A stretch of DNA of 64,000 bases, taken from the IMG/VR virus record IMGVR_UViG_3300042307_000844. One strand, written 5' to 3'. This document shows, one piece after another, positions 1 through 64,000 of this stretch (position 1 is its first letter; each line of letters begins with the position of its first letter). The notes under the pieces were generated by a model. That model searched no databases. It saw nothing but the letters and a program-made list of their open reading frames with translations, and was not told where the DNA came from. Origin of the DNA: a virus. Lineage: Duplodnaviria; Caudoviricetes. The position numbers were made by a program, and so were the translations under genes.

Positions 1-57
1 ATTGATGAATCCATTCCAACCAAAGATATCAAGGAAGCTGTCAAGAACAAGACAGCC

Positions 58-537
58 ATGAATGTTCTGGAAAATCTCAAAAAGGTCTTTGCAATCGATC
101 TTGCTGTCATGAAGGAATCCGTATCTGGGGCAATCGTGGAAGGTAAGAGTGAAATCGACAAGCTCCGCAATAAGAATGCTGAACTTGAAAAGAACGTTCG
201 CTTCCTCACCGAATCCAAGAACAAGTCGGAAGTCAAACTTTTCCTTGAAGGCAGAACTTCCAAGTATCCTGAAACCAAAAAGAATTTTGTGAAGAAGGCT
301 TTGGGAGACAAGTCCCTGCAATTCATTCAGGATAACTTTGATTACACCGTTCGCCTCTTTGAAAAACAAGAGAAAAAGCAACTGGAAACCATCAAGGAAG
401 AAGCTGTTCAAAACCGCAAGCACAAGCCCGATTTCGTAAAAGAACAAAAAATTGTTACTGAAAAGGTAAATAATAATACGGATGAAGAATCTGATCCTTA
501 TCTGGATGTTTTGAAACAACAAACATTCCGTAGGTAA
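58..537 (+). CDS. Prohead core scaffolding protein, C-terminal part (gp22-like); gene probably begins before the window
   Basis: Charged coiled-coil protein immediately upstream of the major capsid gene, as in T4-like head modules; the frame is open to the window edge. Confidence 0.65.
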   Translation: MNVLENLKKVFAIDLAVMKESVSGAIVEGKSEIDKLRNKNAELEKNVRFLTESKNKSEVKLFLEGRTSKYPETKKNFVKKALGDKSLQFIQDNFDYTVRLFEKQEKKQLETIKEEAVQNRKHKPDFVKEQKIVTEKVNNNTDEESDPYLDVLKQQTFRR

Positions 538-600
538 AAAATTTCCAACCCGCACTATGAGGAAGCAATTCCTGAACAATGTGAATAGAAAGTCAAATAT

Positions 601-2067
601 ATGAATAATCTACCATCTACTGATATCCAAGGCTCCAAGATGCAACAAGCAGTTGCCAAGTGGCGTAAGGTTCTCGATTATAGCTCGGACTCGATCCCAG
701 CTATTCGGAACGAACACGTTTACAAGACCACTGCAATGCTCCTTGAGAACCAAGAACAGTGGTGCTACCAAGAATCGAATACTGCTGCCTCCGGTGGTGT
801 GTTCGGTGCAACGACTTCCATTGGCAACGGTATCGCTAACAGCGACTCCTATGCTACTGGTGATGCTCGTCTGCCAAAGATTCTGATTCCTATGATTCGA
901 CGCACTTTCCCTGAATTGATTTCCAATGAGATCGTAGGCGTTCAGCCTATGGGTGGTCCTGTTGGTCTTGCTTTCGCTCTTCGTTACGCCTATCAAGGTG
1001 ATACTCTGAGCGATAGTAGCATCGACGGCAAGACCTCTGGAGGTGGAACTGGTTCTAGCTTCGGTAATCAGCTTAAAGCTGCTTACGATGGTAGTACTGG
1101 TCTTCCAGACACCGAACTTGGTTATCAACTTCTGGACACACGTTTCACTGGCACATCTGCTGGATTCCTTTCGGGTAACACCGAACACTGGACATTCGCA
1201 GATCAAGACCGTGGTATTGCTGAACTTTTGAGCAACTACGAATTGACGGGTAAAATCCCTCAAATCGAACTCAAGTTTGAAAAGACCGCTGTTGAGGCCG
1301 GAACACGTAGATTAGCTACCCGCTGGTCGGTTGAGTTGGAACAAGACATCAAAAACATGAACGGTATCGATATCGATGGAGAACTTACGAATGCAATGTC
1401 GTATGAAATCCAAGCCGAAATCGACCGCGAAGTTGTGATGCGTATGATCCAAACTGCCTTCAATGCTGGTGCTGGCGCAGGTTTCTCCATCTGGAGTCCT
1501 GTTAGTGCGGATGGACGTTGGACTGCTGAACGGAATCTTACCTTCTATCAACGCCTTATTATCGAAAGTGGTCGTATGGCTGCTCGTAACCGTAGAGGTG
1601 CCGCTAACTTTGTTATCGCCACTCCTCGTGTTTGCAGCATCCTCGAAATGCTTCCTGACTTTAAGGTTTACGAAATCAATGGCACAGTCTCGACTGCTGG
1701 TGTTGGTATCGCAAAAGTTGGTACTGTTGGTAGCCGCTGGACGGTTTATCGTGATACTCGGACTGAAGTTCAGAATTCCTCGCTCTATAGCCCTAACTAC
1801 TACTCTGGTCAAACCAGTGGTGTGGAATATGCGCTGTTGGGTTACAAGGGTTCTGAATACTATGATACTGGTCTGATATACTGTCCGTATATCCCGATCA
1901 TGGTGCAAAGAACGATTGGACCAAATGATTTCGCTCCTCGTGTGGGTCTTATGACTCGTTACGGGATTGTGAACAACATTTTTGGTGCATCGCTCTATTA
2001 CCACCTTATCATCGTAAAGGGTCTTGGTACTGCGTTTACACCGGGGTCGGTTTCAACCTACCTCTAA
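601..2067 (+). CDS. gp23: Major capsid protein (T4 gp23 family)
   Basis: Motifs IPMIRRTFPELISNEIVGVQPMGGPVGLAFALRY, EIQAEIDREV, GLIYCPYIP, FAPRVGLMTRYG. Confidence 0.97.
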   Translation: MNNLPSTDIQGSKMQQAVAKWRKVLDYSSDSIPAIRNEHVYKTTAMLLENQEQWCYQESNTAASGGVFGATTSIGNGIANSDSYATGDARLPKILIPMIRRTFPELISNEIVGVQPMGGPVGLAFALRYAYQGDTLSDSSIDGKTSGGGTGSSFGNQLKAAYDGSTGLPDTELGYQLLDTRFTGTSAGFLSGNTEHWTFADQDRGIAELLSNYELTGKIPQIELKFEKTAVEAGTRRLATRWSVELEQDIKNMNGIDIDGELTNAMSYEIQAEIDREVVMRMIQTAFNAGAGAGFSIWSPVSADGRWTAERNLTFYQRLIIESGRMAARNRRGAANFVIATPRVCSILEMLPDFKVYEINGTVSTAGVGIAKVGTVGSRWTVYRDTRTEVQNSSLYSPNYYSGQTSGVEYALLGYKGSEYYDTGLIYCPYIPIMVQRTIGPNDFAPRVGLMTRYGIVNNIFGASLYYHLIIVKGLGTAFTPGSVSTYL

Positions 2068-2078
2068 GTCGTTAATAC

Positions 2079-2870
2079 TCAAGCAGTTACGCAAATCAAA
2101 TCTGAAACCCAAGGTGCCGAAGACCCTTGGGTTTCCTCGTTTTTATAGGTATCGAATGTTCTTATCTCTGAAATATATTTTATAACCGTCTTAACTGGAA
2201 ATGGGTGTTTTGTAAGTTTGGTTCTCTTCTTGAAGACATATTCGCCGTTTGTTCTGATGCGCGAGAATACATGATCTTCTGTTTTATATTCAGTTAGAAA
2301 ATCTCTGAGTGTTTTACTCTCAACGACAGACTTGCCATCGGGATATGATATCTCATACGTGACAATACCGAATCCATTATCTAGCATGAATTGTCTCTTT
2401 TTAATTTCCTTATCAGATTTACCCTCTTTAGATTTTCTTAAATCCATCGTAGCTTTCCTTTTCTTTAAGGATTCTTTCCATTTATCATAATGTTCGGGGT
2501 CTTTATATTTTTCTTTAAGACCACTGCTTATTTTAGAATACACTTCATCCAATTCATTTTCATCCATGTATTCAGTGTAATAACCCCCCCTACCACCCTT
2601 TTGAATATTGTAACAATTACTCTTACCGAATTTGTGGTGTAGCCTTCTGATTAACTTGATTTCCAATCTATTCAAGTCTTCTGGTGTAGTTATCTTTAAA
2701 TTAAACCACCTAGTTTCAAAATTTTCTTTTCCATATTTGACCATAGCTTGGCGCAATCTATAACCAGAACCCATATATCTAGTTTTTGGATACCAATAAT
2801 GTTTTCCCCCATAAACCTTGCCATTGATTTTGTTGATAGTGACGTATAATTTGAATTGTTTTCTGTTCAT
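2079..2870 (-). CDS. GIY-YIG homing endonuclease (Seg-like)
   Basis: LYVTINKINGKVYGGKH...YMGSG...LE N-terminal motif; start moved to the ATG at 2870, 5 nt after TAAGTA. Confidence 0.85.
   Translation of the reverse strand: MNRKQFKLYVTINKINGKVYGGKHYWYPKTRYMGSGYRLRQAMVKYGKENFETRWFNLKITTPEDLNRLEIKLIRRLHHKFGKSNCYNIQKGGRGGYYTEYMDENELDEVYSKISSGLKEKYKDPEHYDKWKESLKKRKATMDLRKSKEGKSDKEIKKRQFMLDNGFGIVTYEISYPDGKSVVESKTLRDFLTEYKTEDHVFSRIRTNGEYVFKKRTKLTKHPFPVKTVIKYISEIRTFDTYKNEETQGSSAPWVSDLICVTA
2104..2135. terminator. Hairpin between the convergent capsid and endonuclease genes
   Basis: 11-bp stem GAAACCCAAGG/CCTTGGGTTTC; no long U tract. Confidence 0.5.
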
Positions 2871-2894
2871 GGTAATACTTAATACCGGAATCAA

Positions 2895-4349
2895 TTATTG
2901 CAATGATTTCCTCCACACAAATTTATAATTACCACAATCATATATCTTATAAAAACCATTCATCTTCATATTATCCCCTTCACTCAACGACTCATCAAAG
3001 ATTGGTAACTTATCTTCGAGCTTATGTTTCTGGAACTGATGGCGAGAATATCTAATACCTTCTCGCTTATTAAAATAATAATAATTCACCGCATCATTTT
3101 GAATCTCTTTCATACCAACACTACGGTATATATTACCAATTGAATATCGCTTATCTGCGTAAGATACTATGGAATTTGGATTATAAGTTCTGATGAAGTG
3201 TTTGAACAACTTCTGAAATCCACCGACTATCGAAGTGTTCAATACGTTGGCGAAACGAATAAGCTCCCATTCCACATTCTTATCGAATCTACTTTTACCA
3301 AATGTTAATATGGATACCAATTGGTTATTGTAATAGAGTCCTAGCGAAATTGAACAATTGGAATATCCTTGTAGATGGTTGTCGTTTAGAAAATGTCTTG
3401 TATTGAAATTGTCAACCATTCTTATTTCACATTTTCTAGCATGGATTTTATTGGGAACTTTCCCGAAATTATATCTAATAATGGATTTCCAAATCTCCTG
3501 TTTGTTCCGCCATTCATCCTCAAATATGTGAAACAGACGAATACCAGATTCCAGACACTTATTTGTCTTGTATAAATGATAATGTTTGTCCTTACCTTCT
3601 TCTTCTGAATGACAAAATAACCCGTTCATCTCAATTGCAATATTGTGTTTTGGGGATAGGACATCCAATTCTTTTTTATCTAAAATTTGTTTATCGTTTC
3701 TAATAATGTCGGTATCCAATTCAGACTCCACAAATTCTCTAAGTTCTTCTTCAATCTTAGATAGATTCTCAGCACATACTGGACATCTTGTTTTAGAGTG
3801 AAGAAGATTATCCGGTCTAACCAACCATTCTCCATGCAATTCACACACAGCTTTAATATGTGTTTTATTGTTTGTGTATTCCTGATTGGGAATTTGATAT
3901 GATGTTAATTCCCTGATCCTTTCAATCGTCAATCTTTTCTTTCCCGAACATTCGGAACAACCATATTGTCTTGCCAACAAGTGCTTGGGAGTGATTTGAA
4001 ATTCTCCGTGTTTGGGACATGCGATAATTCCTTTGGTGGTGTTGTTCTTATATATGAATTTAGAAAAATCATATTCCTGAAATTTCGAATATTTTTCTTT
4101 CAATTCTTCCATGAATTGTTCTTGGGTTCTTCGTTTGAATCCCCCTCTTGGGACACCCGCGCAATCAGGACAACCAGAACCTTGTAAATGATGTTGCTTG
4201 GAAGTTAGAAATTGACCATGATCTTTACAAATCACAATCCCTTTATCATTCTTTTTACCGGGATAAATAAACATCGAATAATCATATCTATCCCCATGCT
4301 TCTCCTTGAAAAGTTTGATCACTTCATCTGTTGAGTATTTTTTAGCCAT
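2895..4349 (-). CDS. Hef-like homing endonuclease-like protein with CxxHGxF/CxxC zinc repeats and a C-terminal nuclease-like domain
   Basis: Repeats ICKDHGQF, IACPKHGEF, VCELHGEW; ELDVLSPKHNIAIEMNG; start at MAKKYS after TAAGTA-N5. Confidence 0.75.
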   Translation of the reverse strand: MAKKYSTDEVIKLFKEKHGDRYDYSMFIYPGKKNDKGIVICKDHGQFLTSKQHHLQGSGCPDCAGVPRGGFKRRTQEQFMEELKEKYSKFQEYDFSKFIYKNNTTKGIIACPKHGEFQITPKHLLARQYGCSECSGKKRLTIERIRELTSYQIPNQEYTNNKTHIKAVCELHGEWLVRPDNLLHSKTRCPVCAENLSKIEEELREFVESELDTDIIRNDKQILDKKELDVLSPKHNIAIEMNGLFCHSEEEGKDKHYHLYKTNKCLESGIRLFHIFEDEWRNKQEIWKSIIRYNFGKVPNKIHARKCEIRMVDNFNTRHFLNDNHLQGYSNCSISLGLYYNNQLVSILTFGKSRFDKNVEWELIRFANVLNTSIVGGFQKLFKHFIRTYNPNSIVSYADKRYSIGNIYRSVGMKEIQNDAVNYYYFNKREGIRYSRHQFQKHKLEDKLPIFDESLSEGDNMKMNGFYKIYDCGNYKFVWRKSLQ

Positions 4350-4432
4350 ACTATTACTTAACAGACTATCAGACCAAAAACAGATTTCAATAAAAATATT
4401 TGACAAATTTAAAAATTGTGTTAAATTAATAC

Positions 4433-4867
4433 ATGACAGTATCAGAAACCGCAATCCAAAAAGCTTACGAGTTGGCAGAAATAGACGCTTTTTACGTTGA
4501 ACGACCATATTCAAAAGAAACAGTTGAAAACCGTTTGAACTTGTTGGATTGGTTTAGGGGATGGTTTGATAAAAACGAAGAGGGTGATATTTATTGGGAT
4601 AGCGGACGAAATTGGCTGTGCGAAGAAATCGAGGCATATTATAATGATAAAATTTTTGATTTAAAATATTCAAATGTGGCGAAGACACCGTTGGTAGTTA
4701 AATGGATTAAAATTCTATCATTACCAAGATTCAATCTTCCACAATCCGCATATCATGAGGTTGCAGAAGATTTGGAAAAAATCGAGCTTGATAATATTGA
4801 AGCTGGAAAGGATACCGTGTCTTCCAAACTCATAGAATACTTTGAAAATAATTACCCAAATTACTAA
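4433..4867 (+). CDS. Hypothetical protein
   Basis: ORF preceded by a TTGACA...TAAATT promoter-like sequence. Confidence 0.7.
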   Translation: MTVSETAIQKAYELAEIDAFYVERPYSKETVENRLNLLDWFRGWFDKNEEGDIYWDSGRNWLCEEIEAYYNDKIFDLKYSNVAKTPLVVKWIKILSLPRFNLPQSAYHEVAEDLEKIELDNIEAGKDTVSSKLIEYFENNYPNY

Positions 4868-4875
4868 ATAATACT

Positions 4876-5328
4876 ATGAGCCTATACACGTTCCAAACCG
4901 TCCTCCTTTCCGCTGAAAAAACCGGAACCCCGAACCTTACGAACACTTCCCTATCTGCCACGGGTGTCACCTATCTCTCTGGGGCAGACGTTGTGGTTAC
5001 AAGTCGCCAAGTTGGAGTCGTATCCCTTTCCACCACCGATGTAGGACTCGCTTTCTCCCCCGTGAATTTTTCTGTGGGTAGCACCGTTCACACCGCATCA
5101 GCATTCTCCCTTGCAACCTTTCCAAACGTCACGGTGAATGTTCTGGGATCGGTGTTCAACATCCCGTCTTCCCTCCACCTCACCGATATGGCAGTTGTCA
5201 ACACCGACAATTCCTATTCGGTTTTCCCGTTCCTCAGTTCGGTTACTACCGTTCCCGTATCAGCGTTCTCTGAGACGTTCTCGGTGTCCACGGCTGATAC
5301 GCGCAGGAAAAGGTTGCTTGGATATTAA
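4876..5328 (+). CDS. Ser/Thr/Val-rich late protein, probably a virion component
   Basis: TAAATA-N5-ATG start, beta-rich composition, followed by a terminator. Confidence 0.6.
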   Translation: MSLYTFQTVLLSAEKTGTPNLTNTSLSATGVTYLSGADVVVTSRQVGVVSLSTTDVGLAFSPVNFSVGSTVHTASAFSLATFPNVTVNVLGSVFNIPSSLHLTDMAVVNTDNSYSVFPFLSSVTTVPVSAFSETFSVSTADTRRKRLLGY

Positions 5329-5355
5329 AAAACGGACGGAAAGTGTCCGTTTTTG
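5327..5355. terminator. Intrinsic terminator (bidirectional-type)
   Basis: AAAAACGGAC-GGAAAGT-GTCCGTTTTT. Confidence 0.75.
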
Positions 5356-5403
5356 TATTTTTCAGCACCTTGACATCCTTTCTTGGAATGGTAAGATGCT
5401 CCC

Positions 5404-6174
5404 ATGAGTAATTGCTACGTGCATCCAATTGGTGGTTTGGGAAACCAGCTATTCATTATTGCTGCGGGATACGCCTATGCCAAAAAGCATGACAAGAATT
5501 TGATAATCGTTCCCGATAATTGGAATGCTGGTCAAGGTAATAGCGTCTTATCGTATAAAGATAATATCTTTCGCAATTTTGAATATGGTTCTCCACCAGT
5601 TACTAGAGATGTGATTTCTCTTCACGAGAAGAGATTCAATTACGATGAATTACCTTTTCATCATGGAAGTGTTTCTCTTCATGGATATTTCCAATCCCTC
5701 AAATATTTTGAGGAATTTAAGGATGAATTTATATCGTTATTGGACTTTGGGGATAGTAATTCAACTCCCAGTATTTATCCCATAATCAGAGTGGCGTTCC
5801 ATGTAAGAAGGGGGGATTATTTGATATATCCAAATATTCATTATGTCTGTAAGACAGAATATTTCGATTATTTCCTCAACATTTTTGCCCCCGAAATGGT
5901 AAAAGGAACCAAAATTTATATGTTCACGGATTCTCCTGAACACGTTACAAAAGAATTTAATATGTTCAATTACACTTTGATTGAAACCGATTCTGATGTG
6001 AAAGAGCTTGCCATGATGAGTAAATGTGATATTATAGTGGGAAGCAATTCCACGTTCTCTTGGTGGGCATCCTTAATTGGGGGAAAGACTTGTTACTTTC
6101 CATCCAAATGGTTTGCTGATGGTGGAGAACATGGAGACATTTACAGAGAGGATATGATACTACACGATGTTTAA
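5404..6174 (+). CDS. Alpha-1,2-fucosyltransferase-like glycosyltransferase (GT11)
   Basis: GGLGNQLF, HVRRGDY and SNSTFSWW motifs. Confidence 0.9.
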   Translation: MSNCYVHPIGGLGNQLFIIAAGYAYAKKHDKNLIIVPDNWNAGQGNSVLSYKDNIFRNFEYGSPPVTRDVISLHEKRFNYDELPFHHGSVSLHGYFQSLKYFEEFKDEFISLLDFGDSNSTPSIYPIIRVAFHVRRGDYLIYPNIHYVCKTEYFDYFLNIFAPEMVKGTKIYMFTDSPEHVTKEFNMFNYTLIETDSDVKELAMMSKCDIIVGSNSTFSWWASLIGGKTCYFPSKWFADGGEHGDIYREDMILHDV

Positions 6175-6442
6175 CACCATAAATCATATTATCTTTGATA
6201 AGAAAGGAGAGATGACCAACGAATTGTTGGAAGAGTTCTCCCCTTACATGGTGACACGTTATCTGAGTTTCTATGATGACGATCTGTTGAATTATGCCAA
6301 TGAGACGGTAAATAAGTATAGTCAGATTTTTGAGACTGATGAAGAACAATTTCGTTTCTTTCAGAACTTGATACCCAAGTTGAAACGGAAAAGAATTAAT
6401 TATATTTCTAAAAAACGCTTGCCTTCCAAAAAAGATGAATAA
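6167..6442 (+). CDS. Clamp loader small subunit (gp62-like)
   Basis: FSPYMVTRYLSF...ANETVNKY...QFRFFQNLIPK resembles T4-like gp62 proteins. Confidence 0.65.
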   Translation: MFNTINHIIFDKKGEMTNELLEEFSPYMVTRYLSFYDDDLLNYANETVNKYSQIFETDEEQFRFFQNLIPKLKRKRINYISKKRLPSKKDE

Positions 6443-6450
6443 ATATTCTC

Positions 6451-6876
6451 ATGACAGTAAGCATTGATAAGTTAGCACCCCAAAAATCCCACATTGATCT
6501 AAATGATCCCAACCTTCCCACAGACTTCGGTATGGATGATTATATCCTCTCCCGCCTGATGGATGATGTGATGCTTGTGGAATATTGTGACATTGCCCAA
6601 GGAACTGAACAATCGGGCGATTTTGTCCAGCGTGGTAGTCTTCTGATTCCAATTGCAAATGTGGATAAGATGTGGCGCAAGGGAAAAGTGATTTTAAAAG
6701 GACCGAATGTTCTCTTCACGGAAGTTGGAGAGATTGTGGTGTTTCCCAGCGGAATGGGAAGTGGTGTGAGTAATCTGGAAGTTAAAGGCTACGGAAAAGT
6801 GAAGAACGGACTGTTCTTGAATGAGCAACGCATGTTTGGCGTTTGTGAGATAAATGAGACTAATAAAACGGACTGA
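6451..6876 (+). CDS. GroES/Cpn10-like co-chaperonin
   Basis: DVMLVEY...RGSLLIP...KGKVILKGP...VGEIVVF pattern. Confidence 0.7.
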   Translation: MTVSIDKLAPQKSHIDLNDPNLPTDFGMDDYILSRLMDDVMLVEYCDIAQGTEQSGDFVQRGSLLIPIANVDKMWRKGKVILKGPNVLFTEVGEIVVFPSGMGSGVSNLEVKGYGKVKNGLFLNEQRMFGVCEINETNKTD

Positions 6877-7267
6877 GTTACAGCGTTTGCTGAAAAGCAA
6901 TATCTGTGATCTGATGATCGTCCGTAGAAGACCGGAACGCGCCCCCGGAAGACCGGAGATTCGCCAGATGCTATGCACCAATAGCAACGAGATTCTACGA
7001 TCCGAAAACGGATTGAGAACCCTCCAGTATCAAGGTTCTCTGGAACCCAAGAAAATCAACGAACGTAAACATAATATCGTGGTAGCATGGGATATTTTCA
7101 TGCAATCATATAGAAATATATCAATGGATATGTGCTACCTCGTTCAACAAATGCCAGCAGATGATACGTTCTGGCCGTTCTTTAATGAAAAAATATTTCC
7201 CATGAGTCCCAACGAAAAGATGCGATACATGGATATTGAATTGAACCTTGACCCCTTTCCAAAATGA
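6854..7267 (+). CDS. Conserved phage protein (DUF2693/WYL-like SH3 fold, tentative)
   Basis: RQMLCTNS...VVAWDIFMQSYRNI pattern. Confidence 0.5.
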   Translation: MRLIKRTELQRLLKSNICDLMIVRRRPERAPGRPEIRQMLCTNSNEILRSENGLRTLQYQGSLEPKKINERKHNIVVAWDIFMQSYRNISMDMCYLVQQMPADDTFWPFFNEKIFPMSPNEKMRYMDIELNLDPFPK

Positions 7268-7593
7268 TTAAAATTGAAGAACATCTTAAACAATTGATTT
7301 TCCGTGAAGTGAAATTTGTGTTAAACTCCCGAACCATCAGGGAGGGTAAAATACAAATGTTCAACACCAAGCAGAATTTCGTAAAATTCAAAATCGAAGA
7401 AGGAGGGGAAGTCAAGGAATGGGAAATCTCCTATCCTTATGACATCAAGCTCACGGAGGGGGGATTTATTTTCGATTATGCCCTGAGTGCGTTTTGTCCC
7501 CGAACGGAAGAGGTGTATTGGAAAATGCGGATGCTGAACAAATCGGAAGCTTCAAAATTCTTCGATAATCATCTCTACGTGATCACGGGTTGA
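7264..7593 (+). CDS. Hypothetical protein
   Basis: ORF translationally coupled to the upstream gene. Confidence 0.65.
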   Translation: MIKIEEHLKQLIFREVKFVLNSRTIREGKIQMFNTKQNFVKFKIEEGGEVKEWEISYPYDIKLTEGGFIFDYALSAFCPRTEEVYWKMRMLNKSEASKFFDNHLYVITG

Positions 7594-7623
7594 CATTCGT
7601 TGTTGGTGGGGTATCATACCCAT

Positions 7624-8172
7624 ATGAAACAGAGGGATATAGAAAATATCCAAAGGATTTTGATGAATGAAAGTCCTTGGAATTATGGGGTAATGGACGA
7701 TGATTTTGAAGAACACATGTCCAATTTTTCCGTTGAAAAGGTTCAACAAATGAAATTTGTAACTGAGTGGAATACCATGAATGTTTACTATCAGACTGAA
7801 TTTGAATATGGGGAATATTACATTTTAAAAAATAATGAATTGGTCGCTTTTTATAGGTTTGATCCAAAGTCTAATTACATCCAAACGGAAATAACTTGGA
7901 ATAAGCGAGGAAACAAAGGAGTTCTTAGAAAATTTTTGGCTGAATATATTATTCCTAAATATGGGATGGTTGAAAGTGGTAACAAATTATCAACGAACGC
8001 ATTTAGTATGTGGGAGAATATGTATGTGGAGTATCCACAGTATGATTATCTAGTGAAATATAAAAACGGAGAAACAAAAACAATAACACACCACACACAA
8101 TTCGTGTTGTATAGCAGTTCATCTTTTAATGATGACCTTGCTTTCACAACATTTATAGTAAAAGAAAAATGA
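7624..8172 (+). CDS. Hypothetical protein
   Basis: Start reassigned to ATG 7624: TTGACA-N16-TATCAT-N6-ATG. Confidence 0.65.
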   Translation: MKQRDIENIQRILMNESPWNYGVMDDDFEEHMSNFSVEKVQQMKFVTEWNTMNVYYQTEFEYGEYYILKNNELVAFYRFDPKSNYIQTEITWNKRGNKGVLRKFLAEYIIPKYGMVESGNKLSTNAFSMWENMYVEYPQYDYLVKYKNGETKTITHHTQFVLYSSSSFNDDLAFTTFIVKEK

Positions 8173-8359
8173 ATATGATAGCAATAGAATATCCAGATAA
8201 ACCGACTGAAAAATACAGGGGTGGTGAAATATTCCAATACAGGGAATTCAATGGAATATACCAAGTCCATTCCAAGGGACGACAACATTGGGCATTGTGT
8301 GATACTCAATCCATGGCTAAAGTGGTGTGTGATGCATTGGAAGAATTTTATAAAAACAA

Positions 8360-9985
8360 ATGAATAACTTAATCTTAAACTTTCCAGAGGGATTCAATCC
8401 CCGTGACAAACAAGCCAAAGCTCTTAATGCCATTGAAAAAGCATTTGAGAATGGTAAGAAATTCGTGATCGTCCATGCCGATACGGGTGTTGGTAAAACA
8501 CATTTGGCAAAGACGCTTGGCAATGTATCCAAAGATGTTCCTGCCGAATTTGAAAGGATCGTCAGAAATTACAGCATCTTTGGGGAGGATGGAGCGGGAT
8601 TGGTTTCAGATTTTGAACCTTTTGGCTGTTATGCCCTGACAATTACCAAATCCCTCCAAGACCAATATCAGATGACCTTCGATGATACGGGACTGTTAAA
8701 AGGCAAGAGCAATTACCAATGCGATGTGGATGACACACTATCGGTCGATGTCGCTCCCTGCATCTACGTGGCAAACCAGAAGACCGAATGCTGGAAAGCA
8801 AATCGCTGCCCTTATTACAATTCCCGTAATGACATGCTGACTTCCAAATTTGCAGCCCTGAATTACAGCATGTTTTTTTCCTTACCAAACCATCTCAAGA
8901 AGAGACAAGTGATGGTGTGTGACGAGGGATCGGAATTGGAAGAGCAATTGGTGAGTCAATTCACATGTGAGGTTGATATCCCATTCCTGATGAAAACCCA
9001 GACTTTGGTGACACCGTTCCCCAACGATGACAAGAATAAGCCCAAGGTTCTCTCATGGATAAATTCCCTGATGGAAAAAGTCGAAACGTCTTGTGAGGAT
9101 TACAAGGAATGGTTCTCTTCCAATACAGCCAAGAAAGACATCATCACGTTCAATAAAAAGAAACAGGAATATACCAAACTTCAGAATCTTTTCAATTCTT
9201 TGGGATTACTCTCTGAATCATTCTATGACAGTGATTATATAATTGAGCGGGTGGAATATGGTATCCGGTTCATTCCCCTGAAAGTGGATGTCCTGTCCAA
9301 GCACCTTTTCTCCCATGCGGAGAAGGTGGTAATCATGTCCGCAACGATCATTGATCCCGATGCATATTGCAAATCTCTGGGAATCAAGGATTATGAATAC
9401 CTTCATATTGGAACTGATTTCAATCCTGAGAAATCTCCAATTCATATTATGGCTAAACAAAAGTTGAATTTTCAAAATTTGAAATCCATGCTTCCAACTC
9501 TGGTGAAACAGATCAAGGGGATTCTTGAACACCATGGGGATGAAAAAGGTATCATACACACTCATACCCAATACTTGACGGATTATATTCGAGATAATGT
9601 AAAATCAGATCGTTTACTTTGTCGGGAACCGGGGGTGAATAATGAGCAGCTTTTGGAAATGCATGAGGAGTCGGAGGAACCCACTGTTCTGGTGTCTCCC
9701 TCCATGACCTATGGTGTTGACCTGAAAGGCGATCTGGCGCGGTTCCAGATCATCCTGAAGGCACCTTGGCTACCAACCAAGGATGTGCGGGTGGAGAAGC
9801 TGATGAAGCTTGATAAGGATTGGTATGGAAATCAGATGTTGAAGACACTGGTGCAAGCTTGTGGTCGCGGCGTTAGATCAAAAGATGATTATTGCGAAAC
9901 ATACATACTTGACGGGAGCATTTTTGATGCTATAAACAGGAACAAGAAGAAGCTGCCGAAGTTCTTTTTAGATAGATTTAATTAA
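8360..9985 (+). CDS. DinG/XPD-like SF2 helicase
   Basis: ADTGVGKT (Walker A), CDEG, MSAT, SPSMTYGVD, QACGRGVRS. Confidence 0.88.
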   Translation: MNNLILNFPEGFNPRDKQAKALNAIEKAFENGKKFVIVHADTGVGKTHLAKTLGNVSKDVPAEFERIVRNYSIFGEDGAGLVSDFEPFGCYALTITKSLQDQYQMTFDDTGLLKGKSNYQCDVDDTLSVDVAPCIYVANQKTECWKANRCPYYNSRNDMLTSKFAALNYSMFFSLPNHLKKRQVMVCDEGSELEEQLVSQFTCEVDIPFLMKTQTLVTPFPNDDKNKPKVLSWINSLMEKVETSCEDYKEWFSSNTAKKDIITFNKKKQEYTKLQNLFNSLGLLSESFYDSDYIIERVEYGIRFIPLKVDVLSKHLFSHAEKVVIMSATIIDPDAYCKSLGIKDYEYLHIGTDFNPEKSPIHIMAKQKLNFQNLKSMLPTLVKQIKGILEHHGDEKGIIHTHTQYLTDYIRDNVKSDRLLCREPGVNNEQLLEMHEESEEPTVLVSPSMTYGVDLKGDLARFQIILKAPWLPTKDVRVEKLMKLDKDWYGNQMLKTLVQACGRGVRSKDDYCETYILDGSIFDAINRNKKKLPKFFLDRFN

Positions 9986-9988
9986 AAA

Positions 9989-11134
9989 ATGAGTAAATTA
10001 AAAACAATAATCGACAAATCGTTGGAGAACGTGTTCTGGGTTTCCCATCAGGGGAAATTCCTTGGCTCTTCCGATTACCCCCAAGAATTTGAGCAGAAAT
10101 ATGGGAATATCTCCTATGTGTCTTTGGCAATAGATGACTATCTTTTTGACAAGCAGCAGCTTGAGAGAATCCATGATTTCCTGAGAAAATGGAAATTCGA
10201 TGTCACACAACAATACAAGATCAACGAATACAACACGGGGTATTATTACTGCGACGATCTGACGCTTATGGTTCGGGCTACATTTGGTATGCCGGAAGAT
10301 AAGGTTGAGAAAGAGGATGATGAGGGGGAGGTTTTCTCGCCAAATAGTGGAGGGATCACTATTAGCTTTTCACCTCTGATTAAGAATAGAAAAAATATTG
10401 AGGAATTTTTGAAAGAATTTGTGGATGGGGAATTTCTGTTTCTCCCCACTTCTGAAAAGAACTTTTATATGATTGCTCAGACTCAGCATGGATTAACTAA
10501 GCAGAAAACGAGTTTTGCTGATATTGAAATTAAGGATGATAGATATGATCTATATTATGGAGAAGCGTTTCCAAAAGATAAAATTATGAGCTTTGTTAAG
10601 GATAAACATCCAGAAAGTTTGCTACTTTTTCATGGGGTGCCGGGGTCTGGAAAATCTAACCTGATTAAAAATCTCATCACCGAATGTGAAGATGATGTGA
10701 TCTATATTCCACCCTCCATGGTATCGGTGATCTCCCAACCATCTTTCATATCATTCATGTTAGATAATCGCGGATGCATATTATTAATCGAAGATGCGGA
10801 AGAAATATTATCAGTTGATAGGAATTCGGGAACACAAAATATTTTGGGTATGACCGATGGTTTCCTCCGCGACTGTATGGGTATGCGTATCATTTGCACA
10901 TTCAATTGCGATTTGAAAAAAGTTGATCCAGCCTTATTGCGTAAGGGTAGGCTCTACCTAGAATACCGTTTCGGAGAGCTTTCCATTAAAGATGGTCAGA
11001 GATTAGCTGATCATTGTAATCTTGATATTACAATTGACAAGGAAATGACACTGGCTGATATTTTCAATTATCATAAAGAAAACACTTCTACGAAGTCGTT
11101 TGAGGATCGTCCAATGGGGTTTGGGAATTTTTAA
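9989..11134 (+). CDS. AAA+ ATPase (BCS1-like C-terminal domain)
   Basis: HGVPGSGKS, LLIEDAE, DPALLRKGRL. Confidence 0.85.
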   Translation: MSKLKTIIDKSLENVFWVSHQGKFLGSSDYPQEFEQKYGNISYVSLAIDDYLFDKQQLERIHDFLRKWKFDVTQQYKINEYNTGYYYCDDLTLMVRATFGMPEDKVEKEDDEGEVFSPNSGGITISFSPLIKNRKNIEEFLKEFVDGEFLFLPTSEKNFYMIAQTQHGLTKQKTSFADIEIKDDRYDLYYGEAFPKDKIMSFVKDKHPESLLLFHGVPGSGKSNLIKNLITECEDDVIYIPPSMVSVISQPSFISFMLDNRGCILLIEDAEEILSVDRNSGTQNILGMTDGFLRDCMGMRIICTFNCDLKKVDPALLRKGRLYLEYRFGELSIKDGQRLADHCNLDITIDKEMTLADIFNYHKENTSTKSFEDRPMGFGNF

Positions 11135-11861
11135 TTTTGTTTCCGCCTATGGCATTTTTATTTCCCATCAAACTTTGAGAAATTCTTTTTCTTCGTTCTT
11201 CTGGAACTGGGTTACCATAGCTTGGATTATTTTCACCGCTCAATTTTAGAGATAATTTTAATCTTTCGTTGGGGTCTTCGTATCGTTTTCTCATTATTTC
11301 AGCAGTTTTTCTTTTTCCTTCTTCGGAATTAGCTCGGATTTTTTGTGATCTTCTCATATTTTCAATAGCTTCTGGAGAAGCTTTAACCCCCAATCTAGAC
11401 TTTCTAATATTTTCCCTATGCTCTTCTGTGAATGGTTTCTTTTTCTTACCCTTCTTAGATAAGCTCATATTTATTCTAGCTTCAGGTGATGCTTTCTTTC
11501 CTAATTTAGCTAGTGACATTTTTTTTCTACTTTCTTCACTATATTTTCTTCCAGTATTATCTAAACCTCTAGTGCAAACATTATACCCAAGTGGAACCAA
11601 ACAATTATATTTTATTATTAATTGTTCTTCTAAGTCATGTAAAAATGTTTTATTGACATCTGGTAGGTAGTATATTTCTACGTGGAAATTATTAATACCA
11701 TGTTTTTTAAAAGCTTTTGAAATAACTTGGTGTTTATGGGATCGGTGTTCACTTATTCGTTTATGGATATTCATCGTTTCCCCAATATAATACTTCCCAT
11801 TCACCTCATTGCGAATGATATACACCCCCGGTTTGTTCTCAAATTTATCAGTTAGTCTCAT
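11088..11861 (-). CDS. GIY-YIG homing endonuclease with NUMOD3-type repeats
   Basis: GVYIIRNEVNGKYYIGET...R...H; repeated SEESRKKMS/SPEARINMS units. Confidence 0.9.
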   Translation of the reverse strand: MRLTDKFENKPGVYIIRNEVNGKYYIGETMNIHKRISEHRSHKHQVISKAFKKHGINNFHVEIYYLPDVNKTFLHDLEEQLIIKYNCLVPLGYNVCTRGLDNTGRKYSEESRKKMSLAKLGKKASPEARINMSLSKKGKKKKPFTEEHRENIRKSRLGVKASPEAIENMRRSQKIRANSEEGKRKTAEIMRKRYEDPNERLKLSLKLSGENNPSYGNPVPEERRKRISQSLMGNKNAIGGNKIKNSQTPLDDPQTTS

Positions 11862-11991
11862 TCAATTTATCCTCTAGTATTCTTTTGATATATTCGGTCA
11901 TAGTCAGACCAGATTTCTTAGCAATTTTACGAATTTGTTCCTTCATCTCGGAAGTCACATACAGTTCTATTTTTTTCTTTATTGTTTCCAT
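11848..11991 (-). CDS. Small ribbon-helix-helix DNA-binding protein (47 aa, not in the ORF track)
   Basis: METIKKKIELYVTSEMKEQIRKIAKKSGLTMTEYIKRILEDKLNETN; TAAGTA upstream; overlaps the start of the GIY-YIG gene. Confidence 0.75.
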   Translation of the reverse strand: METIKKKIELYVTSEMKEQIRKIAKKSGLTMTEYIKRILEDKLNETN

Positions 11992-12090
11992 ACTATATTA
12001 CTTAGTAAATTTTAATGATTTTTCCATGATTTTTTCATAAAAAAGTTGAGAGAAGGTTATTATATTAAGTATTATCAGACCGTGTAAAAA

Positions 12091-13170
12091 ATGAACGATT
12101 ACAATTACTTCTTTGAAAATTCCCAACTCCTCAACATGTTCGTTGCAGCGTTTGACGATGCATTCGTATATCGTTATGATGCTCGCACCCGTGTAGCAAA
12201 GGAGAAGATTGAGGTTCGATACGTCAATGGACCGAAACACCGTGTTCTCCTCGATCTGAGCGATAGAGCCAAGACACTCACCCTACCCGTGGTGACGATT
12301 GAGCAAACCTCATTGGCGCGTGATCCGTCCCGTATCCATAATAAAGGCCAATTTATTTACAGAAAACAGTTGGATTCCACGAATCGGATGGCTAAAATTC
12401 CCCAACCAATTCCCGTAAATCTTACTCTGGATGTGAACATCATCTGCTATTTCAAGGAGGATTTGGATCAGATCATTCAGAATTTCGTGGTGAATTGCAA
12501 TCCATATATCATGGTTTCTTGGAAAATTCCTGAAAAATTCAACATGCCGTTCATTGATGAGATTCGTTCGGAAATTCAGTGGTCGGGAGATATTTCCTAT
12601 GAAAATCCCAAGGACTTGTCTCCCGATGTGAAATGGAGAATTTCTGCTTCCACTTCTTTCACGGTCAAGGGATGGTTGTTCAAGGATTACAATCAGACCC
12701 AAGCACCAATCTATGTAATCAATGCTGACTTTCATGCGCTTCCGTTTAGCAGCCGCTTCTGTGATTACAATCTCTTTGATGCGATCAGTGCTGAAGGAGT
12801 GGTGACGGATAGCGTATCAATCAGTGCATATCCAGAATTCACCAATTATTTCATCAACGGTATTCACCAAGGGGATTCTCTGGTTGTCACGGAATTGAAT
12901 GACAGGAACTTCCAATTCTATGGTAAGCGATTTGGATATAATAACACTTGGTATCTATCAGGTGCTTATAATATTCCCGAATTGGTATATACGGAGATTG
13001 ACACTGCCAAGTTCCCCACCATTTCCGCATACCAGTTACCAGAGAATGTGATTACCACAGTGAATGATAATATTGTCACGGTGTCGCTAAGTTCCAATTA
13101 TTTTAGTAATTTGTCAGGAAATATGGTTTTTGTGACAGCTAATGATGCGGGATGGGTTGCATCCTATTAA
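12091..13170 (+). CDS. gp15: Tail sheath stabilizer/terminator (T4 gp15-like)
   Basis: MFVAAFDD...IEVRYVNGPKHR...LPVVTIE...RDPSR, and the NPYIMV pattern. Confidence 0.75.
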   Translation: MNDYNYFFENSQLLNMFVAAFDDAFVYRYDARTRVAKEKIEVRYVNGPKHRVLLDLSDRAKTLTLPVVTIEQTSLARDPSRIHNKGQFIYRKQLDSTNRMAKIPQPIPVNLTLDVNIICYFKEDLDQIIQNFVVNCNPYIMVSWKIPEKFNMPFIDEIRSEIQWSGDISYENPKDLSPDVKWRISASTSFTVKGWLFKDYNQTQAPIYVINADFHALPFSSRFCDYNLFDAISAEGVVTDSVSISAYPEFTNYFINGIHQGDSLVVTELNDRNFQFYGKRFGYNNTWYLSGAYNIPELVYTEIDTAKFPTISAYQLPENVITTVNDNIVTVSLSSNYFSNLSGNMVFVTANDAGWVASY

Positions 13171-13196
13171 AAAAAACAATTCAACTAAATAATATC

Positions 13197-13505
13197 ATGA
13201 CTACGAAAGATCAATTTGCAATTTCAAATCTTATAACAGAGATGTATTCAGAACAATCAGGTATTGTTAAATTGGAGCAAGATGAATTTGGAAATCTTTC
13301 GACCAGAACACCAGACGGTGAATTGGAAATGTTAATGGGATATTCTAGCGGTGGAGAACCAGTAACTTTCAAATTTCCAATGAGTGAGTATCAACAACAA
13401 TATTTTTCCAATGCTTTGTATGATGCAATTGAGACTGGTATGTTACCATCGTCCACGACAGCAGTTCAATTACCAGATGGTTCCACTTTTGAAATACCTA
13501 AATAG
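13197..13505 (+). CDS. Hypothetical late protein
   Basis: TAAATA-N5-ATG start. Confidence 0.6.
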   Translation: MTTKDQFAISNLITEMYSEQSGIVKLEQDEFGNLSTRTPDGELEMLMGYSSGGEPVTFKFPMSEYQQQYFSNALYDAIETGMLPSSTTAVQLPDGSTFEIPK

Positions 13506-13545
13506 ATTTCATTGAATAATTGAAGATTCCGCTTAAATAATAAGT

Positions 13546-15369
13546 ATGGCGGGTATCGGCAGTTCAACAACACCATCTTCAAACAAACAATACCAAGGAA
13601 CGGATGGTAAAGGTTCCACATTTGATAGGAACATGCAATCCTATTTGAAGAATCGCGGGAATTTCATTGAGAAGACTCCTGACGAAGCGAAGAATACAAA
13701 ATATAAATATTTCCAAAAGATTGGTTTACGCAGACCGGAAGCGATTGCTAGAAATTCCGTAGCTCTCAATAACGACTGGAACAACACTGCATTTTCCGCA
13801 ATTTACCAAGACAAGTCCTTTACGGATTTGATGTATTCCCAAGCTTCGGAGGAAAAACCGGGGCGTTTGCGGGACTACCGCATGATTGCCGCTTACTCTG
13901 AAGTGGCGGATGCCATGGATGAGATTTGCGATGAGACGATCAATGTGGATGAGAACGGAGAGATTGTAACTCTAGAAATCCGTAATACTGATCTGGAATC
14001 GGAAAAGAAAGAGGAGATTGAGAAGGAATTCTCCCGTTTCGTTGCCATGATGGAACTGGAAGACAATGGTTGGAATTATTTCCGCCAATTTCTTATTGAA
14101 GGCGAACTGTTCTTTGAATTGATTCTAAAAGATGATTATATCAAACAAGGGGTAGTTGCCATCAAAAACCTCCCTGCTGAACAATTTGATCCTGTATATG
14201 ACAACATTCAGACGATGTTGGTGAAAGCGTTCATTTACAAGAAGCCAATCTTCTCTTCGGTGGATAATAAAAAGGTAGAACGCTATGAATACATTCCCTT
14301 TGAACAAAACCAAGTCCTCTATGTGAACAGTGGGCAATATAATGAAACCAAGGATTTTATCATTCCTTTCATTGAGAATTGCCGTAGAGCTTACAGACAG
14401 CTTTCCATGATTGAGGATTCCGTGGTGATCCACAGAATGGTTCATGCGCCCCTCCGCTTCCTCTTCAACGTGGATGTGGGAAGATTGCCCGTCCCCGCAG
14501 CAGAAGCCTACCTACGCAAGCTACAGAGCCAATACTGGTCAACCAAGACGTTTGACATGGATCAGGGAGATATTGTCAAGAAATACGCACCTCAATCCAC
14601 GCTTGATTCATTCTGGTTTGCCAAGAGACAAGGACAAGAGGCAACTACAGTTGAAACATTTGGGGGTCAAATGTCGGATGGTAATATGGAACCTCTTGAT
14701 TGGTTCATCAAGAAATTATATCGTTCTCTCAAGACTCCAACTTCTCGTTTGAATAATGAAACGGGTTATAATGATGGAACGGAGATGCTTCGGGAAGAAC
14801 TGAAGTTTGCCAAGATGATCATTCGTCAACAACAACGCTTTGCCCAAGGTATCAAGAGAGCGTTTATCACACACCTCAAGTTCAAGGACATGTTCGATGA
14901 TTGGGATTTGTTCGATGACAATATCCGCGTGGAATTCAATGTTCCCACCAATTTCTATGATATGCGGGAGAGCCAGAAGCTCAATCTTAAGATTGAGACT
15001 TTCAATAACATTACGGGTAATGAAATGGTATCCACGATTTATGCCATGAAGAAATATCTGGATTGGAGAGATTCCGATATCCTTGCCAACCTACATTTCA
15101 AGAAGGTGGAAGCGGAACACATGTTTGAAATCGAACAAATAAAAACACTCGGACCCAACTACAAAGAGTTATTAGCTCAACAAGCTGGAGGCGAAGCTGG
15201 TGGTGATATGGGAGCCATGGGAGGATCAAGTGGAGGTGGTGGGATGCCTCCAGATTTTGGAGGCTCTGGCGCAGCTATAACTGATTCAGAAGCTCCAAAT
15301 GTCGAAGCTCCACTCGATCAAGCAGAAACGCCGGAAGCTCCGTCCAATGAACCAGAGATGGGTGTCTAA
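13546..15369 (+). CDS. gp20: Portal vertex protein (T4 gp20 family)
   Basis: YRMIAAYSEVADAMDEI, IEDSVVIHRMVHAP...DVGRLP, LREELKFAKMI. Confidence 0.96.
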   Translation: MAGIGSSTTPSSNKQYQGTDGKGSTFDRNMQSYLKNRGNFIEKTPDEAKNTKYKYFQKIGLRRPEAIARNSVALNNDWNNTAFSAIYQDKSFTDLMYSQASEEKPGRLRDYRMIAAYSEVADAMDEICDETINVDENGEIVTLEIRNTDLESEKKEEIEKEFSRFVAMMELEDNGWNYFRQFLIEGELFFELILKDDYIKQGVVAIKNLPAEQFDPVYDNIQTMLVKAFIYKKPIFSSVDNKKVERYEYIPFEQNQVLYVNSGQYNETKDFIIPFIENCRRAYRQLSMIEDSVVIHRMVHAPLRFLFNVDVGRLPVPAAEAYLRKLQSQYWSTKTFDMDQGDIVKKYAPQSTLDSFWFAKRQGQEATTVETFGGQMSDGNMEPLDWFIKKLYRSLKTPTSRLNNETGYNDGTEMLREELKFAKMIIRQQQRFAQGIKRAFITHLKFKDMFDDWDLFDDNIRVEFNVPTNFYDMRESQKLNLKIETFNNITGNEMVSTIYAMKKYLDWRDSDILANLHFKKVEAEHMFEIEQIKTLGPNYKELLAQQAGGEAGGDMGAMGGSSGGGGMPPDFGGSGAAITDSEAPNVEAPLDQAETPEAPSNEPEMGV

Positions 15370-16408
15370 ATTTTAAATTAGCTCTCTTACTGTCGTTAAG
15401 AGACTCTGGTATTGTTTGGAGATTTCCATGGTGATGATAACCTCCTTTGGTTAGAGGTAAGATATGATCAACATTATATTTGATACCTAGACAATCTTCC
15501 AGCCTGATTCGCATATCAACATATGTTTTTTCAATGTTTTGATCGTGATTAGGATGTGTTGCGTTCTTTTTTAACGCTCGTCTTTTACTATTTCTCAATA
15601 ATACCTTATCCCAATTATTTTTATCCCAATTATTCTTTTTAATATTTAATTGTTCTTTATTATTTTTATAATATTCAGAAAATTTTTTGTTGTGGCAAGC
15701 TTCACAATAAGACGATCTATTTTTAAATTTTTTATGTAATATACAAAAGCTATCAATTGGGGAAATTTGATCGCATGAGTAACATTTTTTATTACCACTC
15801 ATTTCTAATTTTACATTTTCTATTTGTAATGCCTTGTCCCATAAAAATTCTGGAGTGTCCCCCCAATATTTTAATATGGGATTATCGTGCTTAATTAATT
15901 TATTGGCTATTCCCTCGAATGATTTTGGTATAACTTGAATATTTTGGTGATGATGATAACCTCCTTTATTCATTGGGATTATTTTATGTAATATAAATTT
16001 AACACCTAAACATTTTTGCAATCTAATTTTCATTTCTATTAAAACAGCTTCTATCTTCGGATCATGTTGTTCGTGATAAGCATCGTTTTTAATTGCATTC
16101 GTCTTATAAGAACCCAATTGTCTAATCACCGGATTCTTCAATTTATAATTTTTAGAACGGAGTAATTCCTTTTCCAAATTCTTTTCTCTATATATTTTAC
16201 CTCTCTCTATACAAAGCTCACGGTTTTCTTCTCTGTATTTTACCATATAAGCATCATGACGATCTTTATTTTTCAATCTCCATTCACGTTTTCGTTCTTT
16301 CCCACATTCAATACATTCATATTGCAAACCATCAGGACTTTTGGAAGATTTTGTAAATAAATTTAATGATAACTCACTTTTACATCTAGTGCATTCCTTC
16401 GTATTCAT
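15275..16408 (-). CDS. HNH endonuclease with two tandem Cys-Zn + HNH modules
   Basis: Duplicated CxxC...HDPKIE/HDQNIE...HKIIP/VDHILP...GGYHHHxN modules. Confidence 0.8.
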   Translation of the reverse strand: MNTKECTRCKSELSLNLFTKSSKSPDGLQYECIECGKERKREWRLKNKDRHDAYMVKYREENRELCIERGKIYREKNLEKELLRSKNYKLKNPVIRQLGSYKTNAIKNDAYHEQHDPKIEAVLIEMKIRLQKCLGVKFILHKIIPMNKGGYHHHQNIQVIPKSFEGIANKLIKHDNPILKYWGDTPEFLWDKALQIENVKLEMSGNKKCYSCDQISPIDSFCILHKKFKNRSSYCEACHNKKFSEYYKNNKEQLNIKKNNWDKNNWDKVLLRNSKRRALKKNATHPNHDQNIEKTYVDMRIRLEDCLGIKYNVDHILPLTKGGYHHHGNLQTIPESLNDSKRANLKFRHPSLVHWTELPAFLLDRVELRHLELLNQL

Positions 16409-16481
16409 ATTAATATTTAACTAAACGGATCAAACTGGAAAGAAAAAATTGTGATAAATCACCATCAAATTAAATATTATC

Positions 16482-16901
16482 ATGACTTCCCACGACTTCA
16501 AAAATCTAGCACTATTATATGAAAGTATGGAAAACCATACCATGTCTCTGAACGATATTTATGGTGATATTGAATATGATGTTCCTGAAAACGAGGCACT
16601 TTATAGTGCTGTTGACCCCGAAATAGGGGATATCCAAATTCCGATCAAAACACTATCACCAGATCAATTGTTGAAATTGACGACATATAAAGATGATACC
16701 ACGGTATTTCAAGCATATAAAGATTTTGCTGATAGGGATCAGAAGCAAATCGTAAATCATTACAAGAAAAATTTAAATGAATTACACGATAACCCAATCG
16801 TCATTAATAATAACACGGCTTTGGATGGGTATCATCGAATTATTGCAGCTATTTTGATGAAACAATCTTTGAAAGTATTGGATGTGTCGGATATACAGTA
16901 G
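16482..16901 (+). CDS. ParB/Sulfiredoxin-like domain protein (no HTH)
   Basis: PIVI...LDGYHRIIAA motif. Confidence 0.65.
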   Translation: MTSHDFKNLALLYESMENHTMSLNDIYGDIEYDVPENEALYSAVDPEIGDIQIPIKTLSPDQLLKLTTYKDDTTVFQAYKDFADRDQKQIVNHYKKNLNELHDNPIVINNNTALDGYHRIIAAILMKQSLKVLDVSDIQ

Positions 16902-16902
16902 T

Positions 16903-17577
16903 TTAATTTAAAGGAATGCCATAAGTCTTGGCATATTCTTTCGATTTCTGGTCAAAAGGATAAATTGTCCCATGCCACAGGAAATCGTTTCCCGAATCGA
17001 TTGCCCCCAAAGGACGGACTTTCACAATCCACTCGCCCATATATTCGCCTTTGGAGTTTTTAAATTTTAATTTACCAGAAAACTGTGAAAATACATCGGT
17101 TGAATCCTCCCATCTACGCATGTAATCATCAAGTTGATGTTCGTCTTCCACGAAATTTTTCCAATTTAATCTAAGCAATTCTTCTGATGATGTTGCACAC
17201 AGATTACAATATGCTTCATTCACCATAATATTAAGACCTTTGGAGGTAACTCTAAACGATGGTTTGGGATTGAGCCAAAACATAGCCTCTATTTCAGCTT
17301 TGATTATTTTCACAGAATCCCGCATGGAACCCCCACCATTCGGGGATATTTCATATTCAACATTTTTTAAACGATCATCAATATTTGACACAGTTCCTTG
17401 AATATTTTTTAAAGATTCTGGTATGGAATTCCGAGATTTAATATATTCCTGACGTTCCTTATATTTTTCGACAATAAAAGTCCTGAGTTGTTTCCAAGTC
17501 AATATAATGGCACCAATCGCCCCTAGAATAATTTTTATAAAATTGGCGTGTTGTTGAACAAAATCGTAAAAATCCAT
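16903..17577 (-). CDS. Single-pass membrane protein with coiled coil and PAS-like domain (holin-like, tentative)
   Basis: N-terminal hydrophobic IKIILGAIGAIILTW; VNEAYCNL...SSEELL...NW PAS signature. Confidence 0.6.
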   Translation of the reverse strand: MDFYDFVQQHANFIKIILGAIGAIILTWKQLRTFIVEKYKERQEYIKSRNSIPESLKNIQGTVSNIDDRLKNVEYEISPNGGGSMRDSVKIIKAEIEAMFWLNPKPSFRVTSKGLNIMVNEAYCNLCATSSEELLRLNWKNFVEDEHQLDDYMRRWEDSTDVFSQFSGKLKFKNSKGEYMGEWIVKVRPLGAIDSGNDFLWHGTIYPFDQKSKEYAKTYGIPLN

Positions 17578-17594
17578 AATATTATTTATGAAAG

Positions 17595-17891
17595 TTAATC
17601 ACAAAAGCTCACACAGTTGAACGCGGAATTATAATAATATTTTGTTCCATTGTTTTCTTCAGCATTCCAACCCGAATCAGTGGGTCTATCACAGTCATAG
17701 AAGTAGAATTGACTCCCATTATTGGACGATGGGTGGATGTAAGTGGTGTCCTGCCCCCAGAGGATGAAATCGTTGGCAGATAGGTAATAATACGCGGAAC
17801 CGTTGTTGGTATTAGCATTCCAACCTGAAACGGTGGGGATGCCGCAGGATAATTCGTAATAAATGGAACCGTTGTTTGATTCAAAGGACAT
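17595..17891 (-). CDS. Small late protein with internal NNG-x-x-Y/F-Y repeats
   Basis: TAAGTA-N5-ATG; four NNG repeats in two duplicated halves (SGWNAxxNNG). Confidence 0.6.
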   Translation of the reverse strand: MSFESNNGSIYYELSCGIPTVSGWNANTNNGSAYYYLSANDFILWGQDTTYIHPSSNNGSQFYFYDCDRPTDSGWNAEENNGTKYYYNSAFNCVSFCD

Positions 17892-17919
17892 AATAATACT
17901 TAACAGATTAAATAAGATT

Positions 17920-19059
17920 ATGAGCTTATGCCAAGTTGAACCAATTTCCGCTTTCATGTCCACCAATCTCAATTCCAAGATTGAGTGTTACCAGCGTTTG
18001 GGAGAGAGGATTCTGAGAACCTTGGGACATCCCATGATTAATGTGGAGTTACATTACGATCAGTTACACGAAGCCATATCAATGGCGGTTGACTTCTATA
18101 CAGTATATAGTGGTTACACTAAAGAATATCTTATTTTTGACAGCCGATTGTATGAGGGTAACAAAGGCTTACGATTGGATCATCTTTTCACAGTTGCCAA
18201 TTCGGGATACACACCATCGGAAAAGCTCAATGATAAGAGAACCGGACCACAACCGGATTATGAAGTGACTCTCCCAACTCCTTTATATGTTTCCCTTTCC
18301 ACAATTCCCAGCGCATATTTCACAGCTTCTTCAGCATTAAGCGGAGTGGTTCCTTCCGATGGCATTACTTCCATGCAAATTATTGACCAAACTACTTACG
18401 ATCTTCTAGTGGGATTCAATGCTGGTTTGAGTGTGCTGTTCCAACAATCCTATCAAAAACCGTTCACGATACAGTGTGAACAACAGGATGATGTGAACAC
18501 ATTCAATAATATGTTTGATTATGATGTCATGGATTACCGCAAAGTAGTTGATGTTATTTCTTTTGAGGAAGGTTCTTCCACAGGTGTAAACACATTGTTT
18601 TCCGTGGAACAAACCATGGCTCAACAAAGTTATCACGCTTATTCGCTGGGTAACTATGGATTTGATATTCTATCTTGGCACACCGTCAAGGATTGGATTG
18701 ATACCCGCGAAAAAATGTTTGCTACTCGTCGGGACATCTATTTTGATGCAAGAACACAATATCTCCGTTTAATACCTCAACCGAAAAACACTCAATTTTT
18801 TGGCTTGCTCACTTGCTACGTGGAAAAACCTTTAAGAGATTTGATCAAGGAGAAGTGGATTTTGGAATACGCCACCGCCATGTCTAAGATCATGTGGGGA
18901 CGGATACTCACTAAGATATCCGGTGTTACTTTACCCGGAGGTGGTTCCATTGATGGTTCCAGCATTCTTTCGGAAGGATTGGAAGCGAAAAAAGAATTGG
19001 AACAATTCTTAATTGAAGGTGGATTCTCAACGGACCCTCCCTTGATGCTCGTGATGTGA
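17920..19059 (+). CDS. gp13: Neck protein (T4 gp13-like)
   Basis: ILRTLGHPMINVEL..DQL.EAI..A.DFY; WILEYATA..K..WG..L.K..GV.LPGGG. Confidence 0.85.
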   Translation: MSLCQVEPISAFMSTNLNSKIECYQRLGERILRTLGHPMINVELHYDQLHEAISMAVDFYTVYSGYTKEYLIFDSRLYEGNKGLRLDHLFTVANSGYTPSEKLNDKRTGPQPDYEVTLPTPLYVSLSTIPSAYFTASSALSGVVPSDGITSMQIIDQTTYDLLVGFNAGLSVLFQQSYQKPFTIQCEQQDDVNTFNNMFDYDVMDYRKVVDVISFEEGSSTGVNTLFSVEQTMAQQSYHAYSLGNYGFDILSWHTVKDWIDTREKMFATRRDIYFDARTQYLRLIPQPKNTQFFGLLTCYVEKPLRDLIKEKWILEYATAMSKIMWGRILTKISGVTLPGGGSIDGSSILSEGLEAKKELEQFLIEGGFSTDPPLMLVM

Positions 19060-19080
19060 GATACCTTATTAAGTATTGTT

Positions 19081-19806
19081 GTGTTTATTCGTGGATCAGG
19101 GGCGGGCAATGAGGCGAAAAGGAACGACGAATCGTTCTACCGTGGAATTGTGGTCAAGAACAACGATCCCCTGAAAATGAATCGGGTTAAGATATTCATT
19201 CCCGAATTATCCAACCAACCTTTTGAGGAATGGTTTGAGAAATATGAGGAAATGAATATTCAAAGACCCGGACTCAACAACCCCGAAGACACTTGGGTTG
19301 ATATCAAGATTTACGAAGAGATTTCCAAACACATTCCATGGGCGGAACCGTGTTATCCTCTGATGGGAGAATCCGGTAATGGACGATACTTCAAACAGGA
19401 TGGGGATGGTTTGGCTGTTATAACGGACAGTAACTATTCGGAGACTTACGAAAATAATAATACTGAAGTCCCAACTTTAAGCGGGGGATCGTTCTCCCCT
19501 TCATTTTTATATGAAAACATGGATACCATGGTATCCGATGCGTTTGCCAATCCTCTTGATGTTTTCGCTGTCAAATGCAATCCCTATGCTTTTGGATATA
19601 AATCGAATAATTTCACAAACAAATCCAAGGGAATGTTCGGTATTCCCGAAGTGGGTTCCAAGGTTTGGGTGTTCCATTATCTGGGAGATTTAAACTTTCC
19701 CATTTACTTTGGAGTGTCGCAGGATTTCCGTGGACTGACACTGATAAATAGAACCGACAATGATAATAAAATTTCCCCTTATTATCCAAACGATTTTGAG
19801 AATTGA
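19081..19806 (+). CDS. Baseplate hub gp5 N-terminal OB-fold protein
   Basis: YRGIVVKNNDPLKMNRVKI...WAEP...GMFGIPEVGSKVWVF..GD.NFPIYFG. Confidence 0.8.
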   Translation: MFIRGSGAGNEAKRNDESFYRGIVVKNNDPLKMNRVKIFIPELSNQPFEEWFEKYEEMNIQRPGLNNPEDTWVDIKIYEEISKHIPWAEPCYPLMGESGNGRYFKQDGDGLAVITDSNYSETYENNNTEVPTLSGGSFSPSFLYENMDTMVSDAFANPLDVFAVKCNPYAFGYKSNNFTNKSKGMFGIPEVGSKVWVFHYLGDLNFPIYFGVSQDFRGLTLINRTDNDNKISPYYPNDFEN

Positions 19807-19808
19807 TT

Positions 19809-21401
19809 ATGGCCGATAAAATTTACAGAAATAGGACGATACTAAACCAAAGGGGTGGCTCTTTGGTGATTACAAACACAACCGATCAGGAGAGCATTCA
19901 GCTTTCCCAAAGATCGGGAAGCAATGTTCTGATGAACAATCTGGTCAATTCAGAACTTGCCACTAACAACAAGCAAACCCATGTCATCAATGATAATTTT
20001 GAGACTGTTCTGAATGATGATAATAAATTCGTAAAAGGCGTTCAGACCAATCGTGTGGGAAATACCAGATATGATTTCAAGGGGTTCCTGAAAGACGAGG
20101 AATTTGATGCTTACCAGCAATGGAAAGACACTTTTAATTCGGTGGCATTGGTAAATTCCAAATTCAAAATCAAACGGGGAGGAGTATCCGGCCCGAATGG
20201 TGTGGATACTGATTTGGAAGGAGAACGTGCGGACAATCCGGTGATCGGTTCCAAGGTCTATGTTGTCGAGAATAAGTTCGGGGGGTATATAAAATTACCC
20301 CGAAGATTATCATCTACAGATGAAGTTACTGATTATTCCCCCGTTCCTGACCGTGGCAAGACCAAACCAGCGGAAGAAAAAGATATAAAAGAGGAGGATA
20401 TTTCCAAGAGTGCGGGAGAGCAAGGATCGAAAGCTCCCGGTGTTTTGGAATTTGGAGCAAATAAATCAGCAGCTACGGAGAACGGGGAATGGGAGCCGGA
20501 AGAGGATGCCCAAAACATTGCTGATGCTGTATTGGCAATTCAGGAAGAACTCACTCCCATTGAAGAGAAGATGGGTGATGGGGGGGATGAACATATCATC
20601 GTCAAGAGAAACAAAATTGAAACGGTGGGAGCGATTTTCAATGATTACCCATCGGTTCGCATTGATGAAAAAGGGAGAAGTCAACCATTTGAAATGTTGG
20701 TTGGTGATACGGGTGTATATAAAAACCATGATTACATTCCCCATGTGGAAGAAATAGATAATTCTTCCAATTTCCCTTGTGGACAGGACACTAAGATTGT
20801 GGGCAATTCCTACAACCGTATCGTCGGTTCCGGTGGCATTTCCCTGAAGACCACGGGAGCCACCGAATTGGGGGGAGCCACTTTAAAAGCCGGATTCAAA
20901 AAAATAAATATTAATGCTTCCCATGGTGTCCACATTGGATCGGAGAACGCAATTGAATTGCAATCCATGAAAACCATCGTTCTCCGCACGAACAGGCAGG
21001 TTTATATCGAATCATCCCTTGGAGTTAAAAATAACTTAATTGTGGGGGGTGGTCTTGCCGTGGAGGGTCAGACATACCTCCAAGGCGTTACTGCCCCGCT
21101 GGAGGTGCAGCAGACGGAAAATACGCTGGTTTCCGGCAGGTTCGCCACAACCACTGATCGCAGCTTGTATATTGGGGACTGCGAAATTGCAGGAGAGTAT
21201 TATCCCGTGTATGCCAGAGCCGCCGATGACCTGATTGTGACGTATCCCCATAGCCACCACTTCAACAACCTACCGTTGAAACTTATGGAAGCCAATGAGG
21301 ACGTTCGGAAGGATGCCCACAAGAACGGTATCAATGTCCACAATTCGATTGCCCAAGCGTATCCTCAGATGCATGAGAAGAAGAAACCGCAAAAGGGCTA
21401 A
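19809..21401 (+). CDS. Baseplate hub/spike C-terminal part (gp5-C-like beta-helical protein)
   Basis: Directly follows the OB-fold gene; beta-repeat-rich; HSHHF near the C-terminus. Confidence 0.55.
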   Translation: MADKIYRNRTILNQRGGSLVITNTTDQESIQLSQRSGSNVLMNNLVNSELATNNKQTHVINDNFETVLNDDNKFVKGVQTNRVGNTRYDFKGFLKDEEFDAYQQWKDTFNSVALVNSKFKIKRGGVSGPNGVDTDLEGERADNPVIGSKVYVVENKFGGYIKLPRRLSSTDEVTDYSPVPDRGKTKPAEEKDIKEEDISKSAGEQGSKAPGVLEFGANKSAATENGEWEPEEDAQNIADAVLAIQEELTPIEEKMGDGGDEHIIVKRNKIETVGAIFNDYPSVRIDEKGRSQPFEMLVGDTGVYKNHDYIPHVEEIDNSSNFPCGQDTKIVGNSYNRIVGSGGISLKTTGATELGGATLKAGFKKININASHGVHIGSENAIELQSMKTIVLRTNRQVYIESSLGVKNNLIVGGGLAVEGQTYLQGVTAPLEVQQTENTLVSGRFATTTDRSLYIGDCEIAGEYYPVYARAADDLIVTYPHSHHFNNLPLKLMEANEDVRKDAHKNGINVHNSIAQAYPQMHEKKKPQKG

Positions 21402-23050
21402 CCTTCACAGGACTTACAATTCATGATCGATCTCGCCAAATCTTGGGAAGGATTTGAACTGCGACTGTAATATAAAGATTTAATCCCCTGTTCCCAAGCG
21501 AAGATCATAAGCTGATTAATTTCCTTTGGTTTGGTTCCCGCTGGAATCATTAGGTTTAGCGATTGTCCTTGATCTAGATATTGACCCCGTTGAGCAGCAT
21601 GAACAACGATTTCTCGTTGGGAAATTTCTGCAAACGTCTTAAACACATCTTTCTCTTCTTGGGTTAAGAAATCTAGATGTTGAACACTCCCCCCATGCGC
21701 CAAAATATCTTTCCAAACATCCTTGGTATTTTTATCTTTAGATTTCAATAATTCAATGAGATGTGGATTTTTATATGTGAATTTACCTTTTGCCAAATTC
21801 TTTACAAAGTAGTTGGAATTGAGAGGTTCGATGGATGGAGAGACTTGCCCCAAAATAAAACTGCTTGAAGTTGTTGGAGCCACAGCCAACGTTGTAGTAT
21901 TCCGTCTTCCATATCCTTTTAGGACTTCCGGTTCCCCGAACATTTGAGCCAATTCTTCCGTTGCCTTATCAGCACGTTCACGAATCTTGGAAAAGATTTC
22001 AATATTCTCGAAATGTGCATCCATACTTTCCCAAGCGATCATCTTGGATTGGAGGTAATTGTGATAACCCAGAACTCCCATACCTAATGCCCGATGATTC
22101 TTGGCAAATCTATGAGCAGCTTCCATCAATCTAATATCTGCGGTTTTTTCGATGAATTCGCTCATCACAGCGTCAAGGAACATAATCAGCGTTTCGACAG
22201 CATCAGTATCTTTGATTTCATCCCACCAAAGCAGGTTCAACGACGATAAACAGCACACGAACGATTCTTCTCTGGTTGAAGGGAGAAAAATTTCAGTACA
22301 CATGTTGGAACTATTGATTTTATAATCTTTATCTTTATAAACTTGTGGTTTCTGATTGTTTGCATTATCAGTGAAAAATACATACGGATAACCAGTTTCA
22401 GAACGTTTTTTGATAACAGCAGACCATCTACGTCTTTTTTCCTTATCACCTTCAACCATTGATTGCATCCATTCATCAGAAACACATACACCAATTGACA
22501 TTTCTTGGATGGTATTACCTTCCGATCTAATTTTGATAAATTCATCAAAGTCATCATGATCAATTGGTAAATATGCAGCAAAGTGTCCTCTACGTGCGCT
22601 TCCTTGACTAACGATACTTGTTACAGTATCAAATAATTCCATACAACGCGCTGCACCTTCAGCAATTCCACCACCAGTGATTTTAGAACCGCGAGGACGA
22701 ATATCCCCAAAATAACCAGAACATCCCCCACCAACTTTCGTCATCATCCCCACTTCTGCTTGTTTGAAGAGGAAATCTTCAATACTATCAGAAACGTGTG
22801 AATTGAAACATGAAATACCCAATCCACGTTTATTCCCAAAATTCATCCAAACGGGAGTTGCCAAACTATAATAACCCTTGGACATATAATCCTCGAATTT
22901 ATCGGAAAATCCATCAACACCCAAGATTTTTTCGGCGGCATCAGCAATCTCTTTAATTCTCTCCAAAGGAGTCTGCCCCTCTTTCAAATATCCCTTCTCC
23001 AAAAATTTAACGGAGTCTTCGTTCAACCAATAGTATTTTTCTCTTGTCAT
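21398..23050 (-). CDS. nrdA: Ribonucleotide reductase class Ia alpha subunit (compact, no obvious ATP cone)
   Basis: SCF, SNMCTEI (NxCxE), VAPTTSSS, SLYYSR motifs. Confidence 0.95.
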   Translation of the reverse strand: MTREKYYWLNEDSVKFLEKGYLKEGQTPLERIKEIADAAEKILGVDGFSDKFEDYMSKGYYSLATPVWMNFGNKRGLGISCFNSHVSDSIEDFLFKQAEVGMMTKVGGGCSGYFGDIRPRGSKITGGGIAEGAARCMELFDTVTSIVSQGSARRGHFAAYLPIDHDDFDEFIKIRSEGNTIQEMSIGVCVSDEWMQSMVEGDKEKRRRWSAVIKKRSETGYPYVFFTDNANNQKPQVYKDKDYKINSSNMCTEIFLPSTREESFVCCLSSLNLLWWDEIKDTDAVETLIMFLDAVMSEFIEKTADIRLMEAAHRFAKNHRALGMGVLGYHNYLQSKMIAWESMDAHFENIEIFSKIRERADKATEELAQMFGEPEVLKGYGRRNTTTLAVAPTTSSSFILGQVSPSIEPLNSNYFVKNLAKGKFTYKNPHLIELLKSKDKNTKDVWKDILAHGGSVQHLDFLTQEEKDVFKTFAEISQREIVVHAAQRGQYLDQGQSLNLMIPAGTKPKEINQLMIFAWEQGIKSLYYSRSSNPSQDLARSIMNCKSCEG

Positions 23051-23053
23051 ATA

Positions 23054-24028
23054 TTAAAATAGTTCATCTTCCTCATAACACTGCCCCTTTTTAGAATATT
23101 CCACACTTTTTGAATGGAAAAAATCTGTCATATTGGAACCCATCAATTCTTCTTCAAACCATGATGTTTCATCCAATAATACTTCATCAATATCAAAAAC
23201 TTTTTTAAATCCAATCTGAACCAGAGATTCGTTGATCCTGTTTTTGATGAATTCCTTGAGAATTGGAGCAGTCAGTCCCTTTTCATCAATACCATTCACC
23301 ATCCAGTCGATGATCTTCGATTCCGATATGAAAGCTTGTTCTGCTTCCTGTAAAATCTTGGTTTCCAATTCCTCATCAAAAAGCTCCGGTAGTTCCTCCC
23401 TAATGGTATTGATAATCTTAACACCTACCAACGCATGAATCATTTCTTCATTGCGGGTGTATCGAACCTGTTGATCAGTGTCTTTCAGGACACTCTTGTT
23501 CCGTCCGAACCAATTGATCACATAGAATTGAGAAAACAAGGATACGTTTTCCACAAACAATGTGAAAAGAATCAGGGCATAAAGATATTGTTTCTTGGAA
23601 TCCTTATAGAAACGATGGGTATATTTTTTGAGATATTTCACTCTTCCCTGAATCCATTCCAATTTAAGGTTCTCTTCAAAAACATCCTCCATATCCAATA
23701 CGGACAGGAGACGTTCGTATGCATTATTGTGGATCACCTCAACATTTGCCATCACAAATCCTAGATCAGACAAGGATGGGTGGGGGAGGTTGTCCCCAAG
23801 CTTTGCCCAAAATGTCTTTACCGCAACCTCAATCTGTCCAATGGCAGACAAGGTTCTCACAATGATTTCCCGTTCCTGATCCGTGAGTTGTGTCTTGAAT
23901 TGATGAAGATCGCTTTTGAAAGAGAATTCCTTGTCAGTCCAAAAACCATTGTGCATTGCTTCAATGAATTTTTCTGTCCACGGGTATTTGTTTGGTTTCC
24001 TGCTTATCTGTTCGTCAAAAATGCTCAT
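23054..24028 (-). CDS. nrdB: Ribonucleotide reductase class Ia beta subunit
   Basis: EVIHNNAY, FVENVSLFSQF, RNEEMIH, DFFH. Confidence 0.95.
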   Translation of the reverse strand: MSIFDEQISRKPNKYPWTEKFIEAMHNGFWTDKEFSFKSDLHQFKTQLTDQEREIIVRTLSAIGQIEVAVKTFWAKLGDNLPHPSLSDLGFVMANVEVIHNNAYERLLSVLDMEDVFEENLKLEWIQGRVKYLKKYTHRFYKDSKKQYLYALILFTLFVENVSLFSQFYVINWFGRNKSVLKDTDQQVRYTRNEEMIHALVGVKIINTIREELPELFDEELETKILQEAEQAFISESKIIDWMVNGIDEKGLTAPILKEFIKNRINESLVQIGFKKVFDIDEVLLDETSWFEEELMGSNMTDFFHSKSVEYSKKGQCYEEDELF

Positions 24029-24127
24029 ATCGCCTGATTATTTATTCCCCACTTTCGTTGTTTCTCTTTCTTGATTTTGGTTGTTCGCCACGCTAAATAC
24101 TGGCATAGCTTTTCCAAAAATCAAGCC

Positions 24128-24769
24128 TTAAACGATCTCATCAACGATTCCGTATTGGAGGCATTCCTCTGCATTGAGCCAGATGTCCCGCTTCAAAAGT
24201 TCATCCAATTTCTTCATGGGAAGCTTGGTATTCTTTTTATAGAAATCTTTCAAAAGTTTCATCAGATTGGTGCAATTGAAAATCTCATCCTCCATCTCTG
24301 AGAACTTACCATACACACCGGAACTCAATTGGTGGATCAAAAGATGAGCATGTTGTCCCATGTATCTCTTGCTACCAATGGCGGAAACCAAGGTTCCTGC
24401 ACTTGCCACACTACCATCAATGTGGGTATGGACTTTGGATTTCAGTCTGCGGATGGTATCCACGGTGGAGAATGCTGCAAAGATACTACCACCAAAGGTA
24501 TTCAGGTGAAGATGGATGGTGGATTCATACGCACCGTCTAAAGCAAGTTCCATGCTTTGAAGCTTCAAATCTGTTTCTAAAAGAACCCTATTCAATTCTA
24601 ACATCGCCCCCTCATTAACATCAGCATAAAATAAAATTTTATTATTGATGACTCTAATACCTTGAGGATATTGAGTTTCTTCATTATCAGAAGAATTTAT
24701 GATAATCTGGGGCATTTGGAATGCATTCATGTTCTCCTTCTCCTCTTCGTTTCGGTAACGCCACTTCAT
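24128..24769 (-). CDS. ClpP-like serine protease (S14)
   Basis: LNTFGGS, GSVASAGT, LLIHQ, RDIWLNAEECLQYGIVDEI. Confidence 0.88.
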   Translation of the reverse strand: MKWRYRNEEEKENMNAFQMPQIIINSSDNEETQYPQGIRVINNKILFYADVNEGAMLELNRVLLETDLKLQSMELALDGAYESTIHLHLNTFGGSIFAAFSTVDTIRRLKSKVHTHIDGSVASAGTLVSAIGSKRYMGQHAHLLIHQLSSGVYGKFSEMEDEIFNCTNLMKLLKDFYKKNTKLPMKKLDELLKRDIWLNAEECLQYGIVDEIV

Positions 24770-24816
24770 GTATAATACTTAACACAGAAATCGGGGTTCG
24801 CAATCTAAATACTAAT

Positions 24817-25122
24817 GTGGATCAAGAATTAAAAAACATCTATTCCGATATTATTTTGGAATACCAATCGGGTTTCAATCCTCCCCAAAGGGTTCCCAAG
24901 CAAGCGGTTCCCGATGAAGCTGGGGGTAAATTATCATATGGTAAGATTAAAATGGGAATGGTCAACACTCCAGTAACTACCAATGTCTATGGGGAACAGG
25001 AGGAGGAAGCTGAAGGTATTTTAAAAATTATTCAGGATGTGGAATCGGAATATCGGGGGGATTCTCCCATAAATAATGCCGTGAGATTGGCATTCGGCAA
25101 ATTAAAGGAAAAATTGGCATGA
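24817..25122 (+). CDS. Hypothetical late protein
   Basis: TAAATA-N5-GTG start. Confidence 0.55.
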   Translation: MDQELKNIYSDIILEYQSGFNPPQRVPKQAVPDEAGGKLSYGKIKMGMVNTPVTTNVYGEQEEEAEGILKIIQDVESEYRGDSPINNAVRLAFGKLKEKLA

Positions 25123-25370
25123 ACAAGGATCAGGAAATATTGGAAGAGATGGTGAGGGAAATTATCGAGGAAATTGCCAAACATGGTAAGACCCGCAAGT
25201 TATATGAGCTTTTGGATGATGCCGTGAAAAAAGGATTTGTGAAATACGTCGAGAAAAATGGGAAGATTATGGTGAAGTCCCTGAAAGATGATCGCCAATA
25301 TCTAGCTCATCTTGGGGAAGTTGCAGTTGATCCCGTTTTTCGTTTTCTGAAAAAGCTTGGATATAATTGA
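25119..25370 (+). CDS. Hypothetical protein
   Basis: Coupled to the upstream ORF. Confidence 0.55.
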   Translation: MNKDQEILEEMVREIIEEIAKHGKTRKLYELLDDAVKKGFVKYVEKNGKIMVKSLKDDRQYLAHLGEVAVDPVFRFLKKLGYN

Positions 25371-25371
25371 T

Positions 25372-26040
25372 TTATTGAAGATTTTTATTGTTTATGGAGA
25401 TTTTTTTATCTTCTTTAGATTTTAGAAGATTTTCTATACCCCATAACGGGCGAAGATTTACATAATTAAAACATTTGAATTGTTCTTCAGGGATGGATAA
25501 ATCAAAAGAACAACAAGGAATAATGTGATCAATATGCCACTCACCATAATTATCCCATGACATATTTTCTTGAAATTGATTTTGAAGATGCAGCTTAAAA
25601 AAATCTACATCACAACCAAGTAATTCTATTGTCGATTTCGACTTACATTTCCCATGTAAAGCTCTTCTAATTCTTATTCTTAAACGTTCAGATAAAACAT
25701 GGTTTATATTATGTTTTCCTCTGCTGTGATACCATTTATTGATATTTCTCCTCTGAGAACCAGATTCTTTTCGCTGTTTATATACAGCATCCCAATTATT
25801 TTTCCGCCACTCTTGATTTCTTTCATATACCTTTTTTCTATTTTTTTCAGTATATCTTCTTTGGCTTTCTAAGTCTTTTTGTTTATATTCTGGATTGTTT
25901 CGATAAAAGGTTTTCGATTCCTTATCATATTTTCTTTTAATTTCCAATTGTTCGGGAGTCATGTCTTTTCGTGGTAGATTCCACCATAATGATACTCCTT
26001 CTGGGAATTTTGGTCGTTGTATTTCGATATCATCTTGCAT
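25372..26040 (-). CDS. HNH endonuclease
   Basis: ELLGCD...MSWDNYGEWHIDHIIP...NYVNLRPLW..EN..K. Confidence 0.85.
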   Translation of the reverse strand: MQDDIEIQRPKFPEGVSLWWNLPRKDMTPEQLEIKRKYDKESKTFYRNNPEYKQKDLESQRRYTEKNRKKVYERNQEWRKNNWDAVYKQRKESGSQRRNINKWYHSRGKHNINHVLSERLRIRIRRALHGKCKSKSTIELLGCDVDFFKLHLQNQFQENMSWDNYGEWHIDHIIPCCSFDLSIPEEQFKCFNYVNLRPLWGIENLLKSKEDKKISINNKNLQ

Positions 26041-26076
26041 AATCATATTTAACATGATTATGACAATATGCAACAA

Positions 26077-26655
26077 CTACCGATTCACTGCTTCGTGGTG
26101 CATTGCATCGTATCCCCAAAAAGCACCAGCGGCAATCCACCCCTCACGGGCAAAGCATTCCATAATCTCCAATGGCATATCTGATTTCATTGGCCAGCTA
26201 TCGCGGAAAGTATTATCATCGGCATCCAAATCAATGGCAGCACCATAGGCATGTAGAGAATAAGAAGAACCTCCACGCTTCAAGCGGAAATTGAAAACGC
26301 CCCCATAATCTTCAGCTTCATCTTTAATATCTGGATATTTTGGAATTATATCCTTAATGTTGTTCAATACCCTCAAAAGAGAATCCACACATTTCTTATT
26401 AACACGGGTTTTAGTAACCAATTTACCACCATAATACATTGGGTATGGAAAGTTGATCATTACGAGATTTGATTCGTCTCCGGGTTTTCCGTAAAATTTA
26501 GTTAAGGATGCTTGATCACTTTTTGGCCATGGGTTGTTCTTAGGCATCAGAGAGCGTAGATATGTTTTACATGCGGCTTGTGATTTCGGACCCCAAAATC
26601 CATCAACAGTTGTTCCGATTTTTTTCTGCATTTTTTTAATTTCATCGCTATTCAT
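26077..26655 (-). CDS. Endolysin: PG-binding-like N-terminus plus M15 peptidase
   Basis: VDGFWGPKS; FNFRLKRGG..SLHAYGAAIDLD...DAMHHE. Confidence 0.88.
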   Translation of the reverse strand: MNSDEIKKMQKKIGTTVDGFWGPKSQAACKTYLRSLMPKNNPWPKSDQASLTKFYGKPGDESNLVMINFPYPMYYGGKLVTKTRVNKKCVDSLLRVLNNIKDIIPKYPDIKDEAEDYGGVFNFRLKRGGSSYSLHAYGAAIDLDADDNTFRDSWPMKSDMPLEIMECFAREGWIAAGAFWGYDAMHHEAVNR

Positions 26656-26663
26656 AAAAATAC

Positions 26664-27071
26664 TTAGTCCAATCCATATTTTTCAAATCTCTTTTTCCAG
26701 ATAAAATAAGAACCCGCAACAACAGCAGAATAAATCGTCCATCTCATGGGAAGAGATACCCCAGCCTCTTTCATCAATTCTAAAAACATCCAGTTGGATT
26801 CCTTCCAAGTGAATTTGTCGTTGAATGGAGAGAAGCACCAATCATGAATCAGAGCCGCTGGAAAAGCTCCTCCAAATGGCCCGACAATTGGCCAAGCGAA
26901 TTTCGGGGAACTGATCCCATCAGTGATGAATCCTTTCTTTACGGTGATGAGATGATTCTTATAAAAACAGCGAAAATTCTCCCCCAACTCAAATTTTCGG
27001 GTTCCTTTATGGATACCCAAATCTTTCAGATATATCGTATCAGGAAAGGTGTTTTTATTAACGGTGGTCAT
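26664..27071 (-). CDS. DUF1353 family protein
   Basis: VKKGFITDGISSP...AALIHDW. Confidence 0.8.
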   Translation of the reverse strand: MTTVNKNTFPDTIYLKDLGIHKGTRKFELGENFRCFYKNHLITVKKGFITDGISSPKFAWPIVGPFGGAFPAALIHDWCFSPFNDKFTWKESNWMFLELMKEAGVSLPMRWTIYSAVVAGSYFIWKKRFEKYGLD

Positions 27072-27113
27072 AATAATATTTAGCTTGACATTGGGAAATA
27101 TTTTATTATAGTG

Positions 27114-27755
27114 ATGGAAATGAAAGCAGAACTAATGAATTATTTTGGAGACGATTTAATGATCGTCAATGCGGCTAGAGTTTCTTTTGGGAAAAATAAA
27201 AATATTTTGGATGAGAAAGATGAAAAGCTGATCAAGTATTTAGTGGAGCATAAACACACAGCACCTTTTCGACATCCCCAATTACAATTCAGAATTGAAT
27301 GTCCTATCTTTGTGGAACGACAGCTTTTCAAACATCAGGTAGGATTATCAGCCAACAGTATTAGTGGTAGATATGTGGATTTCTCCGATAATTATTATCA
27401 TGTTGAGGAGCTTAGACAACAATCGTCTTCGTCCAAACAAGGGAGTGATGGGTTGTTGAATAGACCGGATTTGATTAGCCAAATGGATCATCATATTACA
27501 TTGGGTAAGAAATTGTATAAGGAATTGTGTGATGCTGGTGTTGCCAAAGAACAAGCTAGAGTTATCCTGCCGCTTTGTTTGGAGACGCAATTTATCTGGA
27601 CTGGATCGTTGTTGGCATTCATTCATATGTGGAAATTGCGGTTGAAAAGTGACACCCAACAAGAAACAAGAGAAATTGCCCAACAGATGTTTGATCTTGT
27701 TAAAAACATCGAGGGGAACCCGTTTGAACACACTTTAAACGCTTGGGGATATTAA
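27114..27755 (+). CDS. thyX: Flavin-dependent thymidylate synthase
   Basis: VNAARVS, HTAPFRH, RQLFKH...NSISGRY, EQARVILP, Q.ETRE.A. Confidence 0.95.
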   Translation: MEMKAELMNYFGDDLMIVNAARVSFGKNKNILDEKDEKLIKYLVEHKHTAPFRHPQLQFRIECPIFVERQLFKHQVGLSANSISGRYVDFSDNYYHVEELRQQSSSSKQGSDGLLNRPDLISQMDHHITLGKKLYKELCDAGVAKEQARVILPLCLETQFIWTGSLLAFIHMWKLRLKSDTQQETREIAQQMFDLVKNIEGNPFEHTLNAWGY

Positions 27756-27756
27756 T

Positions 27757-28134
27757 ATGATTACAATATTAGCAGGATCAAGAGAGGGTGTCCATTACGA
27801 TGATATCCTAAAAGCCATGGAAACCTGCCCATGGTCGCCCACAGAAGTCGTGTCAGGCAAAGCCCGTGGGGTTGATACTATGGGAGAACAGTGGGCAATG
27901 GAAAATAATATTCCAATTAAAGAATTTCCTGCCGATTGGAAAAATCTAGGGAGGTCTGCTGGATATCGTAGAAATGAACAAATGGGAGATTATGCCGATG
28001 CTCTCATAGCTGTGTGGGATGGCTCAAGTAGAGGAACTGCACACATGATCAAATATGCCAAAGAAAAAGGTTTGAAAGTGTTTGTCCATGATTTAAGTAA
28101 AATCAATGAATACAAATTTCAAGATTGGATATAA
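27757..28134 (+). CDS. SLOG family protein (DUF2493/YspA-like)
   Basis: AGSR...VSGKARGVD...ADW...GRSAGYRRN..M...WDGSSRGT. Confidence 0.85.
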   Translation: MITILAGSREGVHYDDILKAMETCPWSPTEVVSGKARGVDTMGEQWAMENNIPIKEFPADWKNLGRSAGYRRNEQMGDYADALIAVWDGSSRGTAHMIKYAKEKGLKVFVHDLSKINEYKFQDWI

Positions 28135-28492
28135 AGTTCAAGACCCGAAATGGGGGATGTGTGAGATTGGAAGTGAGGGTTCTATGATTGAAAGTGGGGA
28201 GATTGCTTATGTGGCAATTCCTCTTGAAGAAAGATATAAAGGTTGGGGTAAATTTTGTTTACTTGAAAAAGATTTGGAACTCATTAAATAATTTCGTTAT
28301 GATTAAAATTCTAAAAAATAATAGTGTTCAATTGTGCTGCAAAGGAAAAAGTTGCCCTATCGTTACTGAACTTGCTGATGGAATGGTGGAGATTGTGGAT
28401 GATAACGGCAATCGTATCGTAGTCCGCAAGGAAGAAGCCCTCTTGATTTCCGATGGGGTGAAAACGATTGATAGTCAGAAATTGATCCTTGG

Positions 28493-28801
28493 ATGAGCCT
28501 TTGGTTTCAATCATTTGTTTTAATTGGCTGTTGTTTGATCCTGAAATACGGATCAATCCTTGAGCCTATTCGTGTCTTTCTCAGACAATGGGAATTCTTT
28601 GAAAAGCTTCTCAAGTGCTGTATGTGTATGGGCTTTTGGGTGGGAGTATTCTTTGGAATATTCTGGTCTGCCCACATTTGGGAGATTCCGCTTTGGGGAT
28701 TCTACGCATCTGTAATCTGCTGGTTTGCAGACTATCTGACGATGGTGCTTGACAAATATCTGGATGATGGTAAAGTGGAGGATGAAGAAATTACCAAATA
28801 A
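28493..28801 (+). CDS. Small membrane protein (DUF1360-like)
   Basis: Hydrophobic, with a CCMCMGFW motif. Confidence 0.55.
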   Translation: MSLWFQSFVLIGCCLILKYGSILEPIRVFLRQWEFFEKLLKCCMCMGFWVGVFFGIFWSAHIWEIPLWGFYASVICWFADYLTMVLDKYLDDGKVEDEEITK

Positions 28802-29370
28802 TTTTCATCAGAAAACGATTGAAGAAAAATCACAGTATTTTCATTCTTTATCTGACAAAGATGTGTATGATTTATCACCATCTATGTCTTTTATATTTTA
28901 TAAAACCAATAACATCGAGGGATGTTTATATGATGGATGGTATTATGATAAGGTTGTAATTAATAAAAATGCCTCAACATATCAACAAAAATTAATTTGT
29001 AAGGTAGTGGAAAAATATTATGGGTTTTTGAAATGGGATGACATATTGGGATCGCAAAAAATAGTTAATCACATTAAAACATTATGAATAAAAAACATCC
29101 ACATTATAAGGCAACTGTTGTGAGATACAGAGGGATCGGTGGCGGATTTAAAATTAAATGCAAAGACGGATCATTGTCTGATGAAACATACGGAACTAGG
29201 AAAGGTGCGGAGAAAATGATCAACGGAACATTTGGAAGTGCTGGAGGTATTAGATGAAAACAAAGGAAGAGCTTTTAGAGGAATGGAAAGATGATGATAA
29301 TGTGGAAGGTGAATGAGTGTAAGAATGCTGGATTAAAAACTAGATTATTATAAAGTGATTAAATAATCAA

Positions 29371-30135
29371 ATGGAAAGCTTCAAGACATTTTACGAAAAA
29401 TTTGTAAACGGGGAACTCCCCCCAACCAACCGTAGGCGTAGGATGCTTCTGGAGGCGCAATACACTTACCCATCCACCGGAGATAAGGCGATAATGGATT
29501 TATATGCCTTATATGCCCTGTGGTGGGAGCTTGGAGGGGGTAAGGCTTCTTATGGCTACGAAGACACCAACGTTCGCAATTATAAGGTCAGGGAAAAGGT
29601 TGACCGCTATTTTGAGGAAGCTCTGGTGGTTATTTCCAATACCCTTTTGGAAGAATCCAAGGAAGCCATTGCAGATGAAGCTGAAAATATCTTCGACGAA
29701 TACCTAATCCCCTCTCAAGTGGTGGTGGATTGGTTTAAGGAAAATGATATGATGCCAAAATTGGCAAAAGCTTATAATGGCGGTAAAGGGGGAATTTGGT
29801 TCTCCGTGTTTGATTATGGGGATACCCTTGATATATTATCCGCGCCATTTTGGGAACAATATGCAAATCTTTATGGTGGGGATAAATGGGTGACTATTAC
29901 GGAAACCACCCGCCAACTGGATAATGCTATTCGTAGGGAGAAGGTTCAAAATCTTATGAACGCCTTTGTCAAATTCATGGACTTGGAACACAATACTGGA
30001 AGTCTTTATTCCAAACTTAAAAGAATGAAAGTATCCAAGGAAACACTTGATCTTCGGGCGGGGTTCCGTTCAGCGGAGGATTTTAAACCGCATGTCAGTC
30101 CCCAAGTGGCGAAGCTGATTGGGCTTGTGAGATAA
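29371..30135 (+). CDS. Hypothetical late protein
   Basis: TAAATA-N5-ATG; long ORF. Confidence 0.7.
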   Translation: MESFKTFYEKFVNGELPPTNRRRRMLLEAQYTYPSTGDKAIMDLYALYALWWELGGGKASYGYEDTNVRNYKVREKVDRYFEEALVVISNTLLEESKEAIADEAENIFDEYLIPSQVVVDWFKENDMMPKLAKAYNGGKGGIWFSVFDYGDTLDILSAPFWEQYANLYGGDKWVTITETTRQLDNAIRREKVQNLMNAFVKFMDLEHNTGSLYSKLKRMKVSKETLDLRAGFRSAEDFKPHVSPQVAKLIGLVR

Positions 30136-31659
30136 TTAATTCAATGAATGAAAATATGTAACCCATTCATTGAATTGGTTCCCCTTCAAAATACCGGAAG
30201 CAATTGTTTTCATTTCCTCTTCATTCGGTTCCCTACCAGCATTCAATTCTTCTAGAACATATTCTTGCAAGGCTGCTGTGATATCCTTGAATTTGGATTT
30301 ATCCTTGACAAGAATTGGAAACCATTGCATTAATTTATCACCACTGAAATATTGTTTCAGAAGTTTTCTGGTGTCATCTTCCGATCCTCCAATGTTGGAA
30401 ACCTTCTCTTCCGCCCTTTTGATCTTCTCCCAAAATTCCTGTTTATTGAAAAGACCAGAACCACGGGATGCTTCATCACAGTAACCAACTGCTTTGATGG
30501 TTTCCCATGATGGATTCTGAATCAGCTTGGTGAGAGTCTTGATATTCAATTTATCTAAATTGTGAACAAGCATATGTTTATCAACTGCTGCCAATATGTT
30601 CTTTTTATCTTGGGGGGATAATTCCGCAAAACGCAATCTTTTGAAAATTTCCTCAACAATGGGAACTCCCGCCGATTCGTGTCCATGATAATTACTGAAA
30701 CCATTATCTTTCTTTCCTCTGGTAGTGGCTTTCCCGAAGTCATGGAAGAGAACTGCCAGATTGATCACAGGGTCTTTGTATGGTGATGCCTTTAGACATT
30801 CATAGATGTGTCCCAGAACTTGGGAATCCCCTTCGGGGTGGTGTTGTGGGTCGTGATCATATCCTTCCATCGTGGTAAATTCGGGAAGGATATCATGGAG
30901 GATTTTGGTGTCCTGTAATTTCTTTAGGAAATTCGCAAGCGTTTGTCCCGTTTTGGCGGATTTGAAAAATTCCTTGGAAATGCTTTCTTGGGAAATTGCC
31001 TTGGGGTCTTGGAGGAGATGCTTCAATTCAATTGCGGCAGCTTTGGTATTATCCTCAATTTCAAAATCCATCTTGGCGGCAAAACGAAAGACACGGAGGA
31101 TTCTCGTAGCGTCTTCCAGAAATCTTTGTTTTGCGTCTCCCACGGCACGGACGATCTTGTTCTTCAAATCTTCCAGACCACCTTGGTAATCCACGATCTT
31201 ACCCTCTTCATCCAACCCGAAAGAATTGATTGTTAAATCTCGCCGCTCCGTATCCTTTTCAAATGAATCTGTTTCTGTTGATATGTTGGATTGTCTTCCA
31301 ATATCGCCGGAGTCGGTTCTGAATTTTGCCAGATCATAAACATAACCTTTCCAGAGAATGGCATACACGGGTTGGGAATCGTTCTTGGAAATATTTCTCA
31401 ATTCAAAATGTTTTTCCAATTCTTCCACGGGAATATTGGTAGCCAAATCCACATCATCAATTGCGTTACCCATGAGTAGATCACGGGGAACTCCCCCAAC
31501 GATATAGATTTCTCCTTGTAATTTTGCCTTGATATTCTTCATCAAATCCAAAGCAACTTGGAGTTCTTCCGATTCTTTGACAGCGGTATTCCACTTCTCA
31601 TCAAAATCCTCCACGTATTCACGCATGAGTCGGTGATATAATTTATGAAATCTTTCCAT
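30136..31659 (-). CDS. cca: tRNA nucleotidyltransferase (CCA-adding, class II) with HD domain
   Basis: VGGVPRDLL..DVDLAT, RRDLTINS, EDATRILR, LFHDFGK. Confidence 0.9.
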   Translation of the reverse strand: MERFHKLYHRLMREYVEDFDEKWNTAVKESEELQVALDLMKNIKAKLQGEIYIVGGVPRDLLMGNAIDDVDLATNIPVEELEKHFELRNISKNDSQPVYAILWKGYVYDLAKFRTDSGDIGRQSNISTETDSFEKDTERRDLTINSFGLDEEGKIVDYQGGLEDLKNKIVRAVGDAKQRFLEDATRILRVFRFAAKMDFEIEDNTKAAAIELKHLLQDPKAISQESISKEFFKSAKTGQTLANFLKKLQDTKILHDILPEFTTMEGYDHDPQHHPEGDSQVLGHIYECLKASPYKDPVINLAVLFHDFGKATTRGKKDNGFSNYHGHESAGVPIVEEIFKRLRFAELSPQDKKNILAAVDKHMLVHNLDKLNIKTLTKLIQNPSWETIKAVGYCDEASRGSGLFNKQEFWEKIKRAEEKVSNIGGSEDDTRKLLKQYFSGDKLMQWFPILVKDKSKFKDITAALQEYVLEELNAGREPNEEEMKTIASGILKGNQFNEWVTYFHSLN

Positions 31660-31663
31660 ATTT

Positions 31664-33688
31664 TTATAGATATTTATAATAGAGTTTATACAATTGTGGA
31701 TAATTGTATTTTTTGGATAAATCTTCAAATTCTTCAGGGTTGGTTGCTACGGTTTTCAACATGTGTAAGGCATACAATCTAAAAGCATTTATAATGTGGG
31801 GATACATATCATCAACAAATTGAACGAATTGATAATTTTTATTATCCATTTTGGGAAAGAGCATTTTGAGATTTGTGAATTCCAAATCCCCATAATTGAA
31901 ATGTGTATTACCCGACAACATATAATCAACCCCATCCAGAGGATTGGAATACGACTCGAAAAATTTGTCAAATTGTAACTGCGCCGGATCATTATCCAAC
32001 TTCGGTTTGAAATTTTCCATAGCCAGTTTTGTTATGATGTTTTCCAACACTCCTTTTGATTGACCATGTTTACTATCCATAACACCCTGAAGAGCATGGC
32101 GGAAATCCTCAAGAATAATAAGTCTGCTTGGAAATCTTACAGTAAAGGATTTCCTGACATCGTTGCCTGAAATTGTCAGGGTGTCGAACGGTTCTTCTTC
32201 CATTTCAATATAATCTTCAATCATGGAGAAATTGCTATCTCCGCTTGCAGCGGTTTTTATAAACCCACCATCAATAAGCACTGTATAAAGCTCATCCTCA
32301 TCATCCAACATATCCTCAATCTTATCGTCAAAATTCTTCATATAGTGACAATATGTATCAAATTTATCGGAATCATTATGATATTCCTCTTCTGAAAAGT
32401 GGATTTCCAAGCTGGTGTTGGTTAGGATCATTCGATATATGTTGATGTCGGTAGCGTCATATATGTATTGGAACAATTGGGAATACTCATAATCATCATC
32501 ATATTTCCCATCCCTAGCTTTACTCACATCATAATCTTCAGCTTCCAACTCGACATCATCCGGTAAATTGAACTTGGTTAAATCGATGGTTGATGTTCCG
32601 CTTGCTTGGAAATATACTTCTTCATCGTCCATCAAGTAATAATCAACACTACTATATGTCAACCTGCCGTTATATTCCTCTTTTATTTCTTCCAGTTCAT
32701 CTTCCAGACCCAATTGGGAATGTCTGCTTTCCCCCCTTTCATCATCCCGATCATGGTTTATTCGTTTGAAATCGGATGAGTCTTGGGTGGATTCCTCATC
32801 CGTGAAATAATTGGCAACCAGATCAAGGATTTCATCATCATAATAAGTTCCCCCCTTTTTCGTATAGGAATTACCACGGAAATCTTCGGGAGTGGTTGTT
32901 TGTTTATTTTTCAGATAATTTACCAAGGATTTGTAGAAATTGGGGATTGCGGTATCTCCATATATCTTGGTATCGGGAATGGCAATCTCATCTCCGTAAT
33001 CATCCACCAATCGACGAACACGCAAACGGGACATGGGGCGCAATCCATATGCACCGGATATGCCCCTGTCGGAATCAACGAATATTTCCCTCTTCTGAAA
33101 GTCCTCTTCCGTAAGCTCATTGAAATCCTCTTCTCGCACCACATAAGCCACAGCACCTCCTGAAATGGCTTCTTGGATGGCACACTGGAAATATCCCCCA
33201 CCTTGGGAATGACAGGATGATATGTTGCGGTGATCGGACATGCGAACCACATCAATGGGAGCGCGGGAAAGGATGACTATGAATTCCGGTTTCTCAAACG
33301 CGGATTCCAGATTGTCCTTATACATTGCAAACCAATCCAGATATTTTTTCTTTTTATTCTCCGATACTTTCAGGGCAGCAATGGCTTTACCAATGTTGAT
33401 TTTCTGTTCCTTGTGTTCCCCCTGCCCATATTTTGGATCAAGCTTTATTTTTCTGATGACTTCCCCTTTTTTCAAATCCACCTTGTCAAAATGCTGAATT
33501 CTTTTCAGGTCATCCATGATACTCTGAGCCGTGATGTCCGTCCCGATTGGAAATGCCACACGCATTTTGTCTCCAAAAATATGATCAAAAGGTAAGACAT
33601 CCGAATGTTGGTTGAGATAATCCACGACCTTTTGGTTCATCTCTGTGATGAGGACGGATTCGTAGAGTTCTTGGAGTTGGAAAATCAT
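31664..33688 (-). CDS. Large acidic hypothetical late protein
   Basis: Long ORF; TAAATA-N5-ATG at 33688. Confidence 0.75.
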   Translation of the reverse strand: MIFQLQELYESVLITEMNQKVVDYLNQHSDVLPFDHIFGDKMRVAFPIGTDITAQSIMDDLKRIQHFDKVDLKKGEVIRKIKLDPKYGQGEHKEQKINIGKAIAALKVSENKKKKYLDWFAMYKDNLESAFEKPEFIVILSRAPIDVVRMSDHRNISSCHSQGGGYFQCAIQEAISGGAVAYVVREEDFNELTEEDFQKREIFVDSDRGISGAYGLRPMSRLRVRRLVDDYGDEIAIPDTKIYGDTAIPNFYKSLVNYLKNKQTTTPEDFRGNSYTKKGGTYYDDEILDLVANYFTDEESTQDSSDFKRINHDRDDERGESRHSQLGLEDELEEIKEEYNGRLTYSSVDYYLMDDEEVYFQASGTSTIDLTKFNLPDDVELEAEDYDVSKARDGKYDDDYEYSQLFQYIYDATDINIYRMILTNTSLEIHFSEEEYHNDSDKFDTYCHYMKNFDDKIEDMLDDEDELYTVLIDGGFIKTAASGDSNFSMIEDYIEMEEEPFDTLTISGNDVRKSFTVRFPSRLIILEDFRHALQGVMDSKHGQSKGVLENIITKLAMENFKPKLDNDPAQLQFDKFFESYSNPLDGVDYMLSGNTHFNYGDLEFTNLKMLFPKMDNKNYQFVQFVDDMYPHIINAFRLYALHMLKTVATNPEEFEDLSKKYNYPQLYKLYYKYL

Positions 33689-33716
33689 GTTATTATTTAA
33701 GGGATAATGTGGAAAA

Positions 33717-33797
33717 TGGTAGATGCTGAGGGAATCGAACCCAATCTCTGAGAGGATCAAAACCTCTAGTGCTAAAAAACCGTTACACTACGCATCA
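33717..33797 (-). tRNA. tRNA-Gln(UUG), atypical
   Basis: AC arm AGAGG-TTTTGAT-CCTCT, TTCGA loop, CCA end; enlarged D loop and acceptor-stem mismatches. Confidence 0.72.
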
Positions 33798-33807
33798 ATT
33801 ATAAAAA

Positions 33808-33905
33808 TGGTCTAGGTGACAGGATTCGAACCTGCGAGAGACAGACACTTACTGCCCCCAAGTAGTTCCAAGCTACCCCGATTACCAAGCTATCGCAACA
33901 CCTAG
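33808..33905 (-). tRNA. tRNA-Pro(UGG) with a long variable arm
   Basis: CTAGGTG/CACCTAG-A-CCA acceptor; GGTAG-CTTGGAA-CTACT; ~25-nt variable region. Confidence 0.88.
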
Positions 33906-33908
33906 ATA

Positions 33909-33995
33909 TGGTGTGTCACATAGGATTCGAACCTACTCAGCCCAAAGGCAAATGATTTACAGTCATTCTCAACTCTCCAACTTTGACGGTGACAC
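33909..33995 (-). tRNA. tRNA-Tyr(GUA)
   Basis: AATGA-CTGTAAA-TCATT, long variable arm, CCA. Confidence 0.95.
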
Positions 33996-34008
33996 ATATT
34001 AAAAAAAG

Positions 34009-34081
34009 AGCCGTAGGAGGAATTCGAATCCCCGACCACCGAATTACAAATTCGACGCTCTACCAACTGAGCTACTACGGC
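34009..34081 (-). tRNA. tRNA-Thr(UGU), no encoded CCA
   Basis: TCGAA-TTTGTAA-TTCGG; GCCGTAG/CTACGGC. Confidence 0.93.
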
Positions 34082-34086
34082 ATTGA

Positions 34087-34158
34087 CACTTCTGAGGGGA
34101 ATCGAACCCCTATTTGGTGGATGAAAACCACCCGTCCTAACCATTAGACGACAGAAGC
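34087..34158 (-). tRNA. tRNA-Glu(UUC), no encoded CCA
   Basis: GGTGG-TTTTCAT-CCACC; GCTTCTG/CAGAAGT. Confidence 0.93.
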
Positions 34159-34284
34159 AAAATTGGCTCGCTTATTTGTTGACGGAGGCATTAGTCTTTC
34201 GACAGCGAACGATGATCACTATTACGATCCTCTCCGAAGCAGTTTTTTGATTTGGGGACATACTCAGCCCAAGATTTTATAAAA

Positions 34285-34359
34285 TGGCTCTCAGGGTAGG
34301 ATTCGAACCTACAACCTAGAAATTAACAGTTTCCCGCTCTACCATTGAGCTACCTGAGA
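34285..34359 (-). tRNA. tRNA-Asn(GUU)
   Basis: GGAAA-CTGTTAA-TTTCT; CCA. Confidence 0.95.
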
Positions 34360-34361
34360 TT

Positions 34362-34438
34362 TGGTGAGAGTCGCGGGATTTGAACCCACAAGACCACGGA
34401 TTAAAAGTCCGTTGCTTTACCAAATAAGCTTCACTCTC
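34362..34438 (-). tRNA. tRNA-Lys(UUU)
   Basis: ACGGA-CTTTTAA-TCCGT; CCA. Confidence 0.95.
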
Positions 34439-34522
34439 ATAATATTAAAAACATTCAGTGTGCTTGTTTCATCACAATCTCCCTTTCGGACTTTAATGTG
34501 TTCGGCCACATAACCCCTAGAT

Positions 34523-34554
34523 AACAAAAAACCCCATCTTGTTAAGGATGGGGT
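34523..34554 (-). terminator. Intrinsic terminator in the leader of the tRNA operon
   Basis: ACCCCATC-CTTAACAA-GATGGGGT followed by TTTTTGTT on the minus strand. Confidence 0.88.
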
Positions 34555-34582
34555 GAAAACGAAACAGGATATTACCATATAA

Positions 34583-34645
34583 TCATTTGCACCGCCACCC
34601 AGATGGTGTCGGTTTCTCCTGATTATAATTTTGGTTGTTGCTCAT
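34583..34645 (-). CDS. Putative attenuator leader peptide MSNNQNYNQEKPTPSGWRCK
   Basis: 20-codon ORF with ATG directly after a promoter-like sequence, 29 nt before the terminator; codons 3-14 match the downstream tRNAs. Confidence 0.75.
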   Translation of the reverse strand: MSNNQNYNQEKPTPSGWRCK

Positions 34646-34889
34646 GTCGTTATTCTTATTTAGCAGATGCGTTTAGATTTTCAAGTTCTTTTATAATAAA
34701 ATTTCATTCATTTGATCAATTATCTCATTAATATTGATTGGAGATGCGTTTGTTTTATAGAATTGTGCTGCTGGTGAATACCAATTAACCCAATGGGTAA
34801 TATTCTCAATAGATACACCATTCAAATATTTGGAGTAAATGAGTAAATCAATATCAGCAAAATCCATCTCTTTTAATTCTTTGTCCATA

Positions 34890-35309
34890 TTATTCCCCAA
34901 GTTCTTTCTTCAATTGTTCCAGAAGCAGAATTTTCTGTTCCTTGGTCTTTGCCAATTTGTTCATTTCCTTCTCCTTTTTCTTACGTTCGTATTCTTCCTT
35001 GCGCTTACGTTCCGCTTCCAGACATTTGATACGTTCATCCTGTCTCTTTTTCACAATAAAATCAATTGCTGATTGGGCGGTGATCTGTTCTTGTTTCACC
35101 ACAAGGAACGCAAAAGATTTATTTTTATTTTTTGGCAAGTTGAAATTGCTCACAAATTCTTCCAATTCATATAAATCATCATCCTCCACCTCTTCCCATG
35201 GGGAATGATCTTCCACTAAAACCCTTGTGATGTCGGAGTAATCGTCCCCATAATTGAAATAAACCGTGTTGGTTTCCGTATTTGCGATAATCAATTTTAC
35301 TTGTTTCAT
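34890..35309 (-). CDS. Hypothetical protein (cassette-type promoter)
   Basis: AAAAACTAG-AA-TACAAT-N6-ATG upstream. Confidence 0.75.
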   Translation of the reverse strand: MKQVKLIIANTETNTVYFNYGDDYSDITRVLVEDHSPWEEVEDDDLYELEEFVSNFNLPKNKNKSFAFLVVKQEQITAQSAIDFIVKKRQDERIKCLEAERKRKEEYERKKKEKEMNKLAKTKEQKILLLEQLKKELGE

Positions 35310-36716
35310 GTCTTTATTGTATTCTAGTTTTTAAGGCACTCCAGCCCGTAATCGTTTTGATCTTCCGTTGTGATAGGAATTACTGGCGGCAAACAACGTT
35401 CCTTTATCATTATAGATGGGAACCTTACCAAAGCTGATCATATACCAGAGAAAGTGGATGTCAATCCTCCTGTCCATGCAGATGTGAATACCAAAGGAAA
35501 TATCGGGATATCCGAAATCGGTGATCCAGAATTTTTTAATCTTGTGGAATTTCATTCTTATCCTTACAAGTTCTTTTCCACTTAAACCATTTCAACCATT
35601 TGCAGGTTGAGGTTTCGTTTTTGATTTTCTTTCGTAGCTTTTTATATTTCATATCATGCGGGATGCTTCCCAATCCGCCAAAGGACGGGCATTGTAATTA
35701 CAATCAATATTGTGAACCTCTCGCCAATTTGCCAGACAGGATAGCTCATTAGCGAGATCATCAGCCAATTTCCTTTCGGCATTGAGATCATCGAGACGAT
35801 CATTCAACTGATCGATGATAGATTGTAGGGCATCACGGGAACCGATGAACAGTTCATCACATTCCGCGATTTCCAGCTTGCCGTTTTTCCTTCGATGTAG
35901 GACTACTTGACTTGGTTCTTCTTTGTTCATATTTTTACAAATGTCCCATCTTCAACCGCTTTACGAATATATCTCATAAAGTATATTGCCTTGTCATGAT
36001 TTTGGAAGGTTGCATCTCCACAATCCTCAATAGGAACAGGGAATCTATAAAGACCGCATTCATCTTCTGGTAATCCATTACCAATAACAACTACGTTATA
36101 ATATAGAATACCTTTACGATACTCTACAAATCTCACATAATTTTTATCTACAATTTGTTTTATTGTTAATTTCATTTTATACTTGATCCGAATTTTTTAT
36201 CAATCTTTGCTTTTTCGGTGACATCTTCCACTGATCTTGTGCCTTGACTAACACCAATCACTTCCCATCCATCTTCCCAAGTCTTATCATCCTTTTTGAT
36301 TTTGATGAACTTATTCATCACGGCGAATTTTGAAGGAATCCATGCCATATGATGTTGGTTTATTCGCTTGAGTGAACATTGTGTGTATGTATCTTTTTTC
36401 ATAATTTTAATCAGTAATATAATATAAACCCCATCTTTCACAAACAAAATTGAGACTATCCTTGATAAATTCCCGCATTGTTTTATCATTGTTTGGTGTA
36501 ATAACTTCAAACCAAACCCCTCTAAGTTCCGATATGAATGAAAAATCTTTTATAAATTCCTGTTTCAAAGAATCATCGGGAAGCAGTAACAGCCCCCTTG
36601 AGTAATTTTCTATGTTTATTGTGGTATGAAAATCATATTTTCCTTCTTCAAGATCAACAATGGTTGCGTTATTTTTAGTTCTTATATAGTGTGTCATATT
36701 TTTATTTTTTTGAAAG

Positions 36717-36793
36717 TGGAGCGACATGAGGGACTTGCACCCCCCAACCTGATGTTTGGAAAACACCCGCTCTACTAATTGAGCTAATGTCGC
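36717..36793 (-). tRNA. tRNA-Gly(UCC)
   Basis: GGTGT-TTTCCAA-ACATC; GCGACAT/ATGTCGC-T-CCA. Confidence 0.9.
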
Positions 36794-36794
36794 G

Positions 36795-36882
36795 TTGCGG
36801 GAGTGGAATTTGAATCCACAACAGGACTTTAACCTTTCTCTTGGTTATGAGCCAAGGATTTTACCAATTAAACTACCCCGCG
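36795..36882 (-). tRNA. Initiator-type tRNA-Met(CAU) with a long variable region
   Basis: C1:A72 mismatch, CGCGGGG 5' end, CTTGG-CTCATAA-CCAAG, 20-nt variable region, no CCA. Confidence 0.82.
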
Positions 36883-37783
36883 ATTGAAATTGTATTTAAC
36901 CATGACAACCGTAATTGTCAATCATCTTCTGTTTGAATTCATCATCAAATCCACTGTAACCAACCAGAACGGGCAATCCCCCATTATCCCTGAAGTTACG
37001 CATGAGATTGACCAACATTTTCACATACACCCTACATTGGGAACGCTCTTTCCAAACATTCCCAATGAGGGAAGCAAGGGGATAATACCAACCCCACCCA
37101 TTCATGTGCCATTCGGCAATCTCCTCATGGATCATCTTGATTTGTAGATCGTATTGTTGTTTGCCATTGATCATGGGTTCCACGATCTTTTTCTCTTCTT
37201 CCGTGATACCCTTGTAACCTTGGGATTCAATTCTGGTAAAAATATCGATCTGTTCCCTTGTCGGTTCCGTAAAATCGGGGTAATAATTCCTATCCACGAA
37301 ATGAGCAATCGTCTTGGCGATTTCGTAATGTTTCTTTTTTAATTTCATAATTATAGACAATTTGCTGCCATCCTTGCCATGTTCCATCCTTCCGTTGTCG
37401 GCTCAAACCGCGCACACACGATATGACCGTCTCCCAGAATGTGGGGATCAAGCTTTCCAAAGTATTTCACATCAATGTGGCAACGCAATAATAATAATTT
37501 ATCTCCCTTGAATGTGGTGCATCCCTCGTAATTCACCAGAAGGATCATTCCCCTTTCCAACTTTTCCTCTTTCAAAATTTTGAATTTGAAAGGGTTTGGA
37601 TTGGGGGCATAAATCTTTTCCTTTGGAATCTTTAGAAAATTATTGATCGTTGAACTCGATGCCGTTTGGGGCATTGAGTTCCTGTCACTGCTTTTTGATA
37701 ATCCGATTGCCAATCCCATGATGGATTCATTGTAGCTTAGTTTTTAAGAATGTCAAGGGGGGATTATTTAGCTAAATAAGAGT

Positions 37784-38640
37784 ATGAACAAGGATGATTT
37801 ATCCCTACAACAAATCTACCAAGAAATGGCTCTTTCCAATCTACAAAAGATTGGCAAATGGGATGATAAGAAAAATCGCCATGGTTATGACAAAGCATCC
37901 ATTGGGATTTTGTCGTCTCCTGCTGGTTTGAAAAAGCTGGAACAAAAATTTAATAATATTGGTAATTGGGATTTTAATTTATATTTCGTCAAGAATCCCA
38001 ATGCTTGGAAATATGCCGAACAGGGAAAAGTAACCGCTGGTCAACTTCAAGCTAGATTGGGATTGGAAGTTGGAAAAGATTTCCCCAACCGAAAGGCGAT
38101 CAGATCACGGTCTTCTTCACAAACAATGCCGCTGCTGAGAAAGTTCCCCTGACCCCATGGACAATCGCTCACAGAATTGGTCATGCTTTTGCAAAAACCT
38201 TTCGCAATGGTATTGGTTCGAGTAGGGTGGAATGGAATAATGATCAAATTTCAAGAATCCTAAGTAAAATATTGGGATGTTATGGAATCCAAAAAGGGTG
38301 GTCTGGATTGAGATATTCCGAAGAATATTATATTCGGGACTTGTATCAAAAGATTGGAAAATTCCGCAGTGCGAGAATGAGTAAGTTAATAAGACCCAAT
38401 GAATTCTACCACGAAGCATTTGCCTATTGGTTACTACATGATGGGGAACTTGATTTTAACGATCCTCCCCAATATCTGACATCATCCAATAAAAAAGCAT
38501 GGGGTAATCCAACGGGAAGAAATTACATGTTAAAGGATGAGGACGGTGCCACAGAACTTGTTCACCAATTGAGATATGCTCTGGAGGAAATGTTTCATAC
38601 CATGGTAGGGGAACATATGGGAGAAATATCCATCATGTGA
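37784..38640 (+). pseudogene. Single late gene interrupted by a 1-nt frameshift near 38088 (HRxxH zincin-like motif)
   Basis: ORF 37784 continues in the -1 frame as PKGDQITVFFTNN...TPWTIAHRIGHAF and runs into ORF 38227. Confidence 0.7.
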
Positions 38641-38730
38641 CGATAACCTTCCCTTGCACGATAAACACCGGAACTTTATCGTGCGGAATCAGGGTATTGA
38701 CAAAACCAAATATTCTGTTAAGATAAAGCC

Positions 38731-39252
38731 ATGATAAACAAAATCTTCATCGATCTGGACGAGTGTATGCTACATTCGATGCTTCGTAAACCCAACCAAG
38801 AACATATCCAATTCACTCTGGAGAATGATGACAACACCTATTACACCGTCATCCGTCCCTGCGCCCAAGGATTGATTGATTTTGCACGGGAACTTGTGGG
38901 AAAGGATAACGTGTATATCCTAACCACATCCACCACCGATTACGCCAATATGATCAATGAAAAGGCGGGATGGGGATTTGAGAGGGATCATATCATTGCC
39001 AGAGAGGAGATTAAAAGACACCTGATACCCACGGCTTATGGCGGAAGCGCATACATCGAGAAAGAAGGGATTGCTCACAAGGACAACGTTCTCATCGACA
39101 ATCTCCCTTATCGGGAAAACATGGGTAAAGTCACCCTGATTGGAATTAAGGAAGATCGCTATCTGAAGGTGAAAGATTACTGGGGAGTAAACGGGATTGA
39201 AAATTGGTTTGAGGAGGATGTGAGGGAATTCCTGAAGGAAAAAATGGTATGA
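38731..39252 (+). CDS. HAD/NIF-family phosphatase
   Basis: IFIDLDECMLHS (DxD), IRP, VLIDN. Confidence 0.8.
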   Translation: MINKIFIDLDECMLHSMLRKPNQEHIQFTLENDDNTYYTVIRPCAQGLIDFARELVGKDNVYILTTSTTDYANMINEKAGWGFERDHIIAREEIKRHLIPTAYGGSAYIEKEGIAHKDNVLIDNLPYRENMGKVTLIGIKEDRYLKVKDYWGVNGIENWFEEDVREFLKEKMV

Positions 39253-40144
39253 CAAACGAAGAATTAATTAAGAAATGGGAAGCGGTTCTGGATTATACGG
39301 ATGGGGAGACTCCTGCTTTGAACGAATTTCAAAGGTTATACAGAGCAACATTGATGGAAAATTGTGAGTTGGATTATTTTAAATACGGGAATTATCCTGA
39401 CCAAGCCCTGTTCGAAATGATTGGCGAAATACGGAGAACAGGTAAGCTACTCAACTCTCCATACGAATAATAATATGAACACACTGACACCAAGAATGAA
39501 AGAGGCATGGGAAAGCTCATCGAGAACGGCTGATGGGTTTTATTCAACCACAACTCCTATGAGTGTTTATGCTAGAATCTGCTATGAAGAAGGATGCAAA
39601 CTGGAAAACGAACTCGCCGCCGTTACCGCACAGCGCGACATGCTGGCGGAGGCTTTGGGAAGACTAGAAAAAACAGCAGGTTTGCCAGCATTGCAGGATG
39701 ACCCAGCAAGAGTTCAAGCACGACAAGCCCTCCAATCCCTAACCCCGAAGGAAGAACCATGACCCTAGAACAACAAAGAATTGCCATCGCGGAAGAATCC
39801 GGCAGAGAATAACGAAATCACCATATTGCACGGAGGAGTTCCGGTAGATATCGGAAGTATTTGGGAAAATCGAGAAAAATATAATAAAAAAATTTTTTTC
39901 AATGGGGGGGAATTTCGATTTTTTATAGAAAAAAAATAAAAATTTATATGTCATATTTTTTCAAATGGTAATTTTTATATTTTTTATAAAAATAATTTTA
40001 GCCATGGCACCCCACCCCATACCCCCCCATCCCTAGTTTTTAAAGCAAATCGAAGTAGCCCCCCCCTAACAGTTAGATATGGCATATCTAACAGAAAGCA
40101 TTTATATATCATTTGCATATCTAACAGATCATATATCATGACAC

Positions 40145-40188
40145 AAAAAAAGCCCCTTGGCATACCTTCAAGAGATATGCCAAGGGGC
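40145..40188 (-). terminator. Strong intrinsic terminator closing the cassette array
   Basis: 13-bp stem GCCCCTTGGCATA/TATGCCAAGGGGC plus T7. Confidence 0.9.
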
Positions 40189-43100
40189 GAGGGGATCAGG
40201 CGAAGTCGGCAAGGAACTCTTTCAGGGTGCTGCCGTTGACCGTGACAGTCTCACCGTCATAACAATCAACTTGTGCGTAGAACGTGAAGGCTCCCCGCTT
40301 GCGGGACATGTAAACGGTTTCGGAATCTTGCGCGTTCCAACGAAACCCCTTCTTTTCAAGGACGGTGACAACGGCAACGAATTGTGGTAATGTGGTGGTA
40401 TTCATGGTAGTAGCATCTTACCCTAGTTTTTATAGGGTGATGATCTCCGCATCCTTCAGAGTGGCGGCGAACGCTTGCGCTTCCTCCAAGGTAGCGTAGC
40501 GGGAGAAGCCGAAGGCATCGCAAACCTTGAACTTCTTTGCGTCCTCCTTGGCGCGATAGGCATCGAAGGCTGCGGCTTCTGCGCGTTGTGCTTCCTCCGA
40601 TGGAGTGCAGCGTCCGGTGAAGTCATACTCAGGTGTCAGGTATCTCATGGTAGTAGCATCTTACCCTAGTTTTTATTCTCCACAGGCTTTCAGGAAAGTG
40701 TCAATCAGTCGCAACCATGCAACATCATCTCGTCCTCATTCATCACTTCATCCTCACTCTCAACATCACGAACAGCGAGGGCAAACGCTTGTGCGTAATC
40801 CATTCCATCCCCTAGTCCACGGTGGATGAAGTTTTCGCCGGAGAAATTCCAATGCCCGATCTCAACTCGAACCTTGGCGAACCTTGCACAAGCCCAATGA
40901 GGTTGGACATCCTTGGAGATGACAGTGAAGGTTTCTTTGTAGCGTGGGGAATAATAGGTGGTGGTCATGGTGGTGTTGATGGTGTTGGTCACAAGGGCAT
41001 CTTACCCTAGTTTTTAAACGCTAGGACGTTGAGCGTGTCGGATGCGCTCCCCCCGTTTTGATCATGCTTCGTAAGCCATCCACGTTCCCGCGTCATATGG
41101 CTCCGCATACAGCCCCAAGGACTTCAGGGCTTTCTGGACTTCAGGATGCACCTGCTCGTCGTGGTAGCAGTCGAAGAAGGGCATTCCATCCGTGTGAAGA
41201 TTCCCTTCTTGGCGAAACCAGATGCCGCCTTCCTCCCCATCCCATTCGGTGGTGGATACGGCTTTGATCTTGGGGAACAACTCATTCAGCTTGGCGATTT
41301 TGTTTTTCATGGTGAGGCTATCTTAGGCTAGTTTTTAAAAGGGGGATCGAACCCCTTTCGCTTATCAGATCAGGCTGAAGACCAGCAACCAGCTTGGACT
41401 ACCGTCCGGGCCGTGACCGTCAGACTCCACACGCTTACCCGTAGGAGTCTTGCAAACTCCATCCATTCCCCACCGTTCCAAGGAGGACATCGATGGGGCT
41501 TTGAATGCGCTTGTGATACGCACCTGAAGCGGTTCGGGATGCGCTGGCGAGTGAACAAGGCAACGGCTGTCCTTGCCCTCGATGAAGGAGACGGGCAAGC
41601 CCTTGGCAAGTGTGGAACCGTCTTTGAGTAGGATGTCTTTTTGTGTTTTCATGGTAGTAGGATTCTAGGCTAGTTTTTAACCCTCGTTGTTATAGGTGGT
41701 TGCGTGAGACTTCTTTGTAAAGGCGCGGTATCCGCCACCCACCCGCACAAGGTAACGGTAGTTTGGGTGAGGATTGTCCTTGGCGTTATTGTCAAACGTG
41801 GTGATACCGTTCTCAATGGAAAGGTCAGCATCCATGTCAATCTCATAGGATTGAATGAACACGTTCGGGAACTCTTCGGATTTGTATCGGGTGATCATGG
41901 TGAGGCTATTTTGTGCTAGTTTTTATTCGCGTTTTCCCAGAGGGTTTTGATTTCCCATTTGTCCCATATGATTTGATCTTCATCGGTGACATCGTTCCCC
42001 ACGTAGAGAACGGTTTTCCCAAGCTTTGCGGGACGGGTTCCGGTTCCGGGTCGTCCATACAAGCCAGAGGTTTCCCCACAGTAAAGCGTATGGGTTGCGC
42101 CTTGTGCCTTTGACCAGTCACAAGGTGCGCCCCCATAGACTTCATGGGTCTTGCCATAACTCTTTTCACGGACTCCCGTGATGGAGGTTTTACGGGCGCG
42201 GAGGATGTCTTCCAATGGGTAGTTGCTCATGGTGCAATCAGTCTAGGCTAGTTTTTATCAGGCGTATTCTGCTCCGATCAATTCGTTACCCCAGCGAACG
42301 GGGCGACGAGCGAAATTTGAGATGGCAATTGCCTCATCCCTTGTGATGGCATAGGCAAGGACTTGTCCGCTGGCGGTGAATAACATATCGTTCATGGTGC
42401 AATCAGTCTAGGCTAGTTTTTAAAACCACAGATAAAGGAAAAACAGGAGAAGGGCGAAAGGCCACAAGCCATAGGCAAGCAAGCCGACAATGGCGAGGAT
42501 AAAAATGAGTTCTTTCATGTTAGTTTTTAAATGGTTTGCCCCTCCCCGGAACCACCCGGAGAGGGGACTTTTACCATGTTACCCCACGAAAGAGAAACCC
42601 GCTTGGGCGATTGCGCCCCGAACCATGCCTTGTTGCTTTGAAGTTGTGACGCTGTAGCGGTCAGGATTGACCCAGAAACCGCCTTCCACACGCTTGGCAA
42701 GGGGGAAGTGGTAGCCATAGCTGTAAAGGGTGTCCCCTTCGATGAACATGCTCTTCAGGCTATTCTTGCCCTTGGTTGCGCCGGATACGAATGCTTTAAC
42801 GATTTGTTTGTTGGTCATGGTGGTGTGTGTTGTTGGTGTTGGTTACGAGATCAGTCTAGGCTAGTTTTTATCCAACCGTTACCGTTGTCCCAAAGGGAAG
42901 GTGCGCGGTGAATGGAAAGACCTTGGCAATGTCCACCTTGCCATCGCTGGAAAGGGTGAACTTGGAATGGCGGGTGTTTCCGACAGTGATGGAGACGAGT
43001 ATCAGTTTCATGGTGAGGCTATTTTGGTTTAGTTTTTATGCGATGGAGTCGATGAATGCCTTGGCTTCCGTGGTTGTCAAGGTGTGTCCGATCTTCCGCA

Positions 43101-45632
43101 TGTCAGGGGAATAGATGTCAAATCCATCCCCGATCATGCCCGACTTAATGATTGTATGTGTTTTGTATTTCATGGTGCAGCTATCTTACGCTAGTTTTTA
43201 AGGGGATTGAACCCTTAGGTTTGTTTGATTAACGGCCATTCAAAACCATCTTAATGGCTTTCACGGTGTCGGGCTTCCACCCGTAGCAACGGGCATCCGT
43301 CTCCAGATTCATGGCGACTCCGAAAGGCATCCCCTTTCCTTGTTGACCAAAGGTGAAGTTCTCCACCGCGATACGTTTGGCCTTTGGATACTTGGCCATT
43401 GCTTTCTCGACTGCTTGTGTGTGTTCGTTCATGGTAATGTGATGTTAGTCTAGTTTTTAAGCAAGGCGGGACAACCAGACTTCGCTCGCCTTTGGCAATC
43501 CCCTCTCAGCAATCGCACCGTCCCGCATGACTTCCTTTGTCATGGCTTTTCTTGCGCTTTGAAGGGCTTTGATTTGAGCCAAGGAAGGGGCGCGATAGCT
43601 TGGGAAAACCGCTTGAATCGCCTTCTCTTCCGCTTGCAAGTTGCGGTGATTCTCTTCCGCGCTCTTGAAGGAATCAACATAGGGCTTAAATGTAAGTAAA
43701 CGCTTACCTTTCACCTTTTCCCCGTCCTTAAAGAGATTGTAGCATCCTACGCCAAGGGGAACGATGTTCGCTTCACGGGCGGGGACGATCTTTTCGATTT
43801 CAGGTATTATATCAGATATATGTTTCATGGTAGTAGCAGTTTACGCTAGTTTTTAAAAGGGGGATTGAACCCCTTTCGGGGTTGGTTTAATATCCGGCAA
43901 ACTTGAATTTCACCTCTCCGAACATATCGTCTTCGAAGTAAAACCAGCCACCCTTAAAGGTTATTTCCTGATGCTCCCAAAGGATAGGGAAATCGGTGGA
44001 TACCTCATCGAAAAGGATGAAATGGGGAGGAGTTCCAAACTCATCGGCGGGGTGATATTCAAATTGTCCCAGAACGATGTTGCCATCGACATAGGTTTCA
44101 ACTGCGATGGGGGCGGTGCTTGTTAGTTGTATTTTCATAACGAGACGATCTTACTCTAGTTTTTATCCAATCAGGATGAACAGGATGATGGGGGTGAACG
44201 CGAACAGGAAGAACGCAGCGAGGGTGTCAAGGATGAGTTGTTTCATGGTGCAGCTATCTTAATCTAGTTTTTAAGAGAAGAGTCTGTCCACATGGCGAAC
44301 AATCCAAGGCTGGTTTCTGTCCTTCTCGATGGCAGCAAAGATTTCCTTGCCCTTGTGCATCACCCGGACAGTCCCGGCTTGCCAGTCCTTTTCCACGGGC
44401 AGTCCCGCGCTTTCCAGAGCTTTTACCATTGCTTTAACGTGTTCTTTTGTAAGTAATTTGGTCATGGTTAAATCTTAGTCTAGTTTTTATTCCTCTTCTT
44501 CCTCTTCTTCCTCGTCCTCTTCTTCTTCCTCGATGAATCCTTCGCGCTCGCAAAGGTCTTGAACATCGGCTTCCGACATGTAGGAGCAGAAGGCACTGAT
44601 CACGGTATCCTTATCAAGAATACCCTCTTCGATCATTTCAAGCAGTTGGTTTGTGTATTGTCTGGTCATGGTGTTATCTTAATCTAGTTTTTAAACGATC
44701 ACATATTCCCCGCGCTCCAATAGAACCCCCACAGGATCATCCTTTCGCTCATGGATAAAAATCAATCCTTTTTCCTTCCAATCGGGTTGATTGGTGGCAT
44801 GGGAGAATCCATAGGTCTTGCGAACATCAAGAACAATATCAGTTCCCAACAGCTTGTAATTATGTAGTGGCTTTGCTTTCATGGTGAGGCTATCTTACGC
44901 TAGTTTTTATCGCTTCAAATTCATTTGAATATTTTCGCTCATCCGCATTCACCCTTGCCATTTCAGCAAGGACAAAATCCTCGACAAGTTGCGTTTGCTC
45001 TCCCGTGATAATGCCTTGTTTGTAAAGGTTGTATGCAAGGAACTCAAAGGTCGTGGTGAGCTTTCCAACAAGATATGGGTAACAGATAGGTGCTTCGTTC
45101 ATAGTGACAATATCTTAGGCTAGTTTTTAAATGGTATCACAACCCGCCTTCGGTTATGTTCAGATGTTGAATAGGTTGAGGATCTCAACTTTCATGTTTT
45201 CCAGATACGCATCCATGTGTTCCGCATCGTATTCCATGGAGACTTCCATCTCAAAGTAATTGGAGATTTCATTTTGATATTGCAGAATGATATCTGCGAT
45301 TTTTTCTTTCATGCTGTCAGTGTTTTGTGGCGTGTTCATGGTGACAATATCTTAGGCTAGTTTTTAAATGAATTGGGCTACTACTGTGGAGCTTCCTACC
45401 AATTCTTCCTTGAAAAAGCAGTCATTTCTATCAGAATTCCATCCACTGAAAAGGAACTTTCGCCCCTCGTAGGTGAGAACTTTCTTACTAATTTTCTTTA
45501 CATCATCCCATCCGTTAGGGACTTCGATATAAAGCCATCCACGCCCATCGGTGGAAACACGGTAATCTGCTTTGATTTCTTTCGGGTTAATGGTGATGTT
45601 GGACATGGCTAAATCTTAATCTAGTTTTTAAA

Positions 45633-45707
45633 TGGTGGAGCGTGTAGGAATCGAACCTACATTGGAGGTGTAGAAAACCTCAGTCCTATCCGTTGAACGA
45701 ACGCTCC
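45633..45707 (-). tRNA. tRNA-Arg(UCU)
   Basis: GAGGT-TTTCTAC-ACCTC; GGAGCGT/ACGCTCC-A-CCA. Confidence 0.93.
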
Positions 45708-45730
45708 GATTTTGTGTTAGTTTTTAAGAG

Positions 45731-45806
45731 TGGTGCGCCCGAATGGATTTGAACCATTGACCCGCCGATTATGAGTCGGATGCTCTAACCACTGAGCTAC
45801 AAGCGC
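45731..45806 (-). tRNA. tRNA with CAU anticodon, probably Ile2 (lysidine type)
   Basis: TAGCTCAGTGGTTAGAGCA..CGACTCATAATCG resembles bacterial ileX-type tRNAs; CCA. Confidence 0.85.
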
Positions 45807-45810
45807 ATTT

Positions 45811-45826
45811 TGTTCCACGTGGAACA
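45811..45826. promoter_or_regulatory. parS-type palindrome TGTTCCACGTGGAACA
   Basis: Perfect 16-bp palindrome matching the chromosomal parS consensus, intergenic between two tRNAs. Confidence 0.8.
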
Positions 45827-45834
45827 TTGAAAGG

Positions 45835-45917
45835 TGCTTCGGAAGGGACTTGAACCCTTACGCCATTACTGGCAACGGATTTTAAGTCCGTAGTGTCTGC
45901 CATTCCACCACCAAAGC
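45835..45917 (-). tRNA. tRNA-Leu(UAA)
   Basis: ACGGA-CTTAAAA-TCCGT, long variable arm, incomplete CCA. Confidence 0.92.
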
Positions 45918-46638
45918 ATGAGACTTTATTTAACGATTCCGTTGTGATAGTCAATCATGTCTTGGATATCGGATTCGGTCATTGTTTCGTTCATGGTGCT
46001 ATTTTGGTTTAGTTTTTATCAGTGTCCCATAGCAACCTTGAATCCATATTGGTAATATCCACCAGTATCCAATTCGGAAATAATTACGTCTTTCGTCCAC
46101 ACACCGTTCCATTCCATGTGATAGACTTGTCCTAACGTCATTATTCTAAATTTTGTCGTTATCATAGCTTTATTCTGCGCTAGTTTTTATCGTGTTCCTT
46201 TTGCGATTTCAGCATGATGATCGGCTTGATACTTTCCGGCGCATATTGTGATTGTGCCTTGAAAAATCCCACCCAATCCCCGAATTTGTCGATCAGCTTT
46301 TGCTTTTGCTCGTCGGTGATGAAGTCGCCTTTCATATACATTCCCGCTTTTGAATTGTCCTTGTTTCGCATGATTCCGCTTTCATGATATCGAAATCCGA
46401 TATTGCAAGCGAAGGAAATAAAGTCTTATTCCGTTGGTTTTCTTTTCATGTCAAAATCTTACGCTAGTTTTTAAAACCAATTGCCTCCATCCTTTCGTAT
46501 TCCCCTATCCCAAAATCTTAGCCAAGGCTAAGTTTCTTAGTCCTAACATACTTTCTTAGCAGGGACTTAGATTGTTTTTCATGGCTAAGAAACTTAGCCT
46601 GTACTAAGTTTTTTAGTCTTGACTAATAACTATCCCTA

Positions 46639-47019
46639 TCAGTCTTTAATCCTTAATTGTTCTACCTTGATTCCCATCTTATCAGCAATTTCTTGCAATG
46701 TCATTTCAACCACTTTTGGGCGTTTGTCAAATAAAACTCCATAGGAGTTTTCCCGATAGATTTCATTGCCCCTTGAATCGTATTCACTTTTACTCCAATA
46801 ACCAGTGGAGTCTTCCCGATAGATTTCATTGCCCCTTGAATCGTATTCACTTTTACCCCAATAACCAGTGGAGTCTTCCCAATAGATTGTATTGCCATTG
46901 GTATCCCGTTCTCTTTTGCTCCAAGAACCAGTGGAGGTTTCATAATAGATTGTATTGCCATTCTTATCTTTGATGACGAATGGAAATGTTGTTACTTTTA
47001 ATTGTTTGGCGATTGTCAT
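46639..47019 (-). CDS. Repeat protein (YxEDSTGYWxKxEYDSRGNEI units)
   Basis: Near-identical 60-bp tandem DNA repeats at ~46750-46930. Confidence 0.8.
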   Translation of the reverse strand: MTIAKQLKVTTFPFVIKDKNGNTIYYETSTGSWSKRERDTNGNTIYWEDSTGYWGKSEYDSRGNEIYREDSTGYWSKSEYDSRGNEIYRENSYGVLFDKRPKVVEMTLQEIADKMGIKVEQLRIKD

Positions 47020-48218
47020 AGTGCTATTCTGCTTTAGTTTTTAAGAGAGAAATCCGATCCCCATCAATCCATATAAACCCCAGCCTTGGAAAGTTAGTCT
47101 CCTCAAAGTTGCCACCATTCCACCAGTGTTTCCTCGGGAATTTCCATCCTTTTCGCAGCATTGGCCATGCGTTTGCATTCCCTGTATTGCTGGGGAGTCA
47201 TCATGGAATCATCGAATTCCTCCCGCCCATTGCTTACATCGGATGCAAAGCAGAAAAGGATATCTTTCCCATCGGGTTCCTTATTGTTTTGTGTATTGTA
47301 AATACTAGCGAAGTAATCGAAGGATACGCTGTTTCTTCCCTTGGAAACCCTCACCTTGTAATGGTTATGTATTCCCATTGACCACGTTGGTTGCTTGGTA
47401 TTGGAAAGGGTTGTCTTGATTGTGATTCCGTTGATTGTGTCTTGCATGTTCTTATTATCGTTTAGTTTTTAAACCAATCCCACAAGTCCTTCGGATTCCT
47501 TAATATCCTTGAAGTCTTGAAGGTGTTTTTCTTTGAATTCATGAAATACTTGGAATGATTCTGCTTGTTCTTTTGAATACACTCCCCCTTTGGAAACACG
47601 CAAACCGCTTTCCTCATGGATGATGCTTGCGTGTCTTCCCCAAGATAGGGTTTCAGTTTTCAATTTGAATCCGATTTTCTTTAATTCTTTTCTTAATTGA
47701 TTTAATGTCATGGTGCTATTCTGCTTTAGTTTTTAATACTTCCTCTCCACCTTGGGGCAAATCTTCCGCAGGGCGGTTTCAATATGGGAATCGTTCATAT
47801 ACTCATAAAGCTCATTGATAAAATTGTATTGCTTTGTGGAAAATAGGATATCCCACACGAATCTCTTTTGCAGGTCTTTCACCCTATCGGCACGGGGAAA
47901 TTGTCCTTGTTCATAAAGGGATTTGATATGTTCTATTCCCCCGCATCTTTCCGCTTCCGTATTGATAATGGTTTCCAGCTTTTGGTAATCCTCCCGTTTG
48001 ATCTTCATGGCTTTATTATCCTCTAGTTTTTAACCTTCGTAAAGTTCCTTGCCTTTTTCAATGATCGCTTTCATTCCGCTTGGGGAAAGATTGTAATCCC
48101 CTGCCATCTTTTCAATTGTCAGATAATTATTAACCCAATCCAGATACGTTTTGATTGTCCATGCATCCAAAGCTTGTTTTGCTTGTGTTTCGGTCATGTC
48201 CAAATCTTAATCTAGTTT

Positions 48219-48782
48219 TTAAAGGAATGGATTGGGAATCATTTCCCGTATCATCTCACAGTGTTCTAACCTTGCTGCTGACGCTGCTGACCGTGCTGTT
48301 GACCATGCTGCTGACTCTGCTGACCATGCTGCTGACGCTGCTGCTGACGCTGCTGACTCTGCTGACCATGCTGCTGACCATGCTGCTGACGCTGCTGCTG
48401 ACGCTGCTGACTCTGCTGACCATGCTGCTGACCATGCTGCTGACGCTGCTGCTGACGCTGCTGCTGACGCTGCTGCTGACGCTGCTGACCGTGTTTCTTC
48501 GCAAGGGTTTTCAATCCATGCCCTTGCAGCTTCAATTGCAAGTTTTGGGCGATTTTCCCCTTTAGGTATATTGACAAGACATTTTTCCGCAAATGCTATG
48601 GACAATCTCACTGATTGTTCCTTTTCAAGAGGTTTGCATTTTTCAAGCATCCAAAAAAGCCATTCTGGTTCCTCACAAGCATCCCAAACTTGGGACATGG
48701 TTTCGTGGCTTAGAGCAAATTCTCGCCCTTCCTCACACATCTCATTCGGGGAGTATTTGTTACAAAATTCAGTCGTGTTCAT
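48219..48782 (-). CDS. Protein with an Ala/Ser/Trp low-complexity repeat tail (SAASAAWSAAES)
   Basis: Motif promoter upstream; GCTGCTGAC-type microsatellite-like repeats at 48270-48490. Confidence 0.8.
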   Translation of the reverse strand: MNTTEFCNKYSPNEMCEEGREFALSHETMSQVWDACEEPEWLFWMLEKCKPLEKEQSVRLSIAFAEKCLVNIPKGENRPKLAIEAARAWIENPCEETRSAASAAASAAASAAASAAWSAAWSAESAASAAASAAWSAAWSAESAASAAASAAWSAESAAWSTARSAASAARLEHCEMIREMIPNPFL

Positions 48783-50307
48783 GGTGTTATTGTATTCTAG
48801 TTTTTATTGTTCAGTTTTTCCGCCATTGCTTGGGCTTCCTCCATCGTTTGGATGATCTTCCCATAGAAGTAATTGGAATAGGTGATTCTTCCGCGATCAT
48901 TGATTTCCATGGAAGGCTTGTGAATCACTTCATAAGCTTCCTTGGGGGAGGGCATTGCGCCATGAAAGGAAACGTGTTTGGGTAATAGCAGATGGGCATA
49001 TTCATCCTTGAGCTTCCATAAGGGATTTGATATCGCTTTGTAGGTCATGGCTAAATCTTAATCTAGTTTTTAACCCGTGTGATTTGCACCAGTTCAATCC
49101 CATAGGTATCCCCTTGCCATGATATGATGCTATTCCAGAACCAATCTTGGATTTCAAAAACATCCCCCCCCTTGCGATATTCCGTGATGATTTCCCCACA
49201 ATCCTTGTAAGTGATCCTGTATTTGTTCATGGGGTAATTGTGGTTTAGTTTTTAAGCTTTTCTTTTCTCCAGATCAGATTCCCCGAATGTCGCCTGTCCC
49301 AGAAAGTCAAATTCCTCATCAGTGCATACGTTTTTAGCGGAGGCGCATTCGTTGAGCCTGTCAAACCCTGTCACAATACAAGTTCCCCAGCGAGGGGCGT
49401 TGAATTTGTCGCCTTTGCGAACGGGCTTTTGATCGTGGTATCGGAGTGTCTTCATGGCTCTATATTACGCTAGTTTTTAAAGAGGGCATGGGCATTCCCC
49501 ATTCACCCAATCGCAAATTTCCTCAGATAATTCGTTAATCGCACTTTGGAGCGTTTCAATGTTCCTCCCCTTCCAATGCTCTCCCATACCATCAGGAACA
49601 GCGAGGATTTTGCGCTTGCCTGTCACAACATGGATAGGATAAAAGAACCATCGGCTCCCCATGTCACTTGAGCGATCCCAAGCTGCATCAATGCTTTTGA
49701 AATTCCTTCCTTCCGTAACCATTTCACCATCGATGGCAATACATTTGAGTTGAATCATGTCGTTATTATGGTTTAGTTTTTAAAAGTCTGATTCAGGGCA
49801 ACAATCGGGATTATAGAAACTTTCCACCTCCTCCCCAATAGTTACCAATTGCAGATATTCCACATTTTCATCATGTTCATATGAGTCAAAAGCGTGTTTG
49901 GCATCTTTCAGAAATTGAAAAGATTGGTAAGTCTTATCACAATTTCCCCATTCAATCAGTAGTAAGTAAGGCATGGCTTTATTATTGTTTAGTTTTTAAA
50001 GGCAGCTTTCGGCATCTGCCAGAATTTCCTTGGCAACCTCTCGACAATTGGAATTCCGAAAGAGATATCCCACTCCCCACGTTGGATAAAGATAAGCTCC
50101 CCCCGTATAGCTATTATCCCCCGTTTGATATCCCCATTCCCCATTTTCCGTATTGATCCCAATTGTGATTTGCATGGATGGCGTATCCCCATCCTCAAAT
50201 GCACGGGAATCCTCATCAATGTATTTCTTGCAATGTATGAGAAGCTTTGTAATTTCCTTGATCGTTGGTAGCTTGTGTTTCGTCATGTCCTTATTATGGT
50301 TTAGTTT

Positions 50308-50766
50308 TTAAGCTCTCACATAATAGTCATCCCCTTGATAGGAAACGATTGTGTAATCTTGTGCCAAGGCTTCCGCCGCAGCTTCCCAATCAATATGATT
50401 GTAAGGCCATGACGCATTTCTTTCAGTTACTCCCAAATCTTCCGCCAGTTCCCTTGCATAGTCCTCAAAATCATCGACGGGAATCATCGTTTCCCCACGG
50501 CTAAAATCGGAAATTTCGCTTTCCAGTTCCTCCAATTCCTCCAGTTCCCCTTTCTCGTCATCGGAGAAATTATCAATGGCATTTTGCAAGGTTTCCTCCA
50601 ATTCATCCAATTCATCCTCCCATTCCCTGATTTCTTCCTCATCCTCTTCGGAGGGTTTCAAATCGCGGTGTTGATCCAATTCCGATTGGGCATCCGTAAC
50701 GACATCCCGCAGGGCTTCCAGTTCTTCCTTGCGCTCTTTCAAGTCTCTTGTGTCAATTGTTTTCAT
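50308..50766 (-). CDS. Acidic ArdA-like antirestriction (DNA-mimic) protein
   Basis: Very Asp/Glu-rich; C-terminal DFEDYARELAED...YNHIDWEAAA resembles the ArdA C-terminus. Confidence 0.6.
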   Translation of the reverse strand: MKTIDTRDLKERKEELEALRDVVTDAQSELDQHRDLKPSEEDEEEIREWEDELDELEETLQNAIDNFSDDEKGELEELEELESEISDFSRGETMIPVDDFEDYARELAEDLGVTERNASWPYNHIDWEAAAEALAQDYTIVSYQGDDYYVRA

Positions 50767-50797
50767 CGTGCTTTTATTTTATTCTAGTTTTTAAAAG

Positions 50798-50875
50798 TGG
50801 TAGTCCGGGCGGGTGTCGATCCCGCAACCTCTCACTTATAAGGCAAGCGCTCTCACCGCTTTGAGCTACCGGACA
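50798..50875 (-). tRNA. tRNA-Ile(UAU)
   Basis: CTTGC-CTTATAA-GTGAG; GTCCGG/CCGGAC; CCA; T-loop variant ATCGACA. Confidence 0.78.
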
Positions 50876-53800
50876 ATTTTTATTTAATTTTATAGGACTT
50901 TTTCAAATCTCGCAAATGTTATAAATGTCTTCAATTTCAAAGTGTAGAAGAATCAATTGCCTACGCATCTCCCCAAGTTCCTTTTTCACTTTCTTCATAT
51001 GAATCTTGGATTCAAGAGAGATATTTCCTTTTTCTTTATTGGCAATGTCCTGAATCATCGTTGCCAATTGCTGTTTAATGCTCTCGTATTGGTGCATGAT
51101 CAAATCTTAATCTAGTTTTTAAGTAGTCGGGCGGTGTATTTGTCAATTGCGGGTTTCAAATCGTAAATCAAATCTCTCAAATACAATGCAACTTCACTCT
51201 CCCCCGCTGAATGTCCCCTTTCATATGCCATATAGGACAAAACTGAAACAAATTCTTCGGGAATGCTTTTCAATAGAAGCTCAGATTCCGTGGTTTCCTC
51301 AATCACCAGATCATCGCAAAAATCCATTTCATTTTCAACCTGCTCTTTGGTTGGATATTGGCAAGTGTATTTATACTTTGCGCTTGTGCCGATATAAATT
51401 TTGTTCATGTTTGAAGTATCCTCTAGTTTTCACTCGCCCAAATATGTCCACCCCACAAATCCCAACCTTTGGAATAGCTCATCCTTGAAGATTGTTCGTG
51501 CTTCCTTTTCCGTCAAACGGATTTCCAGAGTATCCCCTTGGCATCCCTTGATTGCAGCGAACAAATCCGCGCTTCTCTCAAACCGATACAGACCTGCTTT
51601 GTGTTTCATGTTTGAAGTATCCTCTAGTTTTTAATAAGACATGATTCGGTAGAAATCATCATTCTTGTCCACCCCAGCACCCGTTTCAGCAAAAGCAATC
51701 GACAATCCTTTTATGAACCAATCGGCTTGCTCTTTCGTCAGACCATAGGCGGAATCCCTACCGTTCATTCTCACAGTGAAATACCCATTTTTGTCCTCTT
51801 TGAGTTCAATGCGGTGTGTCATGGGCTGATTATGGTTTAGTTTTTAAATTCTGATACTCCCGCCCATTCCAGAAGTTGGACATCCCCTGAATTGATATGC
51901 TCTTTCAGGGATTCCAGTTCCGCGATTTCCTCATAACTGATACGTTCCGCTTCAATCTCCCCGCGAAGGTATTCCAATCGTTTTTGAATTTCGTTCATGG
52001 CTTAATTATCGTTTAGTTTTTAAGAGATTTTGGCAACCATCTCCACCCCATTCAAAGGGCGAGCGAAGAAAGCTTCGTTCCTATCGCTATTCCATCCCGT
52101 GTAAGCGAATTTCCTCCCCTCAAACGTGAGAACCTTTTTCACAAGCTTCTTCACATCATCCCATCCTTCGGGACAATCCACTGTCAGGAATTCCCTCCCC
52201 ACATCTTCCCGGATGCTATGTCTCACTGTCACTTCCTTGGGATCAATTGTTGCTTTCATGTCCGTATTGTGGTCTAGTTTTTAACCTCTTGATTTTCCTC
52301 ATTATCCCAAACCATGAAATCAATCCGGTTCAAATCTTTCCTTGGCTTGCGATTCGTGAAACGTTCATTAGAATCAGACAAACGAACAATCGTGAATTTG
52401 TAAAGATTTGAAAGAGGATTTTTCATACCTTTTGCGGGCGGGGCTTGCCAATGGATATAATACATGTTCATGTGCTGATTATGGTCTAGTTTTTAAAAGT
52501 CGTCCCCTTCCCTTGCAAACCCTACTCACCAGCGGGAGGAAGGGGACTATCCGACGAGAATTTATAGGGCGATCTTGGCTTGGAATGCGCCATTGACTCG
52601 CGGTTGGATATACGATCCACTCTTGGAATGCCTCACCTTTGCGTCAGGATGCTCCTGTAGGGCGTTTGTCGCGGCAAAGAACCTTTCCCGCTTGGCTTTC
52701 TCTTCCGCCGCCTTGTTGCGCTCCTGAAAGAGCAATTCAACCCGTTCCGCCTTGCGATGGGCGCGATCCTTTTCCGCGAAGATCATTTTCAGCTTCTCCG
52801 AACGTGTGAACACGTTGCCCCTTGATGCTGCTCGGAAGATCGTTGGTGCTGAGTTCTTGCTTCCCATCCAGTTGCTTTTAAGTGTCGTTGTCATTGTGGT
52901 ATCAGTGTAGGCTAGTTTTTATGCTTCCAGATTCAGGAGAGTCATACGGATTTCAATGGATACCCGCAAATCCCTGTCAATCTCGGAGAATTTCTTAGTG
53001 TAGAAAAACAAATCTTCCATGAAAATCTTGCGATTGTCAGAGGTTGTTTCGTGAAGATTTGCCTGAAGCTTGTCGCGCTCTTCGTAGAGACGGTTGATCT
53101 TATCTTCGTGGTATGCGATGTGTTCTTGCTTGGTCATGGTGTTATTGTGTTCTAGTTTTTATGCGTCTTGAAAGTTCTCCAATGCTCGGCAAAGTTTCCG
53201 CTTGTCGGCATGATCCATTTGCATTTCACTGGCAATGAACATAATATCACCATCCTTTAGGTTTTGGATGAAATCCAGCAGGGCATCCCGCTCATCTTCC
53301 GTTAGCTTGTTGAGTTTGTCTTAGTAGTAGGACATGGCTTTATTATCGTTTAGTTTTTATTTTTTCCAAAGAATTTAGAAAATCTTCCGCCGCCCATTTG
53401 AAATCGAGTGCGAGTGTATTATTTAAAATCGCTTCTCGTAGCCAGAAGGCTAATTTTTCAGCATTGTTCAAAAATTCATCGTCCATGGGTTCAGTATCGT
53501 TTAGTTTTTAATATCCGTTCTCCAATGCCCAATCCTCAATCTGAGAAAGAACCTTATTGGAAATCTTCTCTTCCCCCCCATTATCTTTCTCAAGGAATCC
53601 CATGTCCAGAGCAAGACCAAGGGAAGATGCTCCCCCCGTATTGCTCTCAATGTCACAATATGATCGTTGATCCCCTCCCTCCTCAAAGAGTTCCAAGGTG
53701 ACGGTATATTTTCCAAATGTCTTGGTAATGGTTTCGTTTCTCATGGCTTTATTATCGTTTAGTTTTTAAGCGAAGTTGGTTTCGTATTCCGAATGGATTT

Positions 53801-56800
53801 CCCCGTTTTTGAAAATATAAATATATTTCACTTCCTTGTGGAAACCTTTCTTTTCCGCGAAGCTGTCCCAATAATCACAGTCAATTATATGTTCCTTGAC
53901 CCATGCTTTGGCTTCCTTGATTGTCAGGTGTTCCATGGGAGTTCCGATATGGTATTTCTCCCCATCAATCTCTTCAATACCTACGGTTTCAATTGTCATG
54001 GCGTAATTATGGTTTAGTTTTTATTCAGCAGTCCATCCCGAATCGCTTGCGTGGTTTCCTTGTTCCACCCATACAAACGGGCATCCATGTCCAGATTCAT
54101 CAGGGCATTGGGAATGTTTCCGCTATAGTGCGCGGTTCCCAGAAAGTTCCACACAGCGGTTTCGTTCACCCTTGCGCGATTGGCAAGCTTTTCAATCTCT
54201 TCCCTCGGTATCTTGTTCATGGTCGCAATATTAATTTAGTTTTTAAGATTTCCAGTTCCTTTCGAATCTCTGCGATCTTTACCCGATTTTTAATAAAGTT
54301 ATCCACGATATACATGGGAACTTTACTTTTAATTAAAACCTGAGAGGTTTCATCCATTGACAACATCCCCGCAAGTTTGATTTCCAATCGATCAATCTTT
54401 TCCGATAGTGTTTCTCTTTTGAATATGTTCATATGTGTATTATGGTTTAGTTTTTAAGATTCTATCTCTCTTCATGTTCAAAGGGAGGAGACACGTAAAA
54501 ATTATCATACCAGAGAGAATAATTTTCGTGATAAACGGGACTGAGAGGATTGTTGGACAACCTAAATTCCATGTCGCTTTTTGCAGAGATCATTAAAGCG
54601 CACAAACCACTATCGTTTTTAGACTCCCACGCTCTTATCATGGATTTGATTTTACTTTCCAGAACACAAATCCTTTCGTGTTGTGCGGATGAATATTGTC
54701 CATACCTATTCAATTTCCTTTTCATGATAGGATTGTGTGCTAGTTTTTAAAGGACTTCAATTCCCCGCGCCATCAGATATCCCGTCATAACACCTTGGAT
54801 ATATGATTGCGTTTGCTGGTATGTCCCATAATCATCGGGAACATAATATTCCGATATCATATCACAATAGAAATATCTATCATCACAACGAAAATTGTCA
54901 GTGGAGAATCCCGCACCCCAATTATAATTGAGGAATCGTTCAATCAATTCTTGCCGATATGGTTCCATGTCTTCTTCAAACGCATGGTCGTATTTGATAT
55001 ATATAATTTCTTTTTGCATATCATACATCGTGTGAGAAATCAATTGCAATATCCCATAGAACGTGATCGGAATCATCCAACCATTCCTCATGTCCCAGCG
55101 CATCTGCACAACATTGTGCTGCTTCCGTCCAATTGGAAAAGTCTTGCATATTAATGGCGAACCATTTTTCAATTTGTTTTTCCTCTGTCATGTCGTAATT
55201 GTGTTCTATTTTTTATGCGCCACCGGAGCATCCCCACAATCGTTCTCTTGAACGTAGCAAGCTCCCACATCCTGAAAAACATCCAGAAATTTCTGGATCA
55301 GTTCCACGCTATTCCCCCACATTCCAAGAGAGAAAATGATTCCCCGCTTGCCAAGTTCCCCGTGGCATTCCTCAAAATCTTCCGTGTCCATATGGACAAA
55401 CATTTGCCGTTCGTCAACCCCATCCTTGAAACGGAAGATATAGAAATTCCAGTGAGGATCATATTCAGGCTTTACAAATACATTGGAATTGCTTACAAAT
55501 GTATTTGTAGCTTCTCCTTGAATAGTTCTGATTACATCAAGCACCCTCTTACCAATCTCCCGAACATCAATGTTGTCGGTAACTACATATCCTTTAGTGT
55601 CGCATCCCATGGTTGTATTATGGTTTAGTTTTTAAAAGCAATAATCTTATTCCAAGATTCTCCCACCTTGTGATTCCATTTCCATGCCAACTTATCAACC
55701 CGACGATTCCAGTATTTCCACCTACGGAAATTCCCACGTATCAGGCGATTTTCATTTTTGATTGCTTGGGATAACTTTTCTCTCGTAGTCATGGCTTGTT
55801 AGCGATAAGAGATTCGAGAGCTACCACCTGCTCGTGGACTTCGCATGTTGCCAAATTGTAGTCTGGTTTTGTGCCGTGCTCGTATCCGCCGTTATAGAGG
55901 CAGACGAGCGACATACACTCTCCATTCGCGTGTCGGTTGCAGCGAGATTTCAAATCGCTAACAAGGCGGTGGAGGACAACAGCCTCCCGTTGAGTCTCAG
56001 GTGTATTCATAGATTTTCGGCGGGAGGCTGTGCCTCACCTTGGTCGATATTGGTTTAGTTTTTAAATAGAAATTCCTGCTCATTGTCGATGGATTCCTTA
56101 CACTCTTCCATGTCATCAAACTTGAGAAAACGTTCTTGCGTATCGGAATAATACTCAAACATTCCAGAGGGGAATAGAATAGTGATACCTTTGCCGTTGT
56201 GTTCAATGTAATCAGTCATGGCTTTATTATCGTTTAGTTTTTAAGATCACCGATCAGTCCTTGCGCTTGCCCAGACCTTGACAATCTCTCCACTTTTCAA
56301 CTTAACTTCCACGCTGTTAATGGTTGCCGAATCCTCAATGACTTTCTCAATATCCTTGGAAAATTGATAGGATGGGCAAGATGAATATCCGATTTGCCAT
56401 TGTTCATCCAATTCTTGGCATTCCTCTCGCTCAATTTCCTCCCCATCCCTTGTCCCTTCGGAGATACGCCATTCCGCCACAATATCCATGGGAATGCTAT
56501 AATCACCTTGGCATCGCATGAACAAAGGATAGGCATAACCTCCCCGCACATCACATCCCGTATGGGCATAGCATACCATGATAGCTTCGTCATCGTAAAT
56601 CCAATCCCGCTTCACATTATCAAAATGGGAATATACTTCCCATACATAGTCCTGAGATAAGTCATTCTCATTATTATATGTATTGTCCCTTGCAAGTTGT
56701 GTTAATCCCAACACTTCGGTTGCAAAGGTTTTCCCTGCTTCAAACCATGATAAATCGGAATTCTCTTCCAATGCCGCCCATGCTTCAAATTGCTCTTGGA

Positions 56801-57496
56801 TATCGAAATCCACTTCACAAGTTTCAGCAAGGAAAAGAGCGGTTTCAATGGTTGCGGTAACATCGTTACCATATACATCGATCCTCACCATCGGTTGCTC
56901 TTCGGAGATTGGAGGCTTTTCATAATGCCTTCCGTAGTAGTCTCCACTATCCAACATGGACTTGCCTGTATTGAATCGGAATGCCTTGGCGATTGTCTCT
57001 TGGTTCTTGGTCATGTCGTAATTGTGTTCTAGTTTTTAATGCGTCTTGGTCTTGTCGGATTTGTCGGGCGCGGTTCATCCACATCATTGACATTGCGAAA
57101 GATGTTCCTGTATGCCGCCACAATCACCCCCATGGGCAATCCTGAAACTTCCGCCATCTTTTCCATGCTCACATCTTCCAGAATGTATCGGGCGGAACCA
57201 ATGGCTTGCCAACGATCATCGTCAGTCATGTCCTCATAGGGCTTGATGTTTTCAATGTCCATGTCGTAATTATTGTTTAGTTTTTATGGGAGGAGATAGT
57301 AGCATTCCCCATCCTCATCCCTCCAGTATCCCCCGAACAGACTTTGATCCTTACACCATTCAAAGCGTATCATCATCCCCTTGCATTGCTTTTCCGTTCC
57401 CCGGAAATATTCGGGAAGATCAAGCATGTCCGTTCCCTTGTGCAGATGTTCCAGAGTGTGTTTAACGATCTTCATGATAGGAGTATGCTCTAGTTT

Positions 57497-57982
57497 TTAT
57501 ACCGCTTTAATCTCACCCTTACAGCACATGCAAGTGTATGTTTTACCCTCCATGATCCGATTCACAATCGTTTTGGATACAGTATGTTGACGGCATCCAC
57601 AAGCGAAGAGATATTTCTTGACCTTGCGTGTCCTCTCAATGCCTGTAACATCGTAGCTATGGCATCGTGGCATGGTTTCCCCCGTAAGCACACGGCAAAA
57701 GTGACCCCATTCCCTCCCATGTGGCTTGGAATGGGGATAATGCTTGAACTGTAGGATGTGTGCCATTTCATGGGGGACCGTGCTGGACAAGAATTCGTCC
57801 ATGTGCCTTTCAGCAAGAGCGAGATTGAATCGCATCTTGTGGCTTCTACGGAAAGCCTGTCCAGCGGTAGCACCCTTGAGAGAAAAATCAATCACACACT
57901 TGGGGAATTCGTAACCCTTAATTCGGGCAACTTCCGCAAATTGTTGGATTGTCTGGTGAATTCGGTTCTTGGTATCGGTCAT
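57497..57982 (-). CDS. SprT-like zinc metalloprotease
   Basis: AG.A...RFN...TVPHEMAH...HG.EW...C.C motifs. Confidence 0.88.
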   Translation of the reverse strand: MTDTKNRIHQTIQQFAEVARIKGYEFPKCVIDFSLKGATAGQAFRRSHKMRFNLALAERHMDEFLSSTVPHEMAHILQFKHYPHSKPHGREWGHFCRVLTGETMPRCHSYDVTGIERTRKVKKYLFACGCRQHTVSKTIVNRIMEGKTYTCMCCKGEIKAV

Positions 57983-60947
57983 GGTGGGATTATCTGCTAG
58001 TTTTTATACGCAGAGATAGACTCGCTTGCTTGATCCATCCTCATTGGAGTAGATTGTGATATATGGGAACATGCGAACACCATCCCTAACTTCACTCTTA
58101 TCAAACATCAGATCATATTCCAGATCGGATAAGTCCTTGGGAAGCATATCTTCGTATTCCCATTCCACAGTATATAGATCATAGTCTTTCATAATATTAA
58201 AGGTTCCTGATTACCGTATATCAGGATCGGGCGGGAGCTTCCGCTATGCTTGGCTATGGAAACATATCAATCAATCACTTCTTCAGTGGAGAGAACGTTT
58301 TCCATCTTGATCGTGAAGCATTCAGGCTTTTCCTTTTCCCCCGTCAGTTTCTTGGCTTCCGATGGAGTGAGATATGTGGCAAAGATATCTTTTGATATCT
58401 CATTACCATTGGCAAAATATCGCACAACAGGAATCGAATCAGTTGGATACATGCGAAGATAATAATTGGTATTGCCTTCCTTTTCATATTTGATTAGGTA
58501 GGGAAAGTAGGCCCACTCCCCGAAAGGAAGGGATTGAACTTCCCCACGTTCGCCGGATTCGATCCCAGCCTTGACACTGGAAAGATTGGCGAAATCAAGA
58601 CCAGAACGAATAATTGAAGTGGTGCGTTTTTCCAGAACAACATCCTTGAATGAGGCTGCTGGTTTTGGATTGCTTTTCCATGCCGCTCGCATGAATTGAC
58701 CCTTTCCTTTGAAAAAGTTGGAAAGGATTTCGTTGGCAGTCAATGACTGAATGTTTGTAGTGATGTTCATGTTTGTAGTGTAGTCTAGTTTTTAATAAAA
58801 AATGTATCCCAGCCCAAGACTATCTTGTTGGAGATTTCTGAGAACGTTTTTCAATTCCTTTACACCCGTAGTATCATAGTCCTCTCCCATGTCCTTGGCA
58901 TCAAGAACCATTTCAAAGAAACATTCCCCGATTGCTCCCATGAGATCGTCCTTACTATCGCACGTAATGGCGGTTGTTGTCTTCCCATACATTCCCCGTC
59001 CACTGTAATCTTCGTAAAGGGATAGGTCGTTTCCGTAATCAATAATCATTTCTGCGATGTCTTTGTTCATGTGCGTATTATGTTTTATTTTTTAAATAAT
59101 ATCAATGTGTGATTTTTCGCAATCCACTGTGATCATGGCAGAGAATTGATCGACATTATGATCAATCTCCACAATTCCATCCTTAAAGTCCTCCGCAAAA
59201 AATGTATAGAATTCCCGATTTTCAGCATTCATCAAATCGGAGATATTGTTGTGAGCATCCGCCACATCAGGATAGATATCAACCGGAACATACATTAGAA
59301 CCGGAATCGCGTGGTATTGTTTTGTCATAGTATAAGTATCGTTTAGTTTTTAATCCAGATTCGGAACCCATAGATATGCTATCAATAAAGCAACACCCCA
59401 TAGAAAGTTTCCTGATATCATCAGCCAACACATTGTAATGAAAATAATTCCAGTTATCATAATTAAAATTCCTCCCCTTCTTCGGTGTAGATATCCGCAT
59501 CTTCATCCAGATAATCCATGATACATTCCTCACTTGTGAGATATGCGTATTCGTTCTCCAGAGTATCGCAGAACATCTTGGCGACTTGATCAAATGCCTT
59601 GCGAACAGTTCTCCCATCAAGCAGTTCCTTCCATACGCATTCCACGATGTCCTCGTCAAAGCATACACCCGTGAATCCGCACACACCGGGGAATTCCATG
59701 TCCTTGAAATGTTTGGGACGCGCATAGCCATTGTCGATCAGAACCCGCAGAAACCATGCCAGAGCGCGATTGCCTTCCAAGTCTTTAACGTAATAATTAG
59801 CAACTTTCACCTTCCAATTTTGGCAATAGCTACCAAAGGAATAGTCAACCAATCGCAGATTGCAAGCTTCACAGACTGCTTTCAGGGAATCCAGCATCTC
59901 TTGGGAAGTGAATTCCAAAAGACATTCATCGTTCTCCGCATCCCTGATCTTGTTGGTGATTACCCGTGCTTGCGCTTCGGGAGATAACTCCTTGTAGGAG
60001 TAGAGTTGTGTGGTGATTGTTGTCATGGTTTGATTGTGGTTTAGTTTTTAAAAGCGAATGCTTCAGGATACGAGTTCCATGCGGGATTCTTTTTCCGTAG
60101 GATTTCCAATTCTTCCAATGTCGGCTTGTTGTCCTGCTTTGCAATCCAATCAATGGCATGGTATCGTTCAGCGATTTTCCGTTGGGATTGGTAGAACATT
60201 TGTTGTTGCGTCTGCATGTTCAAATATTAATCTAGTTTTTATTCCTCCAACCCCAAAGCTTTCAACATGTCTTTTTTTGTTTTCAGTTTATTTGCGTATG
60301 ATATATCAACATCACATCTAGTAGCTGTCATATCCTCCCAAACCTGAATTCCCCTTGAACGATTCGTCTTACCTTTGGTAATGAAAATACAATCGTGACA
60401 ATGGGATACCCTATAATTGTTTTGCTCCGCAATTTCAATCACTGCTAGTATCTTTTTAGAGATATTTTTCATATCCAAATCTTAATCTAGTTTTTAAAAG
60501 TGGTCGGGCGTAATGCTATTCCCGTTCCTTCCGTCTCAGCATTTTTCCCGTCCGAGCGGGATTAATCGGAAGCTGTTTTTGACACTCAAGCCTCTACCAG
60601 AGCATGGGAAAATTCTTTCTCCGTGATATCAGCATCCCCATACTTTTCCATCCATTCCATGGCTTCTGATTCGCTTAGGGCGATGATATCAGAAGAACCT
60701 CCCCGCCCGTTGTTTCCAACTGGACATGAATATTTGCTCATGGCATTACCAGAACCATATAGAAAGTAATTCCCCTTCTTGGTTTTGTAAAGCGATTCAG
60801 TGTAATGATTGAAATCCGTTGAATAATAATTATTGGAATAATAATCAATTTCAGTTGCGGTTTCCGTGTTATAGACTTTTCCTTCGATTACTTTTTTCAT
60901 ATGTTTCTTTCTCGTTACGACCAAATCTTAATCTAGTTTTTAAAAGG

Positions 60948-61051
60948 TTGGGGCGGGAGGACTTGAACCTCCATCGCTGACTCGTCTGGCAGACAGTGGA
61001 TATCATGTCTGTTGCGACCACATGCCGACATACCATTAGTCGCACACCCCA
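60948..61051 (-). ncRNA. tRNA-like RNA (104 nt) with an expanded anticodon/variable region
   Basis: Acceptor TGGGGTG/CGCCCCA, D arm CGAC-TAATGGTAT-GTCG, T arm GGAGG-TTCAAGT-CCTCC; 52 nt between the D and T arms. Confidence 0.7.
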
Positions 61052-61404
61052 AATCTATCATCCAGCAGTAAGAACCAGATCACCCCGCTTGATAAGCTTC
61101 TCACGCTCCACGGGATTGACAAGAGCAGATACAAAGCTTCTCTTGTTCTCCATACCCAAGCCGAATTCAGCGGAGTATGCCTTACGTCCAAGGTCTTTGT
61201 TCGATCCACCAGTGCCATTGCCCCTAGTCCAGAATTCCGTCGCACCTTGGGCAAGGTAGAACATGTTCCCGCCGCGATTACCTGCACCATTCCATGCCAG
61301 AGAGACGATTTCCGTCATCTGATTCAGAGAACGGGTGGAAAGCTTCTCATCGCTCTTGGTCTTGTCTTCATGTTGTCAGTGTAGTCTAGTTTTTAAAGAG
61401 CATG

Positions 61405-62037
61405 TTAGTAAGCCCATTTAGCATCCCCAAGGATTTCTGTTGAGTCTTGCCACCAGTCATCCCATTGTTCGTTTGTAGCGACATTCCAATCAGGTATGCG
61501 CTCCACTGCACCTTTCGGAGTAAGACTGATTGGCAACCATTTCAAACGGTTGTTTGGATAGATTGCAATTTGTCCATTTGACAACTTCACAACATTCCCC
61601 TCCTTGTGTTCTTCAAGAAGTTCCACATCGCCAATGTCAATCATCCCAGCAGCTTGTCCTTCTGGAAGGAAATCAATGGTGAACCAGTAATGTCCAGTCA
61701 TGGGGGCGCAACCTTTCCCCATATTCACCAACATAGGGACATCTGCAAGCTGACTTTTCTGCCAAACCTCGATACTACCCGTTAAACACTCCCACATTTG
61801 CACTTTATGAAGCGGAAGATTAACTTGTTCACCATTCGGCTCATAGTGATAGACACATTGAGGGGGAATCTTGTCGAAACAAGCAGCAAATCGATCTACC
61901 CAAACTTGAAAGCAGAACGGACGATTCCGCATTGCTCTGACACTGAGTAACCACGCAGGTTCAAAATCAGTCTCATTACCACCGAATGCATCGGCGCGAA
62001 TATAGACTCTGGCTTTAGGTATATTAACGTTTCTCAT
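61405..62037 (-). CDS. Conserved hypothetical phage protein
   Basis: Long ORF; start at MRNVNIP. Confidence 0.7.
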   Translation of the reverse strand: MRNVNIPKARVYIRADAFGGNETDFEPAWLLSVRAMRNRPFCFQVWVDRFAACFDKIPPQCVYHYEPNGEQVNLPLHKVQMWECLTGSIEVWQKSQLADVPMLVNMGKGCAPMTGHYWFTIDFLPEGQAAGMIDIGDVELLEEHKEGNVVKLSNGQIAIYPNNRLKWLPISLTPKGAVERIPDWNVATNEQWDDWWQDSTEILGDAKWAY

Positions 62038-63561
62038 AATTTTATCCTTCGATGCAATGCTCATCAAATTTCGCAATCGCCTCATCCAGATTGATGGGAA
62101 GGAAAGATGGCTTGCTGCCGTTCTTCATATCCGCAATGGGATTTGCCCATTGATCCGATTCTCTTCCCAAATACCAGTAAGCTTTCTTGTTCCTTGCGAT
62201 GACCCTACCAGAGAATAGATTACCAGTAGGAATCCCATCCGTCTCCACAACGAATCGGGTGTTCTTTTCCTTGTCAATGTCCAGAGGAATGAACATGTAG
62301 TATTGTTTGGTCATGGCGTTATTGTGTTCTAGTTTTTATCCAGCAAATCCAGCACCCATTGAAGGCGGAATTGTGCGGGGAAACGATCAGAAATATATTG
62401 AAGATTGATAAGGATTGATTCTTCCGATTCATATCCATAGGTATCCACTCCCTTTCTATTATCTAAAGGCATCCACCCCCTCATTTGATCATACCAATTC
62501 AGATAGCGAAGTTCAGCAGCAATCTCTCCCCTGTGTGGTTTCAGGATTTCAATAGCTTTGGGGAGTGTCATGTCCTTCAAACCATAAAAATTTGAAAATA
62601 CCCGTCTAAGAATTTCATAGCGATGCTCTCGCTTCCTTTGGATTCTGTTGATTGTTGTTCTCTTCATGGCTCAAGTATCGTCTAGTTTTTAACCCCTTTG
62701 GGTAATCTTACCATCCGCATCCCAAGCTTCCACTCTCCGATAGCTAAGACTTGCCTCAATAGCATCCATCGTTTGTTCCACATAATGGGAAAGCTTGCAG
62801 GTTTCCAGATAGTTCCATCTTTTGGTGAGTTCTTCATCTGTCCACTCCTCAAATTTATCTACGAAATCTTCCATGGGTTGATTATAATTTAGTTTTTATC
62901 CAAACTTCGCGCCACATAATCCTCAATCCCATCGCTTGGATCGTCCACGCATACCAGAGAATTGTTCAGCATTGCCTTGATCTGATTCATGTTCAGGGCT
63001 TGCATATCATCCTCTACTCCCAACCACCCTTCAACATATTCTCGAACTTGTTTGATTGTAAATGTTTTATTCGGCATGAGAACAGTGTGTGCTATTTTTT
63101 AATTCACATATCGTAATAGATAGTGTCGTTCGCATCACCAAACAACCTCTCCATCAAACGGTTCTTCCATAGCCTGTCCGTTTCGTTTCCAACCTCTCTC
63201 ACTACGTTTCCAATGATATCCCTAAACGATGGATACTCTTCGTAATGCCCGATATAATCAGAATAACAACCATCCCAATAGATATCAATTTTCAATCCTT
63301 TTTTAAGTTGTCTTTCCTTAACCGTGAAACCAAGTTCTTCCAATTGTTCTTTTGTCAATGCTTTCATATTATTTTGATTGAGGAATCATCATATTGTGAG
63401 ATACTTCTTTAATATCGCCATCGTGTTCAACATAAAGAGTTGAAGCATCGGGATTACAATCCTGCATAAATAGACATGCTTCGGTTATTTCAACAACTCC
63501 TAGATTCCTATGTGTTGCTTTACCCAACTTAAAATCATTATCAAATTTAATTTCTTTCATA

Positions 63562-63816
63562 TTATTTTTCGTGATATCCACTTGGGGAATGAATGCAACC
63601 ATGACCGGATGCCGTATTTCCACACCACCTACACTTGTTCTTGCCACTACCATGCTTGTGCTTCTTCACGGGACTAAGTGTGCATCCTGCACCATAGCCT
63701 GTCTGTCCACAAAATTCACATTTCCTTTCATCATCAAAGTGTTCATGCTTTCCATAAGGGGAAGCGGGACATCCTAGACCATATGATGAGGACTGACAGT
63801 ATCTACATTGGGACAT
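63562..63816 (-). CDS. Small Cys/His-rich triple-repeat protein (putative metal-binding)
   Basis: Three C-x2-C-x7-GC-x2-SP-x3-H units; TAAATA-N5-ATG. Confidence 0.75.
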   Translation of the reverse strand: MSQCRYCQSSSYGLGCPASPYGKHEHFDDERKCEFCGQTGYGAGCTLSPVKKHKHGSGKNKCRWCGNTASGHGCIHSPSGYHEK

Positions 63817-64000
63817 GGTATTATTTAATCTCAAGAATTCTCTTGGCATTCAGTCCCCCGACCTTGTTCGTTGGGTGATCCTTGCGTGTTGGAAATCTAT
63901 CATGGACTTCATAGAATGATATAAACGCCGCAATATCCTTATCATTGATATTTCTGCAAGTATCTAACATATGTTGTTCTCCGCTTGGTAGAATTACATT

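Follow-up and report, generated by a model that had tools for sequence, protein, structure and literature searches.

Enterobacterial leader-peptide attenuators include trpL, hisL, pheL and leuL as well as the multivalent leaders thrL (Thr and Ile codons) and ilvL of ilvGMEDA (Leu, Val and Ile codons). T-box riboswitches act without a ribosome, by binding uncharged tRNA directly; the genes under their control are aminoacyl-tRNA synthetase and amino-acid genes. The purpose of phage tRNA genes is a 50-year-old question, to which the current answers are codon compensation and escape from tRNA-cleaving defenses. Phage tRNAs have been described as counter-defense against tRNA-cleaving host systems; the available text of these papers supplies a reason for a phage to have tRNAs for Lys, Asn, Tyr, Thr, Glu and Gln available when required, takes the tRNAs themselves as its subject, and was not noticed to contain a sensor that controls the expression of tRNA genes (eLife 2023, PMC10264068; Nat Commun 2024, PMC11555353). 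In mycobacteria, polycysteine leaderless short open reading frames (ORFs) are reported to be cysteine-responsive attenuators (bioRxiv 10.1101/834739). No description of attenuator control of tRNA genes such as that proposed here was found in the literature.

The unit considered here lies in a 64,000-nucleotide stretch of viral DNA (Caudoviricetes; IMG/VR record IMGVR_UViG_3300042307_000844), which is referred to as the window. It is probably a multivalent transcription attenuator of the ribosome-mediated, leader-peptide type, with a phage tRNA operon under its control. Like the trpL/hisL-type attenuators, it combines a short ORF carrying control codons with a 1:2 fold for the untranslated RNA, an intrinsic terminator (3:4) and a putative antiterminator (2:3), and its stop codon would let a finishing ribosome mask segment 2; the signal would likewise be the supply of charged tRNA. 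Unlike the attenuators of amino-acid operons, the unit would regulate tRNA genes instead of biosynthetic enzymes, and its leader lists seven to ten amino acids with one to four codons each, whereas theirs have runs of one to three kinds. The unit is also viral, its mRNA is (near-)leaderless and has no Shine-Dalgarno sequence, and the overlap between antiterminator and terminator (3 nt) is far smaller than in trp or his. In common with the mycobacterial ORFs, a short (near-)leaderless ORF begins the polycistronic transcript and would serve as a translation-coupled attenuator; as far as the available text of that report extends, those ORFs serve one amino acid in cellular protein-coding operons, with no tRNA genes and no codon checklist (10.1101/834739). 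The leader RNA resembles T-box riboswitches in sensing tRNA status, as proposed, and toggling between terminator and antiterminator, but unlike them it has no Rfam match above threshold.

The tRNA unit and its occurrence in relatives

On the minus strand, a promoter-like site is followed by a 20-codon ORF, an intrinsic terminator, an 87-nt spacer and seven tRNA genes (Table 1). The ORF has the sequence and position (34645-34583) given in the first-pass annotation, and the terminator read there as ACCCCATC/GATGGGGT plus a T tract is recovered by a terminator scan. Six of the seven tRNAs named at that stage are found by ARAGORN (Lys-UUU, Asn-GUU, Glu-UUC, Thr-UGU, Tyr-GUA and Pro-UGG), whereas Gln-UUG is weak, at 28.3 bits against an Rfam threshold of 29 bits; the orthologues of this tRNA in relatives are well scored.

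Table 1. Features of the leader and tRNA unit, with positions in the window
Feature	Position	Strand	Basis
Promoter-like site, TTGAAA-N16-TAAATA, TG before second hexamer	34657..34684	(-)	pattern match
Leader ORF, 20 codons + TGA, MSNNQNYNQEKPTPSGWRCK	34583..34645	(-)	listed as 20-aa ATG ORF
P1 5' strand, UAUAAUCA, codons 7-9	34620..34627	(-)	pairs with UGAUUAUA in MFE fold
P1 3' strand, UGAUUAUA, stop codon + 5 nt	34578..34585	(-)	pairs with UAUAAUCA
P2 hairpin (1:2), ACCG-A-CACC / AUCUG loop / GGUG-G-CGGU	34591..34613	(-)	MFE fold
Antiterminator 5' strand (segment 2), GGUGCAAA, final ORF codons	34586..34593	(-)	pairs with 34552-34559
Antiterminator 3' strand (segment 3), UUUUCACC	34552..34559	(-)	pairs with 34586-34593
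Intrinsic terminator, stem ACCCCAUC / GAUGGGGU, 8-nt loop, U tract	34526..34554	(-)	terminator scan
Spacer type A, terminator to first tRNA	34439..34525	(-)	conserved in relatives
tRNA-Lys (UUU)	34362..34438	(-)	ARAGORN, Rfam
tRNA-Asn (GUU)	34285..34359	(-)	ARAGORN, Rfam
tRNA-Glu (UUC)	34085..34159	(-)	ARAGORN, Rfam
tRNA-Thr (UGU)	34008..34081	(-)	ARAGORN, Rfam
tRNA-Tyr (GUA)	33909..33995	(-)	ARAGORN
tRNA-Pro (UGG), 98 nt, long extra arm	33808..33905	(-)	ARAGORN; weak Rfam match
tRNA-Gln (UUG), atypical	33720..33797	(-)	Rfam 28.3 bits; ARAGORN at relaxed threshold

The promoter-like site ends 11 nt 5' of the leader ATG, and two other promoter-like copies in the window likewise precede an ATG, by 5-8 nt. 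It is present in all relatives, with both hexamers invariant and a variable spacer between them. In front of about 75 genes of the phage, a fixed box stands 15/18 nt upstream of the ATG, an arrangement that fits leaderless mRNAs; thus a leader without a Shine-Dalgarno sequence is no objection to its translation. A second promoter inside the ORF (ACGACA-N17-TATAAT) was considered and rejected because the spacing, 17 nt in clade A, is only 14 nt in clade B. Leaders of similar type are absent before the other tRNA clusters of the window (36882, 45917 and 50875), whose tRNAs come directly after genes. No Rfam family scores above threshold for the leader, the spacer or the 125-nt gap, and all that the search for a T-box or other Rfam leader or sRNA family returns over the terminator is at chance level and below threshold (NsiR1, 24 bits versus 39).

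The same leader was sought in related phages, and the leader/terminator/tRNA unit recurs there in 15 distinct leader/cluster combinations, all from uncultured lake T4-like phages. The leader travels together with the tRNA cluster. Relatives that lack the cluster (L299, L301 and L304) also lack the leader, and relatives that have the cluster keep the ORF, with the exception of one rearranged contig (L295) that carries five of the tRNAs and no recognizable leader. The 14 alignable leaders all start with ATG and end with TGA, are 20-21 codons long and contain indels in threes only; an analogous ORF is in place in the one leader that cannot be aligned (L293). Positions Gln-9, Lys-11 and Pro-15 of the alignable leaders show synonymous changes only. 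The leader peptide is poorly conserved, with variation at positions 2-6, 10, 12, 15-16 and 19-20. No cultured relatives were found: INPHARED blastn matches the tRNAs only, and the portal protein is 29% identical at best to those of T4-like phages. A search of RNA sequencing runs found none that contains the phage. Two pattern scans gave mostly chance matches among those listed, a second search with protein profiles led to the same five loci as before, and no tRNAs lie near homologues that share less than ~50% identity with the 673-aa protein.

The spacer after the terminator is of two types. Type A has the same sequence in L240, L096 and L296, and other relatives have a different conserved spacer, type B. 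These unrelated sequences have been exchanged among leader clades, so that leader and spacer are not co-adapted. Spacers A and B were also considered as structured RNAs and rejected, their fold z-scores not being below those of shuffles. A conserved spacer without structure may contain a promoter of the phage type, or else a processing site. A promoter scan finds no sigma-70-like site between the terminator and tRNA-Lys from which the tRNAs might be transcribed separately. Spacer B contains AAAGACTAAT, which is one mismatch from the recurrent AAAAACTA box of the phage. It appears unlikely to be a promoter of this type, since the boxes before the genes are all exact, with A at the position where spacer B has G; the spacer of the window itself is without the motif.

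Alternative folds of the leader RNA

P1 and P2 are present in the minimum-free-energy (MFE) fold of every variant, P2 being the 1:2 hairpin (34613-34591) that the first-pass annotation had drawn. The 5' strand of P1 is invariant in 12 of 13 leaders, and changes in its 3' strand are mostly A/G, keeping U-A or U-G, with a mismatch in L240, L294 and L302. The competing 2:3 pairing had initially been written as GGGUGG with UCACCC, a form that is not conserved outside clade A. The conserved helix instead pairs GGUGCAAA (34593-34586) with UUUUCACC (34559-34552). In this antiterminator helix 93.8% of cells are paired versus 40-60% in slid controls, three pairs have changed on both sides (CG/UA; UG/CG/AU; GC/AU/GU), and RNAalifold picks the helix unprompted. 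It cannot nest with P1 and excludes the untranslated fold. The mimicry of segment 3 by segment 1, which had been likened to trp and his, is seen in the window's own clade (A) but not in clade B.

The terminator is paired in 100% of cells across 12 distinct sequences, with one pair varying as CG/UA/UG, and one P2 pair changes from GC to UA in the RNAalifold consensus. Compensatory changes, which the first-pass annotation had proposed to look for in the stems, are thus found in the antiterminator, the terminator and P2. The last three nucleotides of segment 3 (ACC) double as the base of the terminator stem, so that the antiterminator and the terminator share just 3 nt, which belong to the three basal pairs adjoining the U tract. 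When a ribosome mask is placed on codons ~8-14, the predicted fold moves from terminator to antiterminator in most variants, with a clear switch in 10 of the 13 alignable leaders modelled. In these 10, the probability of the terminator basal pairs drops from ~0.8-0.87 to 0.35 or less, and it is back at ~0.87 for masks from codon 15 on. The equilibrium switch is narrow in L002, weak or absent in L240 and absent in L293, where an antiterminator (GGAGG.../...CCUCC) is visible by eye and unfavored at equilibrium. The geometry is such that a stall at codons ~3-14 would open 1:2 and leave segment 2 free, and a ribosome finishing at the stop codon would cover segment 2.

Alternatively, a translated leader could sense the same tRNAs without acting on intrinsic termination: it might affect how the tRNA precursor is processed or how stable it is, for instance by way of the conserved spacer, or else govern the access of Rho. 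Co-variation of codons and tRNAs suits any translation-coupled sensor, and an output of this kind would fit a 2:3 helix that overlaps the terminator by only 3 nt, a spacer conserved in sequence yet unstructured, and an equilibrium switch that is weak in some variants. It nevertheless seems unlikely: a canonical, fully paired terminator is retained in 15/15 units, the conserved alternative helix takes exactly the basal pairs of the terminator by the U tract, and the swapping of two unrelated spacer types among leader clades speaks against co-adaptation.

Leader codons and the tRNA gene set

Nearly all of leader codons 2-15 are for amino acids whose tRNAs lie downstream. The composition-restricted stretch covers codons 3-14 in clade A and 2-15 in clade B, and codons 3-14 of the leader ORF are the proposed sensing window. 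The leader ORF is an outlier within its own genome. The core set of seven residues accounts for 38.6% of the residues in the long ORFs of the phage, so that 12 in a row would be expected at ~1e-5; the first-pass annotation was thus right that such a run is improbable, but its figure of 1e-6 was too low. In the long ORFs, not one of 10,497 12-mers consists of core residues alone, and among 844 short ATG ORFs in the window (15-40 codons) the next-longest core run is 8, compared with 12 in the leader.

The leader codons co-vary with the tRNA set, as had been suggested. In L005, L014 and L294 all 14 of 14 sensor amino acids have a tRNA in their own cluster; the match is 14/14 in L296 and 15/15 in L319 (13/14 and 14/15, respectively, by strict codon reading). 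Conversely, every cluster tRNA identity is represented in the leaders of L005, L014, L296 and L319, and 8 of 9 are represented in L294, whose leader has no Glu codon. Outside the core set, the extra tRNAs are matched by codons that they can read: Ala-UGC of clade B by leader GCA/GCG, Ile-GAU by AUU (L294 and L319), Ser-UGA by UCA (L319), Arg-ACG by CGA and Gly-UCC by GGG (L302), and His-GUG by CAC and a Met tRNA by AUG (L293). Label permutation over these seven matched non-core types gives P = 3e-5, or P = 6e-4 without the non-alignable L293, with the sensing window and the cluster boundaries having been set after part of the data was seen. The Ser, Ala and Ile tRNAs of L319 were predicted from its leader ahead of the ARAGORN search. 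In L296, the Thr codon has disappeared from position 13 and reappeared at position 4.

Some codons and tRNAs do not correspond. L003 and L004 retain Ala codons although an HNH endonuclease gene occupies the site of the relatives' tRNA-Ala, the Lys, Asn and Tyr tRNAs of L267 are lost or scrambled, and L288 has a tRNA with a Ser anticodon where the Thr tRNA stands elsewhere. In L302 the Ala and Thr codons are unmatched, and its Met and Ile tRNAs are absent from the leader. One Asp codon in the L001 leader was counted against the match, and in clade A, positions 2 and 15 are Ser codons with no tRNA-Ser to match. In the sequences compared, the leader is more stable than the tRNA set.

An A/C-rich 5' half would yield Asn, Lys, Gln, Thr and Pro codons anyway, and the helices P1 and P2 impose constraints of their own on UAUAAUCA and ACACC. 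The leader might therefore be a stand-alone small gene, encoding a 20-residue peptide or an sRNA with its own promoter and an ordinary terminator, whose codon match stems from an A-rich, hydrophilic make-up; the tRNAs would then be transcribed by leak-through or from a spacer promoter, for which the near match in spacer B to the AAAAACTA box could be cited. This is an improbable account. A stand-alone gene gives no reason why the non-core codons should agree with the tRNAs that the cluster contains, and it leaves the relocation of the Thr codon inside the ORF unexplained. A functional peptide is at odds with the poor conservation of its sequence, and the seed of an sRNA would not preserve a reading frame through indels. 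In addition, covariation attests the conservation of a helix that is incompatible with the fold of the free RNA, and the spacer promoter is opposed by the A/G difference from the gene boxes and the missing motif in the window. Although short ORFs are common in the window, a chance ORF beside a terminator is scarcely credible for one that is conserved in 15 lineages, stands out from its genome and shows both codon co-variation and structural covariation.

Proposed control of the tRNA genes

Multivalent attenuation by the leader peptide remains the best explanation. We infer that the ORF is translated, that the fold switches upon ribosome stalling and that the switch affects readthrough. From a strong promoter, the RNA would begin a few nucleotides before the AUG of the 20-codon ORF. 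If the RNA is untranslated, P1 would join codons 7-9 to the stop codon and the 5 nt after it and enclose P2, the terminator would form, and transcription would stop before the tRNAs. If a ribosome reaches the stop codon, it would cover the last codons (segment 2) and the terminator would form again. A ribosome that is slow or stalled within codons ~3-14 would hold P1 open and leave segment 2 free to pair just 5' of the terminator, where it would capture the three pairs at the base of the stem, beside the U tract. Loss of these pairs would weaken termination and allow RNA polymerase to proceed into the tRNA genes.

The sensing codons would number one to four per tRNA species encoded downstream (seven species here and up to ten in relatives). 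Since the leader codons track the tRNA genes that follow, the tRNAs are probably made only when those codons are read slowly. Likewise, since codons are listed for each downstream tRNA, the unit would report a shortage of any such charged tRNA, and it would shut itself off as phage tRNAs accumulate. If the leader is indeed a sensor for slow decoding of these codons, tRNA supply is a quantity that the phage regulates, and the sensor offers a direct read-out of the tRNAs that limit translation during infection. It would also extend leader-peptide attenuation from amino-acid operons to RNA genes, with a checklist of up to ten species in 20 codons. The rule that relates codons to tRNAs was predictive in L319 and could therefore help to locate further units of this type and to annotate unusual tRNAs of phages.

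The unit is also a candidate phage alarm for attack on host tRNAs, by an anticodon nuclease or by phage-induced tRNA decay, that would turn on replacement tRNAs within seconds, since loss of any one listed species would stall ribosomes on the checklist ORF; this further role is possible but doubtful. Several of the Lys, Asn, Tyr, Thr, Glu and Gln tRNAs are known nuclease targets. In relatives, genes for an RNA ligase, PTH2 and an RF-1-domain protein lie close to the tRNA cluster, and these neighbors, together with the tRNA species present, form a context that fits an alarm for tRNA attack.

Organization of the unit and its codon content

The tRNA operon of the window is probably controlled by transcription attenuation, with a leader peptide that would sense several tRNAs at once (a multivalent leader), as judged from its sequence and from modelled RNA folds. 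The promoter-like site, leader ORF, terminator, spacer and tRNA genes lie in that order on the minus strand (see table), and the leader ORF and terminator ahead of the tRNAs that the first-pass annotation had described were confirmed in the sequence, the ORF, the terminator and the tRNA calls. No comparable leader precedes the other tRNA clusters of the window, and no published account of leader-peptide control of tRNA genes was found in the literature searched. Genes for the portal, the tail-sheath stabiliser and ribonucleotide reductase place the phage among the T4-like ones; it is found in lake-water metagenomes, and no close cultured relative was found.

Features of the tRNA unit and its surroundings in the window and in related lake-phage contigs (L numbers)
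Feature	Location	Strand	Remarks
Promoter-like site TTGAAA-N16-TAAATA	34684-34657	minus	TG before second hexamer; pattern match
Leader ORF, 20 codons, MSNNQNYNQEKPTPSGWRCK and stop	34645-34583	minus	ATG 11 nt after promoter-like site
Terminator, ACCCCATC, 8-nt loop, GATGGGGT, T tract	34554-34526	minus	Terminator scan
Spacer type A, 87 nt	34439-34525	minus	Terminator to first tRNA
tRNA Lys-UUU, Asn-GUU, Glu-UUC, Thr-UGU, Tyr-GUA, Pro-UGG	after spacer	minus	ARAGORN
tRNA Gln-UUG, atypical	seventh in cluster	minus	Rfam 28.3 bits; ARAGORN at relaxed threshold only
673-aa protein, no Pfam match	31664-33685	minus	Directly after tRNA cluster, before CCA-adding enzyme
125-nt non-tRNA element	34160-34284	minus	Between tRNA-Asn and tRNA-Glu
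AAAAACTA boxes	mostly 40000-63000 (minus); also 35332, 37745; 29335 (plus)		
Spacer type B	L001:5123-5199; L003:3823-3901		
215-nt non-coding stretch	L319:552-765	minus	Between tRNA-Ala and tRNA-Ser
Inserted ORFs, 170-220 aa	L003:4396-5016; L258:6574-7217; L267:2842-3480; L005:929-1656; L002:5236-5804; L302:1915-2586		
76-nt UGA-anticodon tRNA	L288:651-726; L264:5189-5264		
Oversized tRNAs	window 33808-33905, 36795-36882; L293:5442-5537; L302:2765-2862		
RF-1-domain, PTH2 and RNA ligase genes	L296:2182-2586; L296:10997-11410; L299:8639-9754; L304:967-1275; L300:6924-7349		Pfam

Fifteen distinct leader/cluster combinations were collected from relatives through the neighbouring 673-aa protein, leader DNA patterns and spacer DNA patterns. 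The core seven tRNAs (Lys, Asn, Glu, Thr, Tyr, Pro and Gln) occur in nearly all clusters; the extra tRNAs are the informative ones. Clade B contigs (L005, L014, L258, L288, L294, L296 and L319) carry an additional Ala-UGC tRNA and a GCA or GCG codon in the leader, and clade A, which includes the window, has neither tRNA-Ala nor an Ala codon. (What ARAGORN called a "Cys" tRNA in L296 is orthologous to the Ala tRNA and has the anticodon loop UUUGCAA and G3:U70.) Likewise, Ile-GAU is accompanied by AUU in L294 and L319, and Ser-UGA by UCA in L319. In L302, which has Arg-ACG and Gly-UCC, the leader reads CGA in place of the CAA of every other leader and GGG in place of GAG. The L293 leader occupies the same slot and is non-alignable; its codons 2-12 hold all seven identities of its own cluster (3e-4 by chance for 11 residues), including CAC and an internal AUG for its His-GUG and Met tRNAs. 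In L296 position 13 has lost its Thr codon and position 4 has one, so that the identity is kept and the place moved. The Ser, Ala and Ile tRNAs of L319 were predicted from its leader before ARAGORN was run, and all were then called; 15 of its 15 sensor amino acids have a cluster tRNA (14 of 15 if codons must be read strictly) and all 10 tRNA identities are represented in the leader.

When labels were shuffled among the 13 non-core amino acids, with sharing among relatives preserved, the seven matched non-core types were reached in 3e-5 of permutations; without L293, five matched types were reached in 6e-4. The attenuator reading of the first-pass annotation was borne out in its own comparative predictions: the leader recurs in relatives, its codon content co-varies with the tRNA set, and helix pairs change together.

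Predicted alternative RNA folds and modelled ribosome positions

The predicted free-RNA fold of every variant consists of two leader helices, P1 and P2, and the terminator. In P1, UAUAAUCA from codons 7-9 pairs with UGAUUAUA, which consists of the stop codon and the next 5 nt; P1 encloses P2, which is the 1:2 hairpin proposed earlier. Of 13 leaders, 12 have the same coding strand of P1; in its non-coding strand, changes are mostly A/G and retain U-A or U-G pairing, with one mismatch each in L240, L294 and L302. In a second helix the last codons (GGUGCAAA in the window, GGCGUGAA in most relatives) pair with UUUUCACC or UUCGCGCC just 5' of the terminator. It is paired in 93.8% of cells of alignment A3 versus 40-60% for slid controls, and in three of its pairs both partners have changed (CG/UA, UG/CG/AU and GC/AU/GU), the compensatory changes that had been looked for. 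RNAalifold, unprompted, chose this helix with P2 and a shortened terminator; the terminator itself has 100% of its cells paired. P1 and the second helix cannot be nested, and the latter occupies the terminator's three basal pairs beside the U tract. Since it is conserved though missing from the minimum-energy fold of free RNA, it indicates a state with P1 held open, as it would be by a ribosome within the first half of the ORF.

With a ribosome modelled as covering 12 nt past the A-site codon's first base, stalls at codons ~3-14 would open P1 and leave the last leader codons (segment 2) free, and later stalls or a ribosome at the stop codon would cover them. In clade A the composition-restricted stretch spans codons 3-14, and in clade B codons 2-15. 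Folding with codons masked, an equilibrium model of what is in reality a kinetic decision, lowered the terminator basal-pair probability from ~0.8-0.87 to at most 0.35 with stalls at codons ~8-14 in 10 of 13 alignable leaders, and it returned to ~0.87 from codon 15 on. This check, proposed in the first-pass annotation, held for those leaders; the effect was narrow in L002 and missing in L240 and L293. A translation-coupled sensor with some output other than transcription attenuation, to which such exceptions would be congenial, is unlikely beside the conserved terminator and the helix that would compete with it.

The spacers between terminator and tRNAs are ~85 nt long, well conserved and not structured, and they fall into two unrelated types, A and B, swapped among leader clades. 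No sigma-70-like promoter was found between the terminator and tRNA-Lys in the window. Type B contains GTGGTGAAAGACTAAT and also AAAGACTAAT, one mismatch from the phage box AAAAACTA; every box that precedes a gene is exact, and the type A spacer of the window is without the motif. A promoter, a processing site or a protein site are candidate roles.

The leader as a probably translated ORF

The 14 alignable leaders all run from ATG to TGA over 20 or 21 codons, and indels between clades come in threes (minus AAT, plus GCN, plus CAA in L319). Codons 9 (CAG/CAA), 11 (AAA/AAG) and 15 (CCA/CCG/CCC) show synonymous variation and no other, and the amino acid changes freely at many other positions, such as 4 (N/D/E/Q/T) and 16 (S/Y/C/N/I/K). 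This pattern is neither that of a conserved peptide nor that of an sRNA seed; it agrees with selection acting on the set of tRNAs that the codons demand.

The leader ORF has no Shine-Dalgarno sequence. The 8-mer box occurs ~75 times in the phage, nearly always at a distance of exactly 15 or 18 nt from the ATG of the small gene that follows, and a -10-like hexamer (TAAGAT, ATAAT, ACAAT or ATACT) ends ~6 nt before that ATG; each such gene seems to have a promoter of its own and to be read from a leaderless mRNA. Two other TTGAAA-N-TAAATA sites of the window lie 5-8 nt before an ATG. Because all these elements lie so near start codons, leaderless or near-leaderless mRNAs seem to be the rule in this phage. 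In mycobacteria, leaderless short ORFs have been described as attenuators (bioRxiv 10.1101/834739). The leader could also be a stand-alone small gene, but this is unlikely, slightly more so than a translation-coupled sensor with another output. No leader was found in the contigs that have no tRNA cluster (L299, L301 and L304).

The core seven residues make up 38.6% of residues in the long ORFs of the phage, so a run of twelve is expected by chance at ~1e-5; none of the 10,497 12-mers in those ORFs is wholly of the core set, in the 844 short ATG ORFs that the window contains the longest other run is 8, and a chance ORF is very improbable.

Instability of the cluster and neighbouring genes

The tRNA cluster is less stable than the leader. 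Clusters have repeatedly been struck by HNH endonuclease genes: L003 and L004 keep their Ala codons and have an HNH gene at the tRNA-Ala site of relatives. ORFs of 170-220 aa are inserted at differing cluster sites, with clear HNH motifs in at least two (L003 and L005). A tRNA is often lost or changed where such an ORF lies, so these clusters are homing-endonuclease hot spots. L267 has an Asn/Lys chimeric tRNA and no Tyr tRNA. In L288 and L264 a UGA-anticodon (Ser) tRNA without a long variable arm sits at the Thr(UGU) slot of near-identical relatives, and could be an anticodon-switched Thr tRNA. Other mismatches are the unmatched Ala and Thr codons of L302, whose Met and Ile tRNAs are absent from its leader, one Asp codon in L001, and Ser codons at positions 2 and 15 of clade A leaders. 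The rearranged contig L295 keeps five tRNAs and has no recognisable leader.

A link of the unit to anticodon nucleases is plausible because phage tRNAs are known to counter tRNA-cleaving defences (PMC10264068, PMC11555353). Plain feedback control of tRNA supply would account for the data equally well.

Several tRNAs are oversized (Pro-UGG of 96-98 nt, Met-CAU of 88 nt) or have degenerate arms (Gln in the window, Asn in L240 and L293, Lys in L300). The 125-nt element of the window is missing in most relatives, has no Rfam match and holds AAAGACTAAT, and the 215-nt stretch of L319 has a G+C content above its surroundings. The 673-aa protein has more than 130 metagenomic homologues, with identity down to 28%, which often adjoin genes for CCA-adding enzyme, MazG, PTH2 or RNA ligase; its role is possibly tRNA-related. 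Near the tRNA region of relatives are genes for an RF-1-domain protein of ArfB-like size, a PTH2 peptidyl-tRNA hydrolase and an RNA ligase, which form a predicted tool kit for translation rescue and RNA repair.

Follow-up and report, generated by a model that had tools for sequence, protein, structure and literature searches.

The window, a stretch of 64,000 nt, derives from an uncultured T4-like lake phage. Its minus strand carries an array of approximately 75 small genes, most of which are preceded by a nine-nucleotide sequence, AAAAACTAR (termed the "box"). The box is followed by two nucleotides, a hexamer that resembles a bacterial -10 element and, at a short and nearly fixed distance, the ATG. 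The two main spacing classes are named here for the 6 or 9 nt that separate the hexamer from the ATG. The features referred to below are as follows.

40199-62897, minus strand: array of ~75 small genes with 71 box copies.
49972-49998, minus strand: example of the 6-nt class, with T at 49998, box at 49997-49989, two nucleotides, hexamer at 49986-49981, 6 nt, and ATG at 49974-49972, whose A (49974) is the predicted start.
41308-41337, minus strand: example of the 9-nt class, with box at 41336-41328, hexamer at 41325-41320, predicted start A at 41313, CC, and ATG at 41310-41308.
37717-37756, minus strand: hybrid promoter, with TTGACA at 37756-37751, 5 nt, box at 37745-37737, GC, TACAAT at 37734-37729, 9 nt, and ATG at 37719-37717.
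45709-45725, minus strand: box and CAAAAT between tRNA-Met and tRNA-Arg; tRNA-Arg begins 2 nt past the hexamer (45707).
42520-42528, minus strand: box without a -10 hexamer, with a strong hairpin ahead of it; 1 nt downstream of the box, an ATG begins a hydrophobic ORF of 32 codons (42518-42420).
40152-40188, minus strand: intrinsic terminator that closes the array, a 16-bp hairpin with a T-run.
40033-40041, minus strand: last box copy, past the array terminator, with neither hexamer nor ORF and followed by a G-rich tract.
35309-35333, minus strand: lone box promoter outside the array, of the 6-nt class, with its gene at 34890-35309 (139 aa).
29335-29373, plus strand: the sole plus-strand box copy, with TATTAT, which would give a 13-nt leader.
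50311-50792, minus strand: box promoter of the 9-nt class and a weakly ArdA-like anti-restriction gene (50311-50766), an early-type function.
38697-39252, plus strand: canonical, predicted leaderless promoter, TTGACA-N17-TAAGAT-N6-ATG, and a NIF/HAD-type phosphatase gene (38731-39252).
60941, 56063, 42869 and 41015, minus strand: box copies that by alignment have leaders of ~18-30 nt.
54244, minus strand: box copy that by alignment has a 7-nt gap between hexamer and ATG.

Exact matches to AAAAACTAR number 76 in the window, compared with 2.10 expected and at most 5 in any shuffled sequence. The minus strand between 37737 and 62897 holds 73 of the 76, which amounts to a near-total strand bias; the note had named no strand. 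An earlier note on this DNA had described the layout AAAAACTAR-NN-hexamer, and the counts bear it out more strongly than was stated. Alignment on the box produces the full consensus W-T-AAAAACTA-R-NN-nAnnAT, in which W is at -25, T at -24 (100%), AAAAACTA at -23 to -16, G or A at -15, A (89%) or C at -14, and the hexamer at -12 to -7. The conserved element that the note had placed at -23 to -15 is real, but its true extent is -25 to -14, with no conservation upstream of -25. Variants of the box with one mismatch are scarce (4 vs. 66 exact copies).

The hexamers (TAAGAT, CATAAT, GATAAT and similar) are degenerate, with A at the second position (-11) and T at the sixth (-7) kept, as the note had observed, in 100% of 66 aligned window copies; the same bases are kept in 98-100% of copies in G001 and 100% of those in G002, two complete relatives. 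A-11 and T-7 are the two bases captured by region 2 of sigma70-family proteins. Elsewhere the hexamer is looser: -9 is A or G, -8 is A or C, and -12 is weak in the 6-nt class. Window hexamers average 4.35 matches to TATAAT, whereas those of a more distant relative, G007, average 5.03. Therefore, the box must supply much of the binding energy. The gap of 2 nt between box and hexamer is preserved even when the ATG is 18-30 nt away and in tRNA-adjacent copies; thus, box and hexamer are one unit that is independent of the start codon.

No -35 signal is apparent in the window alignment, where the information content from -36 to -30 upstream of the box hexamers is about 0. Few copies match TTGACA at five or more of its six positions in the -35 register: one out of 75 in the window, 6 out of 120 in G001 and 3 out of 83 in G002. 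Rare copies in the window, G001 and G002 carry a true TTGACA that ends 5 nt before the box, which creates a 16-nt spacer. These hybrids fix the register of the box inside a sigma70 promoter. The window example at 37717-37756, which the note had correctly read as TTGACA-N16-TACAAT with the box in the spacer, precedes a gene of 122 aa (phrog_13501).

The distance to the start codon is similarly constrained. Among the 73 minus-strand copies (37719-63100), the gap between hexamer and ATG is exactly 6 nt in 46 and 9 nt in 19, the two values given previously; the remaining 8 consist of 4 with longer leaders, 1 with a 7-nt gap, 1 that abuts a tRNA, and 2 without a hexamer. The three extra bases of the 9-nt class are ACC, ACT, ACA, ACG or GTT, and the base 7 nt after the hexamer in this class is A (94%) or G (5%), preceded by C or T. 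Nearly all copies of both classes (about 100%) have a pyrimidine at -1, and the predicted +1 is a purine, whereas the base adjoining the hexamer can be A, T or C and follows no purine rule. This pattern suggests that transcription would begin at the purine seven positions past the hexamer. In the 6-nt class, the start would be the A of the ATG and the mRNA would be leaderless; in the 9-nt class, it would be the A of ACC-ATG, for example, and the leader would be 3 nt.

Canonical and late promoters in the window likewise have a -10-type element spaced such that the A of the ATG is the predicted start. The promoter at 38697-39252 shows that the hexamer-to-ATG rule also holds with a true -35. Late boxes of the form TAA[AG]TA-N5-ATG occur 17 times in the window versus 2.4 expected, and 58 times versus 10 in G001. 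One of these, TAAATA, lies 5 nt before the ATG at 29371 that the plus-strand box copy also fronts, and this gene would therefore have a dual promoter.

Within the array, 59 of 75 ORFs have a box in exact leaderless register and ~68 have any box, and a generic sigma70 scan performs at chance (45 vs. 41.5). Terminator-like hairpins are also at chance level inside the array and are found at only a few junctions (43871, 43213, 41353 and 42540-42580). None of the array genes has a Shine-Dalgarno site, and there is almost no room or signal for intergenic termination. Under these circumstances, only a 5'-terminal AUG would be translated efficiently, and practically every gene would therefore carry its own promoter. 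At 43 of 73 junctions, the box contains the stop codon of the upstream gene, as TAA at -24 to -22 or TAR at -17 to -15, which would thus be built into the promoter itself. It is because of this overlap that a hairpin is usually absent at boxes.

The fixed distance from an in-box stop codon to the next AUG might instead reflect a role at the RNA level. A long polycistronic RNA could be processed by an endonuclease at UAAAAACUAR, or this sequence could signal termination and reinitiation, with ribosomes moving from the in-box stop codon to the AUG 14-21 nt further on. The rarity of terminators in the array does mean that read-through RNA must exist. However, an RNA signal would explain neither why A and T never vary at the second and sixth positions of the hexamer nor why the pyrimidine/purine pair is present. 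Boxes also follow noncoding gaps, hairpins and tRNAs, where no ribosome arrives, and box and hexamer persist where leaders are 18-30 nt. Moreover, G007 expresses equivalent genes from ordinary -35/-10 promoters without a box. We consider an RNA-level role very improbable.

The box architecture is shared by complete relatives, with 118 forward and 2 reverse copies at 7.5-70 kb in G001 and ~60 copies in G002. In two other complete relatives, a different sequence occupies the same register: AAACACTA in G005 (67 vs. 6) and TTAATTAAAACCGAA in G006 (54 vs. 9). The three boxes, AAAAACTA, AAACACTA and TTAATTAAAACCGAA, are mutually exclusive between genomes. Judged from these sequences, the arrangement looks like a lineage-specific promoter code, in which sister phages use different boxes at the same position. 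In G007, equivalent small early genes are box-free and follow TTGACn-N17-TATAAT-N6-ATG. The genes driven by boxes are of early type and are presumably expressed early. In the window they include ORFans and the ArdA-like gene; in G001 they include RNA ligase and nucleotide enzymes.

The earlier note had proposed a host or phage sigma factor or activator. Each complete relative encodes one homologue of the late sigma gp55, and this is the only sigma seen; neither sigma70 region 4 nor a full sigma70 was matched in the complete relatives. Profiles for T4 MotA and AsiA likewise gave no match at E<=1 (PF09114 in G001 and G002; PF09158 and PF09010 in G001, G002 and G005-G007), and no protein that might read the box was found among the families searched in the relatives.

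Three tRNA cassettes bear on where transcription begins. For tRNA-Arg in the window and for tRNA-Met and tRNA-Arg in G001, the hexamer lies 0-1 nt before the mature 5' end (0 nt in two of the three and 1 nt in the other). A start 7 nt downstream would truncate these tRNAs; therefore, either these copies do not serve the adjacent tRNA or the start is nearer the hexamer. In addition, RCC precedes the ATG in both spacing classes. These three copies, the RCC and the weak hexamer are counted against a sigma70 promoter. The tRNA copies and the RCC would also fit a reading in which the whole 17-18 bp unit (T-box-NN-hexamer) is the promoter of a phage-specified RNA polymerase, with an architecture similar to the T7 type. 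Transcription would then start right after the hexamer, giving leaders of 6 or 9 nt that end in RCC-AUG and some tRNAs made with a mature 5' end, and the RCC-ATG context could equally be a translation context within such leaders. A strictly invariant box that switches between lineages is also reminiscent of phage polymerase promoters, and early promoters of Thermus phage phiYS40 are reportedly read by a non-host activity.

However, two tRNA-adjacent copies in G002 have 5 and 8 nt between hexamer and tRNA, so tRNA abutment is no rule. The purine that follows a pyrimidine is at the seventh base rather than right after the hexamer, the invariant A-11 and T-7 are a sigma70 signature, and both G007 and the hybrid copies carry a real -35 in register. 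The T7-type RNA polymerase profile PF00940 has no match in G001-G004, a weak argument since the same profile matched no control genome either. Ten of the 14 G001 ORFs of at least 550 aa were scanned, and these look structural or endonuclease-like, with no polymerase family among them. A dedicated phage polymerase seems very improbable to us.

The explanation that we favor, with a probability of roughly 0.78, is that box and hexamer together constitute a promoter for a sigma70-type holoenzyme in which the box replaces the -35, with one such promoter per gene and an mRNA leader of 0 or 3 nt. The earlier proposal that a sigma factor or activator reads an upstream element in place of a -35 is supported by the invariant A-11 and T-7, the constant gap between box and hexamer, the pyrimidine/purine pair in both spacing classes, the hybrid copies, G007, and the spacing of canonical and late promoters. 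The polymerase at each unit would be a multisubunit enzyme of the bacterial type, and its sigma would belong to the sigma70 family and most probably be the primary sigma of the host. With sigma region 2 bound to A-11 and T-7, the degenerate hexamer would function as a -10. A -35 contact would not be needed, and the invariant box at -25 to -14, filling the downstream half of the spacer, would take over its energetic and specificity role.

If box units are sigma70-type promoters, something presumably reads the box. A sequence-specific adaptor that is phage-encoded, possibly delivered with the virion, and co-evolving with the box has not far from an even chance of being correct. More specifically, and still more tentatively, the box might be the docking point for a phage protein that has so far escaped recognition. 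This protein, perhaps injected along with the DNA, would hold the host sigma70 holoenzyme at the spacer (-27 to -14) instead of through sigma region 4 and a -35. This would be a new geometry of sigma appropriation, and co-evolution of box and reader would have led to the orthogonal sets AAAAACTA, AAACACTA and TTAATTAAAACCGAA in sister phages of the same lakes. A weaker possibility is that the host polymerase reads the box unaided, with its beta-prime zipper and sigma region 3, in which case the box would be an over-developed Z-element or extended -10. A reader of some other kind is unlikely.

The Z-element is a 5-bp spacer element located 4 bp upstream of the -10 that contacts the beta-prime zipper and can replace a -35 (Yuzenkova et al. 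2011, PMC3173786). Published examples are AACCT in T7A1, AACAT in T7A2 and AATGT in lacUV5 (PMC3173786). The equivalent 5 bp are AAACT in the window, ACACT in G005, AAACC in G006 and AAnTT in G007; that of the window agrees in position and partly in sequence. However, the published element is loose, with a less than twofold effect per base, and needs a strong -10 (PMC3173786), whereas the element in these phages is invariant over 10-14 bp, accompanies a weak -10 and differs in sequence from one sister phage to another. That the box is far more invariant than known contacts between polymerase and spacer, with no reader protein found, is also counted against the sigma70 promoter. Extended -10 promoters (TGn at -15 to -13) are similarly independent of a -35 and have extra contacts just upstream of the -10, but positions -15 and -14 here are R and A or C rather than TG, and the conserved stretch is 10-14 bp.

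T4-type phages are a textbook case of the stepwise reprogramming of host RNA polymerase. To our knowledge, MotA and AsiA are missing from most T4-like phages of aquatic habitats, whose early and middle regulation is not well understood. T4 middle promoters, which combine a MotA box with a sigma70 -10 and depend on appropriation by MotA and AsiA, resemble the box units in that they belong to a T4-type phage, have a normal -10 and a phage-specific box in place of a -35, and occur in many copies before early or delayed-early genes. However, the box here abuts the -10 at -25 to -14, whereas the MotA box (TGCTTtA) is centred near -30 and is unrelated in sequence. Furthermore, no homologue of MotA, MotCF or AsiA was found in the complete relatives searched (two for PF09114, five for PF09158 and PF09010), and the transcripts here are predicted to be leaderless. 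The T4 late promoter (gp55) has a TATAAATA-type box at -13 to -6 without an upstream element, which the box hexamers do not match; the late class is separate and lies elsewhere in the window.

In phage P1, the Lpa site of late promoters is positioned near -22. As with the box units, a -10 hexamer is combined with a phage-specific box in the spacer region that substitutes for a -35, and in P1 the box is read by a phage activator with host polymerase. However, the P1 promoters number 11, and their Lpa site is a conserved inverted repeat of 9 bp (PMC10695390), whereas TAAAAACTAR is asymmetric, with only CTAG and TTAA as short palindromes inside it. There are also ~70-120 copies per genome here, their genes are of early rather than late type, and their starts are predicted to be leaderless.

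Leaderless middle and late transcripts reportedly occur in Thermus phage phiYS40. In Deinococcus-Thermus, a TANNNT box adjoining the ORF is the -10 element of leaderless genes (PMC12340547). Such promoters, also present in Actinobacteria (PMC12340547), are comparable in that a TANNNT-type -10 lies at a fixed short distance from the ATG, the leader is absent or very short, and the -35 is optional. They lack a conserved upstream box, whereas the T4-like phage has a strict, lineage-specific box before nearly every gene of a 23-kb array.

If the favored explanation is correct, then at ~100 genes per genome in this phage family a strict box joined to the -10 has taken the place of the -35, and start site and start codon have been fused. 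Three sister lineages with three boxes and a fourth with ordinary -35/-10 promoters would then form a natural series on replacing the -35 contact. The units might serve as orthogonal, compact promoters, and they provide a defined starting point in the search for a new polymerase adaptor or for a strong Z-element of natural origin. With the spacing rule, the starts of hundreds of ORFan genes on lake phage contigs can also be called exactly.

The boxes coincide with the boundaries of exchanged genes. When the window array is compared with G001, 45 homology blocks are seen: 26 of them start just ahead of a box, by 1-6 nt, and 24 of them stop 8-39 nt past the following box. The order of cassettes is permuted between the two phages. 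The box might therefore be mainly a recombination or cassette-junction sequence, supplying short homology for single-gene swaps, with its promoter-like appearance secondary. For this purpose, however, sequence identity alone would suffice, and neither a fixed distance from the box to a -10-like hexamer and to the ATG nor strand uniformity would be needed; we give this explanation very little weight. The promoter-early stem-loop (PeSL) cassettes of T4-like phages provide a precedent in which promoters themselves are the junctions, which makes shuffling an added consequence and not an alternative (PMC2839356, PMC4122927). In these cassettes, as here, hyperplastic regions contain single small genes bordered by repeated motifs of early promoters, which are break points for modular shuffling (PMC2839356, PMC4122927). 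A PeSL consists of a terminator hairpin and a canonical sigma70 promoter, whereas the box units usually have no hairpin, contain a stop codon, lack a -35 and have a start codon fused to the predicted start site. The boxes, like PeSLs, also mark points of gene-cassette shuffling.

The sequence AAAAACTAR occurs 76 times in the window, compared with 2.1 occurrences expected. Of these copies, 73 are on the minus strand between 37737 and 62897, and most of this region is an array of ~75 small genes on that strand (40199-62897). An earlier note, made from the sequence alone, described the motif as AAAAACTAR-NN-hexamer, with a conserved element at -23 to -15 and a degenerate -10. The motif is real, and ATG follows the hexamer after 6 or 9 nt. 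When the copies are aligned and the base 7 nt after the hexamer is numbered +1, the box reads W(-25), T(-24, 100%), AAAAACTA(-23 to -16), R(-15), A or C(-14) and N(-13). The layout that had been described therefore stands, but the conserved element is longer than was stated and spans -25 to -14. The hexamer occupies -12 to -7. Its A(-11) and T(-7) are invariant, -9 is A or G, and -8 is A or C.

In 46 copies, ATG lies exactly 6 nt past the hexamer; position -12 is weakly T in this main class. Another 19 copies have ATG exactly 9 nt past the hexamer; in these, +1 is A (94%) or G, with C or T before it and CC-ATG behind it. Both classes have a pyrimidine at -1 in ~100% of copies, and positions -36 to -30 carry no information. 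The 9-nt (ACC-ATG) class is concentrated at 40-45 kb, in the GC-richer (~50%) end of the array (40199-45400), and the 6-nt class occupies the remainder (45600-62900). This positional split suggests two cassette sub-families of different origin.

Boxes with one mismatch in the right register are rare (4, versus 66 exact). Among array ORFs of at least 40 codons, 59 of 75 have a box in exact register and ~68 of 75 have any box. The box itself supplies the stop codon of the preceding gene at 43 junctions, as TAA at -24 to -22 or TAR at -17 to -15. Eight copies are exceptions to the rule: four have leaders of ~18-30 nt (two of them CA-rich), in another the gap is 7 nt, a sixth directly adjoins a tRNA, and two lack a hexamer. 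The following arrangements depart from the common pattern.

42818-42869 and 40968-41015, minus strand: predicted box promoters with CA-repeat leaders of ~24-28 nt (CAACACCAACAACAC...ACC-ATG)
42420-42580, minus strand: strong GC hairpin, a box without a -10, and a very hydrophobic 32-codon ORF starting 1 nt past the box

Unlike the leaderless majority, the two CA-repeat copies may carry translational enhancer leaders. The arrangement at 42420-42580 recurs at ~64.2 kb in G001, a related phage genome.

Judged from sequence comparison, the box and hexamer are supported as a promoter whose transcripts would start at the ATG or 3 nt before it, which is the interpretation that the earlier note had offered. 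Only A-11 and T-7 are kept in the hexamer while the rest drifts, and these are the two bases that region 2 of sigma70-family proteins flips out. The hexamer is bound by its 2-nt gap to the box, not to the ATG, and it is kept in the long-leader and tRNA-adjacent copies. A pyrimidine/purine pair is found at -1/+1 in both the 6-nt and the 9-nt class. Moreover, a true TTGACA lies 5 nt upstream of the box, with a 16-nt spacer, at 37717-37756, and the box there thus falls between the -35 and -10 elements of a genuine sigma70 promoter. This hybrid copy had been noticed before; two to three further cases are present in G001 and one in G002, another related genome.

Two other promoter classes would place the start likewise. 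Canonical TTGACA-N17-hexamer-N6-ATG promoters are found in the window at 4433, 5404 and 38731, and TTGACA-type promoters also precede its tRNAs. Late boxes of T4 type (TAA[AG]TA 5 nt before ATG) number 17 in the window versus 2.4 expected, and 58 versus 10 in G001; the relatives have a single homologue of the late sigma factor gp55. When the late box is aligned to T4 TATAAATA (-13 to -6), the start again falls on the A of ATG. Thus, one distance rule would hold for three promoter classes. A TANNNT box adjoining the ORF has been established as the -10 element of leaderless genes, with a spacing requirement (PMC12340547). A generic sigma70 scan of the array gives only chance-level matches (45 versus 41.5), and terminators inside the array are also at chance level. 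The array is closed by one feature.

40152-40188: hairpin of 16 bp followed by a T-run

The tRNA-adjacent copies bear on where transcription begins. The hexamer ends 0-1 nt before the mature 5' end of tRNA-Arg in the window (45707) and of tRNA-Met and tRNA-Arg in G001, so a start 7 nt downstream would cut the acceptor stem in all three. These copies are the main support for another polymerase that starts directly after the hexamer, which we consider very improbable. In two G002 copies the tRNA begins 5 and 8 nt after the hexamer, and there is accordingly no fixed hexamer-to-tRNA rule. The abutting tRNAs may instead be processed from read-through RNA; the AT that ends the hexamer would then supply the A(-2)U(-1) context in front of the tRNA. 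A-T is found at -2/-1 of nearly all tRNA genes of the phage (33808-36882, 45633-45917, 50798-50875), several of which have TTGACA/TTGACT-N16-17-TAAATA promoters a few nucleotides upstream. Alternatively, initiation may occur nearer the hexamer than assumed.

Shine-Dalgarno sites are absent from the array and terminators are nearly absent. Each nested transcript would be translated efficiently at its 5'-proximal AUG only, which could account for one promoter per gene. The boxes also border units of exchange: when the array is compared with G001 by blastn, 26 of 45 homology blocks start 1-6 nt before a box, 24 of 45 end 8-39 nt past the next box, and cassette order is permuted. This matches the behavior described for the promoter-early stem-loop (PeSL) cassettes of T4-like phages (PMC2839356, PMC4122927), although most box junctions have no hairpin. 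The system draws on known kinds, namely -35-independent phage promoters, leaderless promoters with the -10 next to the ORF, and PeSL-like cassettes. What is notable in the box is its position, its strictness and its switching between lineages. A literature text search for AAAAACTAG returned nothing relevant, and no description of the box was found in the literature searched.

The box followed by TAAGAT is found in 42 stretches of IMG/VR contigs, with arrays in more than 12 contigs from different metagenomes. The gp23 clade to which the phage belongs comprises at least 599 IMG/VR contigs. In G001 (207 kb, with terminal repeats; gp23 92% identical), the box is found 118 times forward and twice in reverse, always at 7.5-70 kb; 78 copies are of the 6-nt and 17 of the 9-nt class. 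The counts are 61 forward and 2 reverse in G009 (gp23 87%) and ~60 in G002 (198 kb), where C is the commonest base at -15. In the complete genomes G005 and G006 (gp23 75%) and G007 (62%), AAAAACTAR-type boxes are at chance level only. Other boxes emerged when k-mers were counted de novo at set distances from ORF starts. G005 uses AT-n-AAACACTA-R in the same register as in the window (67 copies versus 6 on the other strand). G006 uses TTAATTAAAACCGAA at -28 to -14 (54 copies versus 9), with 14 invariant positions followed by T-12, A-11, A-9, A-8 and T-7, and with N6-ATG in 40 of 54. The three boxes are mutually exclusive between genomes.

The small early genes of G007 are preceded by TTGACn-N17-TATAAT-N6-ATG with a weak AAnTTC at -21 to -16. 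Hexamers match TATAAT less well where a box is present (4.35 matches on average, versus 5.03 in G007). This series supports the proposal that an upstream element is read in place of a -35. It also supports identifying the hexamer as a -10 element, with genes that are probably leaderless family-wide and a strict box that would have replaced the -35 in some lineages. Early promoters of G007 on the minus strand, in the first and last ~10 kb of the reverse complement, have in common a conserved AAnTTC(C) spacer between TTGACn and TATAAT, from which the boxes of the other lineages may have evolved.

The left part of the window carries T4-type core genes.

601-2067: gp23 major capsid protein (PF07068 at 1e-83)
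13546-15369: gp20 portal protein

A helicase, ribonucleotide reductase and homing endonucleases are also encoded there, and the window has 12 tRNA genes. With 20 kb of the window as a megablast query, no DNA-level relative was found among 50,697 phage records. The gp23 is at most 34% identical to that of isolates, cyanomyoviruses being closest, and DNA of the window is present in 20 lake-water metagenome runs. The runs listed for 44001-54000 and 48000-49900 are all of lake-water DNA, with none of RNA among them. The phage is an uncultured, distant T4-like lake phage. Neither WhiB (an actinophage marker) nor psbA (a cyanophage marker) was found in the relatives. Nor did the motif pinpoint a host, a use that the earlier note had suggested for it. 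TAAAAACTAGNNTAAGAT (box plus TAAGAT), a narrow pattern of low power, gave 117 single matches in unrelated taxa across 185,579 species genomes and no genome with several; repeated use of this box-hexamer pair is therefore not seen in the genomes scanned. The window tRNAs all decode codons ending in A or T, which hints at a host richer in GC than the phage.

A search for the sigma factor or activator that reads the box, as the note had suggested, yielded gp55 in the complete relatives and no activator of the early box. In these genomes, gp55 is the only match to sigma70 region 2, region 4 gives sub-threshold noise only, and MotA, MotCF and AsiA give no match. A T7-type polymerase was not found (a weak negative), nor was any polymerase-like family among the ten scanned ORFs of at least 550 aa in G001 (of 14 such ORFs). 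Forty-seven protein families are common to G001, G002, G005 and G006 and undetected in G007. The 38 scanned comprise enzymes, structural proteins, three YopX, one weak HTH_23 and a NIF phosphatase, with no sigma or activator among them. Three fast-diverging small proteins near the gp55 gene of G001 (127.2-128.5 kb) are acidic to near-neutral (pI 4.1-6.2) and match no known DNA-binding family. A gene diverging from the array end was rejected as the regulator on account of its product.

38731-39252, plus strand: NIF/FCP1-like HAD phosphatase with a DxDx motif, behind a perfect canonical leaderless promoter

This phosphatase is conserved in all box-bearing relatives and undetected in G007.

We give slightly less than even odds to a phage-encoded adaptor, for which T4 MotA/AsiA and P1 Lpa (PMC10695390) are analogues. 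The near-absolute invariance of 10-14 bp, the concerted switching of boxes between sister phages and the weak -10 argue for it. Because the box class appears to drive early-type genes (ArdA-like, 50311-50766, in the window; RNA ligase, phosphoesterases and glutaredoxin in G001), such an adaptor would need to be injected or synthesized from the few canonical promoters. It is possible, if more doubtful, that the host polymerase itself reads the box. Four base pairs upstream of the hexamer lies a 5-bp stretch (AAACT in the window, ACACT in G005, AAACC in G006, AAnTT in G007) that resembles the Z-element (AACCT, AACAT, AATGT), a contact site of the beta-prime zipper that is able to substitute for a -35 (PMC3173786). 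However, the published Z-element is loose and depends on a strong -10. A reader that is neither of these is unlikely. Among other promoter types, an archaeal BRE/TATA promoter was rejected because the box is ~4-5 nt too near the start and the gp23, gp20 and gp55 genes are of bacterial T4 type; a sigma54 -24/-12 promoter because GG/GC is absent; and the AAC motif of ECF sigma factors because its spacing is wrong.

Further elements occur at cassette ends and at the end of the array.

43871, 43213 and 41353, minus strand: T-arm-like hairpins at three cassette 3' ends, just upstream of the boxes at 43854, 43199 and 41336
40069-40128: GCATATCTAACAG in three copies, directly repeated at 40082 and 40115 and inverted at 40069-40081

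In each hairpin a G/C-rich stem of 4-5 bp carries a 6-7-nt loop, for example TTCGATC or TTCAAT. All three lie outside tRNA genes, two are followed by a T-run, and a fourth is found at 33741, beyond tRNA-Pro. They could be what is left of tRNAs, or else tRNA-like terminators or processing signals. The GCATATCTAACAG copies are located between the array terminator and the last, hexamer-less box (40041), and further on come a tract rich in G and a repeat region very rich in AT (39875-40000). Such a layout suggests an operator or an origin-like control region at 40069-40128. The box and G-rich tract of the array end are conserved in G001 near 67.5 kb. At its left terminus (1-300), G001 carries a 57-bp unit in head-to-tail copies.

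Follow-up and report, generated by a model that had tools for sequence, protein, structure and literature searches.

A 25-nt repeated element as a putative leaderless promoter and candidate recombination joint in a gene cassette array of a T4-like phage

PeSL (promoter-early stem-loop) cassettes are known from the T4-type phages RB49/phi1, PST/T4 and nt-1/KVP40 (Arbiol et al. 2010, PMC2839356; Comeau et al. 2014, PMC4122927). PMC4122927 reports, with reference to Arbiol et al. (2010), that the DNA between two tandem PeSL repeats is deleted in mini-circle form. In a PeSL module a terminator stem-loop precedes a sigma70-like early promoter that has both a -35 and a -10 element, and a Shine-Dalgarno sequence and a start codon follow at its 3' end. 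T4 middle promoters, which are read by sigma70 remodelled by MotA and AsiA, have a sigma70-type -10 element and, in place of a -35, an upstream box peculiar to the phage; this MotA box, TGCTTtA, is centred near -30 and lies 11-13 bp from the -10 hexamer. Sevostyanova and colleagues reportedly found in 2007 that middle and late genes of the Thermus phage phiYS40 are leaderless. The leaderless mode of Deinococcus-Thermus has been studied experimentally, and has a -10 motif (TANNNT) 6-7 bp before the ORF and a dispensable -35 (PMC12340547).

The window analysed here is a stretch of 64,000 nucleotides from an uncultured lake phage that is T4-like by its Pfam matches to Gp23 and gp20. Its capsid protein shares no more than 34% identity with capsid proteins of cyanomyoviruses, and a megablast search for cultured relatives with 12 kb gave no match among 50,697 phage records. 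The epimerase gene of the phage has matches in many phyla, all at 45% identity or less, and is uninformative on the host. An array of 75 box-promoter junctions with their cassettes occupies 40196..63108 on the minus strand and runs on beyond the end of the window. Directly behind the box, 70 cassettes have an ORF of at least 25 aa and five have tRNAs or very short ORFs.

The window has 76 copies of the box, AAAAACTAR, where 2.1 would be expected (maximum 5 in 100 shuffles), and 72 exact copies are on the minus strand at 40033-62897. A weight-matrix scan extended the exact-match count by one-mismatch copies: AAAAAATAR was found at 63100, 59093 and 55214, and TGAAAACTAG is a further variant at 51431. 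Boxes followed by a -10 hexamer number 75, all on the minus strand at 40431-63100, with a median spacing of 258 bp. Their first A, from which each box runs down 8 nt, is at 63100, 62897, 62690, 62337, 61394, 60941, 60495, 60240, 60049, 59351, 59093, 58793, 58005, 57498, 57285, 57037, 56242, 56063, 55633, 55214, 54748, 54455, 54244, 54022, 53767, 53509, 53358, 53160, 52920, 52494, 52282, 52021, 51845, 51632, 51431, 51120, 50792, 50309, 49997, 49781, 49478, 49253, 49071, 48805, 48220, 48031, 47734, 47470, 47042, 46472, 46188, 46017, 45725, 45629, 45365, 45128, 44908, 44692, 44488, 44272, 44164, 43854, 43458, 43199, 43037, 42869, 42528, 42421, 42256, 41924, 41678, 41336, 41015, 40674 and 40431. 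The original prediction, about 75 cassettes with a conserved motif before nearly every gene, is borne out by these 75 boxes, where chance predicts about 2 copies. The conserved junction stands as predicted, but genes and motif are on the minus strand and the element is longer than (T)AAAAACTAR; the cassettes are mostly single-gene, except for some two-gene cassettes, whose second genes, about six in all, have no box of their own.

The invariance of the box across the 72 exact copies is a consequence of selection by exact match, whereas the T at -1, a position outside this selection, is present in 72/72. A -10 hexamer, YAnRAT, begins 2 nt downstream of the box, with A2 in 70/72 copies and T6 in 70/72; these two positions are the ones read by region 2 of sigma70-family factors. 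The distance from box to ATG is 14 nt in 46 copies and 17 nt in about 19, so that the hexamer ends 6 or 9 nt before the ATG, respectively. The full conserved element therefore comprises box, hexamer and fixed spacer, about 25 nt. Upstream of the box, the aligned exact copies have zero information content, and canonical -35/-10 pairs show no enrichment (44, with 36.7 expected). No Shine-Dalgarno sequence was seen between hexamer and ATG, where the 6 or 9 nt leave no space for one. At a representative junction (48780..48807, minus strand), the upstream ORF 48797-49048 stops at the final TAG of the box, and TACAAT, 6 nt and ATG 48782 of a 187-aa ORF follow.

Upstream ORFs end within the element in 48 of 70 cases: 32 at the T-AA that opens the next box, as had been predicted for the upstream stop, 13 at the TAR of the box, and three more inside the -10/ATGA part. 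Every copy of the element carries stops in two frames, and about half carry one in the third. Two sub-arrays can be distinguished. In 45606..63108 (minus strand, GC about 40-45%) the ATG is 14 nt past the box in almost all cassettes, and in 40196..45365 (minus strand, GC 49-50% at 40-44 kb) it is mostly 17 nt past the box, that is 9 nt past the hexamer; the latter sub-array has about twice the depth of the remaining array in lake metagenomes. The depth step lies near 46.8 kb and may help to delimit the blocks exchanged between this phage and a co-occurring genotype. The array is closed after its last cassette ORF, 40196-40405, by a strong intrinsic terminator with a 16-bp stem and a T-run (40152..40188, minus strand).

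Genes for tRNA-Leu, tRNA-Met and tRNA-Arg are in the array at 45633..45917 and one for tRNA-Ile (anticodon TAT) at 50798..50875, all on the minus strand. The expectation that tRNA genes end at the box junction holds for Met and Arg (CCA, 3 nt, box) and for Ile (CCA-CTTTT, box 50792), but not for tRNA-Leu. Only three of the 70 cassette ORFs have a Pfam match. A SprT-like protein of 161 aa is encoded at 57497..58005 (minus strand; PF10263, E 3.5e-13), and a 152-aa protein encoded at 50308..50792 (minus strand) is weakly ArdA-like, i.e. anti-restriction (PF07275 at 23.3 bits, below the cut-off of 27; phrog_2059). A 167-aa protein encoded at 58267..58793 (minus strand) is among the few box-driven genes kept in all three clades described below, in each behind the clade's own box; it has no PDB sequence match, and its predicted fold (mean pLDDT 81.8) has no PDB fold match (best E 0.16). 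Apparent tandem paralogues in the window were rejected as single-linkage artefacts, as the proteins fail to align.

Like PeSL, the array has repeated promoter modules set among small ORFs of unknown function, within a hyperplastic part of a T4-like genome. In both, close relatives differ by indels, replacements and displacements at the modules, with homologous recombination between the repeats as the likely explanation. The array differs in that an invariant spacer box replaces the -35, the stem-loop is missing at most copies (an upstream hairpin of -10 kcal/mol or lower at 12/75, against 8.8% of control 41-mers), there is no Shine-Dalgarno sequence and the ATG is 6 or 9 nt past the -10 hexamer, the upstream stop codon is within the module, the copies are far denser (75 in 23 kb, and 114 in a complete relative), and the box has clade-specific dialects. 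Judged by its sequence, the array belongs with the known T4 PeSL cassettes as an unusual variant. Like T4 middle promoters, the element has a sigma70-type -10 and a phage-specific upstream box in place of a -35; its box, however, has a different sequence and ends 2 nt before the hexamer. Like the leaderless promoters of Deinococcus-Thermus, it has its hexamer directly before the ATG with no ribosome-binding leader, but here an extra invariant 11-nt box is required by conservation and the lineage is T4-like.

Conservation between relatives follows this layout. In orthologous promoters the mismatch is 0-0.04 in the box and, within the hexamer, 0.00 at A2 and 0.03 at T6, while the other promoter positions range over 0.13-0.35; codon positions of the orthologues differ by 0.20 (third), 0.084 (first) and 0.056 (second). 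The phage also has a canonical promoter class, TTGACA-N17-TAAGAT-N6-ATG, and a late class, TAAATA-N5-ATG, and the hexamer-to-ATG geometry is common to the box, canonical and late promoters. The hexamer at a fixed distance, with A2 and T6 kept between copies and orthologues, supports on sequence logic the earlier reading of the motif as a promoter. The invariant box, (T)T-AAAAACTA-R, would lie at about -25 to -15, with the sigma70-type hexamer YAnRAT 2 nt past it and no -35 element. Since the hexamer ends 6 or 9 nt before the ATG, transcription is predicted to start on the start codon or at most 3 nt before it, and the mRNAs would be leaderless and free of a Shine-Dalgarno sequence; the upstream ORF is closed by the same element. 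We infer that this promoter is active and that its timing is early. In the literature searched, no paper associates a phage promoter with this motif. In four lake or freshwater metatranscriptome runs chosen via the capsid gene, only tRNA look-alikes matched the array, which gives no verdict on expression.

The box is not confined to the array: besides the 75 promoter copies there, others are at 37745 (minus), 35332 (minus) and 29335 (plus), and over about 67 kb of the complete relative, which has 114 forward copies and one reverse. The promoter at 37720..37760 (minus strand) combines TTGACA, the box and TACAAT, indicating that the box sits in the -35/-10 spacer of a sigma70-type promoter, and the same layout is found at 71820 in the relative. 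A second outlying promoter (35310..35334, minus strand) precedes the 139-aa ORF 34890-35309. Downstream of the sole plus-strand box promoter (29333..29373), a late-type TAAATA box precedes ORF 29371-30135. A further box, at 40033..40041 (minus strand), has no -10 hexamer; it is downstream of the terminator, with iteron-like repeats before it and G-runs after it. In the relative, boxes also precede larger genes, e.g. RNA ligases and a denV-like gene. From its sequence context, the box is a regulon-wide signal rather than a local repeat.

We compared the window with nine related IMG/VR contigs to locate breakpoints. Homology blocks start at -5..+2 of a box in 33 of 60 cases (null 2.7%, p 4.5e-36) and end at +5..+35 of a box in 39 of 67 (null 10%, p 4.6e-22), a concentration that is confounded with gene boundaries because the box makes up all of the intergenic space. 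At deletion junctions the overlap amounts to 20-37 nt of promoter. Relatives differ by lost, replaced and reordered cassettes: cassettes 23, 24 and 25 (53509..54244, minus strand) have the order 23-25-24 in the complete 207-kb relative, with all junctions at the box and one chimeric -10/spacer segment. Breakpoints thus concentrate on the box and gene order varies in part between relatives, in agreement with the proposal that the motif is a recombination anchor. The identity of the -10/spacer segment is 0.69 and 0.63 by linked flank, compared with 0.49 for random pairs and 0.86 for syntenic pairs; its linkage to either flank is therefore partial, and crossovers have no fixed position. Contigs in the lake DNA runs were identical from 2018 to 2025. 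Joints in lake DNA that seemed to go back, as in circles or deletions, were rejected, since all their sides were 36 nt or shorter and within the repeated promoters themselves.

Because near-identical 25-30-nt copies recur every ~260 bp on one strand, it is plausible that the general recombination system of the phage crosses over between elements. Such crossover would delete, replace, duplicate and reorder whole promoter-gene cassettes. General homologous recombination between ~30-nt repeats, as in the PeSL model, is the mechanism that we infer to explain the data. The element could instead be a promoter and a stop only, with junctions landing there merely as the whole intergenic space and with no causal role in recombination. 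Neighbouring genes abut with just 23-26 nt between stop and ATG, so that gain or loss of a whole gene necessarily breaks within the element; selection for intact genes would by itself leave the surviving junctions at the box, and about one third of homology-block ends fall elsewhere. Yet each junction retains exactly one intact element, the deletion junctions share 20-37 nt of promoter, the reordered junction has a chimeric promoter and the promoter subtypes cluster by region. In addition, PeSL tandem copies elsewhere are reported, where PMC4122927 cites this, to delete the intervening DNA as mini-circles. We therefore regard a role in expression and termination only as unlikely, though it is the strongest of the alternatives. 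Rather likely, on the sequence evidence, the element is the core of a clade-specific, -35-independent leaderless promoter whose repeats also serve homologous cassette shuffling.

A further reading takes the box as an RNA-level signal, a processing site or translation enhancer, by which read-through transcripts are cut into monocistronic messages and tRNAs. It would fit the near lack of terminators between cassettes (terminator-like sites are not enriched in the array, 27 against 20.1 expected), the rarity of upstream hairpins and the tRNA 3' ends adjoining the box. It would also fit box 45725, which is only 9 nt ahead of tRNA-Arg; since it is so close, a start 7 nt past its hexamer would truncate this tRNA, so the box is too near to be its promoter. 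However, a hexamer with near-invariant A2 and T6 at a fixed distance points to DNA recognition by a sigma70-type factor, and an RNA-level signal has no need of it. Moreover, TTGACA-bearing promoters use the same hexamer-to-ATG distance, and the box is in the spacer of two full TTGACA promoters. An RNA-level signal is thus quite improbable, and the promoter reading is retained.

Sister clades provide what is new here: the same architecture with different boxes and one shared host-type promoter class, as far as sequence tells. Two relatives with capsid proteins 75% identical to that of the phage have the boxes AAACACTAR (G007, 59 copies) and TAATTAAAACCGAA (G008, 54 copies), with the -10 hexamer and the N6-ATG geometry unchanged, and orthologous genes stand behind each clade's own box. 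The host-type class TTGACW-N14-TGn-TAnnnT-N6-ATG is common to all three clades. In G009, a relative with a 62% identical capsid protein, k-mer counts revealed no box, and the leading repeat is a tandem repeat of 57 nt in coding sequence. Since the dialects differ while the host-type promoters are shared, a co-evolving specificity factor is a candidate, and this suggests that the reader of the box may be a phage-encoded factor working with host RNA polymerase. That such a factor co-evolves with ~100 promoters, giving three dialects in sister clades with the same host-type promoters, is a tentative proposal that we hold with some doubt. In the complete relative no match was found to MotA (PF09114) or AsiA (PF09010), two families that the control genomes lack as well. 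A search for sigma70 region 2 gave one weak match, a single gp55-like late sigma, and region 4 had no match. Among the genes behind the canonical promoters is a NIF-like phosphatase but no transcription factor.

The high information content, the length of ~23 nt and the clade-specific dialects are also features of T7-group promoters, as if a phage-encoded RNA polymerase instead of the host enzyme recognised the element. However, the phage is T4-like, and T4-like phages transcribe with host polymerase; the hexamer is of sigma70 type, and a search of four complete relatives, which had no positive control, gave no T7-type polymerase. A dedicated phage polymerase is accordingly very improbable. 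Recognition of the element by a factor acting with the host enzyme remains our preferred reading.

Integron-like capture, which had been proposed for the array, would have a site-specific recombinase cut at the box to capture or excise cassettes. It has the one-gene cassettes in a single orientation, the content varying between relatives and the junctions at one conserved site in its favour, but it is barely credible, since there is no attC or attC-like imperfect palindrome, no single Pc promoter (each cassette has its own promoter), no fixed crossover, and, in the complete 207-kb relative, no IntI or other match to tyrosine (PF00589) or serine (PF00239) recombinases, in searches that both had positive controls. 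The array junction is a non-palindromic putative promoter of 25 nt at which upstream hairpins are rare. The relative does encode a RecA/UvsX-type recombinase and lacks those of the tyrosine and serine types, which argues for PeSL-like homologous shuffling and not for an integron.

In conclusion, one 25-base element probably stops the upstream gene, starts the next leaderless message and marks the sites at which genes are gained, lost and reordered. PeSL-style promoter-mediated modular shuffling would thereby be extended to a deep-branching, abundant freshwater T4-like lineage, and in a stripped-down form, in which one 25-nt element would act as terminator, promoter, leader and recombination site. 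The whole phage is predicted to run on leaderless mRNAs in three promoter classes, and the rule "box + hexamer + N6 + ATG" would allow the exact starts of hundreds of ORFan genes to be assigned in these metagenomic phages. The clade-specific dialects offer a clean setting in which to search for a new promoter-specificity factor. If the proposal is true, the phage would have a private, -35-independent leaderless expression channel, and the element would be a universal stop and recombination joint, such that an ORF placed between two boxes would at once be terminated, transcribed and translated.

The window is from a distant T4-like phage. It encodes a Gp23 capsid protein (601-2067, E 1.4e-83), a T4-type portal (13546-15369) and a ribonucleotide reductase, and homing endonuclease genes of the GIY-YIG or HNH/EndoVII type lie on the minus strand among the structural genes (2079-2894, 11088-11861 and 15275-16408). 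No cultured phage has a capsid protein more than 34% identical to this one, and megablast of 12 kb of the window against phage records gave no match. Lake-water metagenomes of 2018 to 2025 contain DNA near-identical to the window. Among 70 proteins of the minus-strand cassette array, three match Pfam (SprT-like, and weakly ArdA-like and DUF4455), and array proteins match 22 PHROG families of unknown function. The second gene of one two-gene cassette (61405-62037, minus), starting 4 nt past the upstream stop, matches PHROG 3704 ('ferredoxin', E 3e-33).

The original observation that one conserved motif heads the array genes was borne out. AAAAACTAR, here called the box, occurs 76 times in the window versus 2.1 expected, with 72 copies on the minus strand from 40033 to 62897. 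Three AAAAAATAR copies from a weight-matrix scan and one TGAAAACTAG are additional boxes; the junctions total 75, between 40431 and 63100, at a median spacing of 258 bp. Alignment of the copies at the box gives W-T-AAAAACTA-R-a-n-Y-A-n-R-A-T for the element, and the start codon comes 6 or 9 nt later, so that the ATG follows the box by 14 nt in 46 copies and by 17 nt in about 19. In the hexamer YAnRAT, A at position 2 and T at position 6 are each present in 70 of 72 copies; sigma70-family factors read exactly those two -10 bases. Upstream of the box the aligned copies show no conservation, there is no excess of canonical -35/-10 pairs (44 vs 36.7 expected), and no Shine-Dalgarno sequence was seen between box and ATG, where the space is too short. 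In four lake metagenomes, contigs at 100% identity gave 40600-46800 about twice the depth of 46800-60000. It seems that co-occurring phage genotypes have one portion of the array in common and diverge in the rest; the common portion (40.6-46.8 kb) is largely the GC-richer sub-array with the 17-nt distance.

The hexamer bases A2 and T6, the lack of upstream conservation, the fixed spacing to ATG, the same geometry in the phage's other promoters and the leaderless mode of Deinococcus-Thermus suggest that the element is a -35-independent promoter, with transcripts that would start on the ATG or at most 3 nt before it. In that experimentally studied mode the -10 hexamer lies 6-7 bp before the ORF (PMC12340547), and the likeness is one of geometry. 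As in T4 middle promoters, a phage box replaces the -35, but its position is not the same. Array sequence was not found in four metatranscriptome runs. A few genes are preceded by TTGACA-N17-TAAGAT-N6-ATG. Two promoters combine TTGACA, box and hexamer, so the box sits in the -35/-10 spacer. A small host-type class, TTGACW-N14-TGn-TAnnnT-N6-ATG, is also leaderless-looking; its window copies are at 5404 (+) and 38731 (+), the latter before a NIF-like (HAD) phosphatase gene (38731-39252). Late genes carry TAAATA about 5 nt 5' of ATG. Across window 1-40000, TAA(A/G)TA stands about 5 nt before the ATG of late-type genes on both strands, without Shine-Dalgarno (for example before 13546, 16482, 16903-17577(-), 26664-27071(-) and 37784), and late transcripts therefore look leaderless too.

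In a complete relative with terminal repeats (G001; 207,489 bp, capsid protein 92% identical), 114 forward boxes and one reverse range from 7.5 kb to about 74 kb. They are sparse before 42 kb, heading larger genes (two RNA ligases, a KaiC-like ATPase and a denV-like gene), and dense from 42 to 67 kb; late-type promoters on both strands fill the rest of the genome. The box set would be a regulon, more than an array.

The upstream stop had been said usually to form the start of the motif. This applies to 32 of 70 ORFs, which stop at the opening T-AA, but 13 stop at the closing TAR and 3 further inside the element. A third-frame stop lies within the hexamer region in 36 of 65 regular promoters. 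Since four of five second genes in two-gene cassettes begin -8 to +4 nt from the upstream stop (ATGA, TAAttATG), their starts would fit termination-reinitiation rather than SD-led initiation. Terminators are rare in the array, and a strong one closes it (40188-40152). Near boxes, three tRNA T-arm-like hairpins (GGGG-TTCGATC-CCCC then TTTT; 41339-41361, 43202-43222 and 43857-43880, minus) may be terminators that arose from tRNA ends. At 60945-61049 (minus) lies a tRNA-like element, about 105 nt long, for which ARAGORN and Rfam gave no call. Its acceptor stem is 7 bp long (TGGGGTG/CGCCCCA), its T-arm reads GGAGG-TTCAAGT-CCTCC, its interior is long, and it ends in ACC, TTTT and a box; another tRNA-3'-end-like sequence (…GCCCGACCAC) lies just before the box at 60495. 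Past the terminator, the non-coding stretch 40000-40150 holds a direct repeat of 14 nt in two copies (GCATATCTAACAGA, 33 nt apart) as well as a palindrome of 10 nt (GTTAGATATG/CATATCTAAC), with a box copy lacking the -10 hexamer and then G-runs (GGGATGGGGGGGTATGGGGTGGGG) to their 3' side. It may be an operator or origin-like site.

Related contigs (16 loci from exact-pattern scans of IMG/VR) form mosaic blocks of 70-98% identity, and gene gains and losses often break at the box, as had been anticipated. Positions -5 to +2 of its first A hold 33 of 60 unique homology-block starts (null 2.7%, p 4.5e-36), and +5 to +35 hold 39 of 67 block ends (null 10%, p 4.6e-22). Simple deletions have a 20-37 nt overlap, the shared promoter. 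Mapped cassette by cassette, the relatives share a collinear backbone in which many single cassettes are lost or replaced and the order changes in several places. Cassettes 23-24-25 (53509..54244, minus) are ordered 23-25-24 in G001; the two swapped proteins are unrelated, all three junctions fall on boxes, and the first promoter is a chimera of both parental -10/spacer segments. Because the element is the entire intergenic space, selection that keeps genes intact would also gather the surviving junctions there. Linkage of the variable segment to either flank is only partial (identity 0.69 and 0.63; random pairs 0.49, syntenic pairs 0.86), so crossovers are spread over the element, with no single fixed site. 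The integron-like capture first proposed is not supported: G001 has a gene for a RecA/UvsX-type protein (E 6.5e-23) and none for a tyrosine or serine recombinase, positive controls having worked in both searches. Shuffling of the array fits the PeSL picture (PMC4122927), not an integron. The two systems work alike, but the array lacks three defining PeSL features, the -35 box, stem-loop and SD. In a 51-kb relative (L010, sense 7984-9363 of the joined R2 sequence), four adjacent cassettes with identical promoters encode paralogous Ala/Asp-rich low-complexity proteins (MSNDT…), which looks like local cassette family expansion.

Alignment with four relatives gave mismatch rates of 0.084, 0.056 and 0.201 for the first, second and third codon positions. 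Orthologous promoters differed at 0-0.04 over box positions -1 to 7, at 0.00 and 0.03 at hexamer A2 and T6, and at 0.13-0.35 at remaining positions. As judged from sequence comparison, the array ORFs are genuine genes, and selection acts on the element.

Among relatives chosen by capsid protein, the box is clade-specific, and its dialects are newly found here. AAAAACTAR is used in genomes at 87-92% capsid identity. In the complete genome G007 (75%) it is at background level only, and 59 copies of AAACACTAR-NN-TAnAAT-N6-ATG lie on one strand; in G008 (75%) neither box was found, and TAATTAAAACCGAA-N-TAnAAT-N6-ATG occurs 54 times. Every dialect keeps two in-frame-shifted stops, which end many upstream frames in G001 and G008. 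A 229.7-kb relative (G009) has a 57-nt unit (…CCCAAGAAATTGTTG…) repeated 33 times in tandem within one 10-kb stretch at 90-100 kb, probably a repeat-protein gene and not a promoter. Of 101 box-driven proteins in G001, 3 have a box-driven homologue in G007 and 5 in G008, which indicates very high turnover of box-driven genes. Orthologous genes stand behind their own clade's box, and the host-type class is common to all three clades (7-10 copies each; reversed-sequence controls 0-1). Such a concerted change at about 60-110 sites, with the host-type promoters left as they were, favours a reader acting in trans that co-evolves with the box; searches gave no candidate for it, and it is probably phage-encoded.
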